This document shows positions 1-64,000 of a stretch of DNA of 64,000 nucleotides, piece after piece. How positions within the stretch are numbered: position 1 is the stretch's first letter; each line of letters opens with the position of its first letter. The translations under genes were made by a program, and so were the position numbers. A model generated the notes under the pieces. That model was not told the origin of the DNA, did no database searches, and saw nothing but the letters and a program-made list of their open reading frames with translations. This stretch comes from a virus, in IMG/VR virus record IMGVR_UViG_3300026533_000002, positions 1 through 64,000 of that record; one strand, given 5' to 3'.

Positions 1-20
1 ATGGTGAGAGAGATGAGTAA

Positions 21-1367
21 GACGAGCATACATCAGATGCTTCTAATAACTTTGAGTTTAAAGATAAAGCTAGAAAGAGATTAAGAGCTTTTGAGTACTG
101 GGGTTACTGGGATATTCAAGGTGATGGGGACTTAGTATCTATAGTTGCTACTTGGGTTGGTAACACTTTAATTAGATTAGAAGAGAACCCATTCCCTCAT
201 GGTAGAATACCTTTCAGTGTAGCTACGTATATGCCAGTTAAGAAGAGTGTTTATGGCGAACCTGATGCTGAGTTACTTAGAGAGAATCAAGAGTCTGTAG
301 GTAAGATGTCAAGAGCTATCCATGATACTACTGCTCAGTTAGCTGTTGGTCAGACATTTATAGATGAGAACTTCTTTCCTAGCCCTAGTCAGAAGAATGC
401 TTATGATAAAGGTAATACTGTTTACTACCGTAGTCAAATGGATCCTAGTAAAGCTATACATAAACTAGATGTGCAGAACTTAGGTTCTACTCCATTTGAT
501 GTACTACAATGGCAAGCAAGTGAAGCAGGTGAACTAGTGGGTTATAAACCATTTGGAGGTCCTGGTGGAGCTAAGAATGGTGGAGATGCTAGTTCTAGAG
601 GTTCAATGGATGCTGTTGCTAAGAGAGAGTTAAGTGTACTAAGAAGACTTAGTGATATGTTATTTGTAGATATGGCTAGAATGACTATTGCTATGAATCA
701 AGTATTCTTATCAGATGAAGAAGTAGTTCGTATTACTGATAAAGAGTTTGTAACTATTAAGAGAGATGACTTACAAGGTGACTTTGACTTAAAGGTTCAA
801 GTGTCTACTCCTGAGAGAGATGATGACCAAGCTACTAAGATAATGAAGTTACTTCAAACTAATGCTGCATCTATGGATCCAGAGATCTCTAAACTACATT
901 ATGTTAAGTTAGCTGAACTATGGAAGATAGAGGATTTAGCTGAAGCAGTATCTTCATTTAAACCAGAGCCTAGTCCTCAAGAGATGAAGATGCAAGAGTT
1001 GCAGTTACAGGAACAAGAGTTAAAGAATGCAGTACTAATGGCCCAGTTAGAAGACATACAATCTAAAGTATCTGAGAGAATCTCTAGAACTTCACAGAAT
1101 GAAAGAATGGACCCTATACTTGCAGAAGCTAAGGCACATCAAGCAGAAGCTACAGCAGAGAAACTTAAAAGTGAAACTGACTTACTTGACATTGCTGCTT
1201 TACGTATTCAGTCTGGTCAAGATAGACAGGAATCTATTGAGGATCAAGAGTATAAGGCTCAGACTAGTGCTTCAGAAGTAAATAGGAAAGCTGATATAGA
1301 TGCTAACTTGAAGTACTTAGATACTTCATTACAACGTATGCCAGCTAAACAAGTAACTGAAATATAA
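21..1367 (+). CDS. portal protein (N4 gp59-like), 5'-partial
   Basis: The frame of ORF 231..1367 is open back to nt 21 and encodes the N4-portal-like FKDKARKR..FEYWGYWDI..IVATWVG..LIRLEENPFP; C-terminal part has RELSVLRRL, NQVFL, GDFDLKV. In-frame TAA at 18-20. Lies upstream of scaffold and MCP. Confidence 0.9.
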   Translation, partial: DEHTSDASNNFEFKDKARKRLRAFEYWGYWDIQGDGDLVSIVATWVGNTLIRLEENPFPHGRIPFSVATYMPVKKSVYGEPDAELLRENQESVGKMSRAIHDTTAQLAVGQTFIDENFFPSPSQKNAYDKGNTVYYRSQMDPSKAIHKLDVQNLGSTPFDVLQWQASEAGELVGYKPFGGPGGAKNGGDASSRGSMDAVAKRELSVLRRLSDMLFVDMARMTIAMNQVFLSDEEVVRITDKEFVTIKRDDLQGDFDLKVQVSTPERDDDQATKIMKLLQTNAASMDPEISKLHYVKLAELWKIEDLAEAVSSFKPEPSPQEMKMQELQLQEQELKNAVLMAQLEDIQSKVSERISRTSQNERMDPILAEAKAHQAEATAEKLKSETDLLDIAALRIQSGQDRQESIEDQEYKAQTSASEVNRKADIDANLKYLDTSLQRMPAKQVTEI

Positions 1368-1383
1368 TAAGGAATAGATAACT

Positions 1384-1824
1384 ATGAACAACGTACCAAT
1401 GCACCCATGTAATCAAATGCAAGCTAATATGGCACCACAGGAAACTCCACAAGCTCAACAAGCACCTAACCCATACTTTACACCTAGCCCAGCTCTTCAA
1501 GGCTATAATGGGCAACTATCAGGCGAGAATGAGGCTAAGTTAGCTCAAGCCCATCAAGCAGGAGCACAAGCTGGTAAGGCTGAAGCTGAGGCTCGTATAA
1601 TGGCTTCCCTAGGCGCAAGTCAATCATTAAGACCTCAGCCACAAGTTGATGGTAGAATGGTAGAACAACTAGCTCAAGGTATAGCTGATGGATCCATAGG
1701 AGACGCTGAGCTTAACGAATTAGTTCAGAGTGGAAATGTACCACCTGAAGCAGTTCAAGCTGCTGTAGAGCTTGTGAAGGGTGCTCAGCAACCTGCCCAA
1801 GGAAGAGGTTTAGGTTCTTTCTAA
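1384..1824 (+). CDS. hypothetical Gln/Ala/Pro-rich protein
   Basis: 146-aa ORF with AAGGA SD, co-oriented in the head module. Confidence 0.7.
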   Translation: MNNVPMHPCNQMQANMAPQETPQAQQAPNPYFTPSPALQGYNGQLSGENEAKLAQAHQAGAQAGKAEAEARIMASLGASQSLRPQPQVDGRMVEQLAQGIADGSIGDAELNELVQSGNVPPEAVQAAVELVKGAQQPAQGRGLGSF

Positions 1825-1844
1825 AGTTTAAAGACTATTTAAGG

Positions 1845-1859
1845 TTAAGTGACTATAAT
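1845..1859 (+). promoter_or_regulatory. putative host sigma70 late promoter (TTAAG…TATAAT)
   Basis: Intergenic TATAAT at 1854-1859 preceded by TTAAG and an A/T-rich stretch. Confidence 0.55.
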
Positions 1860-1972
1860 CCCGTTACTTAATCAGTTACAATGTAACTACTGTTAAACAC
1901 CAATACATGAAGTGTATAAAAGCTTACACCTGAGGCAATGTGGAGACACCCTCTGTAAAGGATATACAGACA

Positions 1973-2329
1973 ATGGATTTATCTAATCTGAATGAAACAC
2001 TTAACAACATTGAAGACTATAAAAAGTCTCAACAGGAAGCTATACGATTAGGTACTTGTTTAGAAGTACTTATGAAGGACCAGAACTTCAAGGATGTTAT
2101 TTTAAATGGTTATGTCGAAGTTAGAACAGATGAGTTGTTTAAAACTTTAATGGATTATAATAGTGAAGAGCTACCAGAAGATGTCTGGAAAGAGATAAAC
2201 TCAATAAAGGGTTTAACTCATTACTTAGAAACTATTAGAATAAATAAAGCTAATGCTCCAGAGAACATTCATAGAAATGACTTAGAGAGAATTAGAGTAA
2301 CAGCAGAATCTGCTATAATTGAGGAGTAA
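1973..2329 (+). CDS. N4 gp58-like hypothetical protein
   Basis: L..L..NxDFKxVILxGY-like segment; sits between portal and gp57-like gene; ATG 1973 has an AAGGA SD (ORF track starts at GTG 1940). Confidence 0.7.
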   Translation: MDLSNLNETLNNIEDYKKSQQEAIRLGTCLEVLMKDQNFKDVILNGYVEVRTDELFKTLMDYNSEELPEDVWKEINSIKGLTHYLETIRINKANAPENIHRNDLERIRVTAESAIIEE

Positions 2330-2334
2330 CACTT

Positions 2335-3654
2335 ATGAGTAAAGAAATTGAAGAGGTAGAGTTTAGTGAAGATTTATTTGATTCACTAGTAGATGGTTCG
2401 TATAACCCTGAGGAAGAAGTACTTAGTTCAGATGATGAACTTGAGGAAGAAGTAGAGCAACAAGAGGACACAGACCAAGATATCGAAGAGGAAGAAGAAG
2501 AGGAACTTGATGAAGTAAACGACGGTGAACTTGATGAAGACTTAGACTCTGACACTGAGGTTGAGGAAGAAGACACTCTAGTAGAAGCTGATGATTTAGA
2601 TGATGAAGATAGTGATATTGATACAGAAGAGGAAGTAGCTGACGAAACTACTGAATCAGATGAGGATGACACTACTGAGGTATCAGAAGATAGTACAGAA
2701 ACAGAAGAGAAGAGCGACGGCAAAGCTCCAGACACTGAGACTATCGATTATAAAGCTTTCTATGATGCTGTAGTTAATACTGAGTTTGTGGTAAATAATA
2801 AGAAAGTTAAAGGCTTTGCAGACCCTAAGAAGATTATCCAGGCACAGCAAATGGCTGGTGGATTCTCTGAAAAGATGGCAGGCTTTAAACAGTATAGACC
2901 ATTTATGAATCCTCTTAAAGAGAGAGGGATGCTTGAAGATCAAAGTAAGTTTGACTTCGCTATGAACATTATCGATGGTGACAAAGAAGCTATTAAACAG
3001 CATCTTAAGACCTTAAACATAGACCCTATTGACCTTGATATGGATGAGATTTCATACAAAGGTACTAAGGCTACTGCTAGTGAGGAATCTATTATTATAG
3101 AGGATACGTTGGAAAGAGCAAGGAGTCTAGGTGTAGAGGACAAGTTACGTCAGGTAATTGGGAGTGAGTGGGATGCTGAGAGTTTCCAGGAGTTTATGAG
3201 TGCTCCTGATCTAAGAAGAGATTTAGTAAATCATATTCAAGATGGTGGTTATGATATAGTTCAGGACAAGATTGCTGAGATTAAACGAATTGATTACGAT
3301 GGTTCATTTAATAACATGAGTTCTGTTAACCAATATCGTGCTGCTGTAGATGAGATTCTTAAGCAACAAAAAGCAGCTGCACCTACTAAACAACAAGAAG
3401 TTGTGGAAAATACTCCCACTAAAGCTTCTGTTAAGGTAGAGAAAGCTAAGATACAGGATTCAAGAAAGGAAGAGGTTTATAAGGAGAAAGTAGCTAAGCG
3501 TGAGGCAACTATTGCTAAACAACGTAAGCGAGCTTCTGCTACATCTAAGTCTAGAGCTAAGAGTAAACCTAAACCTAAGTTTGATCCTATGGCGTTAGAA
3601 GGTGAAGAGTTTGATGCTCATATGGAGTATCTTATTTCAGGCGGTAGAGGTTAG
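2335..3654 (+). CDS. N4 gp57-like acidic scaffolding / 'tape measure'-annotated protein
   Basis: Very acidic N-terminus, QMAGGFSEKM motif, GDKEAIKQHLK, basic C-terminus; immediately upstream of MCP. Confidence 0.8.
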   Translation: MSKEIEEVEFSEDLFDSLVDGSYNPEEEVLSSDDELEEEVEQQEDTDQDIEEEEEEELDEVNDGELDEDLDSDTEVEEEDTLVEADDLDDEDSDIDTEEEVADETTESDEDDTTEVSEDSTETEEKSDGKAPDTETIDYKAFYDAVVNTEFVVNNKKVKGFADPKKIIQAQQMAGGFSEKMAGFKQYRPFMNPLKERGMLEDQSKFDFAMNIIDGDKEAIKQHLKTLNIDPIDLDMDEISYKGTKATASEESIIIEDTLERARSLGVEDKLRQVIGSEWDAESFQEFMSAPDLRRDLVNHIQDGGYDIVQDKIAEIKRIDYDGSFNNMSSVNQYRAAVDEILKQQKAAAPTKQQEVVENTPTKASVKVEKAKIQDSRKEEVYKEKVAKREATIAKQRKRASATSKSRAKSKPKPKFDPMALEGEEFDAHMEYLISGGRG

Positions 3655-3691
3655 TCCCTCACCCCTAAAACAATAATATTAAAGGATTAAA

Positions 3692-5056
3692 ATGTCATTA
3701 ACATCAAAATTTAACGGCGGTAAGTTAAACTCAACAGGGATTGACGAACAATATAACGACAAGTTCTGGTCAAAAGGTGCTATTAAAGAAGCAGCTAAGA
3801 AACGTACATTTACACAGTTAGGTGATAGACTTACTCAACCTAAACATTTCGGTGATGAGATTGTTAAAGAACGTCAATTCCCAATCTTACATGAGCTTAA
3901 CCGTTTAGATGGTGGTATTGATGCAACAACTGCTAACCTAATCGAAGGTACTTACTATGCTTATGATGCTAATGGTGAAATCCTAGCAGATGGTATTTTT
4001 GAGTCTCGTAACTATGAAGCTGATGCTCAAGATGTTGGTGGTATGCCAGGTTCTTTTAATGCTCATAAAGCAGCTACAGATGCAACTGGTTCAGTTAAGG
4101 TTCTTAATGGTACAGGTACATTATTTGGTGGTGATGCAGAGTATTCAGTACTTCGTGGTGCTTTCCCAACTCTTACTGAAGATGGTGGAAATGTTAATGC
4201 AGTTAATACTAAATCTATTACTGTTCGTGGTACTGTATCTGAGTTTGGTGCTCACATGAAGTTCACTCAACGTTCTATTGATATGGATTCTCGTACTGGT
4301 GTACTAGCACAGAAAACTCAAGCTCTTGGTGAGTTGAAAGGTGATATCTTTGAAGCACAAGTACAGTCTGACTTACTTAATGCATCAGAACTTAACCGTA
4401 CATTTGGTGGTAATAAACTAGACTTAGCTTCTTGTAATGCTGAATCTGTATTAACTTACGGCGACTTAAGAGCAATGGAATTAGAGCTTAAGCGTGCTCG
4501 TGTACCGACTAGCACTAAACTAATCTCTGGTTCAACTAAGATTGGTACTAAAGTAGTAGCTAGTGCTTACTATGTTTATGTTGGCCAAGAGTTAACTCCA
4601 ATGTTAGAAGACATGGAACACATGGGTGAGAAAGTATGGGCTCCTATCGAAACTTACGCTGATGCTGGTGCAGTAGCAGTTGGTGAGATTGGTAAGATTG
4701 GTCGTTTCCGTTTCATCGAAGTTGAGAATATGCAACGCTACCGTGGTGTGGGTGTGGAGAATGCTGATGATGGTTCAGTTAATGATACAGCAGGTTACTA
4801 TGCTTCATTACCTGTAAATGGTACTGGTGCTGAGCACTTTGATGTATTCCCTATCTTATTCGTAGGTACTGATTCATTTGCTACTGTTGGATTTGAAGGT
4901 GATTCTTCTAAAATCAAAACAGCAATGCCTAAAGCTGATGCACATATGGATCCATTTGGTAAAACTGGTTCTATGAGTATCTCATGGTACTTCGGTACAT
5001 TGATCTATAGAGCAGAGCGTATACGTCAGCTTGCAGTGGTTGCACCAATCGCCTAG
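3692..5056 (+). CDS. major capsid protein (N4 gp56 family)
   Basis: PKHFGDEI, GIDA, LTEDGGNVN, GEIGKIGRFRFI, DVFPILFVG.DSF, DPFGKTG.MSI.WYFG motifs. Confidence 0.95.
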   Translation: MSLTSKFNGGKLNSTGIDEQYNDKFWSKGAIKEAAKKRTFTQLGDRLTQPKHFGDEIVKERQFPILHELNRLDGGIDATTANLIEGTYYAYDANGEILADGIFESRNYEADAQDVGGMPGSFNAHKAATDATGSVKVLNGTGTLFGGDAEYSVLRGAFPTLTEDGGNVNAVNTKSITVRGTVSEFGAHMKFTQRSIDMDSRTGVLAQKTQALGELKGDIFEAQVQSDLLNASELNRTFGGNKLDLASCNAESVLTYGDLRAMELELKRARVPTSTKLISGSTKIGTKVVASAYYVYVGQELTPMLEDMEHMGEKVWAPIETYADAGAVAVGEIGKIGRFRFIEVENMQRYRGVGVENADDGSVNDTAGYYASLPVNGTGAEHFDVFPILFVGTDSFATVGFEGDSSKIKTAMPKADAHMDPFGKTGSMSISWYFGTLIYRAERIRQLAVVAPIA

Positions 5057-5090
5057 ATTAGTCAACTCTCTGTAGTTGAACTACCTCTAT

Positions 5091-5119
5091 GATTGTGGTG
5101 TAATACCACAATCTTCTTG
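5091..5119 (+). terminator. hairpin / putative terminator after MCP
   Basis: GATTGTGGT-GTAAT-ACCACAATC perfect 9-bp stem followed by TTCTTG. Confidence 0.6.
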
Positions 5120-5145
5120 TCATAACTTAAGTCCTACCTAAGGGA

Positions 5146-5158
5146 CTTAGGCTATAAT
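5146..5158 (+). promoter_or_regulatory. putative sigma70 -10 (GCTATAAT)
   Basis: TATAAT at 5153-5158, intergenic, upstream of 5242. Confidence 0.5.
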
Positions 5159-5241
5159 CCCACAACTTAAATAAGGTGCTACTAAGTAGCTAACATAAGG
5201 CAATAGGTACTAACCTATCCGAAACAATAGGACGATTAATA

Positions 5242-5790
5242 ATGGAACAATACGAAAATATGACAAATGTAGAGCTTAAAGAAGCTTGTGTAGATTTAGG
5301 ATTAGAAGTAAAGAGTAAGAGCCCAGGTAAACCTAATAAGACTGAATATATAGAGGCTTTAACTGCTGACAAAGAAGCTAAAGAACTAGCTAAGAAGAAG
5401 GTAGCGGAGAGTAAGTTAATTAGAACTCCTCGTAAGTTATCTAAAGCTCAAGCTGTTAAACTAGATGCTCTTCGTAAAGAGAGAGTTATTGTTAGAGATA
5501 TGCAAGAGTCACAAACTAAAGATGAGTTATTATCTGTATCATGGGGTAACCCAGTTGTAGGTTTCTACACTGATATGATTGACTTAAGTGGTGAGCCTCA
5601 GTTTATCCATCGTGGTGCTTTATTCAACCTTCGTTCTGCTACTATGACTATTAAAACTCCTAAAGCTAGTGGTGGTTACAGTGCTACGGTTAAGAAGAGA
5701 TTTGTTATTGTAGAAGCTGAGAAGATTACTCAGAAAGAGTTAGATGAGTTAGCTGCTTTACAGAAGATGAGAAATTCAAAAGCTGCTTAG
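5242..5790 (+). CDS. N4 gp55-like protein
   Basis: N-terminal HeH-like segment (ELKEACVDLGLEV), WGNPVVG, KKRFVIV…ELDELAALQ; follows MCP. Confidence 0.75.
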   Translation: MEQYENMTNVELKEACVDLGLEVKSKSPGKPNKTEYIEALTADKEAKELAKKKVAESKLIRTPRKLSKAQAVKLDALRKERVIVRDMQESQTKDELLSVSWGNPVVGFYTDMIDLSGEPQFIHRGALFNLRSATMTIKTPKASGGYSATVKKRFVIVEAEKITQKELDELAALQKMRNSKAA

Positions 5791-5812
5791 TGCATTAGAG
5801 TACTAGTTTATA

Positions 5813-5836
5813 TAGAGCCTTATTAGTAGGGCTCTA
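5813..5836 (+). terminator. stem-loop after gp55-like gene
   Basis: TAGAGCCTTA-TTAG-TAGGGCTCTA, 10-bp stem with one G·U pair. Confidence 0.55.
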
Positions 5837-5864
5837 GTATATATTAATACAAGGATTACCTACA

Positions 5865-6350
5865 ATGGCAGGAACTATAAAGTTCGAGAAGTATAAGAGG
5901 CTAGGTAAGACTGTATTCTTTGCTACAAATGAAAATACTAGTGAGCATACTAACTTCAGTATTGGATATGATACTCCAAGAGAATTTCATCATAAACCTA
6001 TATCAGACTTAGATTCAGAAGTATTACTTAGTATTACAGTAGTTAGGGATGTTGAGTTCTATAAAGACTACTCAGCAGAGGTTGAGTTTATGGACTCTAT
6101 TGCTAATGTTGTTTACTTAGACAGCATTGGTAATAGTACAGACTCTGAGCTATTAGCTGAAGGTTATGAGGTATTAATAACTTACCCATCTTCTAAACCA
6201 GTTTATGGTATAAGTAGACAATACACTGGAGAACTAGAGCAAGGCTGTACAGAGTCTAGTAGTGTTAAATACGAAGGTAGGATACTAGATCCTTCAATTA
6301 CATTAGTAAAGGCTGTGCTAGTTACAGAACATAAAGAGGAGTTAATATAA
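5865..6350 (+). CDS. hypothetical (structural module)
   Basis: 161-aa ORF, AAGGA SD, TAATG coupling to the next gene. Confidence 0.7.
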   Translation: MAGTIKFEKYKRLGKTVFFATNENTSEHTNFSIGYDTPREFHHKPISDLDSEVLLSITVVRDVEFYKDYSAEVEFMDSIANVVYLDSIGNSTDSELLAEGYEVLITYPSSKPVYGISRQYTGELEQGCTESSSVKYEGRILDPSITLVKAVLVTEHKEELI

Positions 6351-7852
6351 TGGTAGACATTAAATGGAATAGTCTAGTAGGTGATAAAACTGTTGAGGTA
6401 GGAGGGTTTGTAGGAGACTTGATGACAATCTCTGCTGCTCATATTGATAAGGCAGTACAGGCTTCTAGGCTGACTCAGGACCAAGCAGGTGAAGTATACG
6501 CTGCTATGATACCTAGTGCTTTTCAGAATGGTATGCAATTCCTATTACAGGAGAAGTTAGTAGAGGCTCAGATAGCTAAGGCTGACTTAGATGTTGAGAT
6601 AGCGGCTATTAATAAGATATTGGTAGAGAGACAAGTTCTCCAGATAGAGACTAATATAGAGATCTCTAAAGAGATGCATGAGGCTAAGGTTAATGAAGTT
6701 ACATTGGCTACTGCAAGAGCTAACACTCAGTTAGAGGATAGCCTATTAAGTTCTGACCTACAAAGAAAAGCTACTGAAGCTCAGACTATTGAGATTAAGA
6801 AGGCTAGTACTAGAGCAGACACTCAGTTGAGTGATTCTTTAATTAGTGCTGATACACAACGTAAACAAATAGTAGCACAGACAGAAGAAGTTGTTAAAGC
6901 CAGTACTAGAGCTGATGAGCAATTAGCTGATAGCCTGCTTACAACTGACAAGCAAAGAGTGTTATTAGATACTCAAGAAGAGGTAGAGACTTATAAACTA
7001 AATACTATGCTGCCTAAAGAAGTTGAGGTTAAAGAAAGACAGATAATAGAAGCTGAAACTATGGGTACTAAGAATAGAGAGTCTATAGATAAGAAGGATG
7101 CAGTTAGTGAAGCTCAGTTGACTCTTGTTAATGCTCAAGCTACTGAAGTTAGAAAGAAGTCTGCTAGAGACACTGCTATGAATACTGCTCAGATAAAAGA
7201 ACTAGAGAGAACTACTTCTCGTAAGGATGCTGAGTCTGCTCAAGTTGTAACTGAGAGAACTGAGAAGTGGGATAAACAAAAGAACATAGTAGATGACCAG
7301 GTATTTATGAGTAGTGTGGATAAGACTAATAAAGCTAGAAATGTTGAGCTAGATATTCATCAGAAAGAGCTAGTGGCTAAACAACTAGTAGCTGATACTG
7401 AGTTCAACGTAGAAAAGAAAGAGATTATGACTCATACTCGTAAGGATAATATTAGAACCAAAGCTGCTGAACAATTTGCCGAGTTCCTTAAGTATATGTC
7501 TGCTTCTGATGCTGTGCCAGCTGCTACTGACTTCTATAATATAAGAGTTCTTATAAATGATATGGTTAAAGGTAGTGAGGATCCTGATAGAGCTCCTACA
7601 CCACTTGTAGTAAGAACAGGGTTTAAAATGGGTAAAGGCCCTTTTACTTTAAAAGGTACAGCTGATAATGATGCAATATATACTGATGACAATGGTAAGA
7701 ACTGTAACGCAAACTATGAGATACTAGGAGCAACTGGTGGTGGTACTGATGATAAAGACAGAATCCCAATAGAGACTACTGTTCCTAGTGAGTTTAATGG
7801 TGGAGTAGTTGGTACTATTTATGGCGCTACTGACTACACTAAGACTAAATAG
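6350..7852 (+). CDS. N4 gp54-like virion structural protein
   Basis: N-terminal G.F..LM..I..H….RLT….EVY motif; coiled-coil with 32-aa repeats; position in module. Confidence 0.7.
   Translation: MVDIKWNSLVGDKTVEVGGFVGDLMTISAAHIDKAVQASRLTQDQAGEVYAAMIPSAFQNGMQFLLQEKLVEAQIAKADLDVEIAAINKILVERQVLQIETNIEISKEMHEAKVNEVTLATARANTQLEDSLLSSDLQRKATEAQTIEIKKASTRADTQLSDSLISADTQRKQIVAQTEEVVKASTRADEQLADSLLTTDKQRVLLDTQEEVETYKLNTMLPKEVEVKERQIIEAETMGTKNRESIDKKDAVSEAQLTLVNAQATEVRKKSARDTAMNTAQIKELERTTSRKDAESAQVVTERTEKWDKQKNIVDDQVFMSSVDKTNKARNVELDIHQKELVAKQLVADTEFNVEKKEIMTHTRKDNIRTKAAEQFAEFLKYMSASDAVPAATDFYNIRVLINDMVKGSEDPDRAPTPLVVRTGFKMGKGPFTLKGTADNDAIYTDDNGKNCNANYEILGATGGGTDDKDRIPIETTVPSEFNGGVVGTIYGATDYTKTK
6707..6994 (+). 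repeat. three tandem ~96-nt (32-aa) repeats in gp54-like gene
   Basis: ATARANTQLEDSLLSSDLQR / ASTRADTQLSDSLISADTQR / ASTRADEQLADSLLTTDKQR starting at 6707, 6803, 6899. Confidence 0.85.
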
Positions 7853-7854
7853 TA

Positions 7855-8331
7855 GTGAAGAGTTCAAGCTCACCTTTTGAGATAAAGGCTATAAGACGTA
7901 ATACAGGTACTGCTCCTGTAGATCATTGGACTATTAATAAGTTCAATGACCACACATACTTTAACAAAAGTGCATCTATGTATAGTAATAGTGGTCTTAG
8001 TATATACTATGACTCTGGAGATGTTAGAAATACTATGCCAAGTATTAGGCTATCTCCTAGCCTGTCAGTATTCTATAACAACACTATAAAGCTAGGATTC
8101 CCTAACGAGGAAGGTAGCTCAGACAATACTAACGGCAATGAAGGTGGACTTTCAATCAACTATAAGGATATTCAACTAGCTCCTTGGACTGTATTTAATT
8201 TTAACTATAATGACGGTAATGAGGATGAAGATGATGATAGGATACCTAAGTTTATAGGTAAAATAAATGTAGAGGATGTAGAGTTTATTGGTAGTGGTAC
8301 TACTGATAAAACTATAGTAGAGTGGGATTAA
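7855..8331 (+). CDS. hypothetical virion protein
   Basis: 158-aa ORF with GTG start directly after the gp54-like gene. Confidence 0.6.
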   Translation: MKSSSSPFEIKAIRRNTGTAPVDHWTINKFNDHTYFNKSASMYSNSGLSIYYDSGDVRNTMPSIRLSPSLSVFYNNTIKLGFPNEEGSSDNTNGNEGGLSINYKDIQLAPWTVFNFNYNDGNEDEDDDRIPKFIGKINVEDVEFIGSGTTDKTIVEWD

Positions 8332-8393
8332 CATGAATAAAAGCTATGTATTAACTAAAGGGATACTTACTAAAGTAGAAGATGTGTAAATAG

Positions 8394-9908
8394 ATGAGTA
8401 CAGCCATATCCGATGATGATGTAAAAGAATACTTAAAGCATAGTGATAGTGACTCATCTATATCGGACAAGTACAAGATAAATTATGATAGTTCAGGTGA
8501 CATTGAATTTACTAAGACAGTAAGTACTAGTAATAAGAGCTGGTATCAGAAAGGTGTTCTTGGAGATATAGATTCAGCAGCTTCTACATTTGACCAGTTC
8601 GTAGATACTACTACTAAAGATCTTGATAAAGGCATTACTAAAGCAGTAGACGATGTAATTGACATACCTTCTAACTTACATAAAGAATATAATAAGTTTG
8701 AAAAAGTTGTTGTAGACTTAGAAGAGTTTGGCGAAGAGATAGCTAAACAGACAGGGTTATCTGGCGACAGGCAAGATGATGAAAAGGCTATTAGTAACTC
8801 AGCTGATAGGCTTGAAGACCTTCAAGAACAATTACAAGAAGATGTATCAGGTATAGATGATAACAGCTTTATGGGTGAGATATTTACATTATCTTATAAT
8901 AATAAAGTTAGAGATGCTATAGATTCCTCAGAGTACTATACCGAATTAACTAGGTATGAAGGTCTTGTAGATAAGTACGAGAAAGAGTACGCTGTAGGTA
9001 TCCTACTGGATAAACTAGCTGAAGATATGCCTATCATGAAACCTATGTTAGGTTCGTTTAGAATTATAGGTGGGCTATTTAATGAGGTAGATGCCTTAGG
9101 TAGGTCTATAGATGATGGGGAACTTGCTAACTCTCTAGAGCATACATTTAAAATAGCCGGTATTGCACTAGCATTGTACGGTATCTACGTAACAATACCT
9201 GTATGCCCTTTATGTGCTGGATTTATGATAGCTGGACTAGTTTCATCTTTAGATGCTGCTTATGGTAATAGTCAAATATTAGGTGCAGTATTTAACGTCC
9301 TTGATGAGATATTTACTGGAGAGCTACTACAGCTAGACGAGAGATGGGGAGAGGGTTGGAATAGTTTTGATGAGGATAGTAAATACTATCAAGATACAAT
9401 AGCTTACACTCAGATAACACTTTCAATAGCTGCTGCTATTTCTTCTCTTTATGTTCCTACTACTCCGACCGATACTTCAGCTACTGGGCAAGTAATGGCT
9501 GCAACAGGCACAGCTTCTAAGTACTATGGCCTACTTCAACAAGCTCAGCAAATCAATGATATAGTTGAACAATATAATAACTTAGATAACCTAGAGACAG
9601 AGCTAAGAGATAGGCAGGATCTTATCACTAAGAGACAGTCAGATGCTAGAAGAAACAAGATGTTTAAAGCTTATAGAGAGATGGAGTCTATGCTTACTGA
9701 TGAAGATATAGCTATACTTAACTATGAGTACATGCTTTATAATGACCCTACTGCAGTTATAGATCCTGAACTACTTATTAGAGGCAATCCTTCTACTAAT
9801 AGAAGTAGTGGTAATAGTGATGCTACTAGCTTTGGATTTGAAGAGTTATTTGATTATGAAACTATGAATGGTGGTAGTAACTATACTAATTCAATGCTAT
9901 TTGGATAG
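8394..9908 (+). CDS. virion protein with transmembrane segments (N4 gp53-like position)
   Basis: Hydrophobic helices IAGIALALYGIYVTIPVCPLCAGFMIAGL and ITLSIAAAISSLY followed by a coiled coil; position before the ejection genes. Confidence 0.6.
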   Translation: MSTAISDDDVKEYLKHSDSDSSISDKYKINYDSSGDIEFTKTVSTSNKSWYQKGVLGDIDSAASTFDQFVDTTTKDLDKGITKAVDDVIDIPSNLHKEYNKFEKVVVDLEEFGEEIAKQTGLSGDRQDDEKAISNSADRLEDLQEQLQEDVSGIDDNSFMGEIFTLSYNNKVRDAIDSSEYYTELTRYEGLVDKYEKEYAVGILLDKLAEDMPIMKPMLGSFRIIGGLFNEVDALGRSIDDGELANSLEHTFKIAGIALALYGIYVTIPVCPLCAGFMIAGLVSSLDAAYGNSQILGAVFNVLDEIFTGELLQLDERWGEGWNSFDEDSKYYQDTIAYTQITLSIAAAISSLYVPTTPTDTSATGQVMAATGTASKYYGLLQQAQQINDIVEQYNNLDNLETELRDRQDLITKRQSDARRNKMFKAYREMESMLTDEDIAILNYEYMLYNDPTAVIDPELLIRGNPSTNRSSGNSDATSFGFEELFDYETMNGGSNYTNSMLFG

Positions 9909-10022
9909 GTTAAATACAGCCATATAAGCTATGTATTAGCTACAATACCATTTACTAGATATAATGTGTAGTGTAAGAGATAAAACTCCTTCACGGTAAA
10001 GTATAGCTCACTCTGGTACGTG

Positions 10023-10035
10023 GTTATGCTATAAT
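10023..10035 (+). promoter_or_regulatory. extended -10 promoter GTTATGCTATAAT
   Basis: TGnTATAAT followed by AAAAGGA SD and ATG 10055. Confidence 0.6.
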
Positions 10036-10054
10036 AAAATAAAAGGATATAACA

Positions 10055-10858
10055 ATGGGTCAATTAACAGCAGCAGAGAAAAAACAACTGGAGAGGGATG
10101 GTTTCATCATTAAAAATGGAGAGTATATAGAAGGCTCAGCTTTTGTAGGTATGCCTATCAATGCTACAAATAAAGAAAATCTTCAACAAGTTCAATCTTT
10201 AAGTCCTCCCGCTCAGAAACTTTCTACATGGGAACAGGTTAAAGGTACGACCAATTCTAATGTAATGGATTCATGGGCAATTAGAAATGCTAAAATAGAA
10301 GACCCTTATGGCGCTGCTTATGGCTACATGGATAAAGATGTATCAGCTAAACCTGTAAGTAGTATATACCAAGGGTTCGATGGAGATGTTGGTGTTAAAT
10401 CACTAGTAAAAGGCTATGCTCCTAGCAATACTACTGACTCATTCTTAAGTACTGATGACAGTAACTGGGGTACTATAAAAGATAATTGGAATAATTCTGG
10501 AACTCTTAAGCAATTAGGTGACGGCTCAGTAGTTAAGCAAGGACTGGTATGGAACTCTAAAGCAGGGTTTGGTGATTACGATAATGTAGGGCAGTATAAC
10601 TCATTAAACAACTTAACAGGAGATAAAGCTTTATCTAATAAAGACTTTGCATTAGGTGTGCAAAATGAGAACCAATCCACAGCTAATACTATAGGCCTTG
10701 CACAAGCTGGGTTAGGGGCTGCCTCATTAGTAGGTAATATGTGGGTAGCTAATGAGAATAGAAAGATTAAAGAAGATGCTTTAGATTACCAGAAAGAACA
10801 AGATGCAGCTGCAACAGCTAAGACAGATAAGTTCCAACGTAGATTAGGTGGTCTATAA
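10055..10858 (+). CDS. ejection protein (N4 gp52-like position)
   Basis: Cys-free; C-terminal Gly/Ala-rich helix (IGLAQAGLGAASLVG) then charged coiled coil. Confidence 0.6.
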   Translation: MGQLTAAEKKQLERDGFIIKNGEYIEGSAFVGMPINATNKENLQQVQSLSPPAQKLSTWEQVKGTTNSNVMDSWAIRNAKIEDPYGAAYGYMDKDVSAKPVSSIYQGFDGDVGVKSLVKGYAPSNTTDSFLSTDDSNWGTIKDNWNNSGTLKQLGDGSVVKQGLVWNSKAGFGDYDNVGQYNSLNNLTGDKALSNKDFALGVQNENQSTANTIGLAQAGLGAASLVGNMWVANENRKIKEDALDYQKEQDAAATAKTDKFQRRLGGL

Positions 10859-13212
10859 TGGGTTACTATGAATCTAAGAGAAGAGGAGCACTAGTAAACC
10901 CTACTATAGAAATAGGTAATGTAAATGCTTCTACTAATGCTTTAATGGGCAACTTGAATAACTTTGTTAGTAATCAAAGACAACAAGATGCTGTTAATGT
11001 TCAACAAGCTCAGAGAGAAGAAGCTTTAGCTTTAGAAGCTGAGAAGTATAAAGCTGCTCAAACTAGGCTAGCTACTCAAGATGCTATGGCCGCAACTGCG
11101 TTCAATACTCAACAGTTAATTAGAAATAATCAACTAGCAGAGTATGGTAGAAAAGTAGACCAAAGAAATACATTAGCTGATCTTAATAAGAACTTTACTA
11201 CTGTTGGTATGAAGCAAGGTATGGGCCTAACTGAGGCAGATATAAATGCACAGTACAGTAAAGCTAACGATGCTTACGAGAAGGGGTTAGTTACTAAAGG
11301 ATTAGATAGAACTAATGAGCAAATAGCTGCAATGTCGCCTAAACAAAGAGATGCTTGGAGAGAGAGTACTAAAGGCTTATACACTGACCCATTCGACAAT
11401 GGTAAAGGTACTGGTCAAGCTGACTTTGAGAAGAAGTATTTAAAATCATTTAATACTGCTACAGATGCTACTTATACTCAAAGACATGATGCTATTATTA
11501 AAGCTTATACTGACAAAGGTATACCGCTAGACGTAGCCGAACAACAAGCTGCATTGAGATTGAAAGGTGCACAGACTGAAGCTCAGAAAGCAGAGTCATG
11601 GAATAAAGCAGCTGAGAAACAGTACGCTAGGGAAATGGAAGTATATAAAGTCGATCCTAAGTACCAGGCTAATATAATTAAGTATAATGAGTCTCTACAA
11701 GGTAATACAGCTAGTGGAAGTACTAAGTCAGGTAAAGATGCTTTATCTGATGTATTTAAAGCTAATGGAGTAAAAGCTAAAAACATAGCTGGTAGTTTAA
11801 ACATAATAGACGATTCTTTGATGGAAGTAAATAAAGCACTTCCTGACGGTGTAGATAAGTTTACTACAGATGATATTACTAAGTACGTAGCAGCCTCTAT
11901 AGAAGAAGGTGGATTTTTCTCTAGTACAGGTGTTAATAGTGAAGCTCTTAAGGCACTTATTATAAGTGGAGCTAAGACTGGAGACATTAAACATACTAAG
12001 AAAGGTACACCTATAGCTTTACCTGATATTAAAGAACCTAAGTATAAGACTTACACGGTACCTGAAGCTAGGACAGCTCAGGAGTTACTAGATATTTATA
12101 AAGAGCCTACAGTTAGCAAGGTCAATAACTTAGAGACTATAAGTGATACCATTAAGAACACAGAGAATGGTACAGTTGGTAAAAGTATCTCACCTAGTGA
12201 AAAAGTAACCCCATTGACGGGCGGACAGAAAATCGATATAATTAATACAAGTAATGAAGGCGTTATAGTAGATAAAGATGGGAAAGCAGTAACAAATACT
12301 GCAATTAAAAGTAAGTTGGAGAAAGTTAGAGAAGCTCTTGAGTATAAGAGCACTACTGGAGCTCCAAAAGCTATGTACAGTTTTATACCTAAAGAAGGTT
12401 CTAAAGGTAGTTTTGCAGAGGATGCAGGTATTGCAACTACTGACGGTTCAGGCTCTAAGAAGTTACTAAATTATCAGAATGCACTTAAGAAGCTGTCAGA
12501 GAAGGATAGAGTTAAGTACTTTGAATCATTGGAACCTAGGTATAGAGAACAAGCTTTTAAACTAGCAAATACACTTGAAAGAGGATTTATTACTGGTAAT
12601 GTTGGAAGCTGGGGTTATGATGTGTATGATTCTACTACAGGTACAATAGGTGACATTTGGAGAGGCGGTAAAGCAGCAGCAGGTTCAGTGTATGATTTCC
12701 TAGCTTATGATGCTATAAATAAAGACCCAGACAAAAGAGATATAAATACTAGAGTTCTAGACGCTGTAGGTAAGTCTGCATATGAAAAGGATACTAAACA
12801 GGATAAGTATAATGAATCATTAGATACCTTACGCAAAGTATTTAGAGGCGAAGTACCTGCTATTACAGTACCTAATAAATCTATAGATGAACTAGGTAAA
12901 ACAGGACCAATCACTGCTAGTAAAAATAAGTACATAAAACAGCTACTATCTACCAAAGTACTTACGCCTAAAAGTTACAGCAACTTAGTCAATGCTTTGG
13001 ATGGAGGTACTCCAGAACATAGTACTAGTACGTTATCTCCTGTAGAGCCTATTAGAACTAAATTTATGGATCAAGATGTTCTAGCAACTAAAGTTGTAGA
13101 TGATGTACTAAGTAGCTCAAAAGGTTTTGAAGATGCAATTAGACGCTTTATAGCTGTTGGAATATCAGCAGATGAGGCTAAAACTCTAGCTATGAATTAC
13201 TACAGACCATAA
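10858..13212 (+). CDS. ejection / internal virion protein (N4 gp51-like position)
   Basis: 784 aa, Cys-free, Gln/Ala-rich helical N-terminus, directly upstream of vRNAP. Confidence 0.6.
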   Translation: MGYYESKRRGALVNPTIEIGNVNASTNALMGNLNNFVSNQRQQDAVNVQQAQREEALALEAEKYKAAQTRLATQDAMAATAFNTQQLIRNNQLAEYGRKVDQRNTLADLNKNFTTVGMKQGMGLTEADINAQYSKANDAYEKGLVTKGLDRTNEQIAAMSPKQRDAWRESTKGLYTDPFDNGKGTGQADFEKKYLKSFNTATDATYTQRHDAIIKAYTDKGIPLDVAEQQAALRLKGAQTEAQKAESWNKAAEKQYAREMEVYKVDPKYQANIIKYNESLQGNTASGSTKSGKDALSDVFKANGVKAKNIAGSLNIIDDSLMEVNKALPDGVDKFTTDDITKYVAASIEEGGFFSSTGVNSEALKALIISGAKTGDIKHTKKGTPIALPDIKEPKYKTYTVPEARTAQELLDIYKEPTVSKVNNLETISDTIKNTENGTVGKSISPSEKVTPLTGGQKIDIINTSNEGVIVDKDGKAVTNTAIKSKLEKVREALEYKSTTGAPKAMYSFIPKEGSKGSFAEDAGIATTDGSGSKKLLNYQNALKKLSEKDRVKYFESLEPRYREQAFKLANTLERGFITGNVGSWGYDVYDSTTGTIGDIWRGGKAAAGSVYDFLAYDAINKDPDKRDINTRVLDAVGKSAYEKDTKQDKYNESLDTLRKVFRGEVPAITVPNKSIDELGKTGPITASKNKYIKQLLSTKVLTPKSYSNLVNALDGGTPEHSTSTLSPVEPIRTKFMDQDVLATKVVDDVLSSSKGFEDAIRRFIAVGISADEAKTLAMNYYRP

Positions 13213-13224
13213 CTATGCTATAAT
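13212..13224 (+). promoter_or_regulatory. extended -10 promoter ACTATGCTATAAT
   Basis: TGnTATAAT about 30 nt upstream of the vRNAP ATG, with AAGGA SD. Confidence 0.6.
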
Positions 13225-13254
13225 TATCCTTATATAACTTAAGGATAATTACTC

Positions 13255-16200
13255 ATGAACGTAGACTTCACTCAATATAATAAAGACTTACAAGCTAGCT
13301 TAGTAACGCCTACTCTAACTCAGAATAAAGCTAATAGGTTAGCAGAAAGAACTGCAAGTAAAGCTCGTAGGTTGAGTGTTTCTGATGTGAATACATTATC
13401 ACCTATGGAGCTACAAGAACAAGCTTCAAACCTGATGTTACAACAACTATATAGAGATGATAAAGGTTTATACAGATATGACTTTGACACTTTAGATAGT
13501 GAAGGTAACTGGGCTAATCCTAACAAAAAGATCCGCTTTAACGAGGTTAACCAGTATGGTCAGCCTAATATAGAAAACTACTACATAGACAATAATACTA
13601 ATAATACTGAAATGAAAGCTGGTATAGCTAGATCAGATGTTAATCCAAACTTTATTAACCCTACCACAGGTGTACCAATTACTCCTTTCGAAGCTAGATA
13701 TATGGATAAGAAAGATAAACCTTCACCATACTTAGGAGGAGGAAGTAAATATGATGGTACTCCTGGAAGTTTAGGAGTTACTCCTGGTGACGGTGCTTTA
13801 CTAGATATTACATTACCATACAATACTGCATCTACCTTAGAACAAATAAGATTACAAAATAAAGGTGAGTTAGAGAATAGAAGCTCTGGAATCACTAAAC
13901 AAGACTACTATGCTGCTAAGAAACTAAGAGGTCCTGGAGCTAGTGAGTATAGCCCATCTATAACTAATGAAGAACTAGGCATACAAGCATCTCCTATGTG
14001 GAATGTGGGCTACAAAGGTAAAGATGAAGAACTGCCTAAAGACACTTACATGCCTATGGAAGGTAAGTTTACTACTGAAACAGGCTCATCTAGTAGAGGA
14101 CTTACTGATAAAGAGTATGAGAAACTAAAAGAAGAGTTGAAAGAACCTAACGGTAGAGTAGAGAACTGGGTAGATGCATTACAATTTAGCTTCGGACGTA
14201 TGGGCGCAGAAGTTGGTGATGCAATAATAGATGCAGGTGTTAGAATAGGTAAGGAAGGTGCTAAAGCCTTAACTGACCTAACAGAAGATGATATTAATAC
14301 TGCACTAACTAAAGGTACTCTAGGTAAGACTAAGCTGTTTGATAAGAATATGAACTTTACTTATTTTGATAAGTATAAGACTGGTAAAGAGTATGGCTAT
14401 GACAATACTAGAGTAATAGAAGTTCAAGAAGATGTGTCCGCAGCTTGGAAGTCTGGTGACCCTATACAGATAGCAGGTGCAGTTTTATCTGCTATACCTA
14501 AAGCAGGGCCAGAGTTTGCATTAGAAAGTTTTGCAGAGATGGCTGGAGGTGTTGGAACTTTACCTAGTAAAGCTGGGTTAACTGCATTCTCGTTACTAGC
14601 TGCTAAATATGATAATGAAATGTTAGAAGATAGAGAAAAAATAACAGGTAGACCAGCTACTAATGCTGAAAGACTTGGTACTGGTATAGCAGCTATTGCT
14701 GTGGCAGGGCTTAATAGATTAGGAGCTGGAGAAGCTATAGGAGATACTAATGTAGTTAATACATTACTATCAACTGTTATTAAAGACGGTACTGAAGGAG
14801 CTGTTAAAAGTGCACTTAAGTCAGCAGTTAAGGTACTAGCTGTTACAGGTGGTAAAGGAACTTATGAAGGGTTAGAGGAAGTTGTCCAAGACTATACTCA
14901 ACAAATAGGTACTAAGTATGGAACTAAAAAAGAGAAAGACTTAACTAACTATAATAAAGTAGGTGAAGCATCTCTACAATCATTTACTGGTGGTATGGCT
15001 GCTGGTTCTACTATTTCAGCTGCTGGACAAGGATACTCAACTATAGCTGATGGTAAGAAACCTACTACACCTACTACTGGGGATACAGAAGTACAAGAAG
15101 TACCTGAACCTGAAGTAGCTAGGCAAGAACCTCCTAAGGTTAAGAGAACTGCTAAAGAATCGACAGAAGCGTTCGGTGCTGCGTATGCAGAGAAACTTAA
15201 AGGCTCAGCTCCTAAAATGGAGATACTACAATTAACTCAGAACCATTTAGACGAAGTTAGAGGTATGGAGGATAGTCCAGATAAAGTTCACTTCGAAAGT
15301 TTACTTAAAGGTGTAGTAGAACAAACTAAGTCTGATATTATAAAAGAACTAGATTCAGATAAGAGTAGTGATACTATAAATACTATCAACAAATCTTTCG
15401 GCTCAGACCCTGTAATGGAAGATACTATATTTAATGCTGAAGAAGCAGGAGATACTAAACTAGCTGATAAGATAATAGAAGCTAGTGATAAGCTAGGTAC
15501 TAAGGAAGCTAAGGAAGTTAAAGCTAAAGTAGAGTCTATTAAAGAAGAAGTAAAAATACTTAAGTCTATTAAGCAAGTAGAAGATGAAGTTACTAAAGGA
15601 AGTAAAGGTTATGGCACTTACTTCAAAGATGCTAAGAAAGGTATATACGACTTAATTACTGCTAATAAGAATAATGATGAGGAAGGGCAAGATAAAGCAT
15701 TTAAAACTGTTACTGATAACTTAAAGCGGTTAGATAGCTTTAAAAAGTCACAAACAGCTAAGTTAAGTAAGTTACAGGAAGCTGAGGCTGAAGGTATCCA
15801 GAAAATGGCTGATGAGGTAAGTATACCTTTAACTAGCAATAACTATAAAGAGATAGCATTAGCTCACATTAAAAAGTATTACCACGGTAAACTACCTTAT
15901 ACTAAGATACCTGTTAAGTATAGTAAGTACAGCGATCCATTTGATATGGATATTGGACATATAGCTTCTCATTATGCAAAAGGTAGTAATATTGGTCTGT
16001 ATAAAACTATGGGTGAAATAGAGAATTCTATCAATAGTATGGACAAATTAACAGGCAATATCAATGATAGAATAGCAGCTTTGAATGAAGCTCCTACAGA
16101 TACAAATAAGGTACCTACAAGCGACGAAGTAGTTTCAAAGGGTACATTACCTATACAAGAGGATTCTAAGCCTACAGGAGCTCCTACAGTCTCTGATGAA

Positions 16201-19200
16201 GTTATTACTGAAGATAGTGTAGATACTAAAGATACTACTGTTACTGGTAAAGTTAAAGGAGAATCAGTAGCTGCTAAAGCTATTAAAGAATCTAAAGTCC
16301 CTAACAATACTATAGTAGATAAGTTAAAACAAGTTGATCCTGAGTATAGTGAGTACACTCAAGAAGATGTAGATAATGGAACTATCACTGAAGAAGAACT
16401 TACTAGTCTACAAGAAGAGAAAGATGACGTACCTAACACATTAATAAGTTTAGTTGAAAGAAATAAGCTACCTATTAGAGTAGTAAGAGATACTATTAAA
16501 GAGCTAGAAGAAGATATCGGTGCCATACAAACACCAGATAAACCTAACTTAATTAATAAGTTACTTGAAACTTCTACAGTAAGTGAAAAAGAGTTAGCTA
16601 AAGCTTTAGAAAATGAGACTCCAGCAGCAGTAGATTACTCTGAAGAAGATGTTGCTGATGGGACAATAACAGAAGCTGACTTGAAGAGTCTGCACGGTGA
16701 AGATGGGGAGTTTGATGGTACACTAGTAAGACTAATTGATAATGGATTATTACCTGTAAAACTTGTTAAGCATACAATAAACATGTTAGAAAAAGAGAGT
16801 GCCTCTGACAATAAAGATAAGGCACCTACAAGCCCTAAAGGCAAAGTAGAGGATAAAGTACCAGCAACTCCTACTAAAACTCCTTCAGAGCAAAGTATAG
16901 CCCAGCTTACTAGTGATGAGCCAGAGATACCAACAGTACCAGACTATGTAACAGATGATGAGGTGATAGTTGATTATGGTGGGCACAGCATAGATGAAGA
17001 GATAGATTATACTGATACTACTGTATACGAAGAGGAAGCTACTACTATTAGAGATATGTTTAAAGATGTATCTACTGAAGGTAAGTCTAAAGCTGAAGCA
17101 TTCTTAATCAAATCTATACAAAATGATACTACTGGTAAAGTTACTGAAGCAGTAATAGCTGACATAGATGAGTTACAAGGTAGAATAGAATCTATTAACG
17201 ATGTCATAGCTAATTCTGAGGGTGGTTTAAGTAAAGACTTCGATAGAACAGCAGCCTTAAAGAATACTAGAAATAAGTTATCTAAAATAATAGAAGATGT
17301 TAATGCTAAGATTACTGATGCTAAAGAGCGTAAAGCACACGAAGCTACTCTAACAAAGAATATAGTTAACTTAGCTAAAGCTCAAGCTAAAATAGCTAAC
17401 GAGATTAAATCCCTTAAATTAGGTAAAGCAGGTCCATTGAAAGGAGCTAAAGCCTTAACTACTAAGATCAATGCTATGTATGATAAGACGAAGCCTAAAA
17501 TAAAAACTACTAAGCAGGCTAGTAAAGCTAAAGCTACTTTTAAAGAGCAACAAGCTGAGTCAGAAGATTCTATTAGAGGTACTAAAGCTATTAAAGAAAT
17601 ATTAAGTGATAGTATTAATAAAGGTAGGACTGCTAAGGCTGGGGAAGGTATAGGTAAGACATTAAGACAATCACTAGCTAAGGTTAAACAAGACTTAGTA
17701 GCTTCATTACCAGCTAATATCTATGAACCTGTAAAGAATAGTACTAGTAGAATATCAGCATCTAATATGAAAGTAGATGCTATTAGTGATACGTCAGCTG
17801 CTATAGCTTATGACGTAATGGATACATTAAAGACAGTATTAGCACCAGCTAACTCTATGGAAGAAGTTGAATTTACAGATAAGCAAGGCAATGTTAAGAA
17901 GTCTAAAGCTACTAATAGAGAATATGAACATTGGAGCAACTCTCCAGGTAGATCTCTATTATTTGATAGCAATGGAGATATACAGCCTAATGTTGCATTA
18001 GCTATTGGAGCATCTGTGTTTGAGTTAATAGGTTTAGGTAGTAGTGAGATTGGTATTAATGATAGTAACTCTATATCAAGAGCATTAACTATACAAGAAC
18101 ATGAAGTAACTCCAGCTATGAGAACATTACTAAAAGAAGGAAGCTTTAGAAAGTTAGTAGCTTTCAAACTAGGTAAGTCTATTGAGACATCTCTAGGTAT
18201 TAGAGTTAGAGATGATGCTTCTACTGTTGAATCTCAGAGATTTACTACAGACTTAGGTAATATGGCTTTACTATATGCTCAAGAAAGAGGTTATATAAAG
18301 CCTATGACTAAAGAGAATTCTATTAAAGTAGAAGAATATAATCAAATAGTAGGCAGTAGCTCAGATGTAGCTGAAGGATCTATTATACCTATGGTTACAC
18401 TTAGTCATCTTGACAATGCTAGAGAGAAAGCCAAGATGGTAGCTAACTCTAAAGCTGTGTTTGAAGACTTAGAAAAGGTACTTAAGATAGAGAGAACTGT
18501 TAAAGGTGTGTTATTCAAGAAACCTAAAGTAACTACTAAATCTAAGATGAGAAAGAACGAAGCTACTGTTGAGCCTGAAGAATCTAAAGATGTTATATCT
18601 AATGTACTAGAGCCAACTGAGTACGGTGTACATATGGAAGCTGTAAATAGATTAAAGAAGTTCACTAGAGAACAAGCATTAAAAGTAATGGGTTTTAAGA
18701 CTGCTTTAGAGATGAATGGTCAAGAGGCTTCTGAAGGTAAGAAGTATATACCTGGAATGGCTAAGGATGATAGAGAAGGACAAGTAGCTAAGAATGCTGC
18801 ACTGGTGGCTGAATATGATGATTTAATGGAACTTCATAATACTGTAGATACTAAGAAAGAAAACAATAAGATGTGGTTTGAATGGTTCTTTACTAAGAAT
18901 GGTAGATTTATATTAGACAGTATAGGTATTAATCCTCAGACTAATAAGAACTTACATAGATGGCTAGTAAGCCCTTTAAAACAACATAACAATCTTATTA
19001 TGATGAATAGTAAGAAAGATGTTACAGTATTTAAGTTAGCAGTAAATCAATCATTTGGCGTGTCTATAGATAAGTTATCTGAAGAGACTAATATGAAAGT
19101 AGCTGACCATATATTAGCTATGGATGCGGATGAGCTAGAGACTCTTATTAGTGAAAAAGCTAAAATAGATACTGGACTTAAAGAGTCTAACGGTAAAGCT

Positions 19201-21345
19201 ATAAAGTTAGAAGCAGAGCATTTAGGACATGCTATACAAGGTTTACTAGCTGTAGAAGCTTATAATAATAGAACTAAAGTAAATGGTGTAGAACAGTTTG
19301 AAACTGGTATAGCTGTAGAGTTTGATGCTGTTACTAGTGGTTTTATACTTAAGCTTATGCAAATGCCTATAATTAAAGATACAGAGATTTCACTAACAGA
19401 CTGGTTAGCTAAGGGTGCTATATTTATAAAAGATGCTTTTAGCTTTGGTAATAAGGAATCTATGGGTTCTAAAATTGAGAATAAAGTAATAACAGATACA
19501 TATGTAACATCTGCAAGAACACTGGAGAATAGGGATAAGTTTGAATCAGTAGAAATGGTTAAAGGAAAGCCTAAAGTAGAGGACTCATACGGACTATATG
19601 ACATTACTAATAGACTAAGCCCAGAAGTAACTAAAGACGGTGTAGTACAGTCATTTGGAAGGTTATTGTTAAAATACCCTACTATGATGTTCAATTACGG
19701 GTCAGCATTAGCTACTATTAAAAAATATGTTAGTGTTGAGCTTACTCAAGATATACCAAATATAGCTATTGATAGAGTTGAAGGTAAAGAGTTCAGAGAT
19801 AAGCTATTAGAAGTACAGAACATACCTAACACAGAAGAAGCACACAATAAACTAATTAAAGAGTTTAAAAATACTAGTTTCACGTACATAACATTAAATA
19901 TTAATGGTAAAAAAGTTAAACTACAAGAACATTTAGAAAGTCTAATGGTAGACCAGTATGGTACACAAGTAGCTGATGTATTTGAGTTAAACTTTGGAGA
20001 TATGATTAGAGCTAATGAGAAAACTAGAAATGCTTTTAGAGCTATGACTAGATTATTTATCATGGACTATGATAGACAATTAAGTTACATTAACAAGCCT
20101 ACTAAAGGTGACGAGGCTGATGTACTTAAAAGCCTTATGAACAAGTATCCTGCTCTAAGAGCTCCTTTAAGTAACACAGAAGGCTTTGATGACTATATCT
20201 CTATTATGAGTAAAGGTAAGGCTACAGCTGCTAATGCTTCTGTATCTACAGCTTTGAATACTAATATAGAGCAGAAGAGTGGGACTACTAGTATTACTAC
20301 TAAAGCATTACTTACAAGATTTGAAGAAGCTATTAGTTCTGGTGTAGTTCTACCTATTCACTATATCGATGGGACTATAATGGCTCTAACACTGAAGCTA
20401 GGAGAGCTAGGAGTTCATGATGCTATTGTACTAGGAATTCTAGGTGCTATGGATACTGTTAAAAGATACAATAAGAATGTATATGAAGTATCTAAGAATT
20501 ATTCAGTTGTTGAAGAAACACTCAAGTCACTAGAAAGAGCTATAGAAGCTAGTTCAGAAGCTGATATACTAGATGTAGATATTAACAATGCTGAAGAGAC
20601 TGGCGGTAGAGTACTTAAAGATAGTAAAGGTAATGCACTTACAATAGGCGAGATACAGGCTGAGTTTAATAAATTAGCAGATGAAGTAAGAGCTGAGAGA
20701 GAAGAGTTATTTAGTAAAGATATGAGAATAGATCATATGATTGCTACTAAAGACTCAGCTTATGAAGTTATAGGCTCTAAGACTAGGAAAGCTAAAGCAG
20801 AGCCTGAAGCTAAAGCTAGTGATATTAAAGAAGCATTAGTTAAGACATTTGCAGATAGAGGTATAGAAGCTAATGTTAGAAATGTAAGTGAATTACTATT
20901 TAAGGAGATAACTAAAGTAGTTATATCTGGTAAAGAGAAGACTACTATAGAAGATAACTTAGAAGCTATTAAAGGTGTTATGAGTAAGACTCAACTTAAA
21001 GCATACAACATAGCTGAAGCAGATGGAGCAGGTATAGCTTATATAGCTTCACAGTTTGCTACTGTAGTTAAGTTTAGAAAAGAAGTAGGTAAGATAACTG
21101 AAGAAGACACACCAGCTAACTTTGCTAGTAGATTTCTTAGTACAGCTAAGAAGATAGTTAAGTTTATTAAAGGTGATGATACTGAGTTAAGTAGAGCATT
21201 ACTTAATGTTATTGGTAGAGGTATAAGAAATAAAGATGTTAAAAGTCATAGAGTATTAATAGGCAAAGTGTTAGGTGATAAGTATAGTGATACACATTTA
21301 GCTATAATTAAAGCACTAAATGAGTTTGATAAGGAATGTAACTAA
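13255..21345 (+). CDS. virion-encapsidated RNA polymerase (N4 gp50-like; N-terminal and polymerase domains)
   Basis: T7-like RNAP motifs of N4 type: TKNGR…NPQTNKNLHR, motif A EFDAVTSG, motif B RLLLKYPTMMFNYGS, IHYIDG, motif C VHDA; 2696 aa; the only Cys is the penultimate residue. Confidence 0.92.
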   Translation: MNVDFTQYNKDLQASLVTPTLTQNKANRLAERTASKARRLSVSDVNTLSPMELQEQASNLMLQQLYRDDKGLYRYDFDTLDSEGNWANPNKKIRFNEVNQYGQPNIENYYIDNNTNNTEMKAGIARSDVNPNFINPTTGVPITPFEARYMDKKDKPSPYLGGGSKYDGTPGSLGVTPGDGALLDITLPYNTASTLEQIRLQNKGELENRSSGITKQDYYAAKKLRGPGASEYSPSITNEELGIQASPMWNVGYKGKDEELPKDTYMPMEGKFTTETGSSSRGLTDKEYEKLKEELKEPNGRVENWVDALQFSFGRMGAEVGDAIIDAGVRIGKEGAKALTDLTEDDINTALTKGTLGKTKLFDKNMNFTYFDKYKTGKEYGYDNTRVIEVQEDVSAAWKSGDPIQIAGAVLSAIPKAGPEFALESFAEMAGGVGTLPSKAGLTAFSLLAAKYDNEMLEDREKITGRPATNAERLGTGIAAIAVAGLNRLGAGEAIGDTNVVNTLLSTVIKDGTEGAVKSALKSAVKVLAVTGGKGTYEGLEEVVQDYTQQIGTKYGTKKEKDLTNYNKVGEASLQSFTGGMAAGSTISAAGQGYSTIADGKKPTTPTTGDTEVQEVPEPEVARQEPPKVKRTAKESTEAFGAAYAEKLKGSAPKMEILQLTQNHLDEVRGMEDSPDKVHFESLLKGVVEQTKSDIIKELDSDKSSDTINTINKSFGSDPVMEDTIFNAEEAGDTKLADKIIEASDKLGTKEAKEVKAKVESIKEEVKILKSIKQVEDEVTKGSKGYGTYFKDAKKGIYDLITANKNNDEEGQDKAFKTVTDNLKRLDSFKKSQTAKLSKLQEAEAEGIQKMADEVSIPLTSNNYKEIALAHIKKYYHGKLPYTKIPVKYSKYSDPFDMDIGHIASHYAKGSNIGLYKTMGEIENSINSMDKLTGNINDRIAALNEAPTDTNKVPTSDEVVSKGTLPIQEDSKPTGAPTVSDEVITEDSVDTKDTTVTGKVKGESVAAKAIKESKVPNNTIVDKLKQVDPEYSEYTQEDVDNGTITEEELTSLQEEKDDVPNTLISLVERNKLPIRVVRDTIKELEEDIGAIQTPDKPNLINKLLETSTVSEKELAKALENETPAAVDYSEEDVADGTITEADLKSLHGEDGEFDGTLVRLIDNGLLPVKLVKHTINMLEKESASDNKDKAPTSPKGKVEDKVPATPTKTPSEQSIAQLTSDEPEIPTVPDYVTDDEVIVDYGGHSIDEEIDYTDTTVYEEEATTIRDMFKDVSTEGKSKAEAFLIKSIQNDTTGKVTEAVIADIDELQGRIESINDVIANSEGGLSKDFDRTAALKNTRNKLSKIIEDVNAKITDAKERKAHEATLTKNIVNLAKAQAKIANEIKSLKLGKAGPLKGAKALTTKINAMYDKTKPKIKTTKQASKAKATFKEQQAESEDSIRGTKAIKEILSDSINKGRTAKAGEGIGKTLRQSLAKVKQDLVASLPANIYEPVKNSTSRISASNMKVDAISDTSAAIAYDVMDTLKTVLAPANSMEEVEFTDKQGNVKKSKATNREYEHWSNSPGRSLLFDSNGDIQPNVALAIGASVFELIGLGSSEIGINDSNSISRALTIQEHEVTPAMRTLLKEGSFRKLVAFKLGKSIETSLGIRVRDDASTVESQRFTTDLGNMALLYAQERGYIKPMTKENSIKVEEYNQIVGSSSDVAEGSIIPMVTLSHLDNAREKAKMVANSKAVFEDLEKVLKIERTVKGVLFKKPKVTTKSKMRKNEATVEPEESKDVISNVLEPTEYGVHMEAVNRLKKFTREQALKVMGFKTALEMNGQEASEGKKYIPGMAKDDREGQVAKNAALVAEYDDLMELHNTVDTKKENNKMWFEWFFTKNGRFILDSIGINPQTNKNLHRWLVSPLKQHNNLIMMNSKKDVTVFKLAVNQSFGVSIDKLSEETNMKVADHILAMDADELETLISEKAKIDTGLKESNGKAIKLEAEHLGHAIQGLLAVEAYNNRTKVNGVEQFETGIAVEFDAVTSGFILKLMQMPIIKDTEISLTDWLAKGAIFIKDAFSFGNKESMGSKIENKVITDTYVTSARTLENRDKFESVEMVKGKPKVEDSYGLYDITNRLSPEVTKDGVVQSFGRLLLKYPTMMFNYGSALATIKKYVSVELTQDIPNIAIDRVEGKEFRDKLLEVQNIPNTEEAHNKLIKEFKNTSFTYITLNINGKKVKLQEHLESLMVDQYGTQVADVFELNFGDMIRANEKTRNAFRAMTRLFIMDYDRQLSYINKPTKGDEADVLKSLMNKYPALRAPLSNTEGFDDYISIMSKGKATAANASVSTALNTNIEQKSGTTSITTKALLTRFEEAISSGVVLPIHYIDGTIMALTLKLGELGVHDAIVLGILGAMDTVKRYNKNVYEVSKNYSVVEETLKSLERAIEASSEADILDVDINNAEETGGRVLKDSKGNALTIGEIQAEFNKLADEVRAEREELFSKDMRIDHMIATKDSAYEVIGSKTRKAKAEPEAKASDIKEALVKTFADRGIEANVRNVSELLFKEITKVVISGKEKTTIEDNLEAIKGVMSKTQLKAYNIAEADGAGIAYIASQFATVVKFRKEVGKITEEDTPANFASRFLSTAKKIVKFIKGDDTELSRALLNVIGRGIRNKDVKSHRVLIGKVLGDKYSDTHLAIIKALNEFDKECN

Positions 21346-24300
21346 TGGGTTGTAAAGCTAATGATGCTAGAAAGAAAGTATGGGATATCTTAGAAGAAAG
21401 CAATGTACCAATGAATTTAAAGAAGCTAATAGCTAATGCAGTTGAGAAGGATTACAAAGAGAAAGCTGTTAGAGCTACTGAAGCATCAAAGAGAGAAGCT
21501 GAAGCTGATATAGTAAAAGCTATAGAAGAAGTAGATGACTCTAAGATTGTAAAAGAGAAGACTAAAGGTTCGTTATGGATAATGAGAAGTAAGTTTGACC
21601 CTGACTTTGGTAATCCTTTCCTATCTAAGCCTTCTAAAGATCCTAAAGCTAGTGACTTTGTATTACCTAAAGCTACAAACAAAGACTTAACATTAGCATT
21701 TTATAACTGGCTAGAGAATTCAGATAATGTACCTGCAGGTGTTAATGCTAAGACTAGAGAAGCACTAAATACTAAGAGAGATACTATAATCAATAGCATT
21801 GATAAAGTACTGAATGCTGAGTCACTAGTTTACAATAGTACAGGAGCTAATGAAAGTATAAACCCAGCTAAAGTGTTGATACTTATAAGCAATGTTGTTG
21901 GTGAGAAGTCTGGTAGTAAGTCTAAAGAAGGTAGCCAGTCTGAAAAGTATACTTCACACTTTAATAAGGGTAAGGCTACTGTAAAACCCAAGAATGGGCC
22001 AGATATGTTAAAAGCTAAACTAAAGGCAGAAGAGTCTAACTCTTATATAGGTTATGGTAAAGATGGTTCTAGTACTAAGCTATATGAGGACCAATTAAGA
22101 GAGCAAGGTATACCTATAAATAAAGGTAATTACTCTAAAGGTGATGTAGTATTTGCAAGTATAAATGGAACACCTACTAAGAAAGATTTAGACAGTACAT
22201 ATAACGAGGTAGTAAAAGCACTTGAATCTGGAGCTAAAGTTATACTAGATAGTAAAGAGTATATAGAAGATAGTTCATACAATAAAGGTGAGGCTCAACT
22301 AGCTAAGTTACTACAAGATAATGGGTACATTAGAGCAGATTCTAAGACTAAGGTACAAATTAGTCATAAGGCTAAGAGTGGTGGGTACATAGTCAAGAAT
22401 TATAGCGTAGGTATATGGAGTAAGAAACAAAGTAGCACTGGTAATAAGGACACTGCTAAGGACATTGTAAAGTTTACAGACATGTATACTACACTAGATG
22501 GTAAAGGGTATATTGATTCACGTATATCAAGTATTGAAAGTAGTTCAGACAATGAGCCTAGGTTAGTCTCAAGATATTATGATATCCTAAACAAAATAAA
22601 GTCTCCTTTACTAGTGCCTACAAAGGAATTACTTACAGCTATAGCTGATAGACCTGTTGATTTCTATATAGATATAAGTAATAGCCTGTCTATAGGCGAC
22701 GGAAATTTCATGAAAAAATATAAGTCAGATATAGAAAAAGTAGTGCCTGTAAAGGATTTTAAGAAATATGTAAACTACAGAGCAGGTGGTATTGCTGATA
22801 TAGGTTTCAATATTCCTGATAATATTGAAGCTTCCGCAGTTTTAGCTACTAGTAGCAAGTATACAATTAACGACATTGAAGAGATACTAGTAGATAGAAC
22901 TAAAACATTGGAGGACAACTTTAATATATGGAAGGGCATAGAAGAAGTTCTTAATAAGTCTTATAGTAGATGGAAAGACTCTGGAGGTACTGCTAAACAA
23001 GTAGACACTAATACTAAAGATATAAGTAAGTTCATAAAGTCACTTCCTTTGGATGATAATGAATTATATGAAATATACGATAAAGAAGATACATTTGGTA
23101 TGGATACCTATACTCTAAAAAAAGCTATAATACATCTTATTATATATGGCGGGTTAGAAATTGATAGCCCTATTGATGTAAGTCTCGAGGAAATGGCTAA
23201 GTATAAAGGTACTGACTTAGGAGAACAGATAAAGGACTACATGAAAAGTAATCTAAAGGGCCATGGAGGACACAGCCTGCCTAAAGATGATACTAATAAC
23301 TTAACTATTTATATAAGTAAATTATATGGTTTCGACTTACAGAAAGTAAATAGACTAGCTGTTCATTACGAAGAAGACTACTCAGAAATAACATTAAATG
23401 ATGTAAAAGATAAAACTTTTAAAGAAGTTGTAGAGGATGCCAACCTAGACTATACAGTACATGAAATTGGGCAGAACTTGCAGCCTGACTCTGGTGTAGC
23501 AGCAGTACTTGTGAAGAGCGGTACTAAGGATATAGAAGATGTTAGACTAGCTAGTAATATTTCAGAGATATCTGAAAGCATTAAGGACGGTTACAATAAA
23601 ATAGTAAGTACTGAGTTTGGAACATCAACTCAAAAACCTAAAAGTATTAAAACTACTAGTAACAGAGAACTTACACTAGAGTCAATCAAAGGTAAGTCAG
23701 TACAAGGTATAGTTGAAGAGGAAGGTTTTGAGTACTTCACTCAAACTGAGGCAGACAGAAGGTTGCCGTCAAGTACAGTTATTACCCTAGCTAATTCAGA
23801 TGGAGAACATATATCAAGTTTTACACCTACACTTGAAGAATTTAAAAACCTGATAAGTAGAGGGTATAGTACAATTAAAAGCACTAATGATGTGCACGAA
23901 ATACCGTTCCAACACTCATCAGACTTACCTTCTATAAAAAGTAACAGTAAAGAATTTGAGAGTATAAGATCTAAGTTAGCTAAGATGTACCCTGAAATTA
24001 AAGTAGAAGCATTAGATAAGATAGTAGACAGTGAAGGTATAGAAGTACTAGGTAAAGCATTAGATAGGATTGTGCAATACAATACTAATAAAGCTAAACT
24101 AGATACACTACCTCATGAGTATGCACATATTTATATAGACTTATTAGAAAGAACTAAGTTTGTTAAAGCCTTAATAGCTAAGACTATGAAGACACATAAC
24201 TTAAGCAGATACGATGCTAAAGAGTTTATTGTAACTCAAATGGGTGAGAATTACATAAAACAAATGAATGGTGAGAAGCTGAGTAAACCTATAGATAAGA

Positions 24301-26996
24301 GTCTACTTACTAGGTTATGGAAAGCTATAAAAGAGTTCTTTAATAAGGATGCATCTGAAGTAACTAAAGACATAGAAGAAGTATCTAAGAGATTTTATAA
24401 AGGAGAGAGAAGTACTACTAAAAGTAAAGTCAAAGCTAAATCAGCTACTAACACTGGAGATAGTAAAGGACCTACTACTAGAGTAGAGCTAAACTCTATG
24501 AGAGAATTAGATGCTTACATAGACTCAATAGCTAACAATAGAAGTGAAGCTACTAGAGCTAAACAGAAGTTAAAGTTCTTATCTAGTATAGTTCCAATAG
24601 ATAAGTTAGCAGTAACAGTACAAGATGTTCTATTATATGATGGTAAGAATGTAGATGGATTATACCACCATGGAGATGGATTAATAGAGTTAAGTAGAGA
24701 AGGTAACTTAGTAAATACTCTTGTACATGAGATAGTTCATTCACTTACTGAAAGAGCTTTACAGAAATCAGGCTTATCAGATACAGTTATGAAGTTAGAG
24801 AAGTTAAGAATAGAAGCTCATACTAAATCATATACTGAACTAGGAAATAAACCTAGTTTAATTTATGGGTTATCAGCTAATCAGACATTAGAAGAGCTAA
24901 ACAATGATACTGATGAGACTTTAATTAAATCAAGAGTAGCAGAGTTTGTAAGTGAATTAGTAGCTAACGATGAGTTACAAGACTTACTTACTAAGGTACT
25001 TAGAGAAAACCATAAGATACCTAGAAAAGTAGGTTCATTAGATGTAGTAGTTAAGTTATGGGGTAGATTAGTTAACCATTTAACTGAGGAAGATATAGAA
25101 AGTGCTTTAAGTGACGGGCTCACTCTAGTGAGAGCATTGATAACTGAAGGAGTTACTACTGATGGTTCTACTAAGAAAGCTCTAATAGTAAGAGCTAAAG
25201 AGAGAAGTCTAAATTTTGATGACATAAAAGACAAGCTAGCTAAGCTTTATCCTGAAATAAAAGTAGAAGCCTTGAATAAGGTAGTTAGTAGCGAAGGTGT
25301 AGAAGTACTGAGCAGAATTATAGACGGAATTATACAATACAGTAATGGTAAGGCTAAGTTAGATACACTACCTATCGAGTATGCTAACATATACATAAAG
25401 CTATTCAGAGATGCACCTATTGTGCAAGAAGCTGTTAAACAATGGGGTTCAGAAGAGAAGTTAGTTGAAGCTATAGGAGAGCAAGTAGTTAAGCAAGAAG
25501 GTAAGGTGTATGGTTGGTGGTCTAAGTTCAGTGAATGGACTAGTAATTTATTTGAAAAACTAAGTACTAGTAAAAAAGAAGAACTAAGTAAAGTACTGAC
25601 TGATGCGTTTCTACTTAACCAGAATTTGCATGCTATATCTTCTAGGAAAAGAACATATAAACAGTACAGGGATCTGTTAGCTAATGTGCAGCTGAGATAT
25701 AAGAAGGCAGGTATAGAAGTAACTAGTAAGGAATTTGCTGAGTACGCCTCTACTGTATTCCCAGACTCAGAGCTACAGGACCTGTACAAGCACGATACTA
25801 AGCTGCAAGAGAGTAAATTAGGCTTAGAAGGCACTAAAGAGTTTGCCAGCATTGTAGAAACTCTTCAAGGGAACGTTACACCTTTCACTTCACTTGCTGA
25901 AGATTTTGGAGATGAAATAGCTGCTGACTACAGCTTAAGTAAGAGAGAGTATATACAGAGTATAGTGGATGGTACTTTAGAGATAGACGAGGATACGGAG
26001 GACTGGTTAGAAGGTCTTGAGAAGGCAGATATATTAGAAAAACTAACAGGGAATAAAGATGCAGAATTGCCGACTTATAGTGAATCTATACCTGCTTTTA
26101 GTATACGTACTGGTAAACCTTTACAGATGAATGCTTCAGAAGTAAGGCTAAATAGTGGGAGTATGGAAACTTACAATGACGAGAGTATAGCTATACTAGT
26201 GAAGAAAACATCATCGAAAGGTAGGTATAACAAGTTAATTATGGACAAAAACTATGTAAACAGCAAGCTTAGTGATAAACTAGTAAGAGACCTTATAGTT
26301 GTAACTTCAATGACCAGTGATGATTTTGATGCCACGTACGACATACTACTAGATACTATGGTACCAACTATTCAAAAACTGCTTATGGCAGACAAGATTG
26401 ACAATGACACAACACTTGTCGATGTTTTTGATGAAATTATCAATAACCAAAACACTTACCCTGATACATTAGATTCTTTAGTGATGCTAGACTCAAAATT
26501 ATTAGATAGAATTAAAGCTAAGAAATCAAGTATTACAGAAGACTACAACTACTTCGTTGAAAGTATGGTACAGGAAAGTAGAAAGTCAATATACAGAGAA
26601 GGGTTTAAACGTGATAAAATAGGCTCACAGACAGGATTTAACTTTAGAGGGGAAGGTTTTTACTTTGGAGAGTTAGGGCAGGCAGCATGGGGAGACTCTA
26701 CATACACATATTTTGTAAAGTTAAATGGAAAGCTTGACGATTACAAGTTCGGGTATATACCTGACCTTAATACAGGTTACAGTGACTTTGACACTGCTGA
26801 GGTAAAAGAGGAGAAGACTAGAGCTTACTTAGACAATTATACTGACAGGTCTAAAGAAGCTTACGTAGAAGACCCTAGCCAAGTCCACATATTCGGCTCA
26901 GCAAATGATGTAGAAATGTTAAAGAAGTGGCTTGATAACAGTTATGCTAAAATGTCTATAAAAGATAAGGCTAAAGAAATAGCTGAAAGCTGTTAA
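21345..26996 (+). CDS. polyvalent virion cargo protein (DUF4326-like, zincin HExxH domains, ART-PolyVal-like C-terminus)
   Basis: FGNPF…AFYNWL segment; LDTLPHEYAH and LVHEIVH zincin motifs; C-terminal GEGFYFG…EAYVEDPSQVHIFGS; Cys only at residues 3 and 1883. Confidence 0.7.
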   Translation: MGCKANDARKKVWDILEESNVPMNLKKLIANAVEKDYKEKAVRATEASKREAEADIVKAIEEVDDSKIVKEKTKGSLWIMRSKFDPDFGNPFLSKPSKDPKASDFVLPKATNKDLTLAFYNWLENSDNVPAGVNAKTREALNTKRDTIINSIDKVLNAESLVYNSTGANESINPAKVLILISNVVGEKSGSKSKEGSQSEKYTSHFNKGKATVKPKNGPDMLKAKLKAEESNSYIGYGKDGSSTKLYEDQLREQGIPINKGNYSKGDVVFASINGTPTKKDLDSTYNEVVKALESGAKVILDSKEYIEDSSYNKGEAQLAKLLQDNGYIRADSKTKVQISHKAKSGGYIVKNYSVGIWSKKQSSTGNKDTAKDIVKFTDMYTTLDGKGYIDSRISSIESSSDNEPRLVSRYYDILNKIKSPLLVPTKELLTAIADRPVDFYIDISNSLSIGDGNFMKKYKSDIEKVVPVKDFKKYVNYRAGGIADIGFNIPDNIEASAVLATSSKYTINDIEEILVDRTKTLEDNFNIWKGIEEVLNKSYSRWKDSGGTAKQVDTNTKDISKFIKSLPLDDNELYEIYDKEDTFGMDTYTLKKAIIHLIIYGGLEIDSPIDVSLEEMAKYKGTDLGEQIKDYMKSNLKGHGGHSLPKDDTNNLTIYISKLYGFDLQKVNRLAVHYEEDYSEITLNDVKDKTFKEVVEDANLDYTVHEIGQNLQPDSGVAAVLVKSGTKDIEDVRLASNISEISESIKDGYNKIVSTEFGTSTQKPKSIKTTSNRELTLESIKGKSVQGIVEEEGFEYFTQTEADRRLPSSTVITLANSDGEHISSFTPTLEEFKNLISRGYSTIKSTNDVHEIPFQHSSDLPSIKSNSKEFESIRSKLAKMYPEIKVEALDKIVDSEGIEVLGKALDRIVQYNTNKAKLDTLPHEYAHIYIDLLERTKFVKALIAKTMKTHNLSRYDAKEFIVTQMGENYIKQMNGEKLSKPIDKSLLTRLWKAIKEFFNKDASEVTKDIEEVSKRFYKGERSTTKSKVKAKSATNTGDSKGPTTRVELNSMRELDAYIDSIANNRSEATRAKQKLKFLSSIVPIDKLAVTVQDVLLYDGKNVDGLYHHGDGLIELSREGNLVNTLVHEIVHSLTERALQKSGLSDTVMKLEKLRIEAHTKSYTELGNKPSLIYGLSANQTLEELNNDTDETLIKSRVAEFVSELVANDELQDLLTKVLRENHKIPRKVGSLDVVVKLWGRLVNHLTEEDIESALSDGLTLVRALITEGVTTDGSTKKALIVRAKERSLNFDDIKDKLAKLYPEIKVEALNKVVSSEGVEVLSRIIDGIIQYSNGKAKLDTLPIEYANIYIKLFRDAPIVQEAVKQWGSEEKLVEAIGEQVVKQEGKVYGWWSKFSEWTSNLFEKLSTSKKEELSKVLTDAFLLNQNLHAISSRKRTYKQYRDLLANVQLRYKKAGIEVTSKEFAEYASTVFPDSELQDLYKHDTKLQESKLGLEGTKEFASIVETLQGNVTPFTSLAEDFGDEIAADYSLSKREYIQSIVDGTLEIDEDTEDWLEGLEKADILEKLTGNKDAELPTYSESIPAFSIRTGKPLQMNASEVRLNSGSMETYNDESIAILVKKTSSKGRYNKLIMDKNYVNSKLSDKLVRDLIVVTSMTSDDFDATYDILLDTMVPTIQKLLMADKIDNDTTLVDVFDEIINNQNTYPDTLDSLVMLDSKLLDRIKAKKSSITEDYNYFVESMVQESRKSIYREGFKRDKIGSQTGFNFRGEGFYFGELGQAAWGDSTYTYFVKLNGKLDDYKFGYIPDLNTGYSDFDTAEVKEEKTRAYLDNYTDRSKEAYVEDPSQVHIFGSANDVEMLKKWLDNSYAKMSIKDKAKEIAESC
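23973..25400 (+). repeat. internal duplication (~56 aa; copies at 23973 and 25233, offset 1260 nt)
   Basis: KLAKMYPEIKVEALDKIVDSEGIEVL…KAKLDTLPHEYAHIY vs KLAKLYPEIKVEALNKVVSSEGVEVL…KAKLDTLPIEYANIY. Confidence 0.9.
26941..26953 (+). promoter_or_regulatory. putative internal extended -10 promoter GTTATGCTAAAAT
   Basis: 12/13 identical to the 10023 promoter; about 55 nt upstream of ATG 27008. Confidence 0.4.
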
Positions 26997-27007
26997 GGAT
27001 AGTTTAG

Positions 27008-30000
27008 ATGAAATGTGGTACACTAGAAAGTAAGATTCAGGAAGGTAGTAAAGAGGTTGGCGCAACGCAATTAATTATGGCAAAAGCTGTATCGGCTTAT
27101 AAAGACAATGTCTCGTCTGTAGGCTTGTCTTCAATAGATATTGATATGAAGAATATTAATGGATATGACACTAAACAAGTAGAGGCTATACAGAGCAAGA
27201 TAAGCACACTAGAAGGTACAGAAGTCAATATAATGACTAATGGTAAGGCTGGAGGTAAAAGTACTGTGAAGGCTCTTAAAATGAGTCCTAATATGTCTAT
27301 AGAATTAACTACTAAAGACGGTAGTAAACACGTACTTAACTTAGAAGGAACTAATGAGCAAGGCTCTATTAAAGTACCTGCTATTACTAAGTTACTTAAA
27401 CCATTTAAAGAAGCTAGAGATAAAGCCTGGGAAGACTCTATAAAGAATATAGGTAGTTATGCTTCAGACATAGATACAGAACTAGGTGATGCTTCTAGTG
27501 AAGAAATAGTAGATACATTGATGAATGATCCTGCTAGTGTTAAAAAGATGATGAAAGACCTTAGAGAAGCTGACGAGAATACTATTAGTGACTTCCATTA
27601 TAAAGTCTTAGAGAAAGTAGTTGATATGTATATAGGTACTGTAGGTAAAGCTATACCGGGTATGTTAAATGTTTATATGCTAGATAAAGCTGAGAAGAAT
27701 GGGGGAGAGTTTGTACTTAATAAAGGTATTAAGTTACAGATGGGTAAGAAGAATAAACTAGCTAAGAGTATGGTAGAGATATATGTACATGAACTTATAC
27801 ATGCTAGTACAGTATATGCTAGACATAGTACAGATGCTAAGGTTAGAAGAGCTGTGCAAGAGTTAGAGAAGCTTAGACTTAAGATACTGCCTAGATTAAA
27901 GCCTGGGGACTTAATACCTAATAGAATAGGAGAACCTACAGAGTTAGAACTTAACTACGGTGAAGCTGCTATAAACTACATGTCTAGTAAAGATACTGGA
28001 TTAGAAGAGTTTATAACTTACTCACTAACTAATGAGCCTATGATTAATGCTATTAATAATATTAGTAAAGACATTATTAAAGAGGAAGAGCTAGAAGATA
28101 AGACACTATGGGATAAGATAGTTGAATATGCACTTACTATGTTTGAAGGTGTAAAGAGAATTGCAGGTCAACAAGTACTAAGCCATAAAGAGGAAACAGC
28201 TATACAGCAGTTAGTATTAACTATGGTAGCTAATAATAACAAAGCAGTAGTTAGGAGAAAAGAAGGGCTATCTGGTAAGATGGAAGACTTCTTCGTTAAT
28301 ACTAATGATAAGTGGTCACAGATAATTAATAAATGGGATGCTAAAGCAGTAGAGAAGATGAGAAAGAAACATCCTACATTCAATCCTACAGGTTCTACTT
28401 ATAGTAAGGTGAAGTCGTTAGCAAGTAATGCTGCTAGGCTAGCTCTGGACCCAGAGACTAGAGTAGGTTTTGAGACTACACTTAGTGCTATTGGTTTAAA
28501 GGAAGAAGGAGTAGTCCAGACTGTAATACACCAAATGAGGGAGAAAGACTCACTCACTAGAACAATAGAGAACATGCTACTAAGGGCAGGCAATATAGAC
28601 CGTAAGAAAGAAAATATGAGACATATGTATCATAGCTTAGTGTTAGAAGGGTTTACGGAGAAACCAGCAGTACAACATCAAGAAGCAATGACTACTATAG
28701 GGTTAGATTTAGACCTTAGTAGCATATACAGTAAGCTTGGCAGCAGTAAGATTGCTAAACTACTCACTAATACTACTGAGCTATCTAAGGAGATAGAAGA
28801 TACTAAGAATGACATAAAAGAACTAGATAGTAGTAACTATAACTACTACACAGCTCAAGCTAAAGGTCTAGGGAACTTTATGGTTACGCATGTGCCAAAG
28901 GCAGTTTACCTTTATAATGCTAAAAGTATCGCAAGTAAACTTAATATGGATCAAATATTTGACCCAGATGAAGAGCTTATAACTGCTATAGACAAGTTAG
29001 CCACTCTTGAAGCGTTGCAGGTAGCTGAACAAGGAGATAAAGACGCATTAGCAGATTTAATAGCTAAAGATAGTAAAGGGGTGGATAACTTTATGGCATT
29101 CCATTCAATGTATAAAGATGTAGCACTTAGAGAAGCGTTTGAGGGCAAGCAAGAGAAAATAGTAAAAGGGCAGATAAAAGAGATTTATGACGGAGACATA
29201 TCGACTAAGATAATTAGAGTAGAGGACTTGAAAGAGTTTGAAGCTAAAGGTTATGAGAAAGTAGAAGATGTGAAAGTGCATAAAAAAGATAAGTCATTAT
29301 CTAAACTAGTGTTAGTAATTAATAGAGATAACATAACTAAGACTTACGATAAAGCTTTGATAAGACTAAAAGATGAGCATGTTCTAGGTACTTCCCTAGT
29401 TGAGACTAAGAAAATACAAGACAATGAATACGGCTCATCTGAGCTACTAGCAAGAGCTAGGAATGATATGGTACAAATAACAAATAGTATGTATAGACAA
29501 CTTAAGATGATGGAGAAAGGTACATATGACCCATCAAAAGACGAATACGATTTGTTAGCAGTACACAATGAGAAGGGAGAAGTAGAGTCTTATAGCTATA
29601 TAATGCCTAAAGCACAGAAAAAGACTTTAATGGATCAAGAAGTAAAGGCTCCAGTAGTTTTAGCTGGTATGTTTACAGATGTATATGACCTTAAGAATTC
29701 TAAAGAGTTTAACAGGGAAGTATTTAACTTAGCTAAGAAAGATGCTATTGAGAATGGAGTTAATCCTGAAGCTAGAGTTATCAAGAGTGATGCCGGTAAG
29801 AATTACATTATGCTAGAAGAGAATTCTAATAATAAAATCATAAGAGATATATGGAACATACTGCCTAAAGATTTTGCTAAACTCATTAAAGAAGAAGGCT
29901 ACAACGGTAAACTTCCACTTAGACGTGATGCATTACTAAACTATACAGGCAGTAGGAAACTAAGTGTAGCTGATGTATTGCCTAAAAGCACTAGTACATA

Positions 30001-30940
30001 TACTAAGCATTTAGTTAGACATATAGGGTCTCTATGGCAAGAATTTGTTAGCATAGCTGCTGGCAATATTATTATTAAAACACCTGCTGTATTTAAAGAG
30101 AATGTTAAGAGTAACTTTAACCTTAGTGTTAAGTTTGGCATATCTCCTATGGAAGTGTTTAGATTGCAAATGGATGGTGTTAAGTACCTAAAGGAATACC
30201 TAGACACTTCAAAGAAGTTAGAGAAACTTAAAGCACGTAAAGCAGCTAAGGTATTAGATAACTTACCTACTACTAATACTGATATACAGATTAAAGTGTT
30301 AGAAAGTATACTAACTAATAGTCCTGTAGCTAACATGATGGACAGGGGTATGTATAGCGGTATAATAGAAGACTCAGCATTCTCTGAAGCTAGAAGCCAA
30401 GGTAAGATTAGTAAAACAGCAGATAAGTTTCTAAATTACCTGCATCCATATGTAAGAACAGGAGTAGAGTATACATTCCTTAGTAGTAAAACTAAGTTAT
30501 ACAAACTAATGTCTACGATGATTCAGTTTAGTGACTTTGTTGCTAGGTATGCTCTAATACAAGCATTATTAAGACAAGGTCCTCCTCCTTCACTAAAAGA
30601 CTACACTGCAAAACAGTGGGAGGAGTATGTAATAAATTTAGCAAATGATGCAATGATTGTATACCCGTCACAACTTAGTCCTCTACATCAATATGCAGAG
30701 GACATGGGTTTTATTAAGTTCTCTAAGTACTTCATAAGAATACAGAATGTAATTAGACAAGGAGCTAGGAAACATCCAGTAAACTTCTTAGCAGCTATAC
30801 TAGGTCAAGAGCTACTAGGAGATGTAAGTGATGTAACTGACCAGAACCTTTTAACTAAAGACTATGGAAACTTATTCTATAGCCCTTACACTATTGCGAA
30901 AGAAGCTTCAGCAATGAAAGGATTAGAGCTAGTTACTTAA
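27008..30940 (+). CDS. N4 vRNAP C-terminal-domain homolog (zincin HELIH plus encapsidation region) as a separate gene
   Basis: EIYVHELIHAST…GLEEFITYSLTN, IDKLATLEAL, LWQEFVSIAAGNIIIK, IQFSDFVARY, YAEDMGFIKFSKYFIRIQ resemble the C-terminal third of N4-like gp50; Cys only at residue 3. Confidence 0.8.
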   Translation: MKCGTLESKIQEGSKEVGATQLIMAKAVSAYKDNVSSVGLSSIDIDMKNINGYDTKQVEAIQSKISTLEGTEVNIMTNGKAGGKSTVKALKMSPNMSIELTTKDGSKHVLNLEGTNEQGSIKVPAITKLLKPFKEARDKAWEDSIKNIGSYASDIDTELGDASSEEIVDTLMNDPASVKKMMKDLREADENTISDFHYKVLEKVVDMYIGTVGKAIPGMLNVYMLDKAEKNGGEFVLNKGIKLQMGKKNKLAKSMVEIYVHELIHASTVYARHSTDAKVRRAVQELEKLRLKILPRLKPGDLIPNRIGEPTELELNYGEAAINYMSSKDTGLEEFITYSLTNEPMINAINNISKDIIKEEELEDKTLWDKIVEYALTMFEGVKRIAGQQVLSHKEETAIQQLVLTMVANNNKAVVRRKEGLSGKMEDFFVNTNDKWSQIINKWDAKAVEKMRKKHPTFNPTGSTYSKVKSLASNAARLALDPETRVGFETTLSAIGLKEEGVVQTVIHQMREKDSLTRTIENMLLRAGNIDRKKENMRHMYHSLVLEGFTEKPAVQHQEAMTTIGLDLDLSSIYSKLGSSKIAKLLTNTTELSKEIEDTKNDIKELDSSNYNYYTAQAKGLGNFMVTHVPKAVYLYNAKSIASKLNMDQIFDPDEELITAIDKLATLEALQVAEQGDKDALADLIAKDSKGVDNFMAFHSMYKDVALREAFEGKQEKIVKGQIKEIYDGDISTKIIRVEDLKEFEAKGYEKVEDVKVHKKDKSLSKLVLVINRDNITKTYDKALIRLKDEHVLGTSLVETKKIQDNEYGSSELLARARNDMVQITNSMYRQLKMMEKGTYDPSKDEYDLLAVHNEKGEVESYSYIMPKAQKKTLMDQEVKAPVVLAGMFTDVYDLKNSKEFNREVFNLAKKDAIENGVNPEARVIKSDAGKNYIMLEENSNNKIIRDIWNILPKDFAKLIKEEGYNGKLPLRRDALLNYTGSRKLSVADVLPKSTSTYTKHLVRHIGSLWQEFVSIAAGNIIIKTPAVFKENVKSNFNLSVKFGISPMEVFRLQMDGVKYLKEYLDTSKKLEKLKARKAAKVLDNLPTTNTDIQIKVLESILTNSPVANMMDRGMYSGIIEDSAFSEARSQGKISKTADKFLNYLHPYVRTGVEYTFLSSKTKLYKLMSTMIQFSDFVARYALIQALLRQGPPPSLKDYTAKQWEEYVINLANDAMIVYPSQLSPLHQYAEDMGFIKFSKYFIRIQNVIRQGARKHPVNFLAAILGQELLGDVSDVTDQNLLTKDYGNLFYSPYTIAKEASAMKGLELVT

Positions 30941-31398
30941 AATAACTCTATAGGAGTAATTGGCTCTGGTCGAGGTACTTTAGAGTATAGGGCTTCCATA
31001 TCCTCTTCAGTATAGACTTCTGTTAGTAAGTCCTCTTCTAGCTCAGGTAGTACGCCAAGACTTTCAAGTGCCTTGCGAGTATACCTAGCATTATCTCTAC
31101 TAGTAGTTTTTAATCTACTACGCTCAATAGCAGCATCACCTATAAGATAGATTAATGTAGTAGCATTTAACCTATGTACCTCCAAGAAACCAGCATATAC
31201 AAGTTCCCTTTTAGCTTCTTGATAACTCCTAGTACTTATTTTTAGACTACTAGCTAGAGTATCATCTGATAAATCTGAAGAGTCTACTTTAACTAACTTG
31301 CCTAATACCTTAACAGCTAGTTTACTGTAATTATTACGGTTAAGCCACTTCTTAGCTGTAGCTACATTTATACCTTTACTATCTTTTATGTACTTCAT
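30937..31398 (-). CDS. winged-helix DNA-binding protein
   Basis: LASSLKISTRSYQEAKRELVYAGFL wHTH-like; AAGGA SD and TATAAT upstream. Confidence 0.6.
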   Translation of the reverse strand: MKYIKDSKGINVATAKKWLNRNNYSKLAVKVLGKLVKVDSSDLSDDTLASSLKISTRSYQEAKRELVYAGFLEVHRLNATTLIYLIGDAAIERSRLKTTSRDNARYTRKALESLGVLPELEEDLLTEVYTEEDMEALYSKVPRPEPITPIELF

Positions 31399-31587
31399 AC
31401 TAAATCCTTTAGGTTTATTATATTGTACATAGGCTTAAATATACCTTGCACCGTATCGTCTCCGACTCTACCTTCGCTTCGCTCAGTTACCTATAAAGAA
31501 GACGCAAAAATACACCTGTTGAAACTGCTTGAAACATCGGTGTGCAGGTGGTTTGCGCGTGTACAATTTTTACAGTATACTAGTTAG

Positions 31588-32181
31588 CTATTGCATAACA
31601 ATCTGCTCACTTACACTAGGAAAGGTTTCCTTAAACTCACATACAGTAGCCTTTCCAAGATATAACATATCAAGCAAATCGCCGCTGATTACTAGCAAGT
31701 ATCCACTGTACATGAGTTCGTTCCTATAAAGTTTTAACTGCCTACTAGATAACTTAAGTTCAGGTACACATTCGGTTGAACTCCAGTCAAACCTGTAATC
31801 CCTACCATAGTAATAGATAAGAAGTTTAAAAGCTCCAGAAGATAGTTCCTTCAACCCTGATAGGATATCCTCAGACGGGATTGACGTTACGGGATGTCCA
31901 TAAGTAGCCAGAATATGCTCTTGCTCAGACTCAGGTAAATAAAACCATTCGCCGCGTAAGTTGTCTTTGCTGTACTTCTCGTGTAGAAATGATTCCAACT
32001 CCAACGCGTCTGTCTCTGACTTACAACCCATAACACCAATTATATGCAGTTCAACAGGATTTGCTGTTTGTAAATTTGAAAGCCTAGCATTAACGTCATT
32101 AGACTTACCAATTTTTACAGTAGTATCGTAACCTATTAAGTACACGTAAGATTTAAATCCAAAAATTGACTTAGTCTTCAT
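31588..32181 (-). CDS. GIY-YIG (T5orf172-like) domain plus C-terminal wHTH protein
   Basis: YVYLI…VKIGKSNDVNARLSNLQTANP…LESFLH…GEWF; start set at MKTKS (32181), just after the upstream stop. Confidence 0.8.
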   Translation of the reverse strand: MKTKSIFGFKSYVYLIGYDTTVKIGKSNDVNARLSNLQTANPVELHIIGVMGCKSETDALELESFLHEKYSKDNLRGEWFYLPESEQEHILATYGHPVTSIPSEDILSGLKELSSGAFKLLIYYYGRDYRFDWSSTECVPELKLSSRQLKLYRNELMYSGYLLVISGDLLDMLYLGKATVCEFKETFPSVSEQIVMQ

Positions 32182-32182
32182 T

Positions 32183-32377
32183 CTAGCCAACTCTCTTATC
32201 AAACTTATCAGGATTATCAATCTCATCAGTATTATGTAGCCATACATAAGCACCTATAGCAACTAATGCTATTAATGGCGTTAAGAAGTACATAATAGCT
32301 ATAATACTTACTATTAAGAATATAGCTACTGGCAATGCTAGTAAGACACTAATTAGTTCTCTCATTATAGTCTCCAC
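32183..32377 (-). CDS. small membrane protein
   Basis: Long hydrophobic stretch; real start may be MRELIS at 32365. Confidence 0.65.
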   Translation of the reverse strand: METIMRELISVLLALPVAIFLIVSIIAIMYFLTPLIALVAIGAYVWLHNTDEIDNPDKFDKRVG

Positions 32378-33846
32378 CCAGCTAACCCAGTCTTTTCTTT
32401 GAGTAAGTCAGTACCTTTTAAAGTATGACGAGCTCTAGTAATAGCTACATAATATAGCTTTAACTCAGTCTCAGCTTCAGCCTTCTGTTTAGGTGTACCT
32501 GATATTTGCCATCTAAGGGCTCTGTCTACTGTAGTGTCTACATCAGGTGCTAATACTACTGTATCAGCCTCCAAACCTTTAGAGGAATGGCAGCTAGTAC
32601 ACACTAGAGTAGTAGGAGTGTTCAGATTCTTATCTACAAAAGCCTTAAGCTTAAGTAATCTAGCAGCATTGTTCTTAAGCACTACATTAACACCCCTAAC
32701 AATCTCTTCATCATACTTTAGTTCAGCCTTTATATACTCTAATAGAGACTCATGATTAGCCTTTATATAAGGATTAGTATTCCATGAGTTACGGTACTTC
32801 TCTAGTAACTTATACTGGTGTACCTTAATAGGCTCACCATTATCTAAGTTAGCTAGTACTAATGGGAGCTCTAGTATAGTGTCTATCTTACGAGTAGTCT
32901 TAAAGGCTTTACCTTTATCCATATTCCTAAGCATCTCAGCTACTAAAGAACCATTAGTTCTAGCTATATACATAGTGGAGTTGGTAGTAACTTTAGAGTA
33001 CTTGAATCCTCTAAATACAAACTCTTTATCAACATTAGTTCTCATAAAGGACTCAACTTTCTTAGCTAGTGGTTCTGATACTCTAAATGATTGAGTAAGG
33101 TTAACAGTAGTACCTACATCTTTAAAGTAATCAAAGGCATTAGTACAGAACATAAATGTAAAGATAGCTTGATGTGGGTCACCTACTATAATCTTAGTAT
33201 CAGCCTTTAATAGTTTAAACACTTCTATTGTAAGATTAGTTAAGTCACCTGCCTCATCTATCATAAGTAAATCATACCTAGGTACTTTAATCTCACCTAG
33301 TCCTAGCATAATATGAAAGAACTTAAGGTAGAAGCTATGAGTACATTTAATTACACCAGTAGCCATTAAGTCTAAGTGTTCATCTACACTATCTATAACA
33401 TACTGTTTAGCATTGGTTGTAGCGAAGTAAGACTCTGAATCAGTATAACCTGATAATAAGAATTCTTCTAAGTGTTTGATTATAACTTTCCTTTCCCCAT
33501 AGTTAAGCCTACCTCTAAGGTCTCTAGCATTGAAGAAGCCTACATCTAACCCATACTGTCTTACTGTATATTTATAAGCTAGTGAATGTATAGTGCTACA
33601 CTCTGTATTACTAGGGAACTTAGTAGATGACTCATCAGCCATAGCTTTACTAAATGTAAGGTATAGCTGTTTAGAGCTGGGCCCAAAGCGTTCAGCTATC
33701 TCAGTTATACTGGTAGTTTTACTGCTACCACTGACTGCTGATACTTTTACAAAGTTTACATTAGGATCTAATGCTGTATCAAACAGGTGTAGTTGTTCCT
33801 TAGTCCAGTCAAAGCCTTCTTTACTCTTAGTTAACGATCTTGTCAT
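32365..33846 (-). CDS. UvrD/Rep-like SF1 DNA helicase
   Basis: AVSGSSKTT (Walker A variant), STIHSLAY, IDEAGD, VGDPHQAIF, LTQSFR, HSSKGLE, YVAITRA. Confidence 0.9.
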   Translation of the reverse strand: MTRSLTKSKEGFDWTKEQLHLFDTALDPNVNFVKVSAVSGSSKTTSITEIAERFGPSSKQLYLTFSKAMADESSTKFPSNTECSTIHSLAYKYTVRQYGLDVGFFNARDLRGRLNYGERKVIIKHLEEFLLSGYTDSESYFATTNAKQYVIDSVDEHLDLMATGVIKCTHSFYLKFFHIMLGLGEIKVPRYDLLMIDEAGDLTNLTIEVFKLLKADTKIIVGDPHQAIFTFMFCTNAFDYFKDVGTTVNLTQSFRVSEPLAKKVESFMRTNVDKEFVFRGFKYSKVTTNSTMYIARTNGSLVAEMLRNMDKGKAFKTTRKIDTILELPLVLANLDNGEPIKVHQYKLLEKYRNSWNTNPYIKANHESLLEYIKAELKYDEEIVRGVNVVLKNNAARLLKLKAFVDKNLNTPTTLVCTSCHSSKGLEADTVVLAPDVDTTVDRALRWQISGTPKQKAEAETELKLYYVAITRARHTLKGTDLLKEKTGLAGWRL

Positions 33847-33893
33847 CTTATTCCTTAGTAATACTACTATAAGCCTAGCTTATAATAATTATA

Positions 33894-34064
33894 TTATTTA
33901 TTTATATTAAGTCTATCAAAGACCCAATTCATATACATACCTCTTAAGGCAACTTCAGCTTGGTAAGCTTCTCTTTGAGCCATAGCTCTACTTGTAATAG
34001 TAATAGCTCTTATGTTCTCTGCGTTTATAACTAATGGGTTACCTTGTGTGTTATTGTCTTGCAT
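33894..34064 (-). CDS. small hypothetical protein (56 aa, not in ORF track)
   Basis: MQDNNTQGNPLVINAENIRAITITSRAMAQREAYQAEVALRGMYMNWVFDRLNINK*; AGGAG SD; fills the gap. Confidence 0.6.
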   Translation of the reverse strand: MQDNNTQGNPLVINAENIRAITITSRAMAQREAYQAEVALRGMYMNWVFDRLNINK

Positions 34065-34566
34065 CTAATATCTCCTGTAATTTAGCTTCAGGGCCTACCC
34101 ATCCACTTGGTTTAGTTTGTTTACCTGACTCATCTACTGGAGCATCTAATTTAGCCATATTAGCTTCAGATACTACTTTAAACATACTATCAATTTGATC
34201 AACTGTTAAACCCATCTTAGCTAGTTTACCTATATTGTAAACAACTATATCTATAGACTTATCAACCTCTTGTACATCAGTTAGAGGAGGTACATCAAAC
34301 TTTAATGCCCCTTCTTTCAATGCATTAGCAAGACTTAGCCCTAACTGTCTAGAAGTAGGGTAATATGGGTCACCTGGTTTAAAAGGATTACCATTAGCGT
34401 CTAATGTATTGTAACACTCTTCAAACCCTTCGAAGCACTCTTCTAAAGTGTAGCTGAGTTCATTAAAGGAATCCATTGGCTTATCTAGGAAACCTGCCTT
34501 AGAATTAAACTCATAGATATCTTGTATTAAACTAGATGTCAAGTTTAAGAGCCTCTGATACAGCAT
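34051..34566 (-). CDS. MazG / PRA-PH-like nucleoside triphosphate pyrophosphohydrolase
   Basis: EECFE…VDKSIDIVVYNIG…VSEANMAK…GKQTKPSGWVGPE. Confidence 0.8.
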   Translation of the reverse strand: MLYQRLLNLTSSLIQDIYEFNSKAGFLDKPMDSFNELSYTLEECFEGFEECYNTLDANGNPFKPGDPYYPTSRQLGLSLANALKEGALKFDVPPLTDVQEVDKSIDIVVYNIGKLAKMGLTVDQIDSMFKVVSEANMAKLDAPVDESGKQTKPSGWVGPEAKLQEILDARQ

Positions 34567-34864
34567 GAACTAAAGTATTTAATTCATTAGCATTAGAAAT
34601 ATCTCTTTCACCAGTAATAACTGCATCAAGATACTTGTTAATAACTATTGACATCTTAGTCTCAATACATAAAGTATCTAAGTCAATTACTTCTGAGTCA
34701 CACTCACTACAATCTTGGCTCTCTTCTTTATTACGTTCTTCATTAGAAGTATTAGGTTGCAAGTCTTTCACTAAGTCATTTACCATATCTTCTAGGCTAG
34801 AGTACTTTGAAGTTGCTTCTCTGATACTACCTTTTAACATTTCCATTAATTCTTTTTCTGTCAT
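34532..34864 (-). CDS. hypothetical protein
   Basis: 110-aa ORF, AAGGA SD. Confidence 0.65.
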   Translation of the reverse strand: MTEKELMEMLKGSIREATSKYSSLEDMVNDLVKDLQPNTSNEERNKEESQDCSECDSEVIDLDTLCIETKMSIVINKYLDAVITGERDISNANELNTLVHAVSEALKLDI

Positions 34865-34874
34865 TTGTATTCCT

Positions 34875-35492
34875 TTATTTGTTTTTACGTTTAGCAGCTA
34901 TCTCTTCTAATAACACTAAGTTATCGTCTTCTTTAGCTATTAGTCTCTCTCTAACTTCACTACTACTTAACCAGATATCTTCATCATTAATGATTGCTTC
35001 TATCTCTTCGGTAGTGAAGAAACCTTCATGTACTTCTTTGAATGAAGATGCTAACTCTCTAGACATAAACTCCATCTGAGATTTAATCTCCCCACCCTTA
35101 CCTTGAACTCCTCCACTATAGTTATGGGATAACCAAGACAAATGATCACCTACAGTAATTCTATCACAAGATAAAGCTATAATTGTAGATATGGAAGCTA
35201 CTGTACCAGTAATGTAAGCTTCTACATGGGCTTTACTAGCTTTAACAGCATTGATTAACATAAAGCCTGAATCAACAAAGCCACCACCATTATTTATATG
35301 GATAGTAAATGTATCATGTCTATCTGCATTTAATAAGGCTGCATACACCTTAGTATACTCAGCAGGAGCTTCTATACTGTCATGGAGGTATACATCTGTA
35401 TGATGACCTTTAGTTATTTGAGGGACATAATCGTCCCATACTGTATGAGGTTTGGTAGTACTACCACATTGCTCTACAACTCTTTCTTCCAT
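34875..35492 (-). CDS. ClpP-like (S14) protease
   Basis: IHINNGGG.V..G, G.VASISTIIAL, SHNYSGG, DIWLSSSE. Confidence 0.85.
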   Translation of the reverse strand: MEERVVEQCGSTTKPHTVWDDYVPQITKGHHTDVYLHDSIEAPAEYTKVYAALLNADRHDTFTIHINNGGGFVDSGFMLINAVKASKAHVEAYITGTVASISTIIALSCDRITVGDHLSWLSHNYSGGVQGKGGEIKSQMEFMSRELASSFKEVHEGFFTTEEIEAIINDEDIWLSSSEVRERLIAKEDDNLVLLEEIAAKRKNK

Positions 35493-35613
35493 CCATTTCC
35501 TTTATAATTTATACGTTACATACAACGTTTTAAGTACTGTATTAGCTACGATCACTAGTTATAGCAGTAAGACTACCGATAACTATTATCGCGGCTTATA
35601 GAGCAAGTATAGG

Positions 35614-36705
35614 TTATTCCACAGCTTCACCTTTACTATCTACAGCTCTAAACATAAGACCAACTGGCTTTAACGGTTTATTATCCTTACTGTAACGTTC
35701 GAACTCAACCTTTAAATACTTGCCAATGTTGTTAGGAGCCTCTTCAGCGTCTTTCAACCTATCTTCAGCACTACCTTTCCTCTTACAAGAGAACGTAGCT
35801 CCTTGACCTGTTATCAGCTCATATACAACGTGTTTATTCTTATCCAGCTTAAACCCTACTACTTTGAACTCTTCATCCATAGCTTTCTTGAACTTAAACA
35901 CATCTAATGATCTAGTATTGTATTTGTATAGCCCTTTAGAGTTACGAACAATCAAACCTTCATAACCTGCTACGATAGCTTGATTAAATTGCATTTCTAT
36001 ATCATCTTCATCGTAAGCAGCTCCAACCATAACTAATGGTATATTCGGAGTGTCAGCTTTAGCAGATAAGTCATACATAGCTTTACACCTAGTAGCGTAG
36101 TCACCTTCAACTTCGGGGAAGTCAAACACATAGAACTTTAGCTGTTTAGTTAACTCGTTAGGCTTCTTAACAGCAGATGTTATATCTTGTAGATATTCTC
36201 CATGAATGTAAAGCTCTCCATTAATAGAGTTAGTGCCTAATACTTCTAAAAGCTCTAGAACTTCTGCTCTGTGCTGTTCAGGAATACAATACTCTTCACC
36301 ACCTCTTGATAGAAGCTTAAGCTTTCCATCTACTAATCTATATTCCCCATTAATACCGTCCAGCTTGACACTAGTATAACAAGGGAATACCACTTTACTC
36401 TTATGCTTTACATACTCATTAACCTTCATAGGTAATAATACTGTAGGAGTAGAGTCTCTATCAATAGAGTAACCACTCTTAAGCTTTTTAGCATGTACTG
36501 ACTGAGCTTCTGCTAGAGCTTGTTGTTCGGGAGTAGTCTCATTCTTCTTACCTACATTCTTACTAAAACATTCAGTAGTTTTAGATTGGAACTTGCCGTC
36601 AACTTTACCCCATTCAACAGTATAAGTATTATCTTCTACTGTTATTCTAAACTCTTGAGTAGAGCCTTTAGCGTTAGTCTTGTATAATATTTGTAATGCT
36701 ACTAT
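35614..36705 (-). CDS. ATP-dependent DNA ligase (extended 92 codons to an ATA start)
   Basis: KLDG, NGELY, FYVFD, EGLIVR, KFK motifs; the open upstream frame encodes LYKTNAKG…EWG..DGK…KNVGKKNETTPEQQA…KKLKSGY, typical of phage ligase N-termini; ATA at 36705 follows AAGGA. Confidence 0.88.
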   Translation of the reverse strand: MVALQILYKTNAKGSTQEFRITVEDNTYTVEWGKVDGKFQSKTTECFSKNVGKKNETTPEQQALAEAQSVHAKKLKSGYSIDRDSTPTVLLPMKVNEYVKHKSKVVFPCYTSVKLDGINGEYRLVDGKLKLLSRGGEEYCIPEQHRAEVLELLEVLGTNSINGELYIHGEYLQDITSAVKKPNELTKQLKFYVFDFPEVEGDYATRCKAMYDLSAKADTPNIPLVMVGAAYDEDDIEMQFNQAIVAGYEGLIVRNSKGLYKYNTRSLDVFKFKKAMDEEFKVVGFKLDKNKHVVYELITGQGATFSCKRKGSAEDRLKDAEEAPNNIGKYLKVEFERYSKDNKPLKPVGLMFRAVDSKGEAVE

Positions 36706-36824
36706 GATTTATCCTTTACTGTTTCTTTATACCATCTAGATTGAATTCTGTAATTAAGCACAGAAGCTATAGACCCAGCCATTATAAATGGCAAAGCTAT
36801 TATGTAGTATGTACTACAAGTCAT
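36702..36824 (-). CDS. small membrane protein (40 aa, not in ORF track)
   Basis: MTCSTYYIIALPFIMAGSIASVLNYRIQSRWYKETVKDKS*; ATGA overlap with the upstream gene and ATAG overlap with the ligase. Confidence 0.6.
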   Translation of the reverse strand: MTCSTYYIIALPFIMAGSIASVLNYRIQSRWYKETVKDKS

Positions 36825-37162
36825 CTGTAACTCCACTCTATACCAGCTATATTCCAATAGTTATGAATTGTAACTTCATTGTATTGAGATTCGATAGAGT
36901 TTAGTACATCTAAGTACCTAGTGTATGCAGCTATCTTAACATCATCAGAGTCATTCTGACCTTTCTCTCTACTGTGGTACTTATATATTGCTACACGGCA
37001 ATAACCTACCATATCTCTTACAGAGTAAATCTTCTCCATCTTTTCAATAGTAGACTCTTCTCCGTTATCATAATGTTTATTAAGTAACTCTCCATTCTCA
37101 TCAAGAGTTAGTACAGGGTGTAACTTAGGCATTAGTACTCTCATCAAATCTGCTAAGGTCAT
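36821..37162 (-). CDS. DUF3310-like (T7 gp1.7 / SaV-like) protein
   Basis: KHYDNGEESTIE…GYC…IYKY..R.KGQ…D..K..Y pattern; real start possibly 37132. Confidence 0.65.
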   Translation of the reverse strand: MTLADLMRVLMPKLHPVLTLDENGELLNKHYDNGEESTIEKMEKIYSVRDMVGYCRVAIYKYHSREKGQNDSDDVKIAAYTRYLDVLNSIESQYNEVTIHNYWNIAGIEWSYR

Positions 37163-38147
37163 CTTGTATAGTGCCTTTAGAATACTGAGTACTCTTCATC
37201 TCTTGCTGAGAAACTTGCTTGTTATTTGGATTCCTAGCATGATTGAACCAGTCCACAAAGCTATCTGGTTTTATAGTTTCAATATCCTTGTAACCTATAT
37301 CTCTTAAAGCCTTATTATGAGAGTACCTAATGAAGTTCTCGCCAATAGCTTTGTTATATCCAGGTATTGGACCATCTTTCTGCAGATACTCATTCCAAAG
37401 TAACTCTTGTTCTAGTACCTTGTCTGCTATCTCTTTAACTAGCTCAACATCAAAACCATACTGTTTAATAGCTAACTTTATAGCTATACTATTAGTAGGT
37501 ACATGGATCTCAAGCTCTTCTTCAGATATTCTACTAATTAGCTGAGCAAAACCGTTAATGGCATTACCTGAGCCTTTATTTATAGATAAAGTAACAAAGA
37601 AACTAAATGGAAATTTAACTCTTTCAAGTATGTATGTAGCTACAACTAGCTTAAATATGTTAATAGGGGACGGATCCTCTATGACAGCACTTAAGTAATC
37701 TATCTCAGAATCTAACCTCCTACTAACAACTGGATCTGCTTCAACTTCATTAATAACTCTTGTAGCATCCGACCCAAACATTTGAACTAGTCCATCAGAG
37801 TATGAAGTAGCATGAATAGTTTCAGTGAAACCTATCTGTGTGTAGGACAATGCTAAGTCAGCACTGTAGGTATGCTGAGCTAGTCTACTATAGACGCCAA
37901 CAACTTCACTATCCATAAGTGTTTGATATCCGTTATTTAAGATAAACATACGCTGCTGTGTTTCTGTCATAGTTTTAAACCCTAAGCTATCCTTAGAGAA
38001 ATCTACCATTTTGGTAGTCCAAAATAAGGCTAGGGATGATTCCCATAACCTTCTTAAATCAGGGTACTCTACTGTATCAGTACGTAAGAATACTCCATCA
38101 CCTTTGTAATTATCAAATATATTCAAATTATGCTCCACAAGAATCAC
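37125..38147 (-). CDS. nrdB: ribonucleotide reductase class Ia beta subunit
   Basis: QTLMDS, ETIHATSY, ILERVKFPFSF, ISEEELEIH; C-terminal QQEMKSTQY; real start probably TTG 38126. Confidence 0.9.
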   Translation of the reverse strand: MILVEHNLNIFDNYKGDGVFLRTDTVEYPDLRRLWESSLALFWTTKMVDFSKDSLGFKTMTETQQRMFILNNGYQTLMDSEVVGVYSRLAQHTYSADLALSYTQIGFTETIHATSYSDGLVQMFGSDATRVINEVEADPVVSRRLDSEIDYLSAVIEDPSPINIFKLVVATYILERVKFPFSFFVTLSINKGSGNAINGFAQLISRISEEELEIHVPTNSIAIKLAIKQYGFDVELVKEIADKVLEQELLWNEYLQKDGPIPGYNKAIGENFIRYSHNKALRDIGYKDIETIKPDSFVDWFNHARNPNNKQVSQQEMKSTQYSKGTIQDDLSRFDESTNA

Positions 38148-40713
38148 ATTGTTCAGCTATAGCTGTAGAAGATTGTAAGTAGTAAAGAGATAATAGCCCT
38201 AACTCTTCAGCTAAGATTATATCACTTATAATATCATAGGCACTATCAGAGTTACTCATGTAAGTATTTACTGATTGTCCTTGAGCCATTTCACCAAGAC
38301 ACTCTTGTCTTATAGCTGCTAACGAGTACAGTGCTTTAGTAGGTATATCACCTGCTATAGAGTACTTAGAACCGAGAGAACTTAGTTCAGGAGCTAATTG
38401 CTTAGTGGAGTACGTACCTGTTTTTTCAGCCAATAGCTTGCTAACAGGCTCAATACCTTCAGTGGCATTTATTATAAGGCTAGAAGTACTAGTAGGAGCT
38501 ATAGCAAATAAGGTAGCAAAACGAGATGGTACTGACTGAGAAGTTTTATTAAAGAACTGGAAGGATCCTCTAGACTTAGCTAGTAGCCTAGACTCTTCTA
38601 CAAAAACATCTCTCATAGACGAGCTAAGTTCTTTCATGAGCTCTCTAGCTTCTTCACTATCGAAAGGTAAGCCTTTACTAGCAAATAAGTAGGCTAGGTT
38701 ATTCATACCTATACCAATAGCTCTAAATCCTCTATTAAACAACTCTCCATCAGCAGTTGGGTAGTATTGCCATTCAATTAAATTATCAGAACCTTCTAGA
38801 AGTTCTTTAGCTAGTGAATGTTTAGCAGGTGTATCTAGCTTATCCCATGCTGCTACATTTATAGAACTTAAGTTACATAAAGCAGTTAATCCTGTCTCTT
38901 CTATAGTTGTGGTTGTAAACTTACAATCACTCATAGACATGCTTAACTTAGCTTTATTAAACTTAGAAGCTTTAGTTGGTAACATTATCTCTGTACAGTT
39001 ACCAGTCAATACTCCATTAAATACTAATTTATTATTTCTAGGAGAAGTACCGCAATAGATAGGTTGAGAGCCTTCTAGTAATCTAATGCCAGAAATAGTA
39101 CCGCCATTTACAGGTTCTCCAGAATCTGCATCAATGTGTCCTTCAAGTATCATGCCTTTAGTAAGTTCTTTAGTTCTAAACATTTGCCCAGCAGAGTTAT
39201 ACCATTTATGATAGTCCGAGGCTTTAATGGTTACACTTGTATCTCCTGTAGTTACACTGATAGAGTATATTTTATTATAGCCATTATGGGTCTTAAACAA
39301 TGGTGTCTCTACCCACTGTTCTCCATCCCAACACTCAAGTGTCTGACCAGCTACCTCTGAGATAGGTACATTGCCAAACTCTTTTGTAAGTATTTTAGTA
39401 TCTCCAGTTACACACGCGTTACTTGAGTGTATAGTATCATTAAAAGTAGATTGCTCATTAGCATTATCAGAAAAGAATATGTAAATATTACCAGTCTCAG
39501 ATCTTTGCTTAGCTAATTCATATGCTATGGCCCTAGCGCTTATAACTGTCTTAGTAAGCCCGTTATCTATTGCTTGTTGATATAAATCTTCAAACTCAGT
39601 ACCCCAAGTATTTAAGAGTTCAGGTACATCCTTAGGATCGAATAAGTGTACATCAGAACCTGATTCAATAGCTCTTAAGAAGAGTCTATTAACTTTCAAA
39701 GTATACTTAAGATTCCTAGCTCTTTGGTTCTCTTGACCACCTTCATCAAGTAACAGTAGTAAAGACATAATATCAGCATGCCACCATTGATATGTTACTA
39801 TACATATACCAGGACGTGTTCCTGATTGATTAAAACCTTCTACTGCAGCTTGAAACTTTCTAATAAAAGGTATTGGTCCTGATGACACACCTTTAGATCC
39901 AATAGTAGATCCACTAGCTCTAAATGCACTTACATCGGCAGCATTGCCTCCATCATGTCTAGAGTATTGACCTATATCTGAAGTAACTTTGTTTATTGAT
40001 TCAGTATTATCATCTGGCTTATGAACACAGCAAGAAGCACCTTGCATATTAAATGTTAGACTATTCTTCCATTTAGGAGTTGCTTCAGTATACAGTCCGA
40101 GAGATAAATTATCATACCTAGATATAATCTTATCTATTCTAGTAGGACTTTCATCTAGTAAGTAAGACTGTATAGCAAGTCTCATAAAACCATGTTGAAG
40201 TAGTTCATAACTACCATTATGGTTTTTACTATACTTTGAAAAGAATGTTGACATACCTAGGTATGAGGATAACTTATCTCTAGATGGATTTATAGCTTTA
40301 GACAGAGTAGTTAACTCGTCATCAGTAAAGTGTTTAGTAACATCTACGATGATACCTGCATCACTAAACTTCTTAAGTACTTTAGGTAAACTAGGGTAAA
40401 AGTTTCTAGTCATATTCCATGACGACTTATACATCTTCTGAAGGTATAAGTTAAGTAGTACTTTATCGTAAACTGGCGATATTCTAGAGATTAGGTTATA
40501 AGTAGTATCCATAACCTCATCATATAATAAAGCTATTGGTATTCTATCGTATATACGTATTTTAGTTGCTTCTAGTATACTATTAGCTATTACTTCATTC
40601 CCGTCTGCTGCCCATAGTAGCACCTTGTATAATTTATCTGGATTGTATGGTTCAACTTTACCAGAACGTTTAACAACTAAATGTTTTTTAGAGTTTTCTA
40701 ATTCTATTGCCAT
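38128..40713 (-). CDS. nrdA: ribonucleotide reductase class Ia alpha subunit with ATP cone and mini-intein
   Basis: VVKRSG ATP cone, ASCC, NQSGTRPG, SNA[intein]CTEI, CNLSSIN, AIAPTSTSS, SLYY, C-terminal CDSC. Confidence 0.95.
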   Translation of the reverse strand: MAIELENSKKHLVVKRSGKVEPYNPDKLYKVLLWAADGNEVIANSILEATKIRIYDRIPIALLYDEVMDTTYNLISRISPVYDKVLLNLYLQKMYKSSWNMTRNFYPSLPKVLKKFSDAGIIVDVTKHFTDDELTTLSKAINPSRDKLSSYLGMSTFFSKYSKNHNGSYELLQHGFMRLAIQSYLLDESPTRIDKIISRYDNLSLGLYTEATPKWKNSLTFNMQGASCCVHKPDDNTESINKVTSDIGQYSRHDGGNAADVSAFRASGSTIGSKGVSSGPIPFIRKFQAAVEGFNQSGTRPGICIVTYQWWHADIMSLLLLLDEGGQENQRARNLKYTLKVNRLFLRAIESGSDVHLFDPKDVPELLNTWGTEFEDLYQQAIDNGLTKTVISARAIAYELAKQRSETGNIYIFFSDNANEQSTFNDTIHSSNACVTGDTKILTKEFGNVPISEVAGQTLECWDGEQWVETPLFKTHNGYNKIYSISVTTGDTSVTIKASDYHKWYNSAGQMFRTKELTKGMILEGHIDADSGEPVNGGTISGIRLLEGSQPIYCGTSPRNNKLVFNGVLTGNCTEIMLPTKASKFNKAKLSMSMSDCKFTTTTIEETGLTALCNLSSINVAAWDKLDTPAKHSLAKELLEGSDNLIEWQYYPTADGELFNRGFRAIGIGMNNLAYLFASKGLPFDSEEARELMKELSSSMRDVFVEESRLLAKSRGSFQFFNKTSQSVPSRFATLFAIAPTSTSSLIINATEGIEPVSKLLAEKTGTYSTKQLAPELSSLGSKYSIAGDIPTKALYSLAAIRQECLGEMAQGQSVNTYMSNSDSAYDIISDIILAEELGLLSLYYLQSSTAIAEQCDSCGA
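38998..39414 (-). mobile_element. mini-intein (139 aa, no homing endonuclease) in the NrdA active site
   Basis: Starts CVTGDTKILT, block B IKASDYHKW, block F IYCGT, ends FNGVLTGN followed by extein Cys of CTEI. Confidence 0.92.
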
Positions 40714-40918
40714 TCATTGCCCTCCTTGTTTATTTATTAATTTATTATTTAGTATTACTGTAAGGTATCGACCCCTATTTACTATCGTTTAGCAGTAATA
40801 TATTTATTAGTGTATGTAGCACCAAAAGCATAGCTCTCAGCACCTCATACTTTGATGTGAAGGCATAGTTAGCAGTTACACTACAACTAGTACCTTTCAT
40901 TACTTTAAGAGCTTATAC

Positions 40919-41281
40919 CTAAAGTATAAAGCGTTTAGACTCGTAAAGTTCTTCACAATAAGCATCTACACCAATATTATCAGTAAATGGCACTGTAACT
41001 CTATCAGAGCCCCAGTAACCTACTACTTCGTTAGTATTAGTACTGATGTAAATAGAAGGACCACCTAGAGCAACAGCTATCTTAGCACCTTTATAGTCTA
41101 AGTCGCTAGTAATAGTGTACTCTATATCAAATGAGCCTTCTAGGTAAGTAGAAGCTGAAACATTTTCACCTAATTCCCAGTCATCATACTCATCTATATT
41201 AGATTCATCCATAACAATACCATTAGTTAGTTCGTTAGCTATACTTTTACAAGATAGCTCTAGCTGCTCTTTAGTGTTCAT
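40919..41281 (-). CDS. conserved phage hypothetical protein
   Basis: DIEYTI..D..YKGAKIAVALGGPSIYI…V.GYW motif. Confidence 0.7.
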   Translation of the reverse strand: MNTKEQLELSCKSIANELTNGIVMDESNIDEYDDWELGENVSASTYLEGSFDIEYTITSDLDYKGAKIAVALGGPSIYISTNTNEVVGYWGSDRVTVPFTDNIGVDAYCEELYESKRFIL

Positions 41282-41284
41282 TTA

Positions 41285-41458
41285 CTAAGACTTGTCTGCT
41301 GCTACCAAAGCCGCTCTACAAGGAGTTACACCTTTCTTAATTTCACCTAATGTTACACGGATACGTTTAGACTCTGCTTTAGTTGCTTTAGCTTCATATT
41401 TCTCAATCATTTCTACTGCTGCTACTAAGTTCTCTTTCATTGCTGTTAATTCGTTCAT
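41285..41458 (-). CDS. small basic helical protein, histone H1-like Hc1-type (57 aa, not in ORF track)
   Basis: MNELTAMKENLVAAVEMIEKYEAKATKAESKRIRVTLGEIKKGVTPCRAALVAADKS*; AAAGGA SD. Confidence 0.65.
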   Translation of the reverse strand: MNELTAMKENLVAAVEMIEKYEAKATKAESKRIRVTLGEIKKGVTPCRAALVAADKS

Positions 41459-41476
41459 TTGTTTTCCTTTTGGTTT

Positions 41477-42550
41477 CTAAAGACTACTAAAGTAATAATC
41501 TTTAACAGTTTTAGCTACATTACTATTGATATCTCTCAATGTTAATCCAGCCTCTTCTATAGTTAGAGTTTCTTCCTTGACAATGTCTGTCAATACCCAC
41601 TTAATAAGTAATCCAACTTCTTTAGATTCAGTTATACCTAACTCTGAAATACCCTGTGCTATTCGCCAAGCAGGTGTTACTTCTTCAGCTAGTTTAGATC
41701 TAGCCTCTAGTACTTCATCAGATAACTTCTCTCTAGGTGCTTTGGCCTTACCTGCATGTTTCTCAGCCTTAGTCTTTACTTTGTAAGTAATACCATTATA
41801 GGTTGTAAACAGTACAGCGCCTTCACCGATATTGTCTGGCTTATTGAAGTACTTAGCTACAGGAGAATTGTCTTCTATACTTTCAGCCAATTCTTTAAGC
41901 TTCTGTAAGTTAACTTCATTATCCTCTGAAAGGTCAAGAGTTATTGTATACTCACCAAACTCTTTAGCTAAATAAACTCTAACAGTTTCAGCTACCAAGT
42001 CTTTCAAAGGCTCTGTAGGAAGTAACTCAGATGTGTTGTCTTCGTTACTAACTACTCGAAAGTGCTCGAACAGGTAAATACTATTAGGTATGCCTGAACA
42101 AGCTGCATTCTTCCCTTGGATATTGCTACCAGCCCACTCGCCATCTAATGCTAAAGTATGAGTAGTTAGATCTAAGTTATACTCTTCAACCAGCTTAAAT
42201 ACTAAGTCTAGTACTTCTTTCTCAATAGATTTAACAAACTGAGCCAAACCATTCATGTCGCCAAGTTCAGTCTTAATACTGTTCCTACTTTGAACCCATA
42301 TCTCACCTTGAGAGTAACATACGCTACAAAAACTTCCATGTATCTTTTCTGAGCCTGCTAAAGTTACTTTAGGCAAGGAGACAGGAGCATTAATTGCCTC
42401 TAACTCTTCAGTAGTAGGTTCTCTATCCTCATCTCTAAGAAGCTTGAATAAATCTTTATTTCTCAGATACTTGATATCACTATGAATAGCTCTTCTGAAA
42501 TCTCTAAAATGACTAGTAGATCCATAAGATATATGTCGTCTTACGCTCAT
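41477..42550 (-). CDS. RNA ligase (Rnl2-like)
   Basis: Nucleotidyltransferase motifs EKIHG, QSRN, DGEWAG, YLFE, GEGAVL, KVKTK. Confidence 0.85.
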   Translation of the reverse strand: MSVRRHISYGSTSHFRDFRRAIHSDIKYLRNKDLFKLLRDEDREPTTEELEAINAPVSLPKVTLAGSEKIHGSFCSVCYSQGEIWVQSRNSIKTELGDMNGLAQFVKSIEKEVLDLVFKLVEEYNLDLTTHTLALDGEWAGSNIQGKNAACSGIPNSIYLFEHFRVVSNEDNTSELLPTEPLKDLVAETVRVYLAKEFGEYTITLDLSEDNEVNLQKLKELAESIEDNSPVAKYFNKPDNIGEGAVLFTTYNGITYKVKTKAEKHAGKAKAPREKLSDEVLEARSKLAEEVTPAWRIAQGISELGITESKEVGLLIKWVLTDIVKEETLTIEEAGLTLRDINSNVAKTVKDYYFSSL

Positions 42551-42563
42551 TATTTATCCTTTA

Positions 42564-43370
42564 TTACTTCCTAGAGTTTGCTATATACTTAACCATAATA
42601 TCTTTTGTTTTAGCAACAGCAAAGAAACCAGCTACATGTACAAACTCCATAGTAGGGTCAGGAAGTAAAGACTTACCTACTTTATCATAAGACCCAGCCT
42701 TAGCATTAGTTGTCTGAATATTATAAGTATCTAACTCTTCATCATACCAATGTACAGCTTCAATATTCGGCATTGTCTCACCGTTAACATGCGAACCCCA
42801 ACCTTGTAACCAAGTACCGAGGTCTAGTACGTCATCTGTACCTTCAAACAGCTTAGCCTGTTTAATAGTTTTAGCTGTAAAATCTAGCTGAACCTGGGCA
42901 CGCTGTAAGTTAGTTAGAATAGCTATAGCAAACTCTATAGCCTTTATGAAAGCAGTATACTGTGTACCACTATGGACATCGTCAGAGTTGAAAGTAGATA
43001 AAAGTCTACTATACTCAAACTCTTCAGCAGGTTTTACTCCGATATCATTATCATCTACAGCTTTTACTAAAGAAGAAATCTTAGGAAAATTATCAGCTAA
43101 ACCTAGATACTTCCATACAAGACCAGCTGATGAAGGTAATTCCTTACTTTGGTGGTGGTCAAATAAAAGTTTATCAGGATTATAGGTCCTGCCAATGTCT
43201 AGTACATACCCATCATCAAACTCTAAAGTCTGATGAGGCACTCTTTTAACATTAGTGTAGTCTACACCTCTGAATATATGAAGTAACGCAATAGCAGTTA
43301 CCTCGTCAGCATGAAAGGTACCGTTGTGTGTAGTTACAGAGCTAATGCTACAGCCCCGAATACTTCCCAT
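42564..43370 (-). CDS. MYG1-family DHH exonuclease
   Basis: THNGTFHADEV, DIGRTY…FDHHQ, SSAGLVW, VDDNDIG, FVHVAGF. Confidence 0.9.
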   Translation of the reverse strand: MGSIRGCSISSVTTHNGTFHADEVTAIALLHIFRGVDYTNVKRVPHQTLEFDDGYVLDIGRTYNPDKLLFDHHQSKELPSSAGLVWKYLGLADNFPKISSLVKAVDDNDIGVKPAEEFEYSRLLSTFNSDDVHSGTQYTAFIKAIEFAIAILTNLQRAQVQLDFTAKTIKQAKLFEGTDDVLDLGTWLQGWGSHVNGETMPNIEAVHWYDEELDTYNIQTTNAKAGSYDKVGKSLLPDPTMEFVHVAGFFAVAKTKDIMVKYIANSRK

Positions 43371-43618
43371 AACTCATTCCTAGCATTAGTAAAAGCTACT
43401 GACTCACCAATCTCTTGTACATCGTTAGCAGCGTCAAGTACTTGAGCTATACCAATTACCTCATGCCCTGATTGTAATCTAATTACACAAACTCGCATGT
43501 TAGGAGTTAACTGTGTATGAGTTACAGTACCTAATGCAACTTGTTTATCTAGCAGTAACGGAGATAACTTACCTCCGTTACTTTCTAGTTCGGCTTTAAT
43601 AGCTAATTGTAAATTCAT
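43334..43618 (-). CDS. Gp49 / Phage_gp49_66-family protein (possible cyclic-nucleotide sponge)
   Basis: VCVIRLQSGHEVIG.A…AND.QEIGESVA..NA…LW pattern. Confidence 0.7.
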   Translation of the reverse strand: MNLQLAIKAELESNGGKLSPLLLDKQVALGTVTHTQLTPNMRVCVIRLQSGHEVIGIAQVLDAANDVQEIGESVAFTNARNELWEVFGAVALAL

Positions 43619-44283
43619 TACTTGCTACCGGGAAATCCAGATTTAGCTTTTCCAGGGAAGGTCGAAGGTTTAGCTGCTGAAGTAGGAGCTGAAGATCCTC
43701 CACCCATTTGAGCTGCTTTCCAAGCTTTAACTGACTCTTCATTAGTGCCATCATCATACTTAATCTCTTCAGCAAACTGCATATCTTTCTCTAGACGTTC
43801 ACCAATAACTGCATCTTTACCGTTATCTAGTTTAGCTATCTCAGAACCTGCAGCTCCATCAGTGGAACGGTAGAATCGTTTAACTGTAACATTCTCACGA
43901 ACTTCACCTTTATACATGCTATATCCGAATTGGATCCAAGCTTTCACTTCTACATCATTTAACTCTGGAATACAGCTTAACTCTTTAGTACCAGTTTTAA
44001 ACTTAACATCTACCATCTCTGGGTCAGACAACTCATCTGTGCCTACTACTGTAGCTAATGATTCAATTACTTTATAACCAAAAGTAGGTTGACCATTGTT
44101 ACCTAGAATTGTATTACCATAAGACATAACTCTATCAAATAGGTAGTTAATTTGAGTTGCACCATTCTGTGTGTTCTTTACTTCTGCATGACGTAATGTA
44201 AGGTCATAGATACCTGATTTATTAATATGATTGCTTCCGCCTTCTGCTTCTACTTCTGTTGTGTTTACTACGAGAAATGCCAT
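43618..44283 (-). CDS. putative single-stranded DNA-binding protein
   Basis: GGSNHINKSGIY N-terminus, beta-rich core, flexible Gly/Ser/Pro tail; adjacent to Sak4-like ATPase. Confidence 0.65.
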   Translation of the reverse strand: MAFLVVNTTEVEAEGGSNHINKSGIYDLTLRHAEVKNTQNGATQINYLFDRVMSYGNTILGNNGQPTFGYKVIESLATVVGTDELSDPEMVDVKFKTGTKELSCIPELNDVEVKAWIQFGYSMYKGEVRENVTVKRFYRSTDGAAGSEIAKLDNGKDAVIGERLEKDMQFAEEIKYDDGTNEESVKAWKAAQMGGGSSAPTSAAKPSTFPGKAKSGFPGSK

Positions 44284-44380
44284 TGTTATCCTTCGCCTAA
44301 TATTAGGACTTATAAGTAGGTCTAGCCTACTAGTTCTGTACTCTTTTAGTACACACTTTATATAATAGCTACTATAACTG

Positions 44381-45046
44381 TTAGATAGCGAATTCTGCTG
44401 CTGTATCTTTAGCTGCTGTTAACTTAGCAATGTGTTCATTTATATTATACTTAGTACTTTCCATAGACTCTTCTATATCTGGTAAAGTAGATCTACATGG
44501 GAATTTCATAGTAGTATTATGCATAATATACTTACCAGACTTCTTCTCAACGTATACTGCTTCTCCCGTAGTACTCAACCATGAACCGCTTTTTCCAAAC
44601 TGACCTGAAGCTGGGATAATGTGACGACCAGTCTCAGAATCATACATCGTGTGAGCTACTATAACTACATTCACACCATTAGCTATAAGAACATCTTCTA
44701 CATAACCATTAAATTGAATAGTGTCTTTGTTATTCATCTTATGAATATCAAAACCTTTGTACATTTGGTCGTTATAGCCTTGCATTGCAGTGTACATCTG
44801 AGTTACTGTATCAAATACTACAGTGGCTGGTAATTTATTGAACTTCTCTTGGTAAACACCAAGTTTTTCGTTTATAGTATCAATTAAATCATCAGTACCA
44901 GTAAACGAAGCAATTCTTACGTGAGGTACAGGGAATGTATAAGGTTTCCTATCAAAGTGGACTACTAGTGCATCTTCTATTTTAGACACAATAGTACTCT
45001 TACCTACATTTTCAAAACCTGATATTAGTATTTTTACTGCTGACAT
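44381..45046 (-). CDS. AAA_24 / Sak4-like ATPase
   Basis: KILISGFENVGKST, VVFDTVT, VVIVAH. Confidence 0.85.
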   Translation of the reverse strand: MSAVKILISGFENVGKSTIVSKIEDALVVHFDRKPYTFPVPHVRIASFTGTDDLIDTINEKLGVYQEKFNKLPATVVFDTVTQMYTAMQGYNDQMYKGFDIHKMNNKDTIQFNGYVEDVLIANGVNVVIVAHTMYDSETGRHIIPASGQFGKSGSWLSTTGEAVYVEKKSGKYIMHNTTMKFPCRSTLPDIEESMESTKYNINEHIAKLTAAKDTAAEFAI

Positions 45047-45116
45047 TTATTTCCTTTATAGGTATTAACCTTTTATTATTGCAAGAGTTTAAAGCCATCG
45101 CTAGGCATAGTATTAG

Positions 45117-45401
45117 TTATCTAACTAAATATAGCTCTCCATAGTAATTACCACAGTAATCACAGCTATAAGCTTTCTTATTCTTAGTTGGCGATTTACT
45201 ATGATTAGAATTACAATTATCACAAGTAAATCTCTTTACCTTAGCTTTATCTAGTGACTTAAGAAGCTTAGTACTTAGTAGTCTTAAAGCTTCTCTATCT
45301 TCCTTACTAAAACCTACATCAGGAGGAATCATATTACTTAAGCTAGGCAATGTTCCTCTAAGTCTTGCTATATTCCAATTACGCTCTCTTACATCATTCA
45401 T
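45117..45401 (-). CDS. zinc-ribbon hypothetical protein
   Basis: CDNC…CDYCG. Confidence 0.7.
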   Translation of the reverse strand: MNDVRERNWNIARLRGTLPSLSNMIPPDVGFSKEDREALRLLSTKLLKSLDKAKVKRFTCDNCNSNHSKSPTKNKKAYSCDYCGNYYGELYLVR

Positions 45402-45407
45402 AATGTT

Positions 45408-46244
45408 TTAGTCTTCTTCACGCAATCTGTAATCTCCAGCTAAGAGGTATCTACAAGCAGGATATTCTTTAAATGTAGTAACTGAGTCAGCTACTAGTTT
45501 TAGAACTCCTTCTATATAGTCGTAAGCATCACTATTGAAAGGCTTAGTAAAGTTAAATACTCTAGCAGGTAGTGTCTTAGTAGGTCTAACTACAAAGCAT
45601 AGCTCTACTTGATCTATCTTAATACCTTGTTGGTGAAGTATATAAGCATAAGTAAAAGCTTGCTGTGTATACTCTGATGTCCACCCACGAGGCTTAGATG
45701 TTGCTGTCTTAAAGTCTCTAACAGTGAGCATTCCAGTATGTTTGCCTTCTTTAATTAGCTCCCAAGTATCCGTAGGAGATGAGCTAGTTATAGCGTCATA
45801 TGTGCCAGAGGGGTAAACTCCTTCAGTAATCTCATAAGCTATAAACTCTTCAACAGATACAGTATTAGCCTGCAACACATGTTCTATTATAAGTAATTCA
45901 GCCATACCTTTCCATAAGTTACGTATTACTGAAGTGTCATGCCCTTCCACCTCATCGTACTTGGCAATGTATGCTTCAATACCTGCATGAAGCTTCTCAG
46001 AGTTATACTCTTCACCTTCAATCTTACACCTAGCTACTACTTCACAAGCGTGGTGGCAAACAGTACCTAGGACAGTGGAAGTACTGGAAGTAAACCGTTT
46101 ATCTTCTCCAAGTAAGTTCTCACCATACCAAGTTCTCTTAGCACTAAAGAATTTACCTACACCTGAAGGAGATAGTCTAAAACCATCAGCTGGTACATGA
46201 TTCTCTCCGTTGTAGTACTCACCTACCTTATAACTTACTGCCAT
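45408..46244 (-). CDS. PD-(D/E)XK (Cas4/RecB-like) exonuclease
   Basis: LSPS, GTVCH, VEE, GTYD, DFKT, QAFTYA. Confidence 0.85.
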   Translation of the reverse strand: MAVSYKVGEYYNGENHVPADGFRLSPSGVGKFFSAKRTWYGENLLGEDKRFTSSTSTVLGTVCHHACEVVARCKIEGEEYNSEKLHAGIEAYIAKYDEVEGHDTSVIRNLWKGMAELLIIEHVLQANTVSVEEFIAYEITEGVYPSGTYDAITSSSPTDTWELIKEGKHTGMLTVRDFKTATSKPRGWTSEYTQQAFTYAYILHQQGIKIDQVELCFVVRPTKTLPARVFNFTKPFNSDAYDYIEGVLKLVADSVTTFKEYPACRYLLAGDYRLREED

Positions 46245-46309
46245 TATGTTTCCCTCTAAATATATTAGTTAAATAATACTCTATAAAATGTCCTATAGCT
46301 TCTATAACA

Positions 46310-46762
46310 TTATGTCTCATCTTCATACTTCCTTATATAGATATCCATTCTAGGATTGTCTTTATCTTTCCCTCCTACTAAGAAGGTCTCTTTAACACAG
46401 AACTTTACATTATCTTCTTCTACTATACCTGCTTTCTGTAAAGCATCTAGTAGTACCTTGGATACGAATGAACCAACATTTAATAAATCACTTTTAACAT
46501 TCTTATAGTAATAAACATAAGCTACTTCGTATTGGCCTTTAATAGGTACTGGCTTCTCATCTAAGAAAAGCTTCATAAAGTAATCATTAAAGTGTTGTTT
46601 GATTTCATTTCGTAAGTGGTAATGTGCTGTAAATAGTTTGTTCATTGAGAGTAGAAAAGTCTTTGATGGCTTAGTCTTAAAGTTCTGAGTATAGTACACA
46701 CTCATAGAGTAGAATAGGAACTCTTCTTCAGGAGGATCAGCAGTAGTTACTACTTTACTCAT
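46310..46762 (-). CDS. RusA-like Holliday junction resolvase
   Basis: SMN, DLLN…KVLLDAL…GIVEEDN, NPRMDIYI. Confidence 0.8.
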   Translation of the reverse strand: MSKVVTTADPPEEEFLFYSMSVYYTQNFKTKPSKTFLLSMNKLFTAHYHLRNEIKQHFNDYFMKLFLDEKPVPIKGQYEVAYVYYYKNVKSDLLNVGSFVSKVLLDALQKAGIVEEDNVKFCVKETFLVGGKDKDNPRMDIYIRKYEDET

Positions 46763-46944
46763 CCTTTATAAGCCTTCATGTACTCTTTAAACTCCCTAGC
46801 CTCGTTAATAGTTGAAAACATATTACCTACTTCTGCTCTAGCTTTATCATATCTATCACCAGTGTACTTCCACTTCTCAAGTCCATTATTACTTTGTAAA
46901 GGGCCTACACAGAAATAGTAGTCACCTTTATTAATGAAGTACAT
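46759..46944 (-). CDS. hypothetical protein
   Basis: 61-aa ORF overlapping its neighbours; D..R…GNMF.T..EA motif common in phage proteins. Confidence 0.6.
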   Translation of the reverse strand: MYFINKGDYYFCVGPLQSNNGLEKWKYTGDRYDKARAEVGNMFSTINEAREFKEYMKAYKG

Positions 46945-47560
46945 AAGCTACTGGCTTATTAGTATCAAAGCATAAAGTACAAGTGCCACAGCTCTTTAAT
47001 TTACTGTCTGGCATAGTTACAGGGCATACAATAATACCTTTAGCCTTAGCTTCATCAATACTATCAGTATTAATTACAAACGCAGTCATACTAGTTCCTG
47101 TCTCACTAAGTCCTATACTATTAGCTGAGTACTTCATACTTACGTTAGGTAGAGTTTTAATCTCTTCTAGGACTTCTCGTATACCTTTAATGTTATAAGA
47201 CCTTGTAGGTATCCAGAATTGAGTTTTAGTACACAGTGTTACCACTTCTTTTATCTTAGTAGCCAATAGCTCTGTCTCTATATCACCTGATACAAAGAAT
47301 CTAAAGTACTTGTCTTTACCTATAGCTTTAACCATATCAGCTACCCAACCATCTCTCTTGTAATCTTGTTGATTATGTTTTCTCAAAGCTACTGAAGCAG
47401 GCCATACAAATGCACCTTTAGTAGCATAGCAGCTTTTACAAACTTCAACTACTTCTCCGTCTACCTTAGATCCAGGGCATGAAGTCCTAGCTTCTAAGTC
47501 CCAACTCTTTACTTGTTTACCGTTAACTTTCATCTTAGATGCTTTACTAAGTTTTATCAT
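46931..47560 (-). CDS. GP88-family (radical-SAM-like Fe-S) protein
   Basis: SCPGS…CKSCYA, YFRFFVSGD, FWIPTR, CP…CGTCTLC, YVLH. Confidence 0.8.
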   Translation of the reverse strand: MIKLSKASKMKVNGKQVKSWDLEARTSCPGSKVDGEVVEVCKSCYATKGAFVWPASVALRKHNQQDYKRDGWVADMVKAIGKDKYFRFFVSGDIETELLATKIKEVVTLCTKTQFWIPTRSYNIKGIREVLEEIKTLPNVSMKYSANSIGLSETGTSMTAFVINTDSIDEAKAKGIIVCPVTMPDSKLKSCGTCTLCFDTNKPVAYVLH

Positions 47561-47765
47561 TATCTATTACCTTTGCTAACAAGCTATCAACTTGTATATA
47601 CTTACCTTCTCTACCAGAGTTATTACTTGCCTTAGGATAAGATTCATCGTCAACTTTAACTAGTAAATACATCCCGAAATCAGCTACAACAGTACCAGTT
47701 TGTCCGTTATGGTGTGACTTCCCATAAGCCTGGATGCGCTTACCTTTAAAACTGAACTTACCCAT
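47547..47765 (-). CDS. small SH3/KOW-like hypothetical protein
   Basis: GKRI…GQTGTVV…LLVKVD. Confidence 0.55.
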   Translation of the reverse strand: MGKFSFKGKRIQAYGKSHHNGQTGTVVADFGMYLLVKVDDESYPKASNNSGREGKYIQVDSLLAKVIDNDKT

Positions 47766-47766
47766 G

Positions 47767-47955
47767 TTAGTCTAAAGTATCTGCTAATACACTTAGTTCA
47801 GTAGCTAGCAACATTAATTGAGACTTAGTTAAAGTCTGGGAATAATGTCTATCACAATTTTCAACCAACTCGACTTTTGTACTGTCTAATTTATTTATAC
47901 AAAACACACCAGATTCTTCTAATAACTCTAATATCGAGTTAAATTCATCATTCAT
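47767..47955 (-). CDS. hypothetical protein
   Basis: 62-aa ORF in a tightly packed operon. Confidence 0.55.
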   Translation of the reverse strand: MNDEFNSILELLEESGVFCINKLDSTKVELVENCDRHYSQTLTKSQLMLLATELSVLADTLD

Positions 47956-48166
47956 TTAATTCCTTTATTAACTTTCTATTGAAAGACATAGCATTTACAC
48001 AAGAGTTAACTCTATTAAAATCTCTAGTCTCTAATGGCTCAACCAGTAACCTAGCTATTGTTGTATCTGATAGGTGAATCTTCAAGTTGAGAACATCTAT
48101 GTACTTCATAGATTTCCAAACTGAAGGTTCGACATCATCTCCATATATGTATTTAGTGTCTAACAT
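47948..48166 (-). CDS. hypothetical protein
   Basis: 72-aa ORF, TAATG-coupled. Confidence 0.6.
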   Translation of the reverse strand: MLDTKYIYGDDVEPSVWKSMKYIDVLNLKIHLSDTTIARLLVEPLETRDFNRVNSCVNAMSFNRKLIKELNE

Positions 48167-48987
48167 TAGTTTATGTAACCAGATTCTGCGACTATCTCTA
48201 CTAAAGTAGTAAACCTATCTGGATAAAACATAACTGTGTACGGCATAGGGTTTACACTAGAAGCACTCCTATTGTATCCAAACCATCTAGCTTTCTTAGT
48301 TAATTTTCTTTTAATACCTTTGTGTTCATATTCTTCAAGATAACCTAATTCAACTAAAGCATCGTTAAACAGCTTAGTATGAGTATTAACCTTATAATCA
48401 GACAATAACTTAGTAGTAGATTCTCCTTCCACATTAGGCCTAATATCAGACATAGAATCAGTTAAAGCTTCACCAATTCCTTGTGGAAGTAAAGTCTTGA
48501 ACTCTCCCTCTGCTAGTGATACAGGGTCGAATGTTATGCCTAGAGCTTTATGTAATTTTATAGCAGTATCTACTTTAGCATCAATTACCTTCTGCTCTAG
48601 TAACGCTATAGTAGCTACATTCTCACCTCGTAACTTATCTATCTCTAATTTCAGCTTCTCTTTACCTAAGTATTTTACAGCAGCCTTTTCAGCATCGATG
48701 AAATACTGGCGGACAGCTTTGCCTTTAGGAGTTCTTTGCACCATAGCTATAGATTTAGCGACATCAAGAGTGACTATGTATTCTTTACGAATACTACCTC
48801 CAGTTTCTCGTTTGACCGATTTGTCAAATGATGTGTAATCAATTCCCTCGTCTAACGATGCAAGCTCTTTCTTTATCCATGTAGCAAACTCTCGCTTACT
48901 TCCTAATTCTTTATGAAGTTCTCTAGCATCTACGCTATTTACCTCGGTTGCACCTATTTGTGTTTCTATAATTTCTAAATCTATCAT
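48166..48987 (-). CDS. AntA/AntB antirepressor-family protein
   Basis: VDARELHKELG..REFATWIK…GIDY…EYIVTLDVAKSIAM…KGKAVRQYFI; C-terminal KilAC-like FNDALVELGY. Confidence 0.85.
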   Translation of the reverse strand: MIDLEIIETQIGATEVNSVDARELHKELGSKREFATWIKKELASLDEGIDYTSFDKSVKRETGGSIRKEYIVTLDVAKSIAMVQRTPKGKAVRQYFIDAEKAAVKYLGKEKLKLEIDKLRGENVATIALLEQKVIDAKVDTAIKLHKALGITFDPVSLAEGEFKTLLPQGIGEALTDSMSDIRPNVEGESTTKLLSDYKVNTHTKLFNDALVELGYLEEYEHKGIKRKLTKKARWFGYNRSASSVNPMPYTVMFYPDRFTTLVEIVAESGYIN

Positions 48988-48996
48988 TTATTATCC

Positions 48997-49890
48997 TTAA
49001 TTTAAAGATGTTAATATTGTATCTTGTAACCTACTTATAGGCATACTATTATCCCAGAAGTCATTTATACTATATATCATGTCAATTATATAAGCCTTAT
49101 CAGCTCCTAGCTCCTTAGCATGTTGTATAGCTCCTAACATCATATTATTACCTTCTCCATTCTTAGCATCATAAGCATAGCCAAATGTAGTAAAAGGAGA
49201 TTGAAGTAACTTAGAAGCTTCTTCTTTACCTATTACTACTTTCTCTTCTGCTTGTATAGCTAACTTCATTCTAGCCATTTTAAGGTGGGTAGAAGGGTCT
49301 AACTTAGTCTTACCTAATACAGAGTATACATCTCTACCTTCATAGCCGTATATGACTTGTGAGGCAGCTAATTCATCAGCACTAATACCTAATGAATCTC
49401 CAATACTTTTAATAAATAACTTCCACTCTAGAGGCTCTACATCTATTACTCTGTCTAGCTCTATTAGTATCCTATATTTAAACCTATTATTCTTATCAGA
49501 AGTAGTAGCTATATGATGATTAATGTTCCTAAGAACAGAGTGTGTGCTTTCTATAGGTATAGTTGTATTGTCTACATCTAAACAAACCCAAGAAGCTTTA
49601 TTATTAGTATTGAATTTACCCCTAACTCTACCCCAAGCATTAGGATGTTTATCTTTATTATAAACAGCACCTTCTTCGACTGACTTGTATTTAAAAGGAT
49701 TAAACCCATAATCATGGCTTAGTAGTAATCCTAAATCCTCAAAGCTCTTCTCTTCGTATTGAAAACCATATACAGCATTAAAAGCAGTACTTTGCTTTAA
49801 CTTACTTATGTAGTCTTTATGCTTATTATCAGCTATAGCTTGTTGTATCCTAGAGTTATCCACTTCTAAGAAGGATACTCCATGTAACAT
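48997..49890 (-). CDS. AEP-like primase / primase-polymerase domain protein
   Basis: VCLDVD, HIATTSD, FKYRILIEL; C-terminal PriCT-like GEGNNMM; coupled to the helicase gene. Confidence 0.65.
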   Translation of the reverse strand: MLHGVSFLEVDNSRIQQAIADNKHKDYISKLKQSTAFNAVYGFQYEEKSFEDLGLLLSHDYGFNPFKYKSVEEGAVYNKDKHPNAWGRVRGKFNTNNKASWVCLDVDNTTIPIESTHSVLRNINHHIATTSDKNNRFKYRILIELDRVIDVEPLEWKLFIKSIGDSLGISADELAASQVIYGYEGRDVYSVLGKTKLDPSTHLKMARMKLAIQAEEKVVIGKEEASKLLQSPFTTFGYAYDAKNGEGNNMMLGAIQHAKELGADKAYIIDMIYSINDFWDNSMPISRLQDTILTSLN

Positions 49891-51293
49891 TAAGCTAGCT
49901 CTTCATGCTCTTGATGTAACTCATCAGCTTCATAGAAATGTATATAACCATTATCTGATTCATACTTATTGACATCATCATATGATTTAATTAACTCAAC
50001 AAACTCAGCTAATTTGTTCTTAGGAGAACCATTACCTTTAATGAATCCCATCTTTCTTAATTGATGAATTGACATTCTAAAGTAGCCATTGATAGCTGTC
50101 TTCTGCATGTAGTCACTAGCTAATTCATAACTTTCTTTATTAAGCTCAATCTCAAACTGTTCAAGGTCTTCAGTGAACATCTCTACAAAGTTGATAGCTT
50201 CTATATAGTGCCTAGTCTGTATACTAGTTTCACCTTCTAGTATTGCTACAGCACCTGATATCTTAAGTGCAGCCCATTGTCTGTGCTGTCTATGGATCTT
50301 AGTTAAAGGATATAACATACTAACAGTATCCGCTAGTCGTTGGTTATAATTGTAGTAATCAGAGAATAAAGACTCAACGCCATCATCAATGCCTAGGTCA
50401 TCTTTAACAGTAATGTTTACTAAGTTCTCAAACCAAGGTCTTAGTGATTCAGTTGTAGTTGACACTCTTTCATCTTCAATTTTATCAGCATTACGAGACT
50501 CTTCTATGCTGTCATAGATCTTATGTTCAGCTTTCTTCTGAGAGAAACAGAATATAGCTCTTCTAGCCAACTTGGAACTAGCTTCGTCTATAAACTTCTT
50601 CTTAACAGCTTCATTGTATATAAGCCCGTGAGGACTTCCGAACAGTAAGGCACTAACAGGTAAGTTATGTACAGGTTTACCTTGGTTAGCATCATCTTTA
50701 ACAGCTTTTACTGGTAACTTACCACTATCATAAACTATTGCTAATGATGATATTAGCTCAGGCAAGTCTTTACTGCTAGCAAGCTCTGAAGCAAATTCAT
50801 CCACATAAAGAGTGCCGGCACCTAAGTAACCTTCCTCTAGCGAGTTCAAATGCTTCACCCATCCAGGTAAAGTTGATACTGCTACTGTTAGAGGCCTAGG
50901 TTTAGAGTGGAACTCTTTCCATTTAGTCTCAGGCTTACCTGCCTCTGTTGCTGCTATTACAGCCTGCAGTTTAGCTTGCTCTTCTCTACTTCTATCTATC
51001 AGTACAAAAGCTGGTTCTAGTATCTTCTGTATAGCCCCTAAGGCCCTTCCTTTTCCTGAACCCGATTCACCTATAAGAATTCCTATACTATTAACAGGAA
51101 TGGAACTACCCTTCCAGCCAATATTCTTTCTAAGATGTCCTGCAAAAGTTACTAGTTCATTAGCAGTCATCAATGCCCTCATCTCTGGCTCAATATTCCT
51201 AGTTATAACTTGTTCAGCTGCTTCAAATACTTTAGGCAACTTAGGAGATAAAGCTCCTACCTCTCTTAATGCTTCTTCATACATAGTATGCAT
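49890..51293 (-). CDS. DUF3987-like P-loop helicase
   Basis: GESGSGKG Walker A, LYVDEFASEL Walker B, SALLFGSP, LARR, ALKISG. Confidence 0.75.
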   Translation of the reverse strand: MHTMYEEALREVGALSPKLPKVFEAAEQVITRNIEPEMRALMTANELVTFAGHLRKNIGWKGSSIPVNSIGILIGESGSGKGRALGAIQKILEPAFVLIDRSREEQAKLQAVIAATEAGKPETKWKEFHSKPRPLTVAVSTLPGWVKHLNSLEEGYLGAGTLYVDEFASELASSKDLPELISSLAIVYDSGKLPVKAVKDDANQGKPVHNLPVSALLFGSPHGLIYNEAVKKKFIDEASSKLARRAIFCFSQKKAEHKIYDSIEESRNADKIEDERVSTTTESLRPWFENLVNITVKDDLGIDDGVESLFSDYYNYNQRLADTVSMLYPLTKIHRQHRQWAALKISGAVAILEGETSIQTRHYIEAINFVEMFTEDLEQFEIELNKESYELASDYMQKTAINGYFRMSIHQLRKMGFIKGNGSPKNKLAEFVELIKSYDDVNKYESDNGYIHFYEADELHQEHEELA

Positions 51294-51295
51294 AA

Positions 51296-51517
51296 CTACT
51301 CCTTATCTACTTTAACCCACTCCATACGATTTCTAATCTCAGTTGTAGTTGTTTGTATGTTCTTATATTCATAACCTGCTTCTATGAACATAGCTTCTCT
51401 TTTACGATCTTCAATACTATCTGCTAGATGACTGGTATTAACTAAATGCATCAGTGTAGCCATGAATACAAATATTAAAACCATTGCCGTTAATGGTGCA
51501 GTATACTCTTCGCTCAT
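51296..51517 (-). CDS. small membrane-anchored protein
   Basis: N-terminal hydrophobic helix; AAGGAG SD. Confidence 0.6.
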   Translation of the reverse strand: MSEEYTAPLTAMVLIFVFMATLMHLVNTSHLADSIEDRKREAMFIEAGYEYKNIQTTTTEIRNRMEWVKVDKE

Positions 51518-51528
51518 TGTAAACTCCT

Positions 51529-51651
51529 TTAAATTACTGGTATGGGTAAGCTGAGTAAAGGGTTAATTTCACTAGTATTAGCAGAGACCATTGTTACAGT
51601 TAATACTATTAAGAAGGCTATAGCCAGTATTACTTTATTAGTATTACACAT
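51529..51651 (-). CDS. small secreted/membrane peptide (40 aa, not in ORF track)
   Basis: MCNTNKVILAIAFLIVLTVTMVSANTSEINPLLSLPIPVI*; TAATG-coupled. Confidence 0.5.
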   Translation of the reverse strand: MCNTNKVILAIAFLIVLTVTMVSANTSEINPLLSLPIPVI

Positions 51652-51824
51652 TATCTTGTTCTCTCTATCTTAGAGACTCTAGGTTCTATCACAGAATTAG
51701 CTCTTACTATATCTGACCTCATCATTAATCTTACTTCACTGTAAGGTCTCAACATAGCTAAGTCAGAATGTTTAGCTGACTTTACTACTTTACTCAATCG
51801 TCTTATATTATTTAGTCTATTCAT
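51651..51824 (-). CDS. small basic hypothetical protein (57 aa, not in ORF track)
   Basis: MNRLNNIRRLSKVVKSAKHSDLAMLRPYSEVRLMMRSDIVRANSVIEPRVSKIERTR*; AAAGG SD. Confidence 0.5.
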   Translation of the reverse strand: MNRLNNIRRLSKVVKSAKHSDLAMLRPYSEVRLMMRSDIVRANSVIEPRVSKIERTR

Positions 51825-51889
51825 TGTAGTTTACCTTTTTATTTAATTAACACAGTTGTTAGCTGTGCTTTATTGTTAGATTTTGTTAG

Positions 51890-52348
51890 TTACCTAGCTG
51901 CAGTTACTTTACCAGGAGGTAACAACTGGTTATTATTAGCCTTCCAACCTCTAATCCAGCCACATGTTACGCTATAAGACTTATCTGCTATCTTTGCTAA
52001 ATCAGTACCAGTACATTTTGTCTCAATCCAATAATTGTAACCGTCAACATAAGCTTGTCGATACCTATTACTATTAGCCTCAGTTACATTGGCTTTATGA
52101 GTAATCCACTCACAGTTAGAAGGTTCATAGTTAAGATTTGAATCTATACGTTCTATAGTCAAACCTTCTTTATACCCATTAGCTATTGCCCAAGCTGCAA
52201 AGTTAGCAAACCTATCCCATTCTTTACTAACTGTAATACCTTTAGCTCCGTACCATTTATAAGCCTTATTTGCTTTATTATTACACCTTTCTCTCATACC
52301 TCTCCAAGAATTATACATCCTAGGATTGCTTTGCTTGTTATACTCCAT
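51890..52348 (-). CDS. HNH homing endonuclease
   Basis: YNSWRGMRERC…YGAKGITV..EW..F…LTIERID….YEPSNCEW. Confidence 0.85.
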   Translation of the reverse strand: MEYNKQSNPRMYNSWRGMRERCNNKANKAYKWYGAKGITVSKEWDRFANFAAWAIANGYKEGLTIERIDSNLNYEPSNCEWITHKANVTEANSNRYRQAYVDGYNYWIETKCTGTDLAKIADKSYSVTCGWIRGWKANNNQLLPPGKVTAAR

Positions 52349-52367
52349 ATTTTTCTCCTATAGAAAA

Positions 52368-53699
52368 TTAGTGAGATCCCCACCAATCCGGGCTCACTAA
52401 TACCTCGCCCGTGAAGGTGCATTGCATACCTAATTGTCTTGATATGCTTTCGTACGTACCTGCTATGGCTTCTGTTAGTAAGTCTATACAGTCGTTCCTG
52501 ACTAGGTAATCAGTCTCATCGTATATAGTAGCTTGAAGTTTGAAATGCACACCATGCACTAGTCCTAAAGCTTTAGCTCTAGCCATCATAGTTGTAAGGA
52601 AGTACTTCATAGCCTCGCCACCTTGTCCTTGAGTAGCGCTGTTTAAAGCTGCATGAGCATGTCTTACTTCAATCCTTCTACCTCCGAACATTGTAAGGTA
52701 CCCATTTTCTTTGGCTTCAGCCTTCAAGTCTTTGATAAGTTCTGCTAGACCTGTTGTAGATTTGATTAGTTTATCTTGTGTATGTTTACCGAAGATAGCT
52801 TGTATTACTACTTGATCAGTGAAAGGTACCATTGTATCCTTCTTAATAGGGTAGAACGAGACTCCCTCAATTACAATAACTCTCCGCTCTAGTTTCTTTT
52901 TCATTGCTTGAAACTCAATAACAGTATACTTAGCGTATTTATCTTCACCTAGCAATGTGTACCCAGTCAATGTAGGCGAAGACCCGAATAAAAATCCGAA
53001 CCAGAGAGGTTTCGACTGCCCTCTAGTAACATTACACGCTTTAGCGTTAATACTATGTAAATCAGTTCCATTACTTTTGTCACCAGCTACAATTATATCT
53101 CGTAACCTGCCTCCGTCATAAGGTAGAAGAAGTTCAGCTAAGACAACATTTTCCTGACCATCAAAGTCCGAGCCTAAGAAGCTCCATCCTTTCGGCGCAG
53201 CAAATAACTTTCTAAATTCCTGCTGAGCAGGGTACTGTGCTATGTTGGGTGAACTATACCCAAAGCGGCCTGTCACAGCAGTATTAGTGTCACAACGCGA
53301 GTGTAGAGTATTTGTAGCTAAGTTAACTTTACTAAGTATAGACCCCTTATCCCCACCAACTTGACTCTGATCCTTAACTACTTTGAGATATCTCTTCATC
53401 ATCTTACCTGCTGGGTGTTCCATACCTTCTAAACTATCTACATCTACTTTTACATTACCTGCAGCAGTATAATAAGGGAAAGTGTAGCTATAATCTTCTT
53501 CCATCCACCTCTTTATATGGTTCCTAGAACCAGGATTAAAAGGTGTATATACTATAGGCTGATGTTCACCATTCTTAATTACATTAATAGTCCTCATAGG
53601 TCTATCAAACCATTTAATAGTCTTTACTTTTACTAATTTAGTAGTTCCATTCTTATACTTCTTAAGATAAGGTATAGTGTATGGACTTAGTTTATTCAC
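52368..53699 (-). CDS. polA: family A DNA polymerase, C-terminal polymerase part
   Basis: FNPGSRNHI, AVTGRFGYSSPNIAQYP, motif A DFDGQE, DLHSINA, motif B RGQSKPLWFGFLFG, ALNSATQG, motif C IYDE. Confidence 0.9.
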   Translation of the reverse strand: MNKLSPYTIPYLKKYKNGTTKLVKVKTIKWFDRPMRTINVIKNGEHQPIVYTPFNPGSRNHIKRWMEEDYSYTFPYYTAAGNVKVDVDSLEGMEHPAGKMMKRYLKVVKDQSQVGGDKGSILSKVNLATNTLHSRCDTNTAVTGRFGYSSPNIAQYPAQQEFRKLFAAPKGWSFLGSDFDGQENVVLAELLLPYDGGRLRDIIVAGDKSNGTDLHSINAKACNVTRGQSKPLWFGFLFGSSPTLTGYTLLGEDKYAKYTVIEFQAMKKKLERRVIVIEGVSFYPIKKDTMVPFTDQVVIQAIFGKHTQDKLIKSTTGLAELIKDLKAEAKENGYLTMFGGRRIEVRHAHAALNSATQGQGGEAMKYFLTTMMARAKALGLVHGVHFKLQATIYDETDYLVRNDCIDLLTEAIAGTYESISRQLGMQCTFTGEVLVSPDWWGSH

Positions 53700-54019
53700 T
53701 ACTTAGCCTTAACAGCTCTGTACCTAGTACCTTGATACATAATACTTTTACTAGATTTTACTATAGGAGTATTGAAATCCTTCTCAGCTTTTAACTTCTT
53801 AATACGCTTTATATTAGCTTTTAAAGTATTAGGATGTTGATCTCTCTGTAATCCTTCCTTAGCTGCCCATTGTCTTACTGTTGAAGTAGATACTCCTCTA
53901 GTAAGGCCTATCTCTCTAGCAGTCATCTTAGGCTTACCTTTTCTAGTAGCTTTCCAATCTTTGATAGTTGCTTGTTTAACTTCTTCTGAGAATCTACTTC
54001 CATTCATTATTGTTTTCAT
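53699..54019 (-). CDS. HTH DNA-binding protein
   Basis: RFSEEVK…MTAREIGLTRGVSTSTVRQW. Confidence 0.75.
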   Translation of the reverse strand: MKTIMNGSRFSEEVKQATIKDWKATRKGKPKMTAREIGLTRGVSTSTVRQWAAKEGLQRDQHPNTLKANIKRIKKLKAEKDFNTPIVKSSKSIMYQGTRYRAVKAK

Positions 54020-54041
54020 TATTATCCTTTATAATTGTTAT

Positions 54042-55079
54042 TTACCACTTATACTCTACCATCTCTATCAATAAAGTATCTAAGGTCTTTTTATCTGGTT
54101 CACTAGGTAGCTTAGAACGTGACAGTTCTATGTCAATAGCATCTAATACACTCTCTACTTTATCCACTACTGAAGATAAGTCATGTTTACCTTCTTTTAT
54201 CTCTTTAATATAAGATGCTTCAGCTAAAGGGAATACTATAAACTCATTAGTTAGAAGTTCTAATGCCTCACTAGCAATCCTATAACTATGAGATAAAGCC
54301 TTAAAATCAGTCTTAGAAGGTGTGTTAGCTATAGTCTTAGTTCTATTACCAAACTGTCTATATTGATATAAACACTTATCAGAGAAGTACTCTAATGTTA
54401 CTGTACCTAGGAATAGTTTACCTAGTACAGATATATACTCTCTATTACCTTCATATGTGTCTCTATTAGCTTTAGCCATCACAAACTTAATATACTTAAA
54501 GTCATTATCTTTTATAAGTTGTTTCAGGTCATCGTATCTAGTCTCTAGCTTATCTTTATGGTCAGTGCCATAATTAACTCTAAAGTTATTAATAAGAGTG
54601 TCCAGTTCTTTATACCTAGCACCTTTAATTCCAAACTTCTTTGTTTGTCCTAGAGCATAACCTATAAAGCTCTTCATACTACTGTTAAGAAAGTCTTTAT
54701 AGTTTCTACGGATAGAAGCTGTGAACACTATATCCTCGTACATAATAGTATCTGGTCTCCACATACTAAATAATAGATCTATAGCACCAGTCTCTGATTT
54801 AGATAACTGACTAAAGAATCTATGAATAGACATTAGACTAAAGTCAATGTCATCTTCACCATTCTTATCTGTTGTATTATTACTGTTAGATGAGTAGTGG
54901 TCTACTGAGTCAGCTAATAGTAATGACCTCTTACTAGGTATAAACACACCTTTAAAATCAGAGTCACTAGTAGGAGAATCAGTGCCATATAACTTAGATC
55001 CTGTATAACTAACATACACTACCTTATTACCAGTAAGTCTCTCAAACTCCTCTATCTTTTGCACTACTAAATTCTTCAC
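54042..55079 (-). CDS. DNA pol beta-superfamily nucleotidyltransferase (T4 NrdC.11 / RlaP-like)
   Basis: GSKLYGTDSPTSDSDFKGVF, FIGYALGQ..K.GIKG.R, DFKALSHSYR, IKEGK, SKLP..PD. Confidence 0.85.
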   Translation of the reverse strand: MKNLVVQKIEEFERLTGNKVVYVSYTGSKLYGTDSPTSDSDFKGVFIPSKRSLLLADSVDHYSSNSNNTTDKNGEDDIDFSLMSIHRFFSQLSKSETGAIDLLFSMWRPDTIMYEDIVFTASIRRNYKDFLNSSMKSFIGYALGQTKKFGIKGARYKELDTLINNFRVNYGTDHKDKLETRYDDLKQLIKDNDFKYIKFVMAKANRDTYEGNREYISVLGKLFLGTVTLEYFSDKCLYQYRQFGNRTKTIANTPSKTDFKALSHSYRIASEALELLTNEFIVFPLAEASYIKEIKEGKHDLSSVVDKVESVLDAIDIELSRSKLPSEPDKKTLDTLLIEMVEYKW

Positions 55080-56253
55080 TTACAATCCTTATATGTTCTC
55101 TATGAACATGTTGTTTAATAGCATCATTAGAAGGTCTAACCTCTAAAGAATCTAACCACCTCTTAGGTGAGTAACTTTTCATTCTAGATATAGCAGATGT
55201 AAACATAATCTCATCTTTAGAATCAAAAGTACGTTTATCTACTGTTGAGTCTCTGCCCATTACATCAGCATTAGCAAACCTTAATAGGTCAATTATAGAC
55301 TCATTAGTAAACTTCTTTAAGAGTATTACTTTTCTACTATCTCTATTAGAGTGTATAAGAAATATCCTAATATGGTTACTAATTATAAGTAATACATCAT
55401 TAGATAGTTTAGAAGGGAGCTTTAAAGACTTTAACTCTGACTCTATCAACTCACTCTTTTCATGCCCATGTGCACTACCTTTGGCAGCATACAGCAGAGG
55501 CTTTCCAATATCATGGTAAATAGCAGCTAACTTTAAAGTAGTACTATCTACTAAATCTAATACTCTCATACTATGCTCATACACGGACTTCTCTTGATGG
55601 TAGGCACTATCTTCTACACACTTAGTCATTAAGTAGATCTTAGGAAATATAACATCTAGTACTCCTAAATCTTTTAATGTATCAAAGAATATTCTAGAGT
55701 TAGGTAAAGCTAATGCTTTCATTAACTCCATTGTAACTCTTTCCTGTACTAACCCTTCTAGACAATGCTTCATTGTGAGAACTAATTTCTTAGTCTCTTC
55801 AGCAATAGTAAAGTCAGGTAGCATAGTCTTAAATCTGGCTAACCTTAGTACCCTAACCGGGTCTTCTTTGAAAGCTTCAGAAGTATGTCTTAGTACTTTA
55901 GCTTTAATATCATCGTAACCGTTGTAAGGATCTATAAGAATACCATCTTCAGATAACGCTATTGAGTTCATAGTTAAATCTCTTCTTAGTAAATCATCCT
56001 CTATACTAATATCTTCTACATCTACAGCAAAGTCTGTATACCCTCTACCTGTTGACTTCTCTGATCTAGCTAAAGCTATTTCGTTACCATTACCATCTAA
56101 GAACACTGGGAAACTATTGCCTACTTTCTTATGAGTAGGGAACTGTTTCATGTAAGATTCTACATTGTAACCTGTAACTACATAATCTACATCAGAAGGA
56201 GGTCTGTCTAAGATTGTATCTCTAACATACCCTCCTACTGTGTACTTAACCAT
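55042..56253 (-). CDS. cca: tRNA nucleotidyltransferase (class II CCA-adding enzyme) with HD domain
   Basis: VGGYVRD…DVDYVV, EDDLLRRDLTMNSIA, FKEDPVRVLRLARF, YHQE.SVYEH, YHDIGK. Confidence 0.92.
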   Translation of the reverse strand: MVKYTVGGYVRDTILDRPPSDVDYVVTGYNVESYMKQFPTHKKVGNSFPVFLDGNGNEIALARSEKSTGRGYTDFAVDVEDISIEDDLLRRDLTMNSIALSEDGILIDPYNGYDDIKAKVLRHTSEAFKEDPVRVLRLARFKTMLPDFTIAEETKKLVLTMKHCLEGLVQERVTMELMKALALPNSRIFFDTLKDLGVLDVIFPKIYLMTKCVEDSAYHQEKSVYEHSMRVLDLVDSTTLKLAAIYHDIGKPLLYAAKGSAHGHEKSELIESELKSLKLPSKLSNDVLLIISNHIRIFLIHSNRDSRKVILLKKFTNESIIDLLRFANADVMGRDSTVDKRTFDSKDEIMFTSAISRMKSYSPKRWLDSLEVRPSNDAIKQHVHREHIRIVSEEFSSAKDRGV

Positions 56254-57370
56254 TACAGTTTTGTACTACAGAATCAGCTAAAGTAGAAGCCATAGTTAGC
56301 GCTTGATCTGTCATAGTAAGTATCTCTTCACTTCCACTTGTTACTGATAAACTAGCCATATGGTTAAGTAACCTATGAGCTTGAGCTTCTACACTATTAC
56401 TCTCAGGCAAGTCATATAACTCTGTTATTTCTTTAGCTGTAACTGCAGGCTCAATAGTTGAAGTTCCATCAGTTAATCTAAAGTACGTTTCACCAAACAT
56501 AGAATCCATAGCTTCAATAACTAAGCCATTTCTGAACTCTGTACCAATTTCCAACTTAACTAGAGAAAACCTAGAAGTAAACTCATCAATAGCTAGCTTT
56601 TGTTTGAACCCAGAAGAGTACATTACATTAGTACTATTAACAGCATCTACATGATATAATATACCGTTATGAGAGGCCCATACTTGCCCTTCACGGACTT
56701 CTATCTCTTCAGACGACTCATTACCTACCTCAGGCTCTTCTAGCTCTCTAGACTCATCTGTGTGCATTTCAGCAGGTGTTGTGTCGGTAAAGTCATAAGT
56801 ATTATCAACTAAGTCACTGTAATGTAGGATATTCTCTAGTATTAGTAAACTAACACCTCTTACCTTAAAATTACATACTCTACCATCAATCTCACTAGCA
56901 TCAATAGTTTTAGGTATAGTAACTCTGTAAGACTCTTTACTAGGTAACATAGTAAGGTACATAGACTTAGTCTTAACGTTATGATTAGCTACTACTACTT
57001 CTGCAGTAAACTCTTTAGGTAAATCTTTAATATTAGTTACAGTAGCTTTAGAAGGAGTCTTACCAACTTCAACTTCTCCACTATTGTCAACATGTTCACC
57101 CAATAAGATTAGTTGATTAACATTGTACTCATGGTTATAAAGTATGGCTACTGAGTAAGTCTTACCTATCTCTAGCTCTTCGTTCTTCCAAGAAGAGTTA
57201 TTAGGCTTATTAACAGTTACTGTAGTTAAGGCTCCATCGACAGCCACTGTTAAAGTCAGTGTGTACTGAGTACCATAGTTAGTAGTTACTTCGTCTATAT
57301 CAATTAGATTAATTCTAAAGTTCTCTTCACCAATAAGTTCTTTTAATTCAGTTATTTTTGTTACGTGCAT
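56246..57370 (-). CDS. hypothetical multidomain protein (beta-rich N-terminus)
   Basis: 374-aa ORF, AAGGA SD. Confidence 0.7.
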   Translation of the reverse strand: MHVTKITELKELIGEENFRINLIDIDEVTTNYGTQYTLTLTVAVDGALTTVTVNKPNNSSWKNEELEIGKTYSVAILYNHEYNVNQLILLGEHVDNSGEVEVGKTPSKATVTNIKDLPKEFTAEVVVANHNVKTKSMYLTMLPSKESYRVTIPKTIDASEIDGRVCNFKVRGVSLLILENILHYSDLVDNTYDFTDTTPAEMHTDESRELEEPEVGNESSEEIEVREGQVWASHNGILYHVDAVNSTNVMYSSGFKQKLAIDEFTSRFSLVKLEIGTEFRNGLVIEAMDSMFGETYFRLTDGTSTIEPAVTAKEITELYDLPESNSVEAQAHRLLNHMASLSVTSGSEEILTMTDQALTMASTLADSVVQNCNG

Positions 57371-57398
57371 TGCTTATCCTTTTATTTTAATATAGCTA

Positions 57399-58211
57399 CT
57401 AAGGAGTACCTAGTAGCTTTACATAGTTATTGTCTGGAAGAAACTTCCTACTAATACTTAGCTTCTTATATGTTTTAACTTTACCATCTGGCAAGAACTT
57501 AGGATCAAATATACTAGTTAATTTAGTATGTAAGTCTAACTTCTCAGCTAATAAGTCATTGTTTAACTCATTAGCTTTATCAATATCAATATAGAAACCA
57601 AAGTGTGTCTGTTCTTGTATAATAGCAGCTGTTTCATGTTCTATTTCAACTACTTTATCTAGCGGAAAGTTATCTTGCTCTAGTAAGAATAATAAGAAGT
57701 TTACAGCTAAGTCAGTATCTCTGTTACAGTAGATAGCCATCTCCTCAGTAAGTCCTGAGAAGTCTTCAAACTCAATCTTACTATCTCCTCCCATTCTCTC
57801 ACCAAAAGCTTTAAGAGAGTACTTTCCCCATAAGCTTTTATCTAATCCTAATCCTGGATCTATAGACATTAAATAATCTTTAGAGAATATAATCTTAGAT
57901 AGAATGAGAGTATCTAATGGTCTAGGTTTTAACTTAATACCTGTTACATTTTCAATAACGGGAACATCAAACCCTACACCATTATGAAATGACATATAAT
58001 CAGCTGTGTTAATTAAAGCTACAGCTTCACCTATACTACCTTTAGAGTATGGAGTCCAGACATTAGTGTATACCTCAGCTAATGTAGGCTTACCATTAAT
58101 AATCATAGCAACAGAAATACAGTATATATCATCTATAAATGATAACCCTTCCTTAGGTATGAGTTGAGTTTCAATATCTAGAACAGCTACAGTAGCGTTA
58201 CTTATATCCAT
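57399..58211 (-). CDS. polA: family A DNA polymerase, N-terminal 3'-5' exonuclease and start of thumb
   Basis: ExoI VLDIET, ExoII HNGVGFDVPV, DTLILS, SLKAFG, ExoIII YCNRD, then EHETA.II.EQ…GFYID. Confidence 0.9.
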   Translation of the reverse strand: MDISNATVAVLDIETQLIPKEGLSFIDDIYCISVAMIINGKPTLAEVYTNVWTPYSKGSIGEAVALINTADYMSFHNGVGFDVPVIENVTGIKLKPRPLDTLILSKIIFSKDYLMSIDPGLGLDKSLWGKYSLKAFGERMGGDSKIEFEDFSGLTEEMAIYCNRDTDLAVNFLLFLLEQDNFPLDKVVEIEHETAAIIQEQTHFGFYIDIDKANELNNDLLAEKLDLHTKLTSIFDPKFLPDGKVKTYKKLSISRKFLPDNNYVKLLGTP

Positions 58212-58855
58212 TAATCATATGAACTAGAGCTACTACTTGAATCTGAACTTGAGCTAGAGTAGCTATCTGAAGAATCAGATGAACTGTAACTGCTGCTAGA
58301 AGAGTAACTTGACCCACTAGAATAACTAGAGTAGCTAGGCTCTATGTAACCTCCAGGAGTTGTAGTAAACGAAGAGTTATCAACGGAATACTCACTGACT
58401 GTTTCAGTTACCTCGTCTATCCTACTGACAAGTTCATTAACTGTACTAGGCAGGGTATCAGGTACGTCATCACTTAGATCAATTACTTCAGATTCCTTAG
58501 GAGTAGCATAAGAAGATTTACATAAGTCTTCTAAGCTATTAGGAGGTACTGCAATATACCCAACATAAGTTTTACTAAACTCTCTATAAGCGTCAGTATC
58601 TTCATCAGCAAATAATACCCATAAGGTTATTACATCATTACCTATGCTACAATGTGAGCCGTCAACTATACCTCTAAAGTTATACTTAAAATTATACATA
58701 GCTTTAAGAGTCCTATTAGTTCCTAACTTCTTATTAGCTTTAACTAATACTTTAGAAGGGAACTTATACTCCATAACACTTTCATCTTCAGAGTAACCTT
58801 TACTGTCGTTCTTGTTAAATAACCACCTAAACGCTCTTTTAAGTACATCTATCAT
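58211..58855 (-). CDS. hypothetical protein with Ser-rich C-terminal tail
   Basis: ORF ends SYSSYSSGSSYSSSSSYSSSDSSDSYSSSSSDSSSSSSSYD. Confidence 0.7.
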   Translation of the reverse strand: MIDVLKRAFRWLFNKNDSKGYSEDESVMEYKFPSKVLVKANKKLGTNRTLKAMYNFKYNFRGIVDGSHCSIGNDVITLWVLFADEDTDAYREFSKTYVGYIAVPPNSLEDLCKSSYATPKESEVIDLSDDVPDTLPSTVNELVSRIDEVTETVSEYSVDNSSFTTTPGGYIEPSYSSYSSGSSYSSSSSYSSSDSSDSYSSSSSDSSSSSSSYD

Positions 58856-59433
58856 ATGTTTTCCTTAGTTAATTTAGCTATTGAGTCTACTATATTCTTA
58901 TACTTATCTTTAGCATACTCAGCCTTCTTAACTAGAGTTTTCTCTACCTTAAGTGTAGTAGTAGTATCCTCTAGTTTAGACTCTAAATCAGCTATGCTAG
59001 TTGCTTGTATGTTAATAGTATTATCTTTGTCTGCTATCAGGCTCTGTAAGCTCTTTATAGTTTCCTCAGAAGCCTTAGTACTAGTATTAACTAATTCCTC
59101 AACAGTAGTATCTAAATGTAGCTTAAGATCCTTACATAATATATCAGCAACTATAGGTTTACTAGCTAATTTTTCACTAGCCTCAGCAGCCTTACGAAGA
59201 GACTCAACTTCAATCATTAGTCTCTTATTGTCTACCTCTAGCTTATCTTTATCCAATATAAGTTGTTGGTCAGGTACTAGTGAATCCATACTTGCATATA
59301 GTTGATTAATATCCTTAGATAAGTAATAAGCTTTAATAAGAGTATTATATAACTCCTCTGCAGTATCACTTGGATCTATAGAGTTCTCTATATCAGTAAG
59401 CCTCTGTTGAAGCTCACTAATCTTATTCATCAC
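58852..59433 (-). CDS. coiled-coil hypothetical protein
   Basis: Heptad-rich 193-aa ORF. Confidence 0.7.
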   Translation of the reverse strand: MMNKISELQQRLTDIENSIDPSDTAEELYNTLIKAYYLSKDINQLYASMDSLVPDQQLILDKDKLEVDNKRLMIEVESLRKAAEASEKLASKPIVADILCKDLKLHLDTTVEELVNTSTKASEETIKSLQSLIADKDNTINIQATSIADLESKLEDTTTTLKVEKTLVKKAEYAKDKYKNIVDSIAKLTKENI

Positions 59434-60244
59434 CTTGTTCCTGTTTGAACTGAAGCTCTGGATATATTACACTCTCAAACTTATCTTTAAGAGCTGCTAA
59501 GTTATTGTAAGCTTCTTCAGAATCTAAATACTCTTTAATAGGGCCACTGGCATCTTGCATATCAGCTAAGAATCTAAGTGCTGCTGGGTTATCAGATTCA
59601 AACACAGTCTCAGCAATAATGTCATAGAATATCTTCCAGTCTCCTAACATCGAATGAGCTTGTAACATCTTTTCAACATACTCTGTTTTACCAACAGTAT
59701 TAATACTACTAGCTTGATGAACATCATCATCAGACATAGAGTATTCATCTGCTAACCAATCCATAAGAGCTTTCTTCTTCAATGTCTCTATATTTAAAGT
59801 AGCAGTAGACATCTTCTTAACAGTTCTACCTGTATCTTCAGTAGCTTTCTTTAGATTATCTGCAGTTAGCTTACCGTATTTAGCAATACACACATCACAT
59901 AAGGCTAATGAGTCTTCTACATCTTGTGTAAGGTATTCACTAGCTGATAGAGACATAGCTACCATATACTTAGCTTTCACAGCTTCTAGAACCTCTCTCT
60001 TCTGTAAGTAACTTATGTACAGTTCAGAAGTTTCTACTGTGTACCCTAACTCATGTACAGCTTGTTCATAAGCTTGAATAGTTAAGTTAGTACTCAACAT
60101 AAACAATACAGAACCTTTACCAAAGTACATTAACTCCTTAGAAAAGGCATCAACTCTCTCTAACTGAGCTAATGCCCACTTAACATCAACGACTCCATCA
60201 TCTGGCAGTATGACACCAGTATCTATTTCTTTTACTTCATTCAT
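59423..60244 (-). CDS. hypothetical protein
   Basis: 273-aa ORF, AAGGA SD. Confidence 0.7.
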   Translation of the reverse strand: MNEVKEIDTGVILPDDGVVDVKWALAQLERVDAFSKELMYFGKGSVLFMLSTNLTIQAYEQAVHELGYTVETSELYISYLQKREVLEAVKAKYMVAMSLSASEYLTQDVEDSLALCDVCIAKYGKLTADNLKKATEDTGRTVKKMSTATLNIETLKKKALMDWLADEYSMSDDDVHQASSINTVGKTEYVEKMLQAHSMLGDWKIFYDIIAETVFESDNPAALRFLADMQDASGPIKEYLDSEEAYNNLAALKDKFESVIYPELQFKQEQGDE

Positions 60245-60246
60245 TA

Positions 60247-60645
60247 TTATCCTTTTAACACTGTTACCAATGTTTTATCTTTAACTACACCAACTACACC
60301 TTTAAATAAGCTATACCTGCCATCTTGCAATGTATCCATAGTATAAAGTTGACGTATCAATGCCTTATAAAGCATCTTAGAAACATCTGCATTAGTAAGT
60401 TTATTATTAATACGTTCTTTATACCTGTGTACTGCATGGGCAGATACTGCCAATTCATTGTAGATAGTTGCTTCACTAGACTTCTTGTCAGCGAGCATAT
60501 CTTCTAACTTCTGTAACTTACTATGAAGCTTACTATTAGTAACCTTCAGTGAAAGCCCTTCATCCATTAGTTCATATACTTTCTCCCTAGAAGCTGCTAA
60601 TAACTTTACAGAAGGGCATAGCCAATTTCTTATCTTATCAATCAT
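60247..60645 (-). CDS. hypothetical protein (coiled coil plus HAxxRxxER domain)
   Basis: VSAHAVHRYKERI…VVKDKTLVTV. Confidence 0.65.
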   Translation of the reverse strand: MIDKIRNWLCPSVKLLAASREKVYELMDEGLSLKVTNSKLHSKLQKLEDMLADKKSSEATIYNELAVSAHAVHRYKERINNKLTNADVSKMLYKALIRQLYTMDTLQDGRYSLFKGVVGVVKDKTLVTVLKG

Positions 60646-60892
60646 CTACTTTAACCTCATAGGTATACTTCTTTATAGTTCTCTCAGATAGACCTGTAGC
60701 CAAAGTAGCTGCGTGTAGAAACTTCTTATGGCTAGGTGCTATCTTATTAGCTTGTCTCATTATCCTAGCCTTACCTTCTTCTATAGAATCCTTATCAAAA
60801 GGATTTATAGAGTATCTGGTAGTCTTTATAAACCAATATAGACTACCGTATGTTAAAGGTTCGTTAGGGTAATAAGGCCTAGAATTAGGCAT
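60638..60892 (-). CDS. hypothetical protein with C-terminal HTH
   Basis: ATLATGLSERTIKKY. Confidence 0.6.
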   Translation of the reverse strand: MPNSRPYYPNEPLTYGSLYWFIKTTRYSINPFDKDSIEEGKARIMRQANKIAPSHKKFLHAATLATGLSERTIKKYTYEVKVDD

Positions 60893-61460
60893 CTAATACA
60901 AGGTATGTTGTTGTTTCTGAAGATGCTGCATTTAATTTAACAGCCCATACCTTTAATGAATTAATCTCTGGTAAGTTTAATTTCTTAACTGTACCAGTTG
61001 CATGGTTTACAGATACAAGTGCAGGTCTTTCTATCCCATCTAACCTCTTACTCATGTTAAACATTGGGACAGTATTAGTTTCAAAGTTAAATAAGGTAGA
61101 TACCTTATAGTTAACATAAGTAAAGTCAGAGTGGAAACTACCTTCATCTACAAATACCTTAGACCTATAATCTGTAAAGAACCTATGGAATAATATACTC
61201 ATAGTAATATCATAGGGATTACGCTTATTAAGCATATTAACTGCAGTCTCTACAGCTCTCCTATGGTCTTCATAAGTAACTCTACTTTCATCAGCTATAC
61301 TGCTATAATTTCTACTAGCCCTGTCTTTATCAAAGTGATAGATATCCCTATCAAATCTAGTAATAGTATCTTCACCTTTACGTCTAGGCCTTTCAGCCAT
61401 ACGTCTAAATAGCTCTTCTGCTAATACAACCTGTTTTGTTATAGTATTGTGTTTTATCAT
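60885..61460 (-). CDS. hypothetical protein
   Basis: 191-aa ORF, GGAGG SD, TAATG coupling. Confidence 0.65.
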   Translation of the reverse strand: MIKHNTITKQVVLAEELFRRMAERPRRKGEDTITRFDRDIYHFDKDRASRNYSSIADESRVTYEDHRRAVETAVNMLNKRNPYDITMSILFHRFFTDYRSKVFVDEGSFHSDFTYVNYKVSTLFNFETNTVPMFNMSKRLDGIERPALVSVNHATGTVKKLNLPEINSLKVWAVKLNAASSETTTYLVLDA

Positions 61461-61651
61461 TAACTACCTCCTAATGGTAAGATTAATACTAAATTAACAA
61501 CAAACAAGTATCCAAGTAACAGCCTAGTTATAGCTCTTTCCTGCTTATATAGTAGGTAAGTAGTATGAGACATATGCTTATGTAAATAGGCTTTATCTAA
61601 ATCAGAACCATTCCAATATGTAATAAAATCATTAAGCATTATACCTCCCAA
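61460..61651 (-). CDS. small membrane protein
   Basis: C-terminal hydrophobic helix; real start probably MLNDF at 61639. Confidence 0.55.
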   Translation of the reverse strand: MGGIMLNDFITYWNGSDLDKAYLHKHMSHTTYLLYKQERAITRLLLGYLFVVNLVLILPLGGS

Positions 61652-62127
61652 GGCTTAGCTAGAGATGCTTCAGCTACTAATGGTTTGATAGCTTTTATAC
61701 TTTCAACCTCGTCTTGTAACTTCTTCTTAGCAGCATCCTTCTCAGCTTGTTCTTTATCTTTAATAGCTTTCTTCTCAGCTCTTTCTAAAGCTCTAGCTTC
61801 TTTATCAGCTTCCTCAGCTGTCATAGCTTCTAAGCGTTTACTCTCTTCTTCATCGTAAGAATCTATCTGTTCTTGTGTTCTACCAAATGATGGTAGCTTC
61901 ACACCTTTAACAGACTTCTTAGTAACTGGTTTAGTAGCTACATTATCAGGGAACTTGCCTATACTTTGCTTAGAAGAGCTAGAAAGGTCTAAGGTAGGTA
62001 AATATACCTGAACAGAGGGTTTATGCTCTGTAGGTTTTAATTTGGACTCAGGCGAGGTACTGAGCAGCTCCATTACTTTTATTACTTCAGAAGGAGTAAG
62101 TTCTAATGTTATTGATACTTTATTCAT
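61639..62127 (-). CDS. hypothetical charged protein
   Basis: 162-aa ORF, AAAGGAG SD. Confidence 0.7.
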   Translation of the reverse strand: MNKVSITLELTPSEVIKVMELLSTSPESKLKPTEHKPSVQVYLPTLDLSSSSKQSIGKFPDNVATKPVTKKSVKGVKLPSFGRTQEQIDSYDEEESKRLEAMTAEEADKEARALERAEKKAIKDKEQAEKDAAKKKLQDEVESIKAIKPLVAEASLAKPWEV

Positions 62128-62374
62128 ATATCTCCTTTAATTTAAGTTTATGCTAGCTATAGGGCTTCCACCTATAGATGTAGTACCTAGCTATATGTTC
62201 ATAATTACACAAAGTTGCACCTATTATACTTCTATAATTAATCAAGCCTAGGAGTGTCTTTTAGTACTCAGCTTGTATCTGTTAGTAATTCCACCACTAG
62301 TATAGGTTAGTTTTAGCTAAAGCATAACCAGGCTATGCAGGTAGTTTATACTCATAACTGATGGAGTATTTACA

Positions 62375-62995
62375 CTATTTAGCAGAACCTACATTAATAG
62401 TTGGTTGAGATGAGTTCTGTGCAATGTTAACACGAGCTTCTCTCTCTGCATCAATAGTCTTATTAGCTGCTACTAAAGAAGCTTCAAGATAAGATACTTT
62501 ATCAGTAAGAGTAGTAACTTTAGCTGCTACTTCAGCATTAGCTATTTGATGTTCAGCTGTCAATGCTTGAATCTTAGAGTCTAGTTCTCTTTTAGCTTCA
62601 TCTTTAAGCTGTTGCTTAATAGCTAAGATAGAAGCATCTGCTTGTGCTTGAATAGTAACTTCTTTATTCTCTAACTCAAGTAAGTCATCTCTGTTAATAG
62701 TAACTACATTACGAACTGTCAGTAATTTCTTTAATTCAACCTCTTCATTCTCACGAATCTTAAGTTTAAGCTCAACTTCTGCATTACGTACTTTAAGTGA
62801 ATACTCTTCATTTAAGCCTTGTAACTCAGCTTGTTTAGCATCAACTTCCTCGTTAATAGATGTAACTGTATCTTTAAACTTCTCAATAGAATTAAGAACT
62901 TTAGTTAAATCTGCTGCTGATTTCTCTAATGCTTTAGAAGCTTTTAAAGTCTCTACTGATGTTGCTTTACTTGGTGTTGTTTTCTGTACTGCCAT
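62375..62995 (-). CDS. coiled-coil hypothetical protein
   Basis: 206 aa, helical; codon usage resembles the MCP gene. Confidence 0.75.
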   Translation of the reverse strand: MAVQKTTPSKATSVETLKASKALEKSAADLTKVLNSIEKFKDTVTSINEEVDAKQAELQGLNEEYSLKVRNAEVELKLKIRENEEVELKKLLTVRNVVTINRDDLLELENKEVTIQAQADASILAIKQQLKDEAKRELDSKIQALTAEHQIANAEVAAKVTTLTDKVSYLEASLVAANKTIDAEREARVNIAQNSSQPTINVGSAK

Positions 62996-63039
62996 TGTTA
63001 AATGCCTTATATTAGTTTATGTGTATACTTATATACCGC

Positions 63040-63717
63040 TTACACTAAAGCGGACTTGCTATCAATTAACTTTAAAGTTTTAACTAGTAACTTAGCTTTA
63101 CTAAGTGTCTCCGCTTCGTCTGGTTTTGAGTTTGTACGAGCTTTATACTCTTCATATTCTCTGTAATATTCAGTTAATAAATCTTCTATAACTGTTAAGT
63201 TCTTAGCCTTATTCTCTAGCTTCCACATTTCTAAAGCTAGTATCCTATTAACTAAATGCCCTCCAGTCACAGCATTAGTAAAAGAATCTGAGTATGTGTT
63301 AAATACATGGTTATAATATTGAGTATTAGCTCCAACTATTTTAGCTAATCCAAATACAGCTGTGTATGTATTATGATCATGTATTACATTCTCTGTATAC
63401 TTAAATGTTTCTAAATACTCTTCATAAGTGAATAGGCTAGTTGCATTGCTGTTTACTTTTTTACTTGTTATCTGTTTACAGATGTACGACATATTATCTA
63501 GTATATAAGCAGGCAGTGATCTACTAGACTTAGAGTCGAATAGATGAACAAGATAAGCACTGTACCTATATTCCAGCACAAGTTCATCATCGTTTAACCT
63601 ACGTACTCCCCAATAATCTGATATACAGTCAGAAGCTCTAAGTAACTCCTCTATCTCTTTGATAGTAGTTACATCTTTAGCATAAGACATTGCTGCCTTG
63701 AATTCAAATAAGTTCAT
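63040..63717 (-). CDS. hypothetical protein
   Basis: 225-aa ORF, AAGGA SD, TAATG-coupled. Confidence 0.7.
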   Translation of the reverse strand: MNLFEFKAAMSYAKDVTTIKEIEELLRASDCISDYWGVRRLNDDELVLEYRYSAYLVHLFDSKSSRSLPAYILDNMSYICKQITSKKVNSNATSLFTYEEYLETFKYTENVIHDHNTYTAVFGLAKIVGANTQYYNHVFNTYSDSFTNAVTGGHLVNRILALEMWKLENKAKNLTVIEDLLTEYYREYEEYKARTNSKPDEAETLSKAKLLVKTLKLIDSKSALV

Positions 63718-63992
63718 TATATTCCTTTAATTACTTTAGTAGCATATACATACTTTTGTCTAATATCTAGTACTTCTTCCTCATATACAGGCTTGTTTAT
63801 CTCATCTTTAAGTTGTTTAAGTAGCACATGTAGAGGAGAATCTTTCTTAGCTTGGATCTTATTTATTAGGGCAGTTAGTATCAGTATCTGATCTATTACT
63901 ACAGGTACTTGATCTTTTTTAATCCTTGTACTTCTGTCTAGGCCAGTTACAAACTTATGCATAGTGCTAGGCTGCATAGATTTAAAGTTCAA
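63717..63992 (-). CDS. hypothetical protein (start uncertain, window edge)
   Basis: 91-aa ORF. Confidence 0.55.
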   Translation of the reverse strand: MNFKSMQPSTMHKFVTGLDRSTRIKKDQVPVVIDQILILTALINKIQAKKDSPLHVLLKQLKDEINKPVYEEEVLDIRQKYVYATKVIKGI

Positions 63993-64000
63993 TGATAATG

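Follow-up and report, generated by a model that had tools for sequence, protein, structure and literature searches.

The 64,000-nt window analysed here (positions 1 to 64,000 of IMG/VR virus record IMGVR_UViG_3300026533_000002) comes from an uncultured podophage distantly related to N4 and carries its ejection-protein operon, in which three consecutive giant proteins, among them the parts of a virion RNA polymerase, have cysteines only at the ends that face one another. The same cysteine pattern is conserved among relatives, is tied to the split state of the polymerase, recurs in lineages with dissimilar proteins and coincides in one structure with a disulfide. The reading that we prefer, at a probability of about 0.75, is that the separately made proteins are tied by head-to-tail disulfides and ejected as one thread. 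The features concerned are as follows.

10055..10858, + strand: upstream ORF, 267 aa, 0 Cys; candidate small ejection protein, by position only
10858..13212, + strand: upstream ORF, 784 aa, 0 Cys; candidate ejection protein, by position only
13255..21345, + strand: ORF1, 2696 aa; N-domain and T7-like polymerase domain of an N4-like virion RNA polymerase; sole Cys at 2695
21331..21335, + strand: AAGGA ribosome-binding site of ORF2, within the K-E codons preceding the ORF1 Cys
21337..21339, + strand: TGT, ORF1 Cys2695, one residue before the C-terminus (protein end ..KECN)
21343-21345, + strand: stop TAA of ORF1
21345..26996, + strand: ORF2, 1883 aa; inserted module; Cys only at 3 and 1883; two HExxH motifs
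21351..21353, + strand: TGT, ORF2 Cys3
24114..24128, + strand: first HExxH of ORF2, residues 924-928
24726..24740, + strand: second HExxH of ORF2, residues 1128-1132
26991..26993, + strand: TGT, ORF2 Cys1883, the last residue
26994-26996, + strand: stop of ORF2
26995..26999, + strand: AAGGA ribosome-binding site of ORF3
27008..30940, + strand: ORF3, 1310 aa; C-terminal domain of the virion RNA polymerase; sole Cys at 3
27014..27016, + strand: TGT, ORF3 Cys3
27788..27802, + strand: HExxH of ORF3, zincin-like motif of the C-domain (H261, E262, H265)

Cysteine distribution and domain identity

Together ORF1, ORF2 and ORF3 contain four cysteines in 5889 residues, compared with about 49 expected from the cysteine content (0.84%) of the remaining 116 ORFs in this virus record of 118,976 bp. 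A preliminary description of this DNA, accurate in all its coordinates, had placed the four at the junction-facing ends of the three giant ORFs and had called the two upstream ejection proteins cysteine-free; both statements were borne out, and the outer ends (the N-terminus of ORF1 and the C-terminus of ORF3) have no cysteine. Among the 116 other ORFs of the record, one has a cysteine in residues 2-6 and eight have one in the last seven residues; the corresponding counts for 751 other ORFs of related loci are 44 and 68. The three ORFs occupy three different frames, and ORF2 and ORF3 each have their own ATG with AAGGA 8-9 nt 5′ of it, at the two sites listed above. A 37.6-kb contig of run X1, which may be the source of the sequence, spans positions 20900-27400 with 0 differences. 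Given the three frames and the separate start signals, the earlier judgement that the stops at 21343 and 26994 are unlikely to be errors stands. Contigs of a second sample, X2, span both junction bins, with no difference there among the rows listed.

Residues 736-2565 of ORF1 match positions 643-2041 of the phrog_2206 profile (E = 2e-61), and residues 252-1297 of ORF3 match positions 2341-3390 (E = 1.9e-117). On our own profile of 24 one-piece polymerases, 3235 positions long, ORF1 matches positions 206-2005 and ORF3 positions 2074-3233. The agreement of the two profiles upholds the original assignment of ORF1 to the N-domain plus polymerase and of ORF3 to the C-domain. ORF1 contains a T7-like single-subunit polymerase domain homologous to the N4 mini-vRNAP, and ORF3 an encapsidation-type C-domain homologous to that of gp50. 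The gp50 family is otherwise marked by one polypeptide of ~3500 aa that lacks cysteine altogether; the 5889 aa found here are instead spread over three ORFs in three frames, which have four cysteines, all terminal, and a cysteine-free interior. A search with the C-domain matched 282 phage records, all at <60% identity and, among the matches listed, at <25%. The HExxH of ORF3 is invariant in 6/6 sequences, and among 74 sequences H265 is invariant and H261 and E262 are kept in at least 90%.

ORF2 forms an additional module, inserted at the polymerase/C-domain junction. No full-length relative of it was found; its residues 851-1022 match residues 2233-2401 of the upstream piece of locus L006 (E = 3.7e-45). 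The two upstream ORFs (267 and 784 aa) matched no PHROG or Pfam family. Protein trans-splicing by a split intein was also considered. Split inteins comprise an N-intein of ~100 aa and a C-intein of ~35 aa before the first downstream cysteine; here only two residues precede the downstream cysteine, and a family search of ORF1-3 gave no intein or Hint match, which speaks against this mechanism.

Terminal cysteines in N4-like relatives and inserted modules

The preliminary description had staked its proposal on terminal cysteines at homologous split loci, and such pairs in fact persist at almost all true splits. Among 36 ORF1 relatives, 34 have the size of a split piece (2218-2751 aa), and each of these has exactly one cysteine, located 0-4 residues from the C-terminus in 34/34; of the remaining two, both one-piece forms, one has 0 cysteines and the other has two internal ones. 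The downstream side was surveyed in the 149 cluster representatives with the best matches to ORF3; 129 of them are of split size. Among these 129, 120 begin with M and have a cysteine at residue 3 (86), 4 (26) or 5 (8), which is the only cysteine in 117 of the 120; the remaining nine are exceptions without a cysteine in residues 2-6. Seven of the nine full-size proteins among the same 149 lack cysteine, and one-piece polymerases are almost always cysteine-free, although the one-piece protein of L063 ends in ..SCDC. The split-size proteins fall into well over 100 separate 50%-identity clusters. Judged from these sequences, the end-cysteine rule is general and common to hundreds of relatives.

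Cysteines are present on both sides at 33 junctions in 27 loci, compared with 0/47 neighbouring gene boundaries of the same operons that have a cysteine on either side. Twenty-two of the 27 loci have one junction, at which the polymerase piece is paired directly with the C-domain piece. Stop-to-start spacing at the junctions ranges from -10 to +40 nt, and just 8 of the 33 gaps are divisible by three. There are two split sites, N-domain/polymerase and polymerase/C-domain, which correspond to the pair of flexible linkers reported in N4 (PMC13434306). In a tree of 107 rows the site-B split forms need at least five changes, and L003, unsplit and without cysteine, is sister to the split L004 and L005. 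Partner genes are non-adjacent in L022, L025 and L029, with an unrelated gene between them. Eight breaks are without cysteine (those in L013, L024, L038, L049, L064 and L125, the first in L054 and the second in L074), and L074 and L112 have a cysteine on one side only. Acidic residues often precede the C-terminal cysteine, and the E/K/G residues before it overlap the AAGGA of the next gene; this part of the tail motif may be nucleotide-driven.

The Alteromonas phages vB_AmaP_AD45-P1 to P4, which belong to the same clade as ORF3 of the window, are cultured and have their polymerase in two polypeptides rather than three pieces, a split confirmed by PCR re-sequencing and by two polypeptides on gels (PMC3821669). 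In the AD45 record the sole cysteine of the 2481-aa piece is two residues from the end, and that of the 1409-aa piece is at position 4. The AD45 authors took cysteine as a sign of a non-injected protein, and the available text of their paper is silent on cysteine positions (PMC3821669).

Natural modules with a cysteine at each end do enter the chain, as had been proposed. In L081 and L097 an SF1-helicase module lies at the junction with cysteines at both module ends, giving a chain with three junctions in L097. The module in these two loci keeps the old C-terminal tail, that is, the tail facing the C-domain piece in the module-free relatives L002 and L099, while the polymerase piece gains a new tail and a new cysteine pair appears at the new junction. 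Inheritance of the old tail by the module and gain of a new one by the polymerase fit in-line insertion. The further claim that the system accepts any M-x-C…C* cargo overreaches, since only three natural module types were found, each without internal cysteines.

Structural precedent and other known systems

The same cysteine signature is a real disulfide in phage A4, so that a structural precedent is already known at one junction of one phage, the only one for which the bond has been seen. Cryo-EM of this cyanopodophage (Anabaena phage A-4L) placed a disulfide between Cys1715 of gp27, a giant ejection protein, and Cys5 of gp26 inside the virion, with the C-terminal helix of gp27 docked into gp26 beside it (PNAS 2025, PMC12002296). 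In the A4 record Cys1715 is the sole cysteine of gp27 (1717 aa) and Cys5 the sole cysteine of gp26 (1114 aa). The window is alike on both sides: the upstream cysteine is at the C-terminal end (2695/2696 in ORF1 and 1883/1883 in ORF2, compared with 1715/1717), and Cys3 of ORF2 and of ORF3, like Cys5 of gp26, falls in the first six residues, with none inside. A4 gp26 and gp27 gave no match to the window ORFs by hmmsearch at E up to 10 or by phmmer up to 1, and A4 differs in having no RNA polymerase in the chain, one junction instead of two and a 41.7-kb genome. The available text of the A4 paper presents the disulfide as a structural detail, not a general rule (PMC12002296).

Large virion cargo genes of crAss-like phages, suggested earlier as a place to look for terminal cysteines, obey the same logic in eight of the nine genomes examined. 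Phage phi14:2 is an exact copy: the sole cysteine of g067 is its last residue, g066 has cysteines only at 3 and 2179, and the sole cysteine of g065 is at 3. The crAss-like proteins have no sequence similarity to those of the window. Like the window, these phages have three giant virion proteins (g067/g066/g065 in phi14:2; gp47/gp50/gp49 in crAss001), the last of which has a zincin-like domain (bioRxiv 10.1101/2020.03.07.982082; PMC10172136). Unlike the window, they have a two-barrel polymerase, their gut members also bear internal cysteines, and the partner genes can be on opposite strands, as they are in crAss001. Disulfides are described in gp57, the tail hub and the ring proteins of the crAss001 virion, a cytoplasm-assembled phage (PMC10172136), indicating that disulfide formation is feasible in virions of such a phage.

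N4 gp50 and gp71 of Pseudomonas phage DEV (Schitoviridae) share with the window a homologous polymerase and C-domain, the lack of internal cysteines, a zincin-like C-domain motif and preceding small cysteine-free ejection genes. They are, however, single polypeptides of ~3400-3500 aa with no cysteine and <25% identity, whereas the window has three polypeptides with 5889 aa between them, four terminal cysteines and an additional module of 1883 aa. In the model for N4 and DEV, three folded units on flexible linkers unfold through a 30-45 Å tail (PMC13434306, PMC11445570). Polyvalent proteins are injected giants with an N4-type polymerase, a zincin-like peptidase and variable effectors (Iyer et al. 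2017, PMC5512222); their domains lie in one polypeptide thought to be cut by its own peptidase (PMC5512222), whereas the modules of the window are separate genes, proposed here to be joined after translation. The words cysteine and disulfide are absent from the polyvalent-protein paper (PMC5512222). The HExxH motif of zincin-like peptidases is conserved in ORF3 and occurs twice in ORF2, whose match to the Pfam SprT-like model is weak (22 bits, below the cut-off of 25.6); no Pfam peptidase model reaches cut-off in these two HExxH-bearing ORFs. The nearest Atlas clusters of ORF2 are of the polyvalent-protein type (score 0.77), a lead only.

A proposed head-to-tail thread and its alternatives

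In the preferred reading, the cysteine one residue from the end of ORF1 would bond to Cys3 of ORF2, and Cys1883, the last residue of ORF2, would bond to Cys3 of ORF3, both inside the virion. The product would be a thread of 5889 residues, nearly unbranched because the side stubs at the links are just 0-2 residues, and would mimic the single polypeptide of N4 with its folded units on flexible linkers. Tied covalently, the pieces would stay in line as they unfold and thread the narrow tail channel, an order that non-covalent contacts could not maintain. In the preliminary description the chain would in addition be packaged through ORF3. The thiols would be oxidised after assembly or lysis, and the pieces would be co-ejected and then released by reduction in the host cytoplasm. 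For this phage we infer the bond, the pairing order, oxidation, co-ejection and release by reduction alike. AB toxins offer a parallel in mechanism alone: one interchain disulfide keeps their two chains together as they are translocated, and its reduction in the cytoplasm of the target cell liberates the active chain. The toxin proteins and their delivery apparatus have no relation to those considered here, and the toxin chains come from one cleaved precursor. Among the points against the thread, the virus record encodes no thioredoxin or glutaredoxin, and the sequencing runs in which this DNA occurs carry the label hydrothermal vent metagenome, an environment that can be reducing; the exceptions to the rule, the possibly nucleotide-driven part of the tail motif and the internal cysteines of gut crAss-like proteins also count against it.

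Disulfides might instead exist but pair otherwise, ORF1 being bonded directly to ORF3 while ORF2, self-closed (Cys3-Cys1883) or a homodimer, travels separately. The direct pairing of polymerase and C-domain pieces in the 22 loci with one junction would suit such an arrangement, and sequence fixes no partners; we nevertheless consider it unlikely, since the tails of the L081 and L097 modules speak for in-line insertion and a closed ORF2 loop would have to cross the tail channel doubled up. The tail of ORF2 also resembles that of the L013 polymerase piece over ~10 residues, which points weakly in the same direction. Somewhat less probable again is that the facing cysteines share a metal ion, or that each is bound to some other part of the virion, for instance the portal or the capsid interior, with no bond between the two cysteines in either case. 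Two thiols can share a metal, and the acidic residues before the C-terminal cysteine and the zincin HExxH 260 residues into ORF3 would be in keeping with this idea, but two cysteines alone make a poor metal site and one-piece polymerases have the same HExxH with no cysteine. Nor could the three-junction chain of L097 share one site throughout; every junction has one cysteine per side, the outer ends have none, and the A4 structure has a direct disulfide (PMC12002296).

One paper joined separated polymerase ORFs as gene-calling mistakes or read-through (PMC10654107), and the eight cysteine-free breaks in loci of relatives do look like frameshift errors. That the split as a whole is an artefact of sequencing error, or is undone in translation by read-through or frameshifting, so that one polypeptide is made and the cysteines are incidental, is nonetheless very improbable given the three frames with their own AAGGA and ATG, the scarcity of gaps that are multiples of three, the many separate clusters of split-size proteins and the experimental confirmation for AD45 (PMC3821669). 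Next to no weight is given to the proposition that the cysteine codons are a by-product, with no protein role, of nucleotide constraint at coupled stop/start sites. AAGGA does overlap the codons just before the C-terminal cysteine, but the 47 neighbouring boundaries are equally tight and have no cysteine on either side, the junction spacing is variable, a further gene can intervene between partners or the two can be encoded on opposite strands, and the downstream cysteine follows the start codon.

A wider form of the thread reading, to which we would give slightly less than even odds, is a general modular end-cysteine linkage by which podophages of N4-like, crAss-like and A4-like types build an ejected thread from separately translated cysteine-free modules. 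Any module with the motif at its two ends could then be inserted, and cytoplasmic reduction would serve as an inbuilt switch that frees each enzyme once it is in the host. Ejected phage proteins are at present held to be cysteine-free, and split virion polymerases have so far been read as annotation errors, read-through products or non-injected proteins. The data give one testable rule: one cysteine at each facing end of a split giant protein and nowhere else. If the linkage is real, the view that ejected proteins must lack cysteine would gain a second half, cysteine being allowed only at the joint, and the rule would explain how a protein of ~6000 residues can be split into genes and exchange modules without loss of single-file ejection. 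No published account of how far the rule extends, of its use in polymerase chains or of module insertion turned up in the literature searched. The end-cysteine mark lets annotators tell true splits from frameshift errors. The modules seen as examples are polymerase, helicase and zincin-like domains and ORF2.

Cysteine positions and identity of the chain

Only four cysteines occur in the three consecutive giant ORFs of the window, and all four stand at junction-facing ends, just as the preliminary description had it and far beyond what chance would give. The outer ends of the chain, the N-terminus of ORF1 and the C-terminus of ORF3, have none.

Giant ORFs of the window and the ORFs directly before them
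10055-10858 and 10858-13212: two ORFs directly upstream of ORF1, no Cys in either
13255-21345: ORF1, 2696 aa, sole Cys at residue 2695
21345-26996: ORF2, 1883 aa, Cys at residues 3 and 1883 only
27008-30940: ORF3, 1310 aa, sole Cys at residue 3

Since Cys makes up 0.84% of the other 116 ORFs of the source virus record (118,976 bp, rated complete, the window being its first 64 kb), about 49 would be expected in the 5889 residues of ORF1-3; among those 116 ORFs a Cys falls within residues 2-6 in one and within the last seven residues in eight. The stretch containing the ORF1-3 junctions was matched exactly by a 37.6-kb contig of sequencing run X1, possibly the source itself, and contigs from a second sample span both junctions with no difference there among the matches listed. 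Runs X2 and X3 gave no cover over parts of ORF2 (25240-26975). Second-sample contigs also match both ends of ORF2 while skipping or replacing its interior (joints 21474>22421, 21874>24434 and 22434>24434, at a low likeness threshold and with short flanks), weak evidence that this interior may differ among strains.

Upstream of the chain lie genes for the portal, the major head protein and other virion components. The polymerase part of ORF1 matches phrog_2206, the N4-type virion RNA polymerase family (E 2e-61), and ORF3 aligns to the C-terminal portion of that profile (E 1.9e-117). On a profile of our own, built from 24 one-piece polymerases (3235 positions), ORF1 covers positions 206-2005 and ORF3 positions 2074-3233, so ORF1 comprises the N-domain plus polymerase and ORF3 the C-domain; this assignment, first made from the sequence alone, is borne out by both profiles. 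ORF2 does not match our profile. A search of 5.8 billion proteins with word-level sensitivity gave no full-length relative of it, its sole match among named phages was one short one, and megablast of window positions 20000-28500 against named phages gave no match. It contains two HExxH motifs, a 170-residue domain that recurs in the polymerase-piece tail of comparison locus L006 (E 3.7e-45), and a stretch of about 80 residues in common with a helicase module at locus L081. Its only family match, SprT-like, is weak and below cut-off, and the Atlas clusters nearest to it, of polyvalent proteins, come with a score that is a lead only. An HExxH motif in ORF3 (H261-H265; window 27788-27802) is invariant in 6/6 sequences and retained by at least 90% of 74, and is probably the motif described as zinc-binding or peptidase in DEV gp71 and polyvalent proteins; a Pfam search of this region returned no model above its cut-off. 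In the same virion module, a 504-aa ORF (window 8394-9908) carries a CxxC pair (residues 271 and 274) and a weak, below-cut-off match to a MafB19-like deaminase.

Split and one-piece polymerases compared

Viral contigs scanned with ORF2 or ORF3 as a single protein gave no match; an alignment-based scan succeeded, yielding 77 loci, and a second scan, of metagenome contigs, yielded 80 loci with 14 duplicates. One-piece polymerases, single polypeptides of 3100-4500 aa, are Cys-free except for a few that have between one and three Cys at scattered positions (L007, L021, L067, L104-L109 and L113) and for L063, described below. Junctions between split pieces were scored for a Cys within the last eight residues upstream and within residues 2-7 downstream. 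Checked for split relatives with missing or scattered terminal cysteines, the comparison left the preliminary description standing: Cys is present on both sides at 33 junctions. These come from 27 loci, one of them the window and some closely related to each other. Of the neighbouring-gene boundaries in the same operons, 0/47 have Cys on either side. The downstream consensus is M-[S/A]-C-[K/S/N]-[I/L/V] and the upstream one I-[E/K]-[G/E]-C-K-stop; because the AAGGA of the next gene overlaps the stretch just before the upstream Cys, only the Cys itself was given weight.

The same pattern emerged from the protein search. Among relatives of the ORF1 polymerase part, 34/36 are of split size and all 34 have a single Cys, placed 0-4 residues before the C-terminus; one split-size relative is 90% identical to ORF1 and has an identical tail. 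Cluster representatives matching ORF3 are of split size in 129 of the best 149, and 120 of these 129 have an M start and a Cys at residue 3, 4 or 5, which is the sole Cys in 117. The other nine comprise two with Cys7 behind a probable wrong start, one with Cys15, one with internal Cys only and five with no Cys. Odd cysteines were seen in the one-piece polymerases L104, L105, L107, L109, P0127 and P0140, one lineage having CxxxxC about 250 residues before the C-terminus, and one-piece L063 (L063:2018-12277) terminates ..SCDC.

Eight breaks lack Cys (L013, L024, L038, L049, the first break of L054, L064, the second break of L074, and L125). In six of them the break interrupts a conserved domain and the profile coordinates run on almost without a gap; of these, L038 also includes an N. 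Near-identical siblings of L049 are one-piece. At L013:5380-5830 the N-domain ORF overlaps the polymerase ORF; since the downstream frame is open across the whole break, L013 was dropped as a true split without Cys, and its break looks like an assembly frameshift or a recoding site. All eight look like frameshift errors or broken genes, and any real split among them would be an exception. One-sided cases are L074, with Cys on the upstream side only, adjoining a broken region, and L112, with Cys on the downstream side only and its partner outside the locus. At L074:4300-6100 the polymerase region runs in several frames after a piece with a near-terminal Cys, and a clear partner start was not found there.

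Splits occur at two sites, N-domain/polymerase (profile ~710-1110) and polymerase/C-domain (~1950-2070), and both sites have a separate Cys pair; the counterparts of the two sites in N4 gp50 are the two flexible linkers reported between its three folded units (PMC13434306). In quick FastTree trees of the C-domain, a single clade of 20 rows contains 15/15 polymerase/C-domain splits from the first set together with one-piece forms, Cys-free L003 being sister to split L004 and L005. Over both sets this split state requires at least five changes among 107 rows, and that of the N-domain/polymerase site at least two among 62 rows. At L022, L025 and L029 the Cys partners are separated by an unrelated gene, which has internal Cys. 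Complex prediction for ORF2 1704-1883 with ORF3 1-240 scored 0.03, which speaks neither for nor against pairing.

Inserted modules and crAss-like trios

Locus L081 is related to two-part L002 but has three parts, with an 877-aa module (L081:737-3370) between the polymerase and C-domain pieces. The module opens with codons that are a DNA-level copy of the C-domain gene start and closes with 38 residues sharing 84% identity with the L002 polymerase-piece tail, and the L081 polymerase piece has a new tail ending ..EGCK. L097 stands to L099 as L081 to L002, having a 901-aa extra module (L097:6929-9634), and the polymerase pieces of L097 and L099 are 92% identical. Both modules are RecD/Pif1-like SF1 helicases (AAA_30, E 6.6e-18 and 1.4e-20, plus UvrD_C_2), 30% identical to each other, with Cys at each end and none internal, which suggests that a helicase is carried in the virion. 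ORF2 has the same position in its chain and the same end-Cys pattern; together with the two insertions this indicates that the chain takes up extra modules, with a new Cys pair for each new junction.

A check of crAss-like phages, also proposed in the preliminary description, bore fruit: among nine genomes examined, eight follow the same end-Cys logic (trios at L163, L164, L165 and L167-L171). The trio of Cellulophaga phage phi14:2 (L165) duplicates the window pattern exactly, its 5398 aa containing exactly four Cys, each at a facing end.

The phi14:2 trio
g067: 1797 aa, sole Cys is the last residue
g066, polymerase: 2180 aa, Cys at 3 and 2179 only
g065: 1421 aa, sole Cys at residue 3

The same logic with some internal Cys was found in crAss001 (L163), DAC15, a Kolpuevirus, cr111_1, cr116_1, cr55_1 and cr4_1; crAss002 fits only in part. 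A stop/start effect is ruled out in crAss001, because its first gene is encoded on one strand and the second and third on the other. Sequence similarity between the trio proteins and the window ORFs was not found. The trio proteins are reported to be virion components, the last with a zincin-like domain (bioRxiv 10.1101/2020.03.07.982082; PMC10172136).

Probable disulfide linkage and a possible ejection route

In cyanopodophage A4, Cys1715 of gp27 and Cys5 of gp26 are reported to form a real disulfide between ejection proteins (PMC12002296), and in the A4 record they are the only Cys of these proteins (1717 and 1114 aa); no similarity of gp27 or gp26 to the window ORFs was found. In the one solved case, therefore, the end-Cys signature of the window type is a disulfide. 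Oxidation inside virions does happen, since other inter-subunit disulfides are reported in crAss001 virions (PMC10172136). Two observations count against a disulfide: the virus record has no thioredoxin or glutaredoxin genes, and the runs containing window DNA carry the label hydrothermal vent. Taken together, the comparison and the A4 precedent make linkage of the pieces through end-Cys disulfides a well-supported inference.

Other roles for the cysteines fare poorly. A split intein is ruled out by there being only two residues before the downstream Cys, and ligation at an N-terminal Cys by its placement at residue 3-6, never terminal. A 'cysteine switch' acting on the zincin site is contradicted by the one-piece forms, which share the motif without the Cys, and by the N-domain/polymerase junctions, which are distant from it. 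Read-through or frameshift fusion of ORF1-3 was rejected because the three ORFs occupy three different frames and both ORF2 and ORF3 have their own ATG with AAGGA 8-9 nt 5′ of it.

Disulfide linkage would suit the proposed route of entry. N4 gp50 is thought to unfold and cross the 30-45 Å tail as beads on a string (PMC13434306). A split protein held by folded contacts alone would come apart once unfolded; a disulfide at the extreme ends would keep the order, and the stubs would be short (0-7 residues upstream, 2-5 downstream). The pieces would presumably dock non-covalently, be oxidized in the head or after lysis, and exit as one thread. Cytoplasmic reductants may then separate them, the least supported step.

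A Cys-free rule for ejected proteins is published (PMC3821669, PMC11445570), and the split in the AD45 Alteromonas phages, with their two-piece polymerase, was interpreted as 'not injected' (PMC3821669); the two AD45 gel bands are uninformative on a disulfide, because that paper gives no gel conditions. Elsewhere the polymerase split was put down to read-through or to an error in gene calling (PMC10654107), polyvalent proteins are described without mention of cysteine (PMC5512222), and the A4 disulfide was published as a single bond (PMC12002296). Neither a general end-Cys rule, nor its application to polymerase chains or to crAss-like trios, nor module insertion was found in full-text searches of main texts, with a minority of the subscription journals covered. 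Among the cases in the phylogeny section of PMC11445570, some may be further instances of the end-Cys phenomenon, there affecting a second ejection protein.
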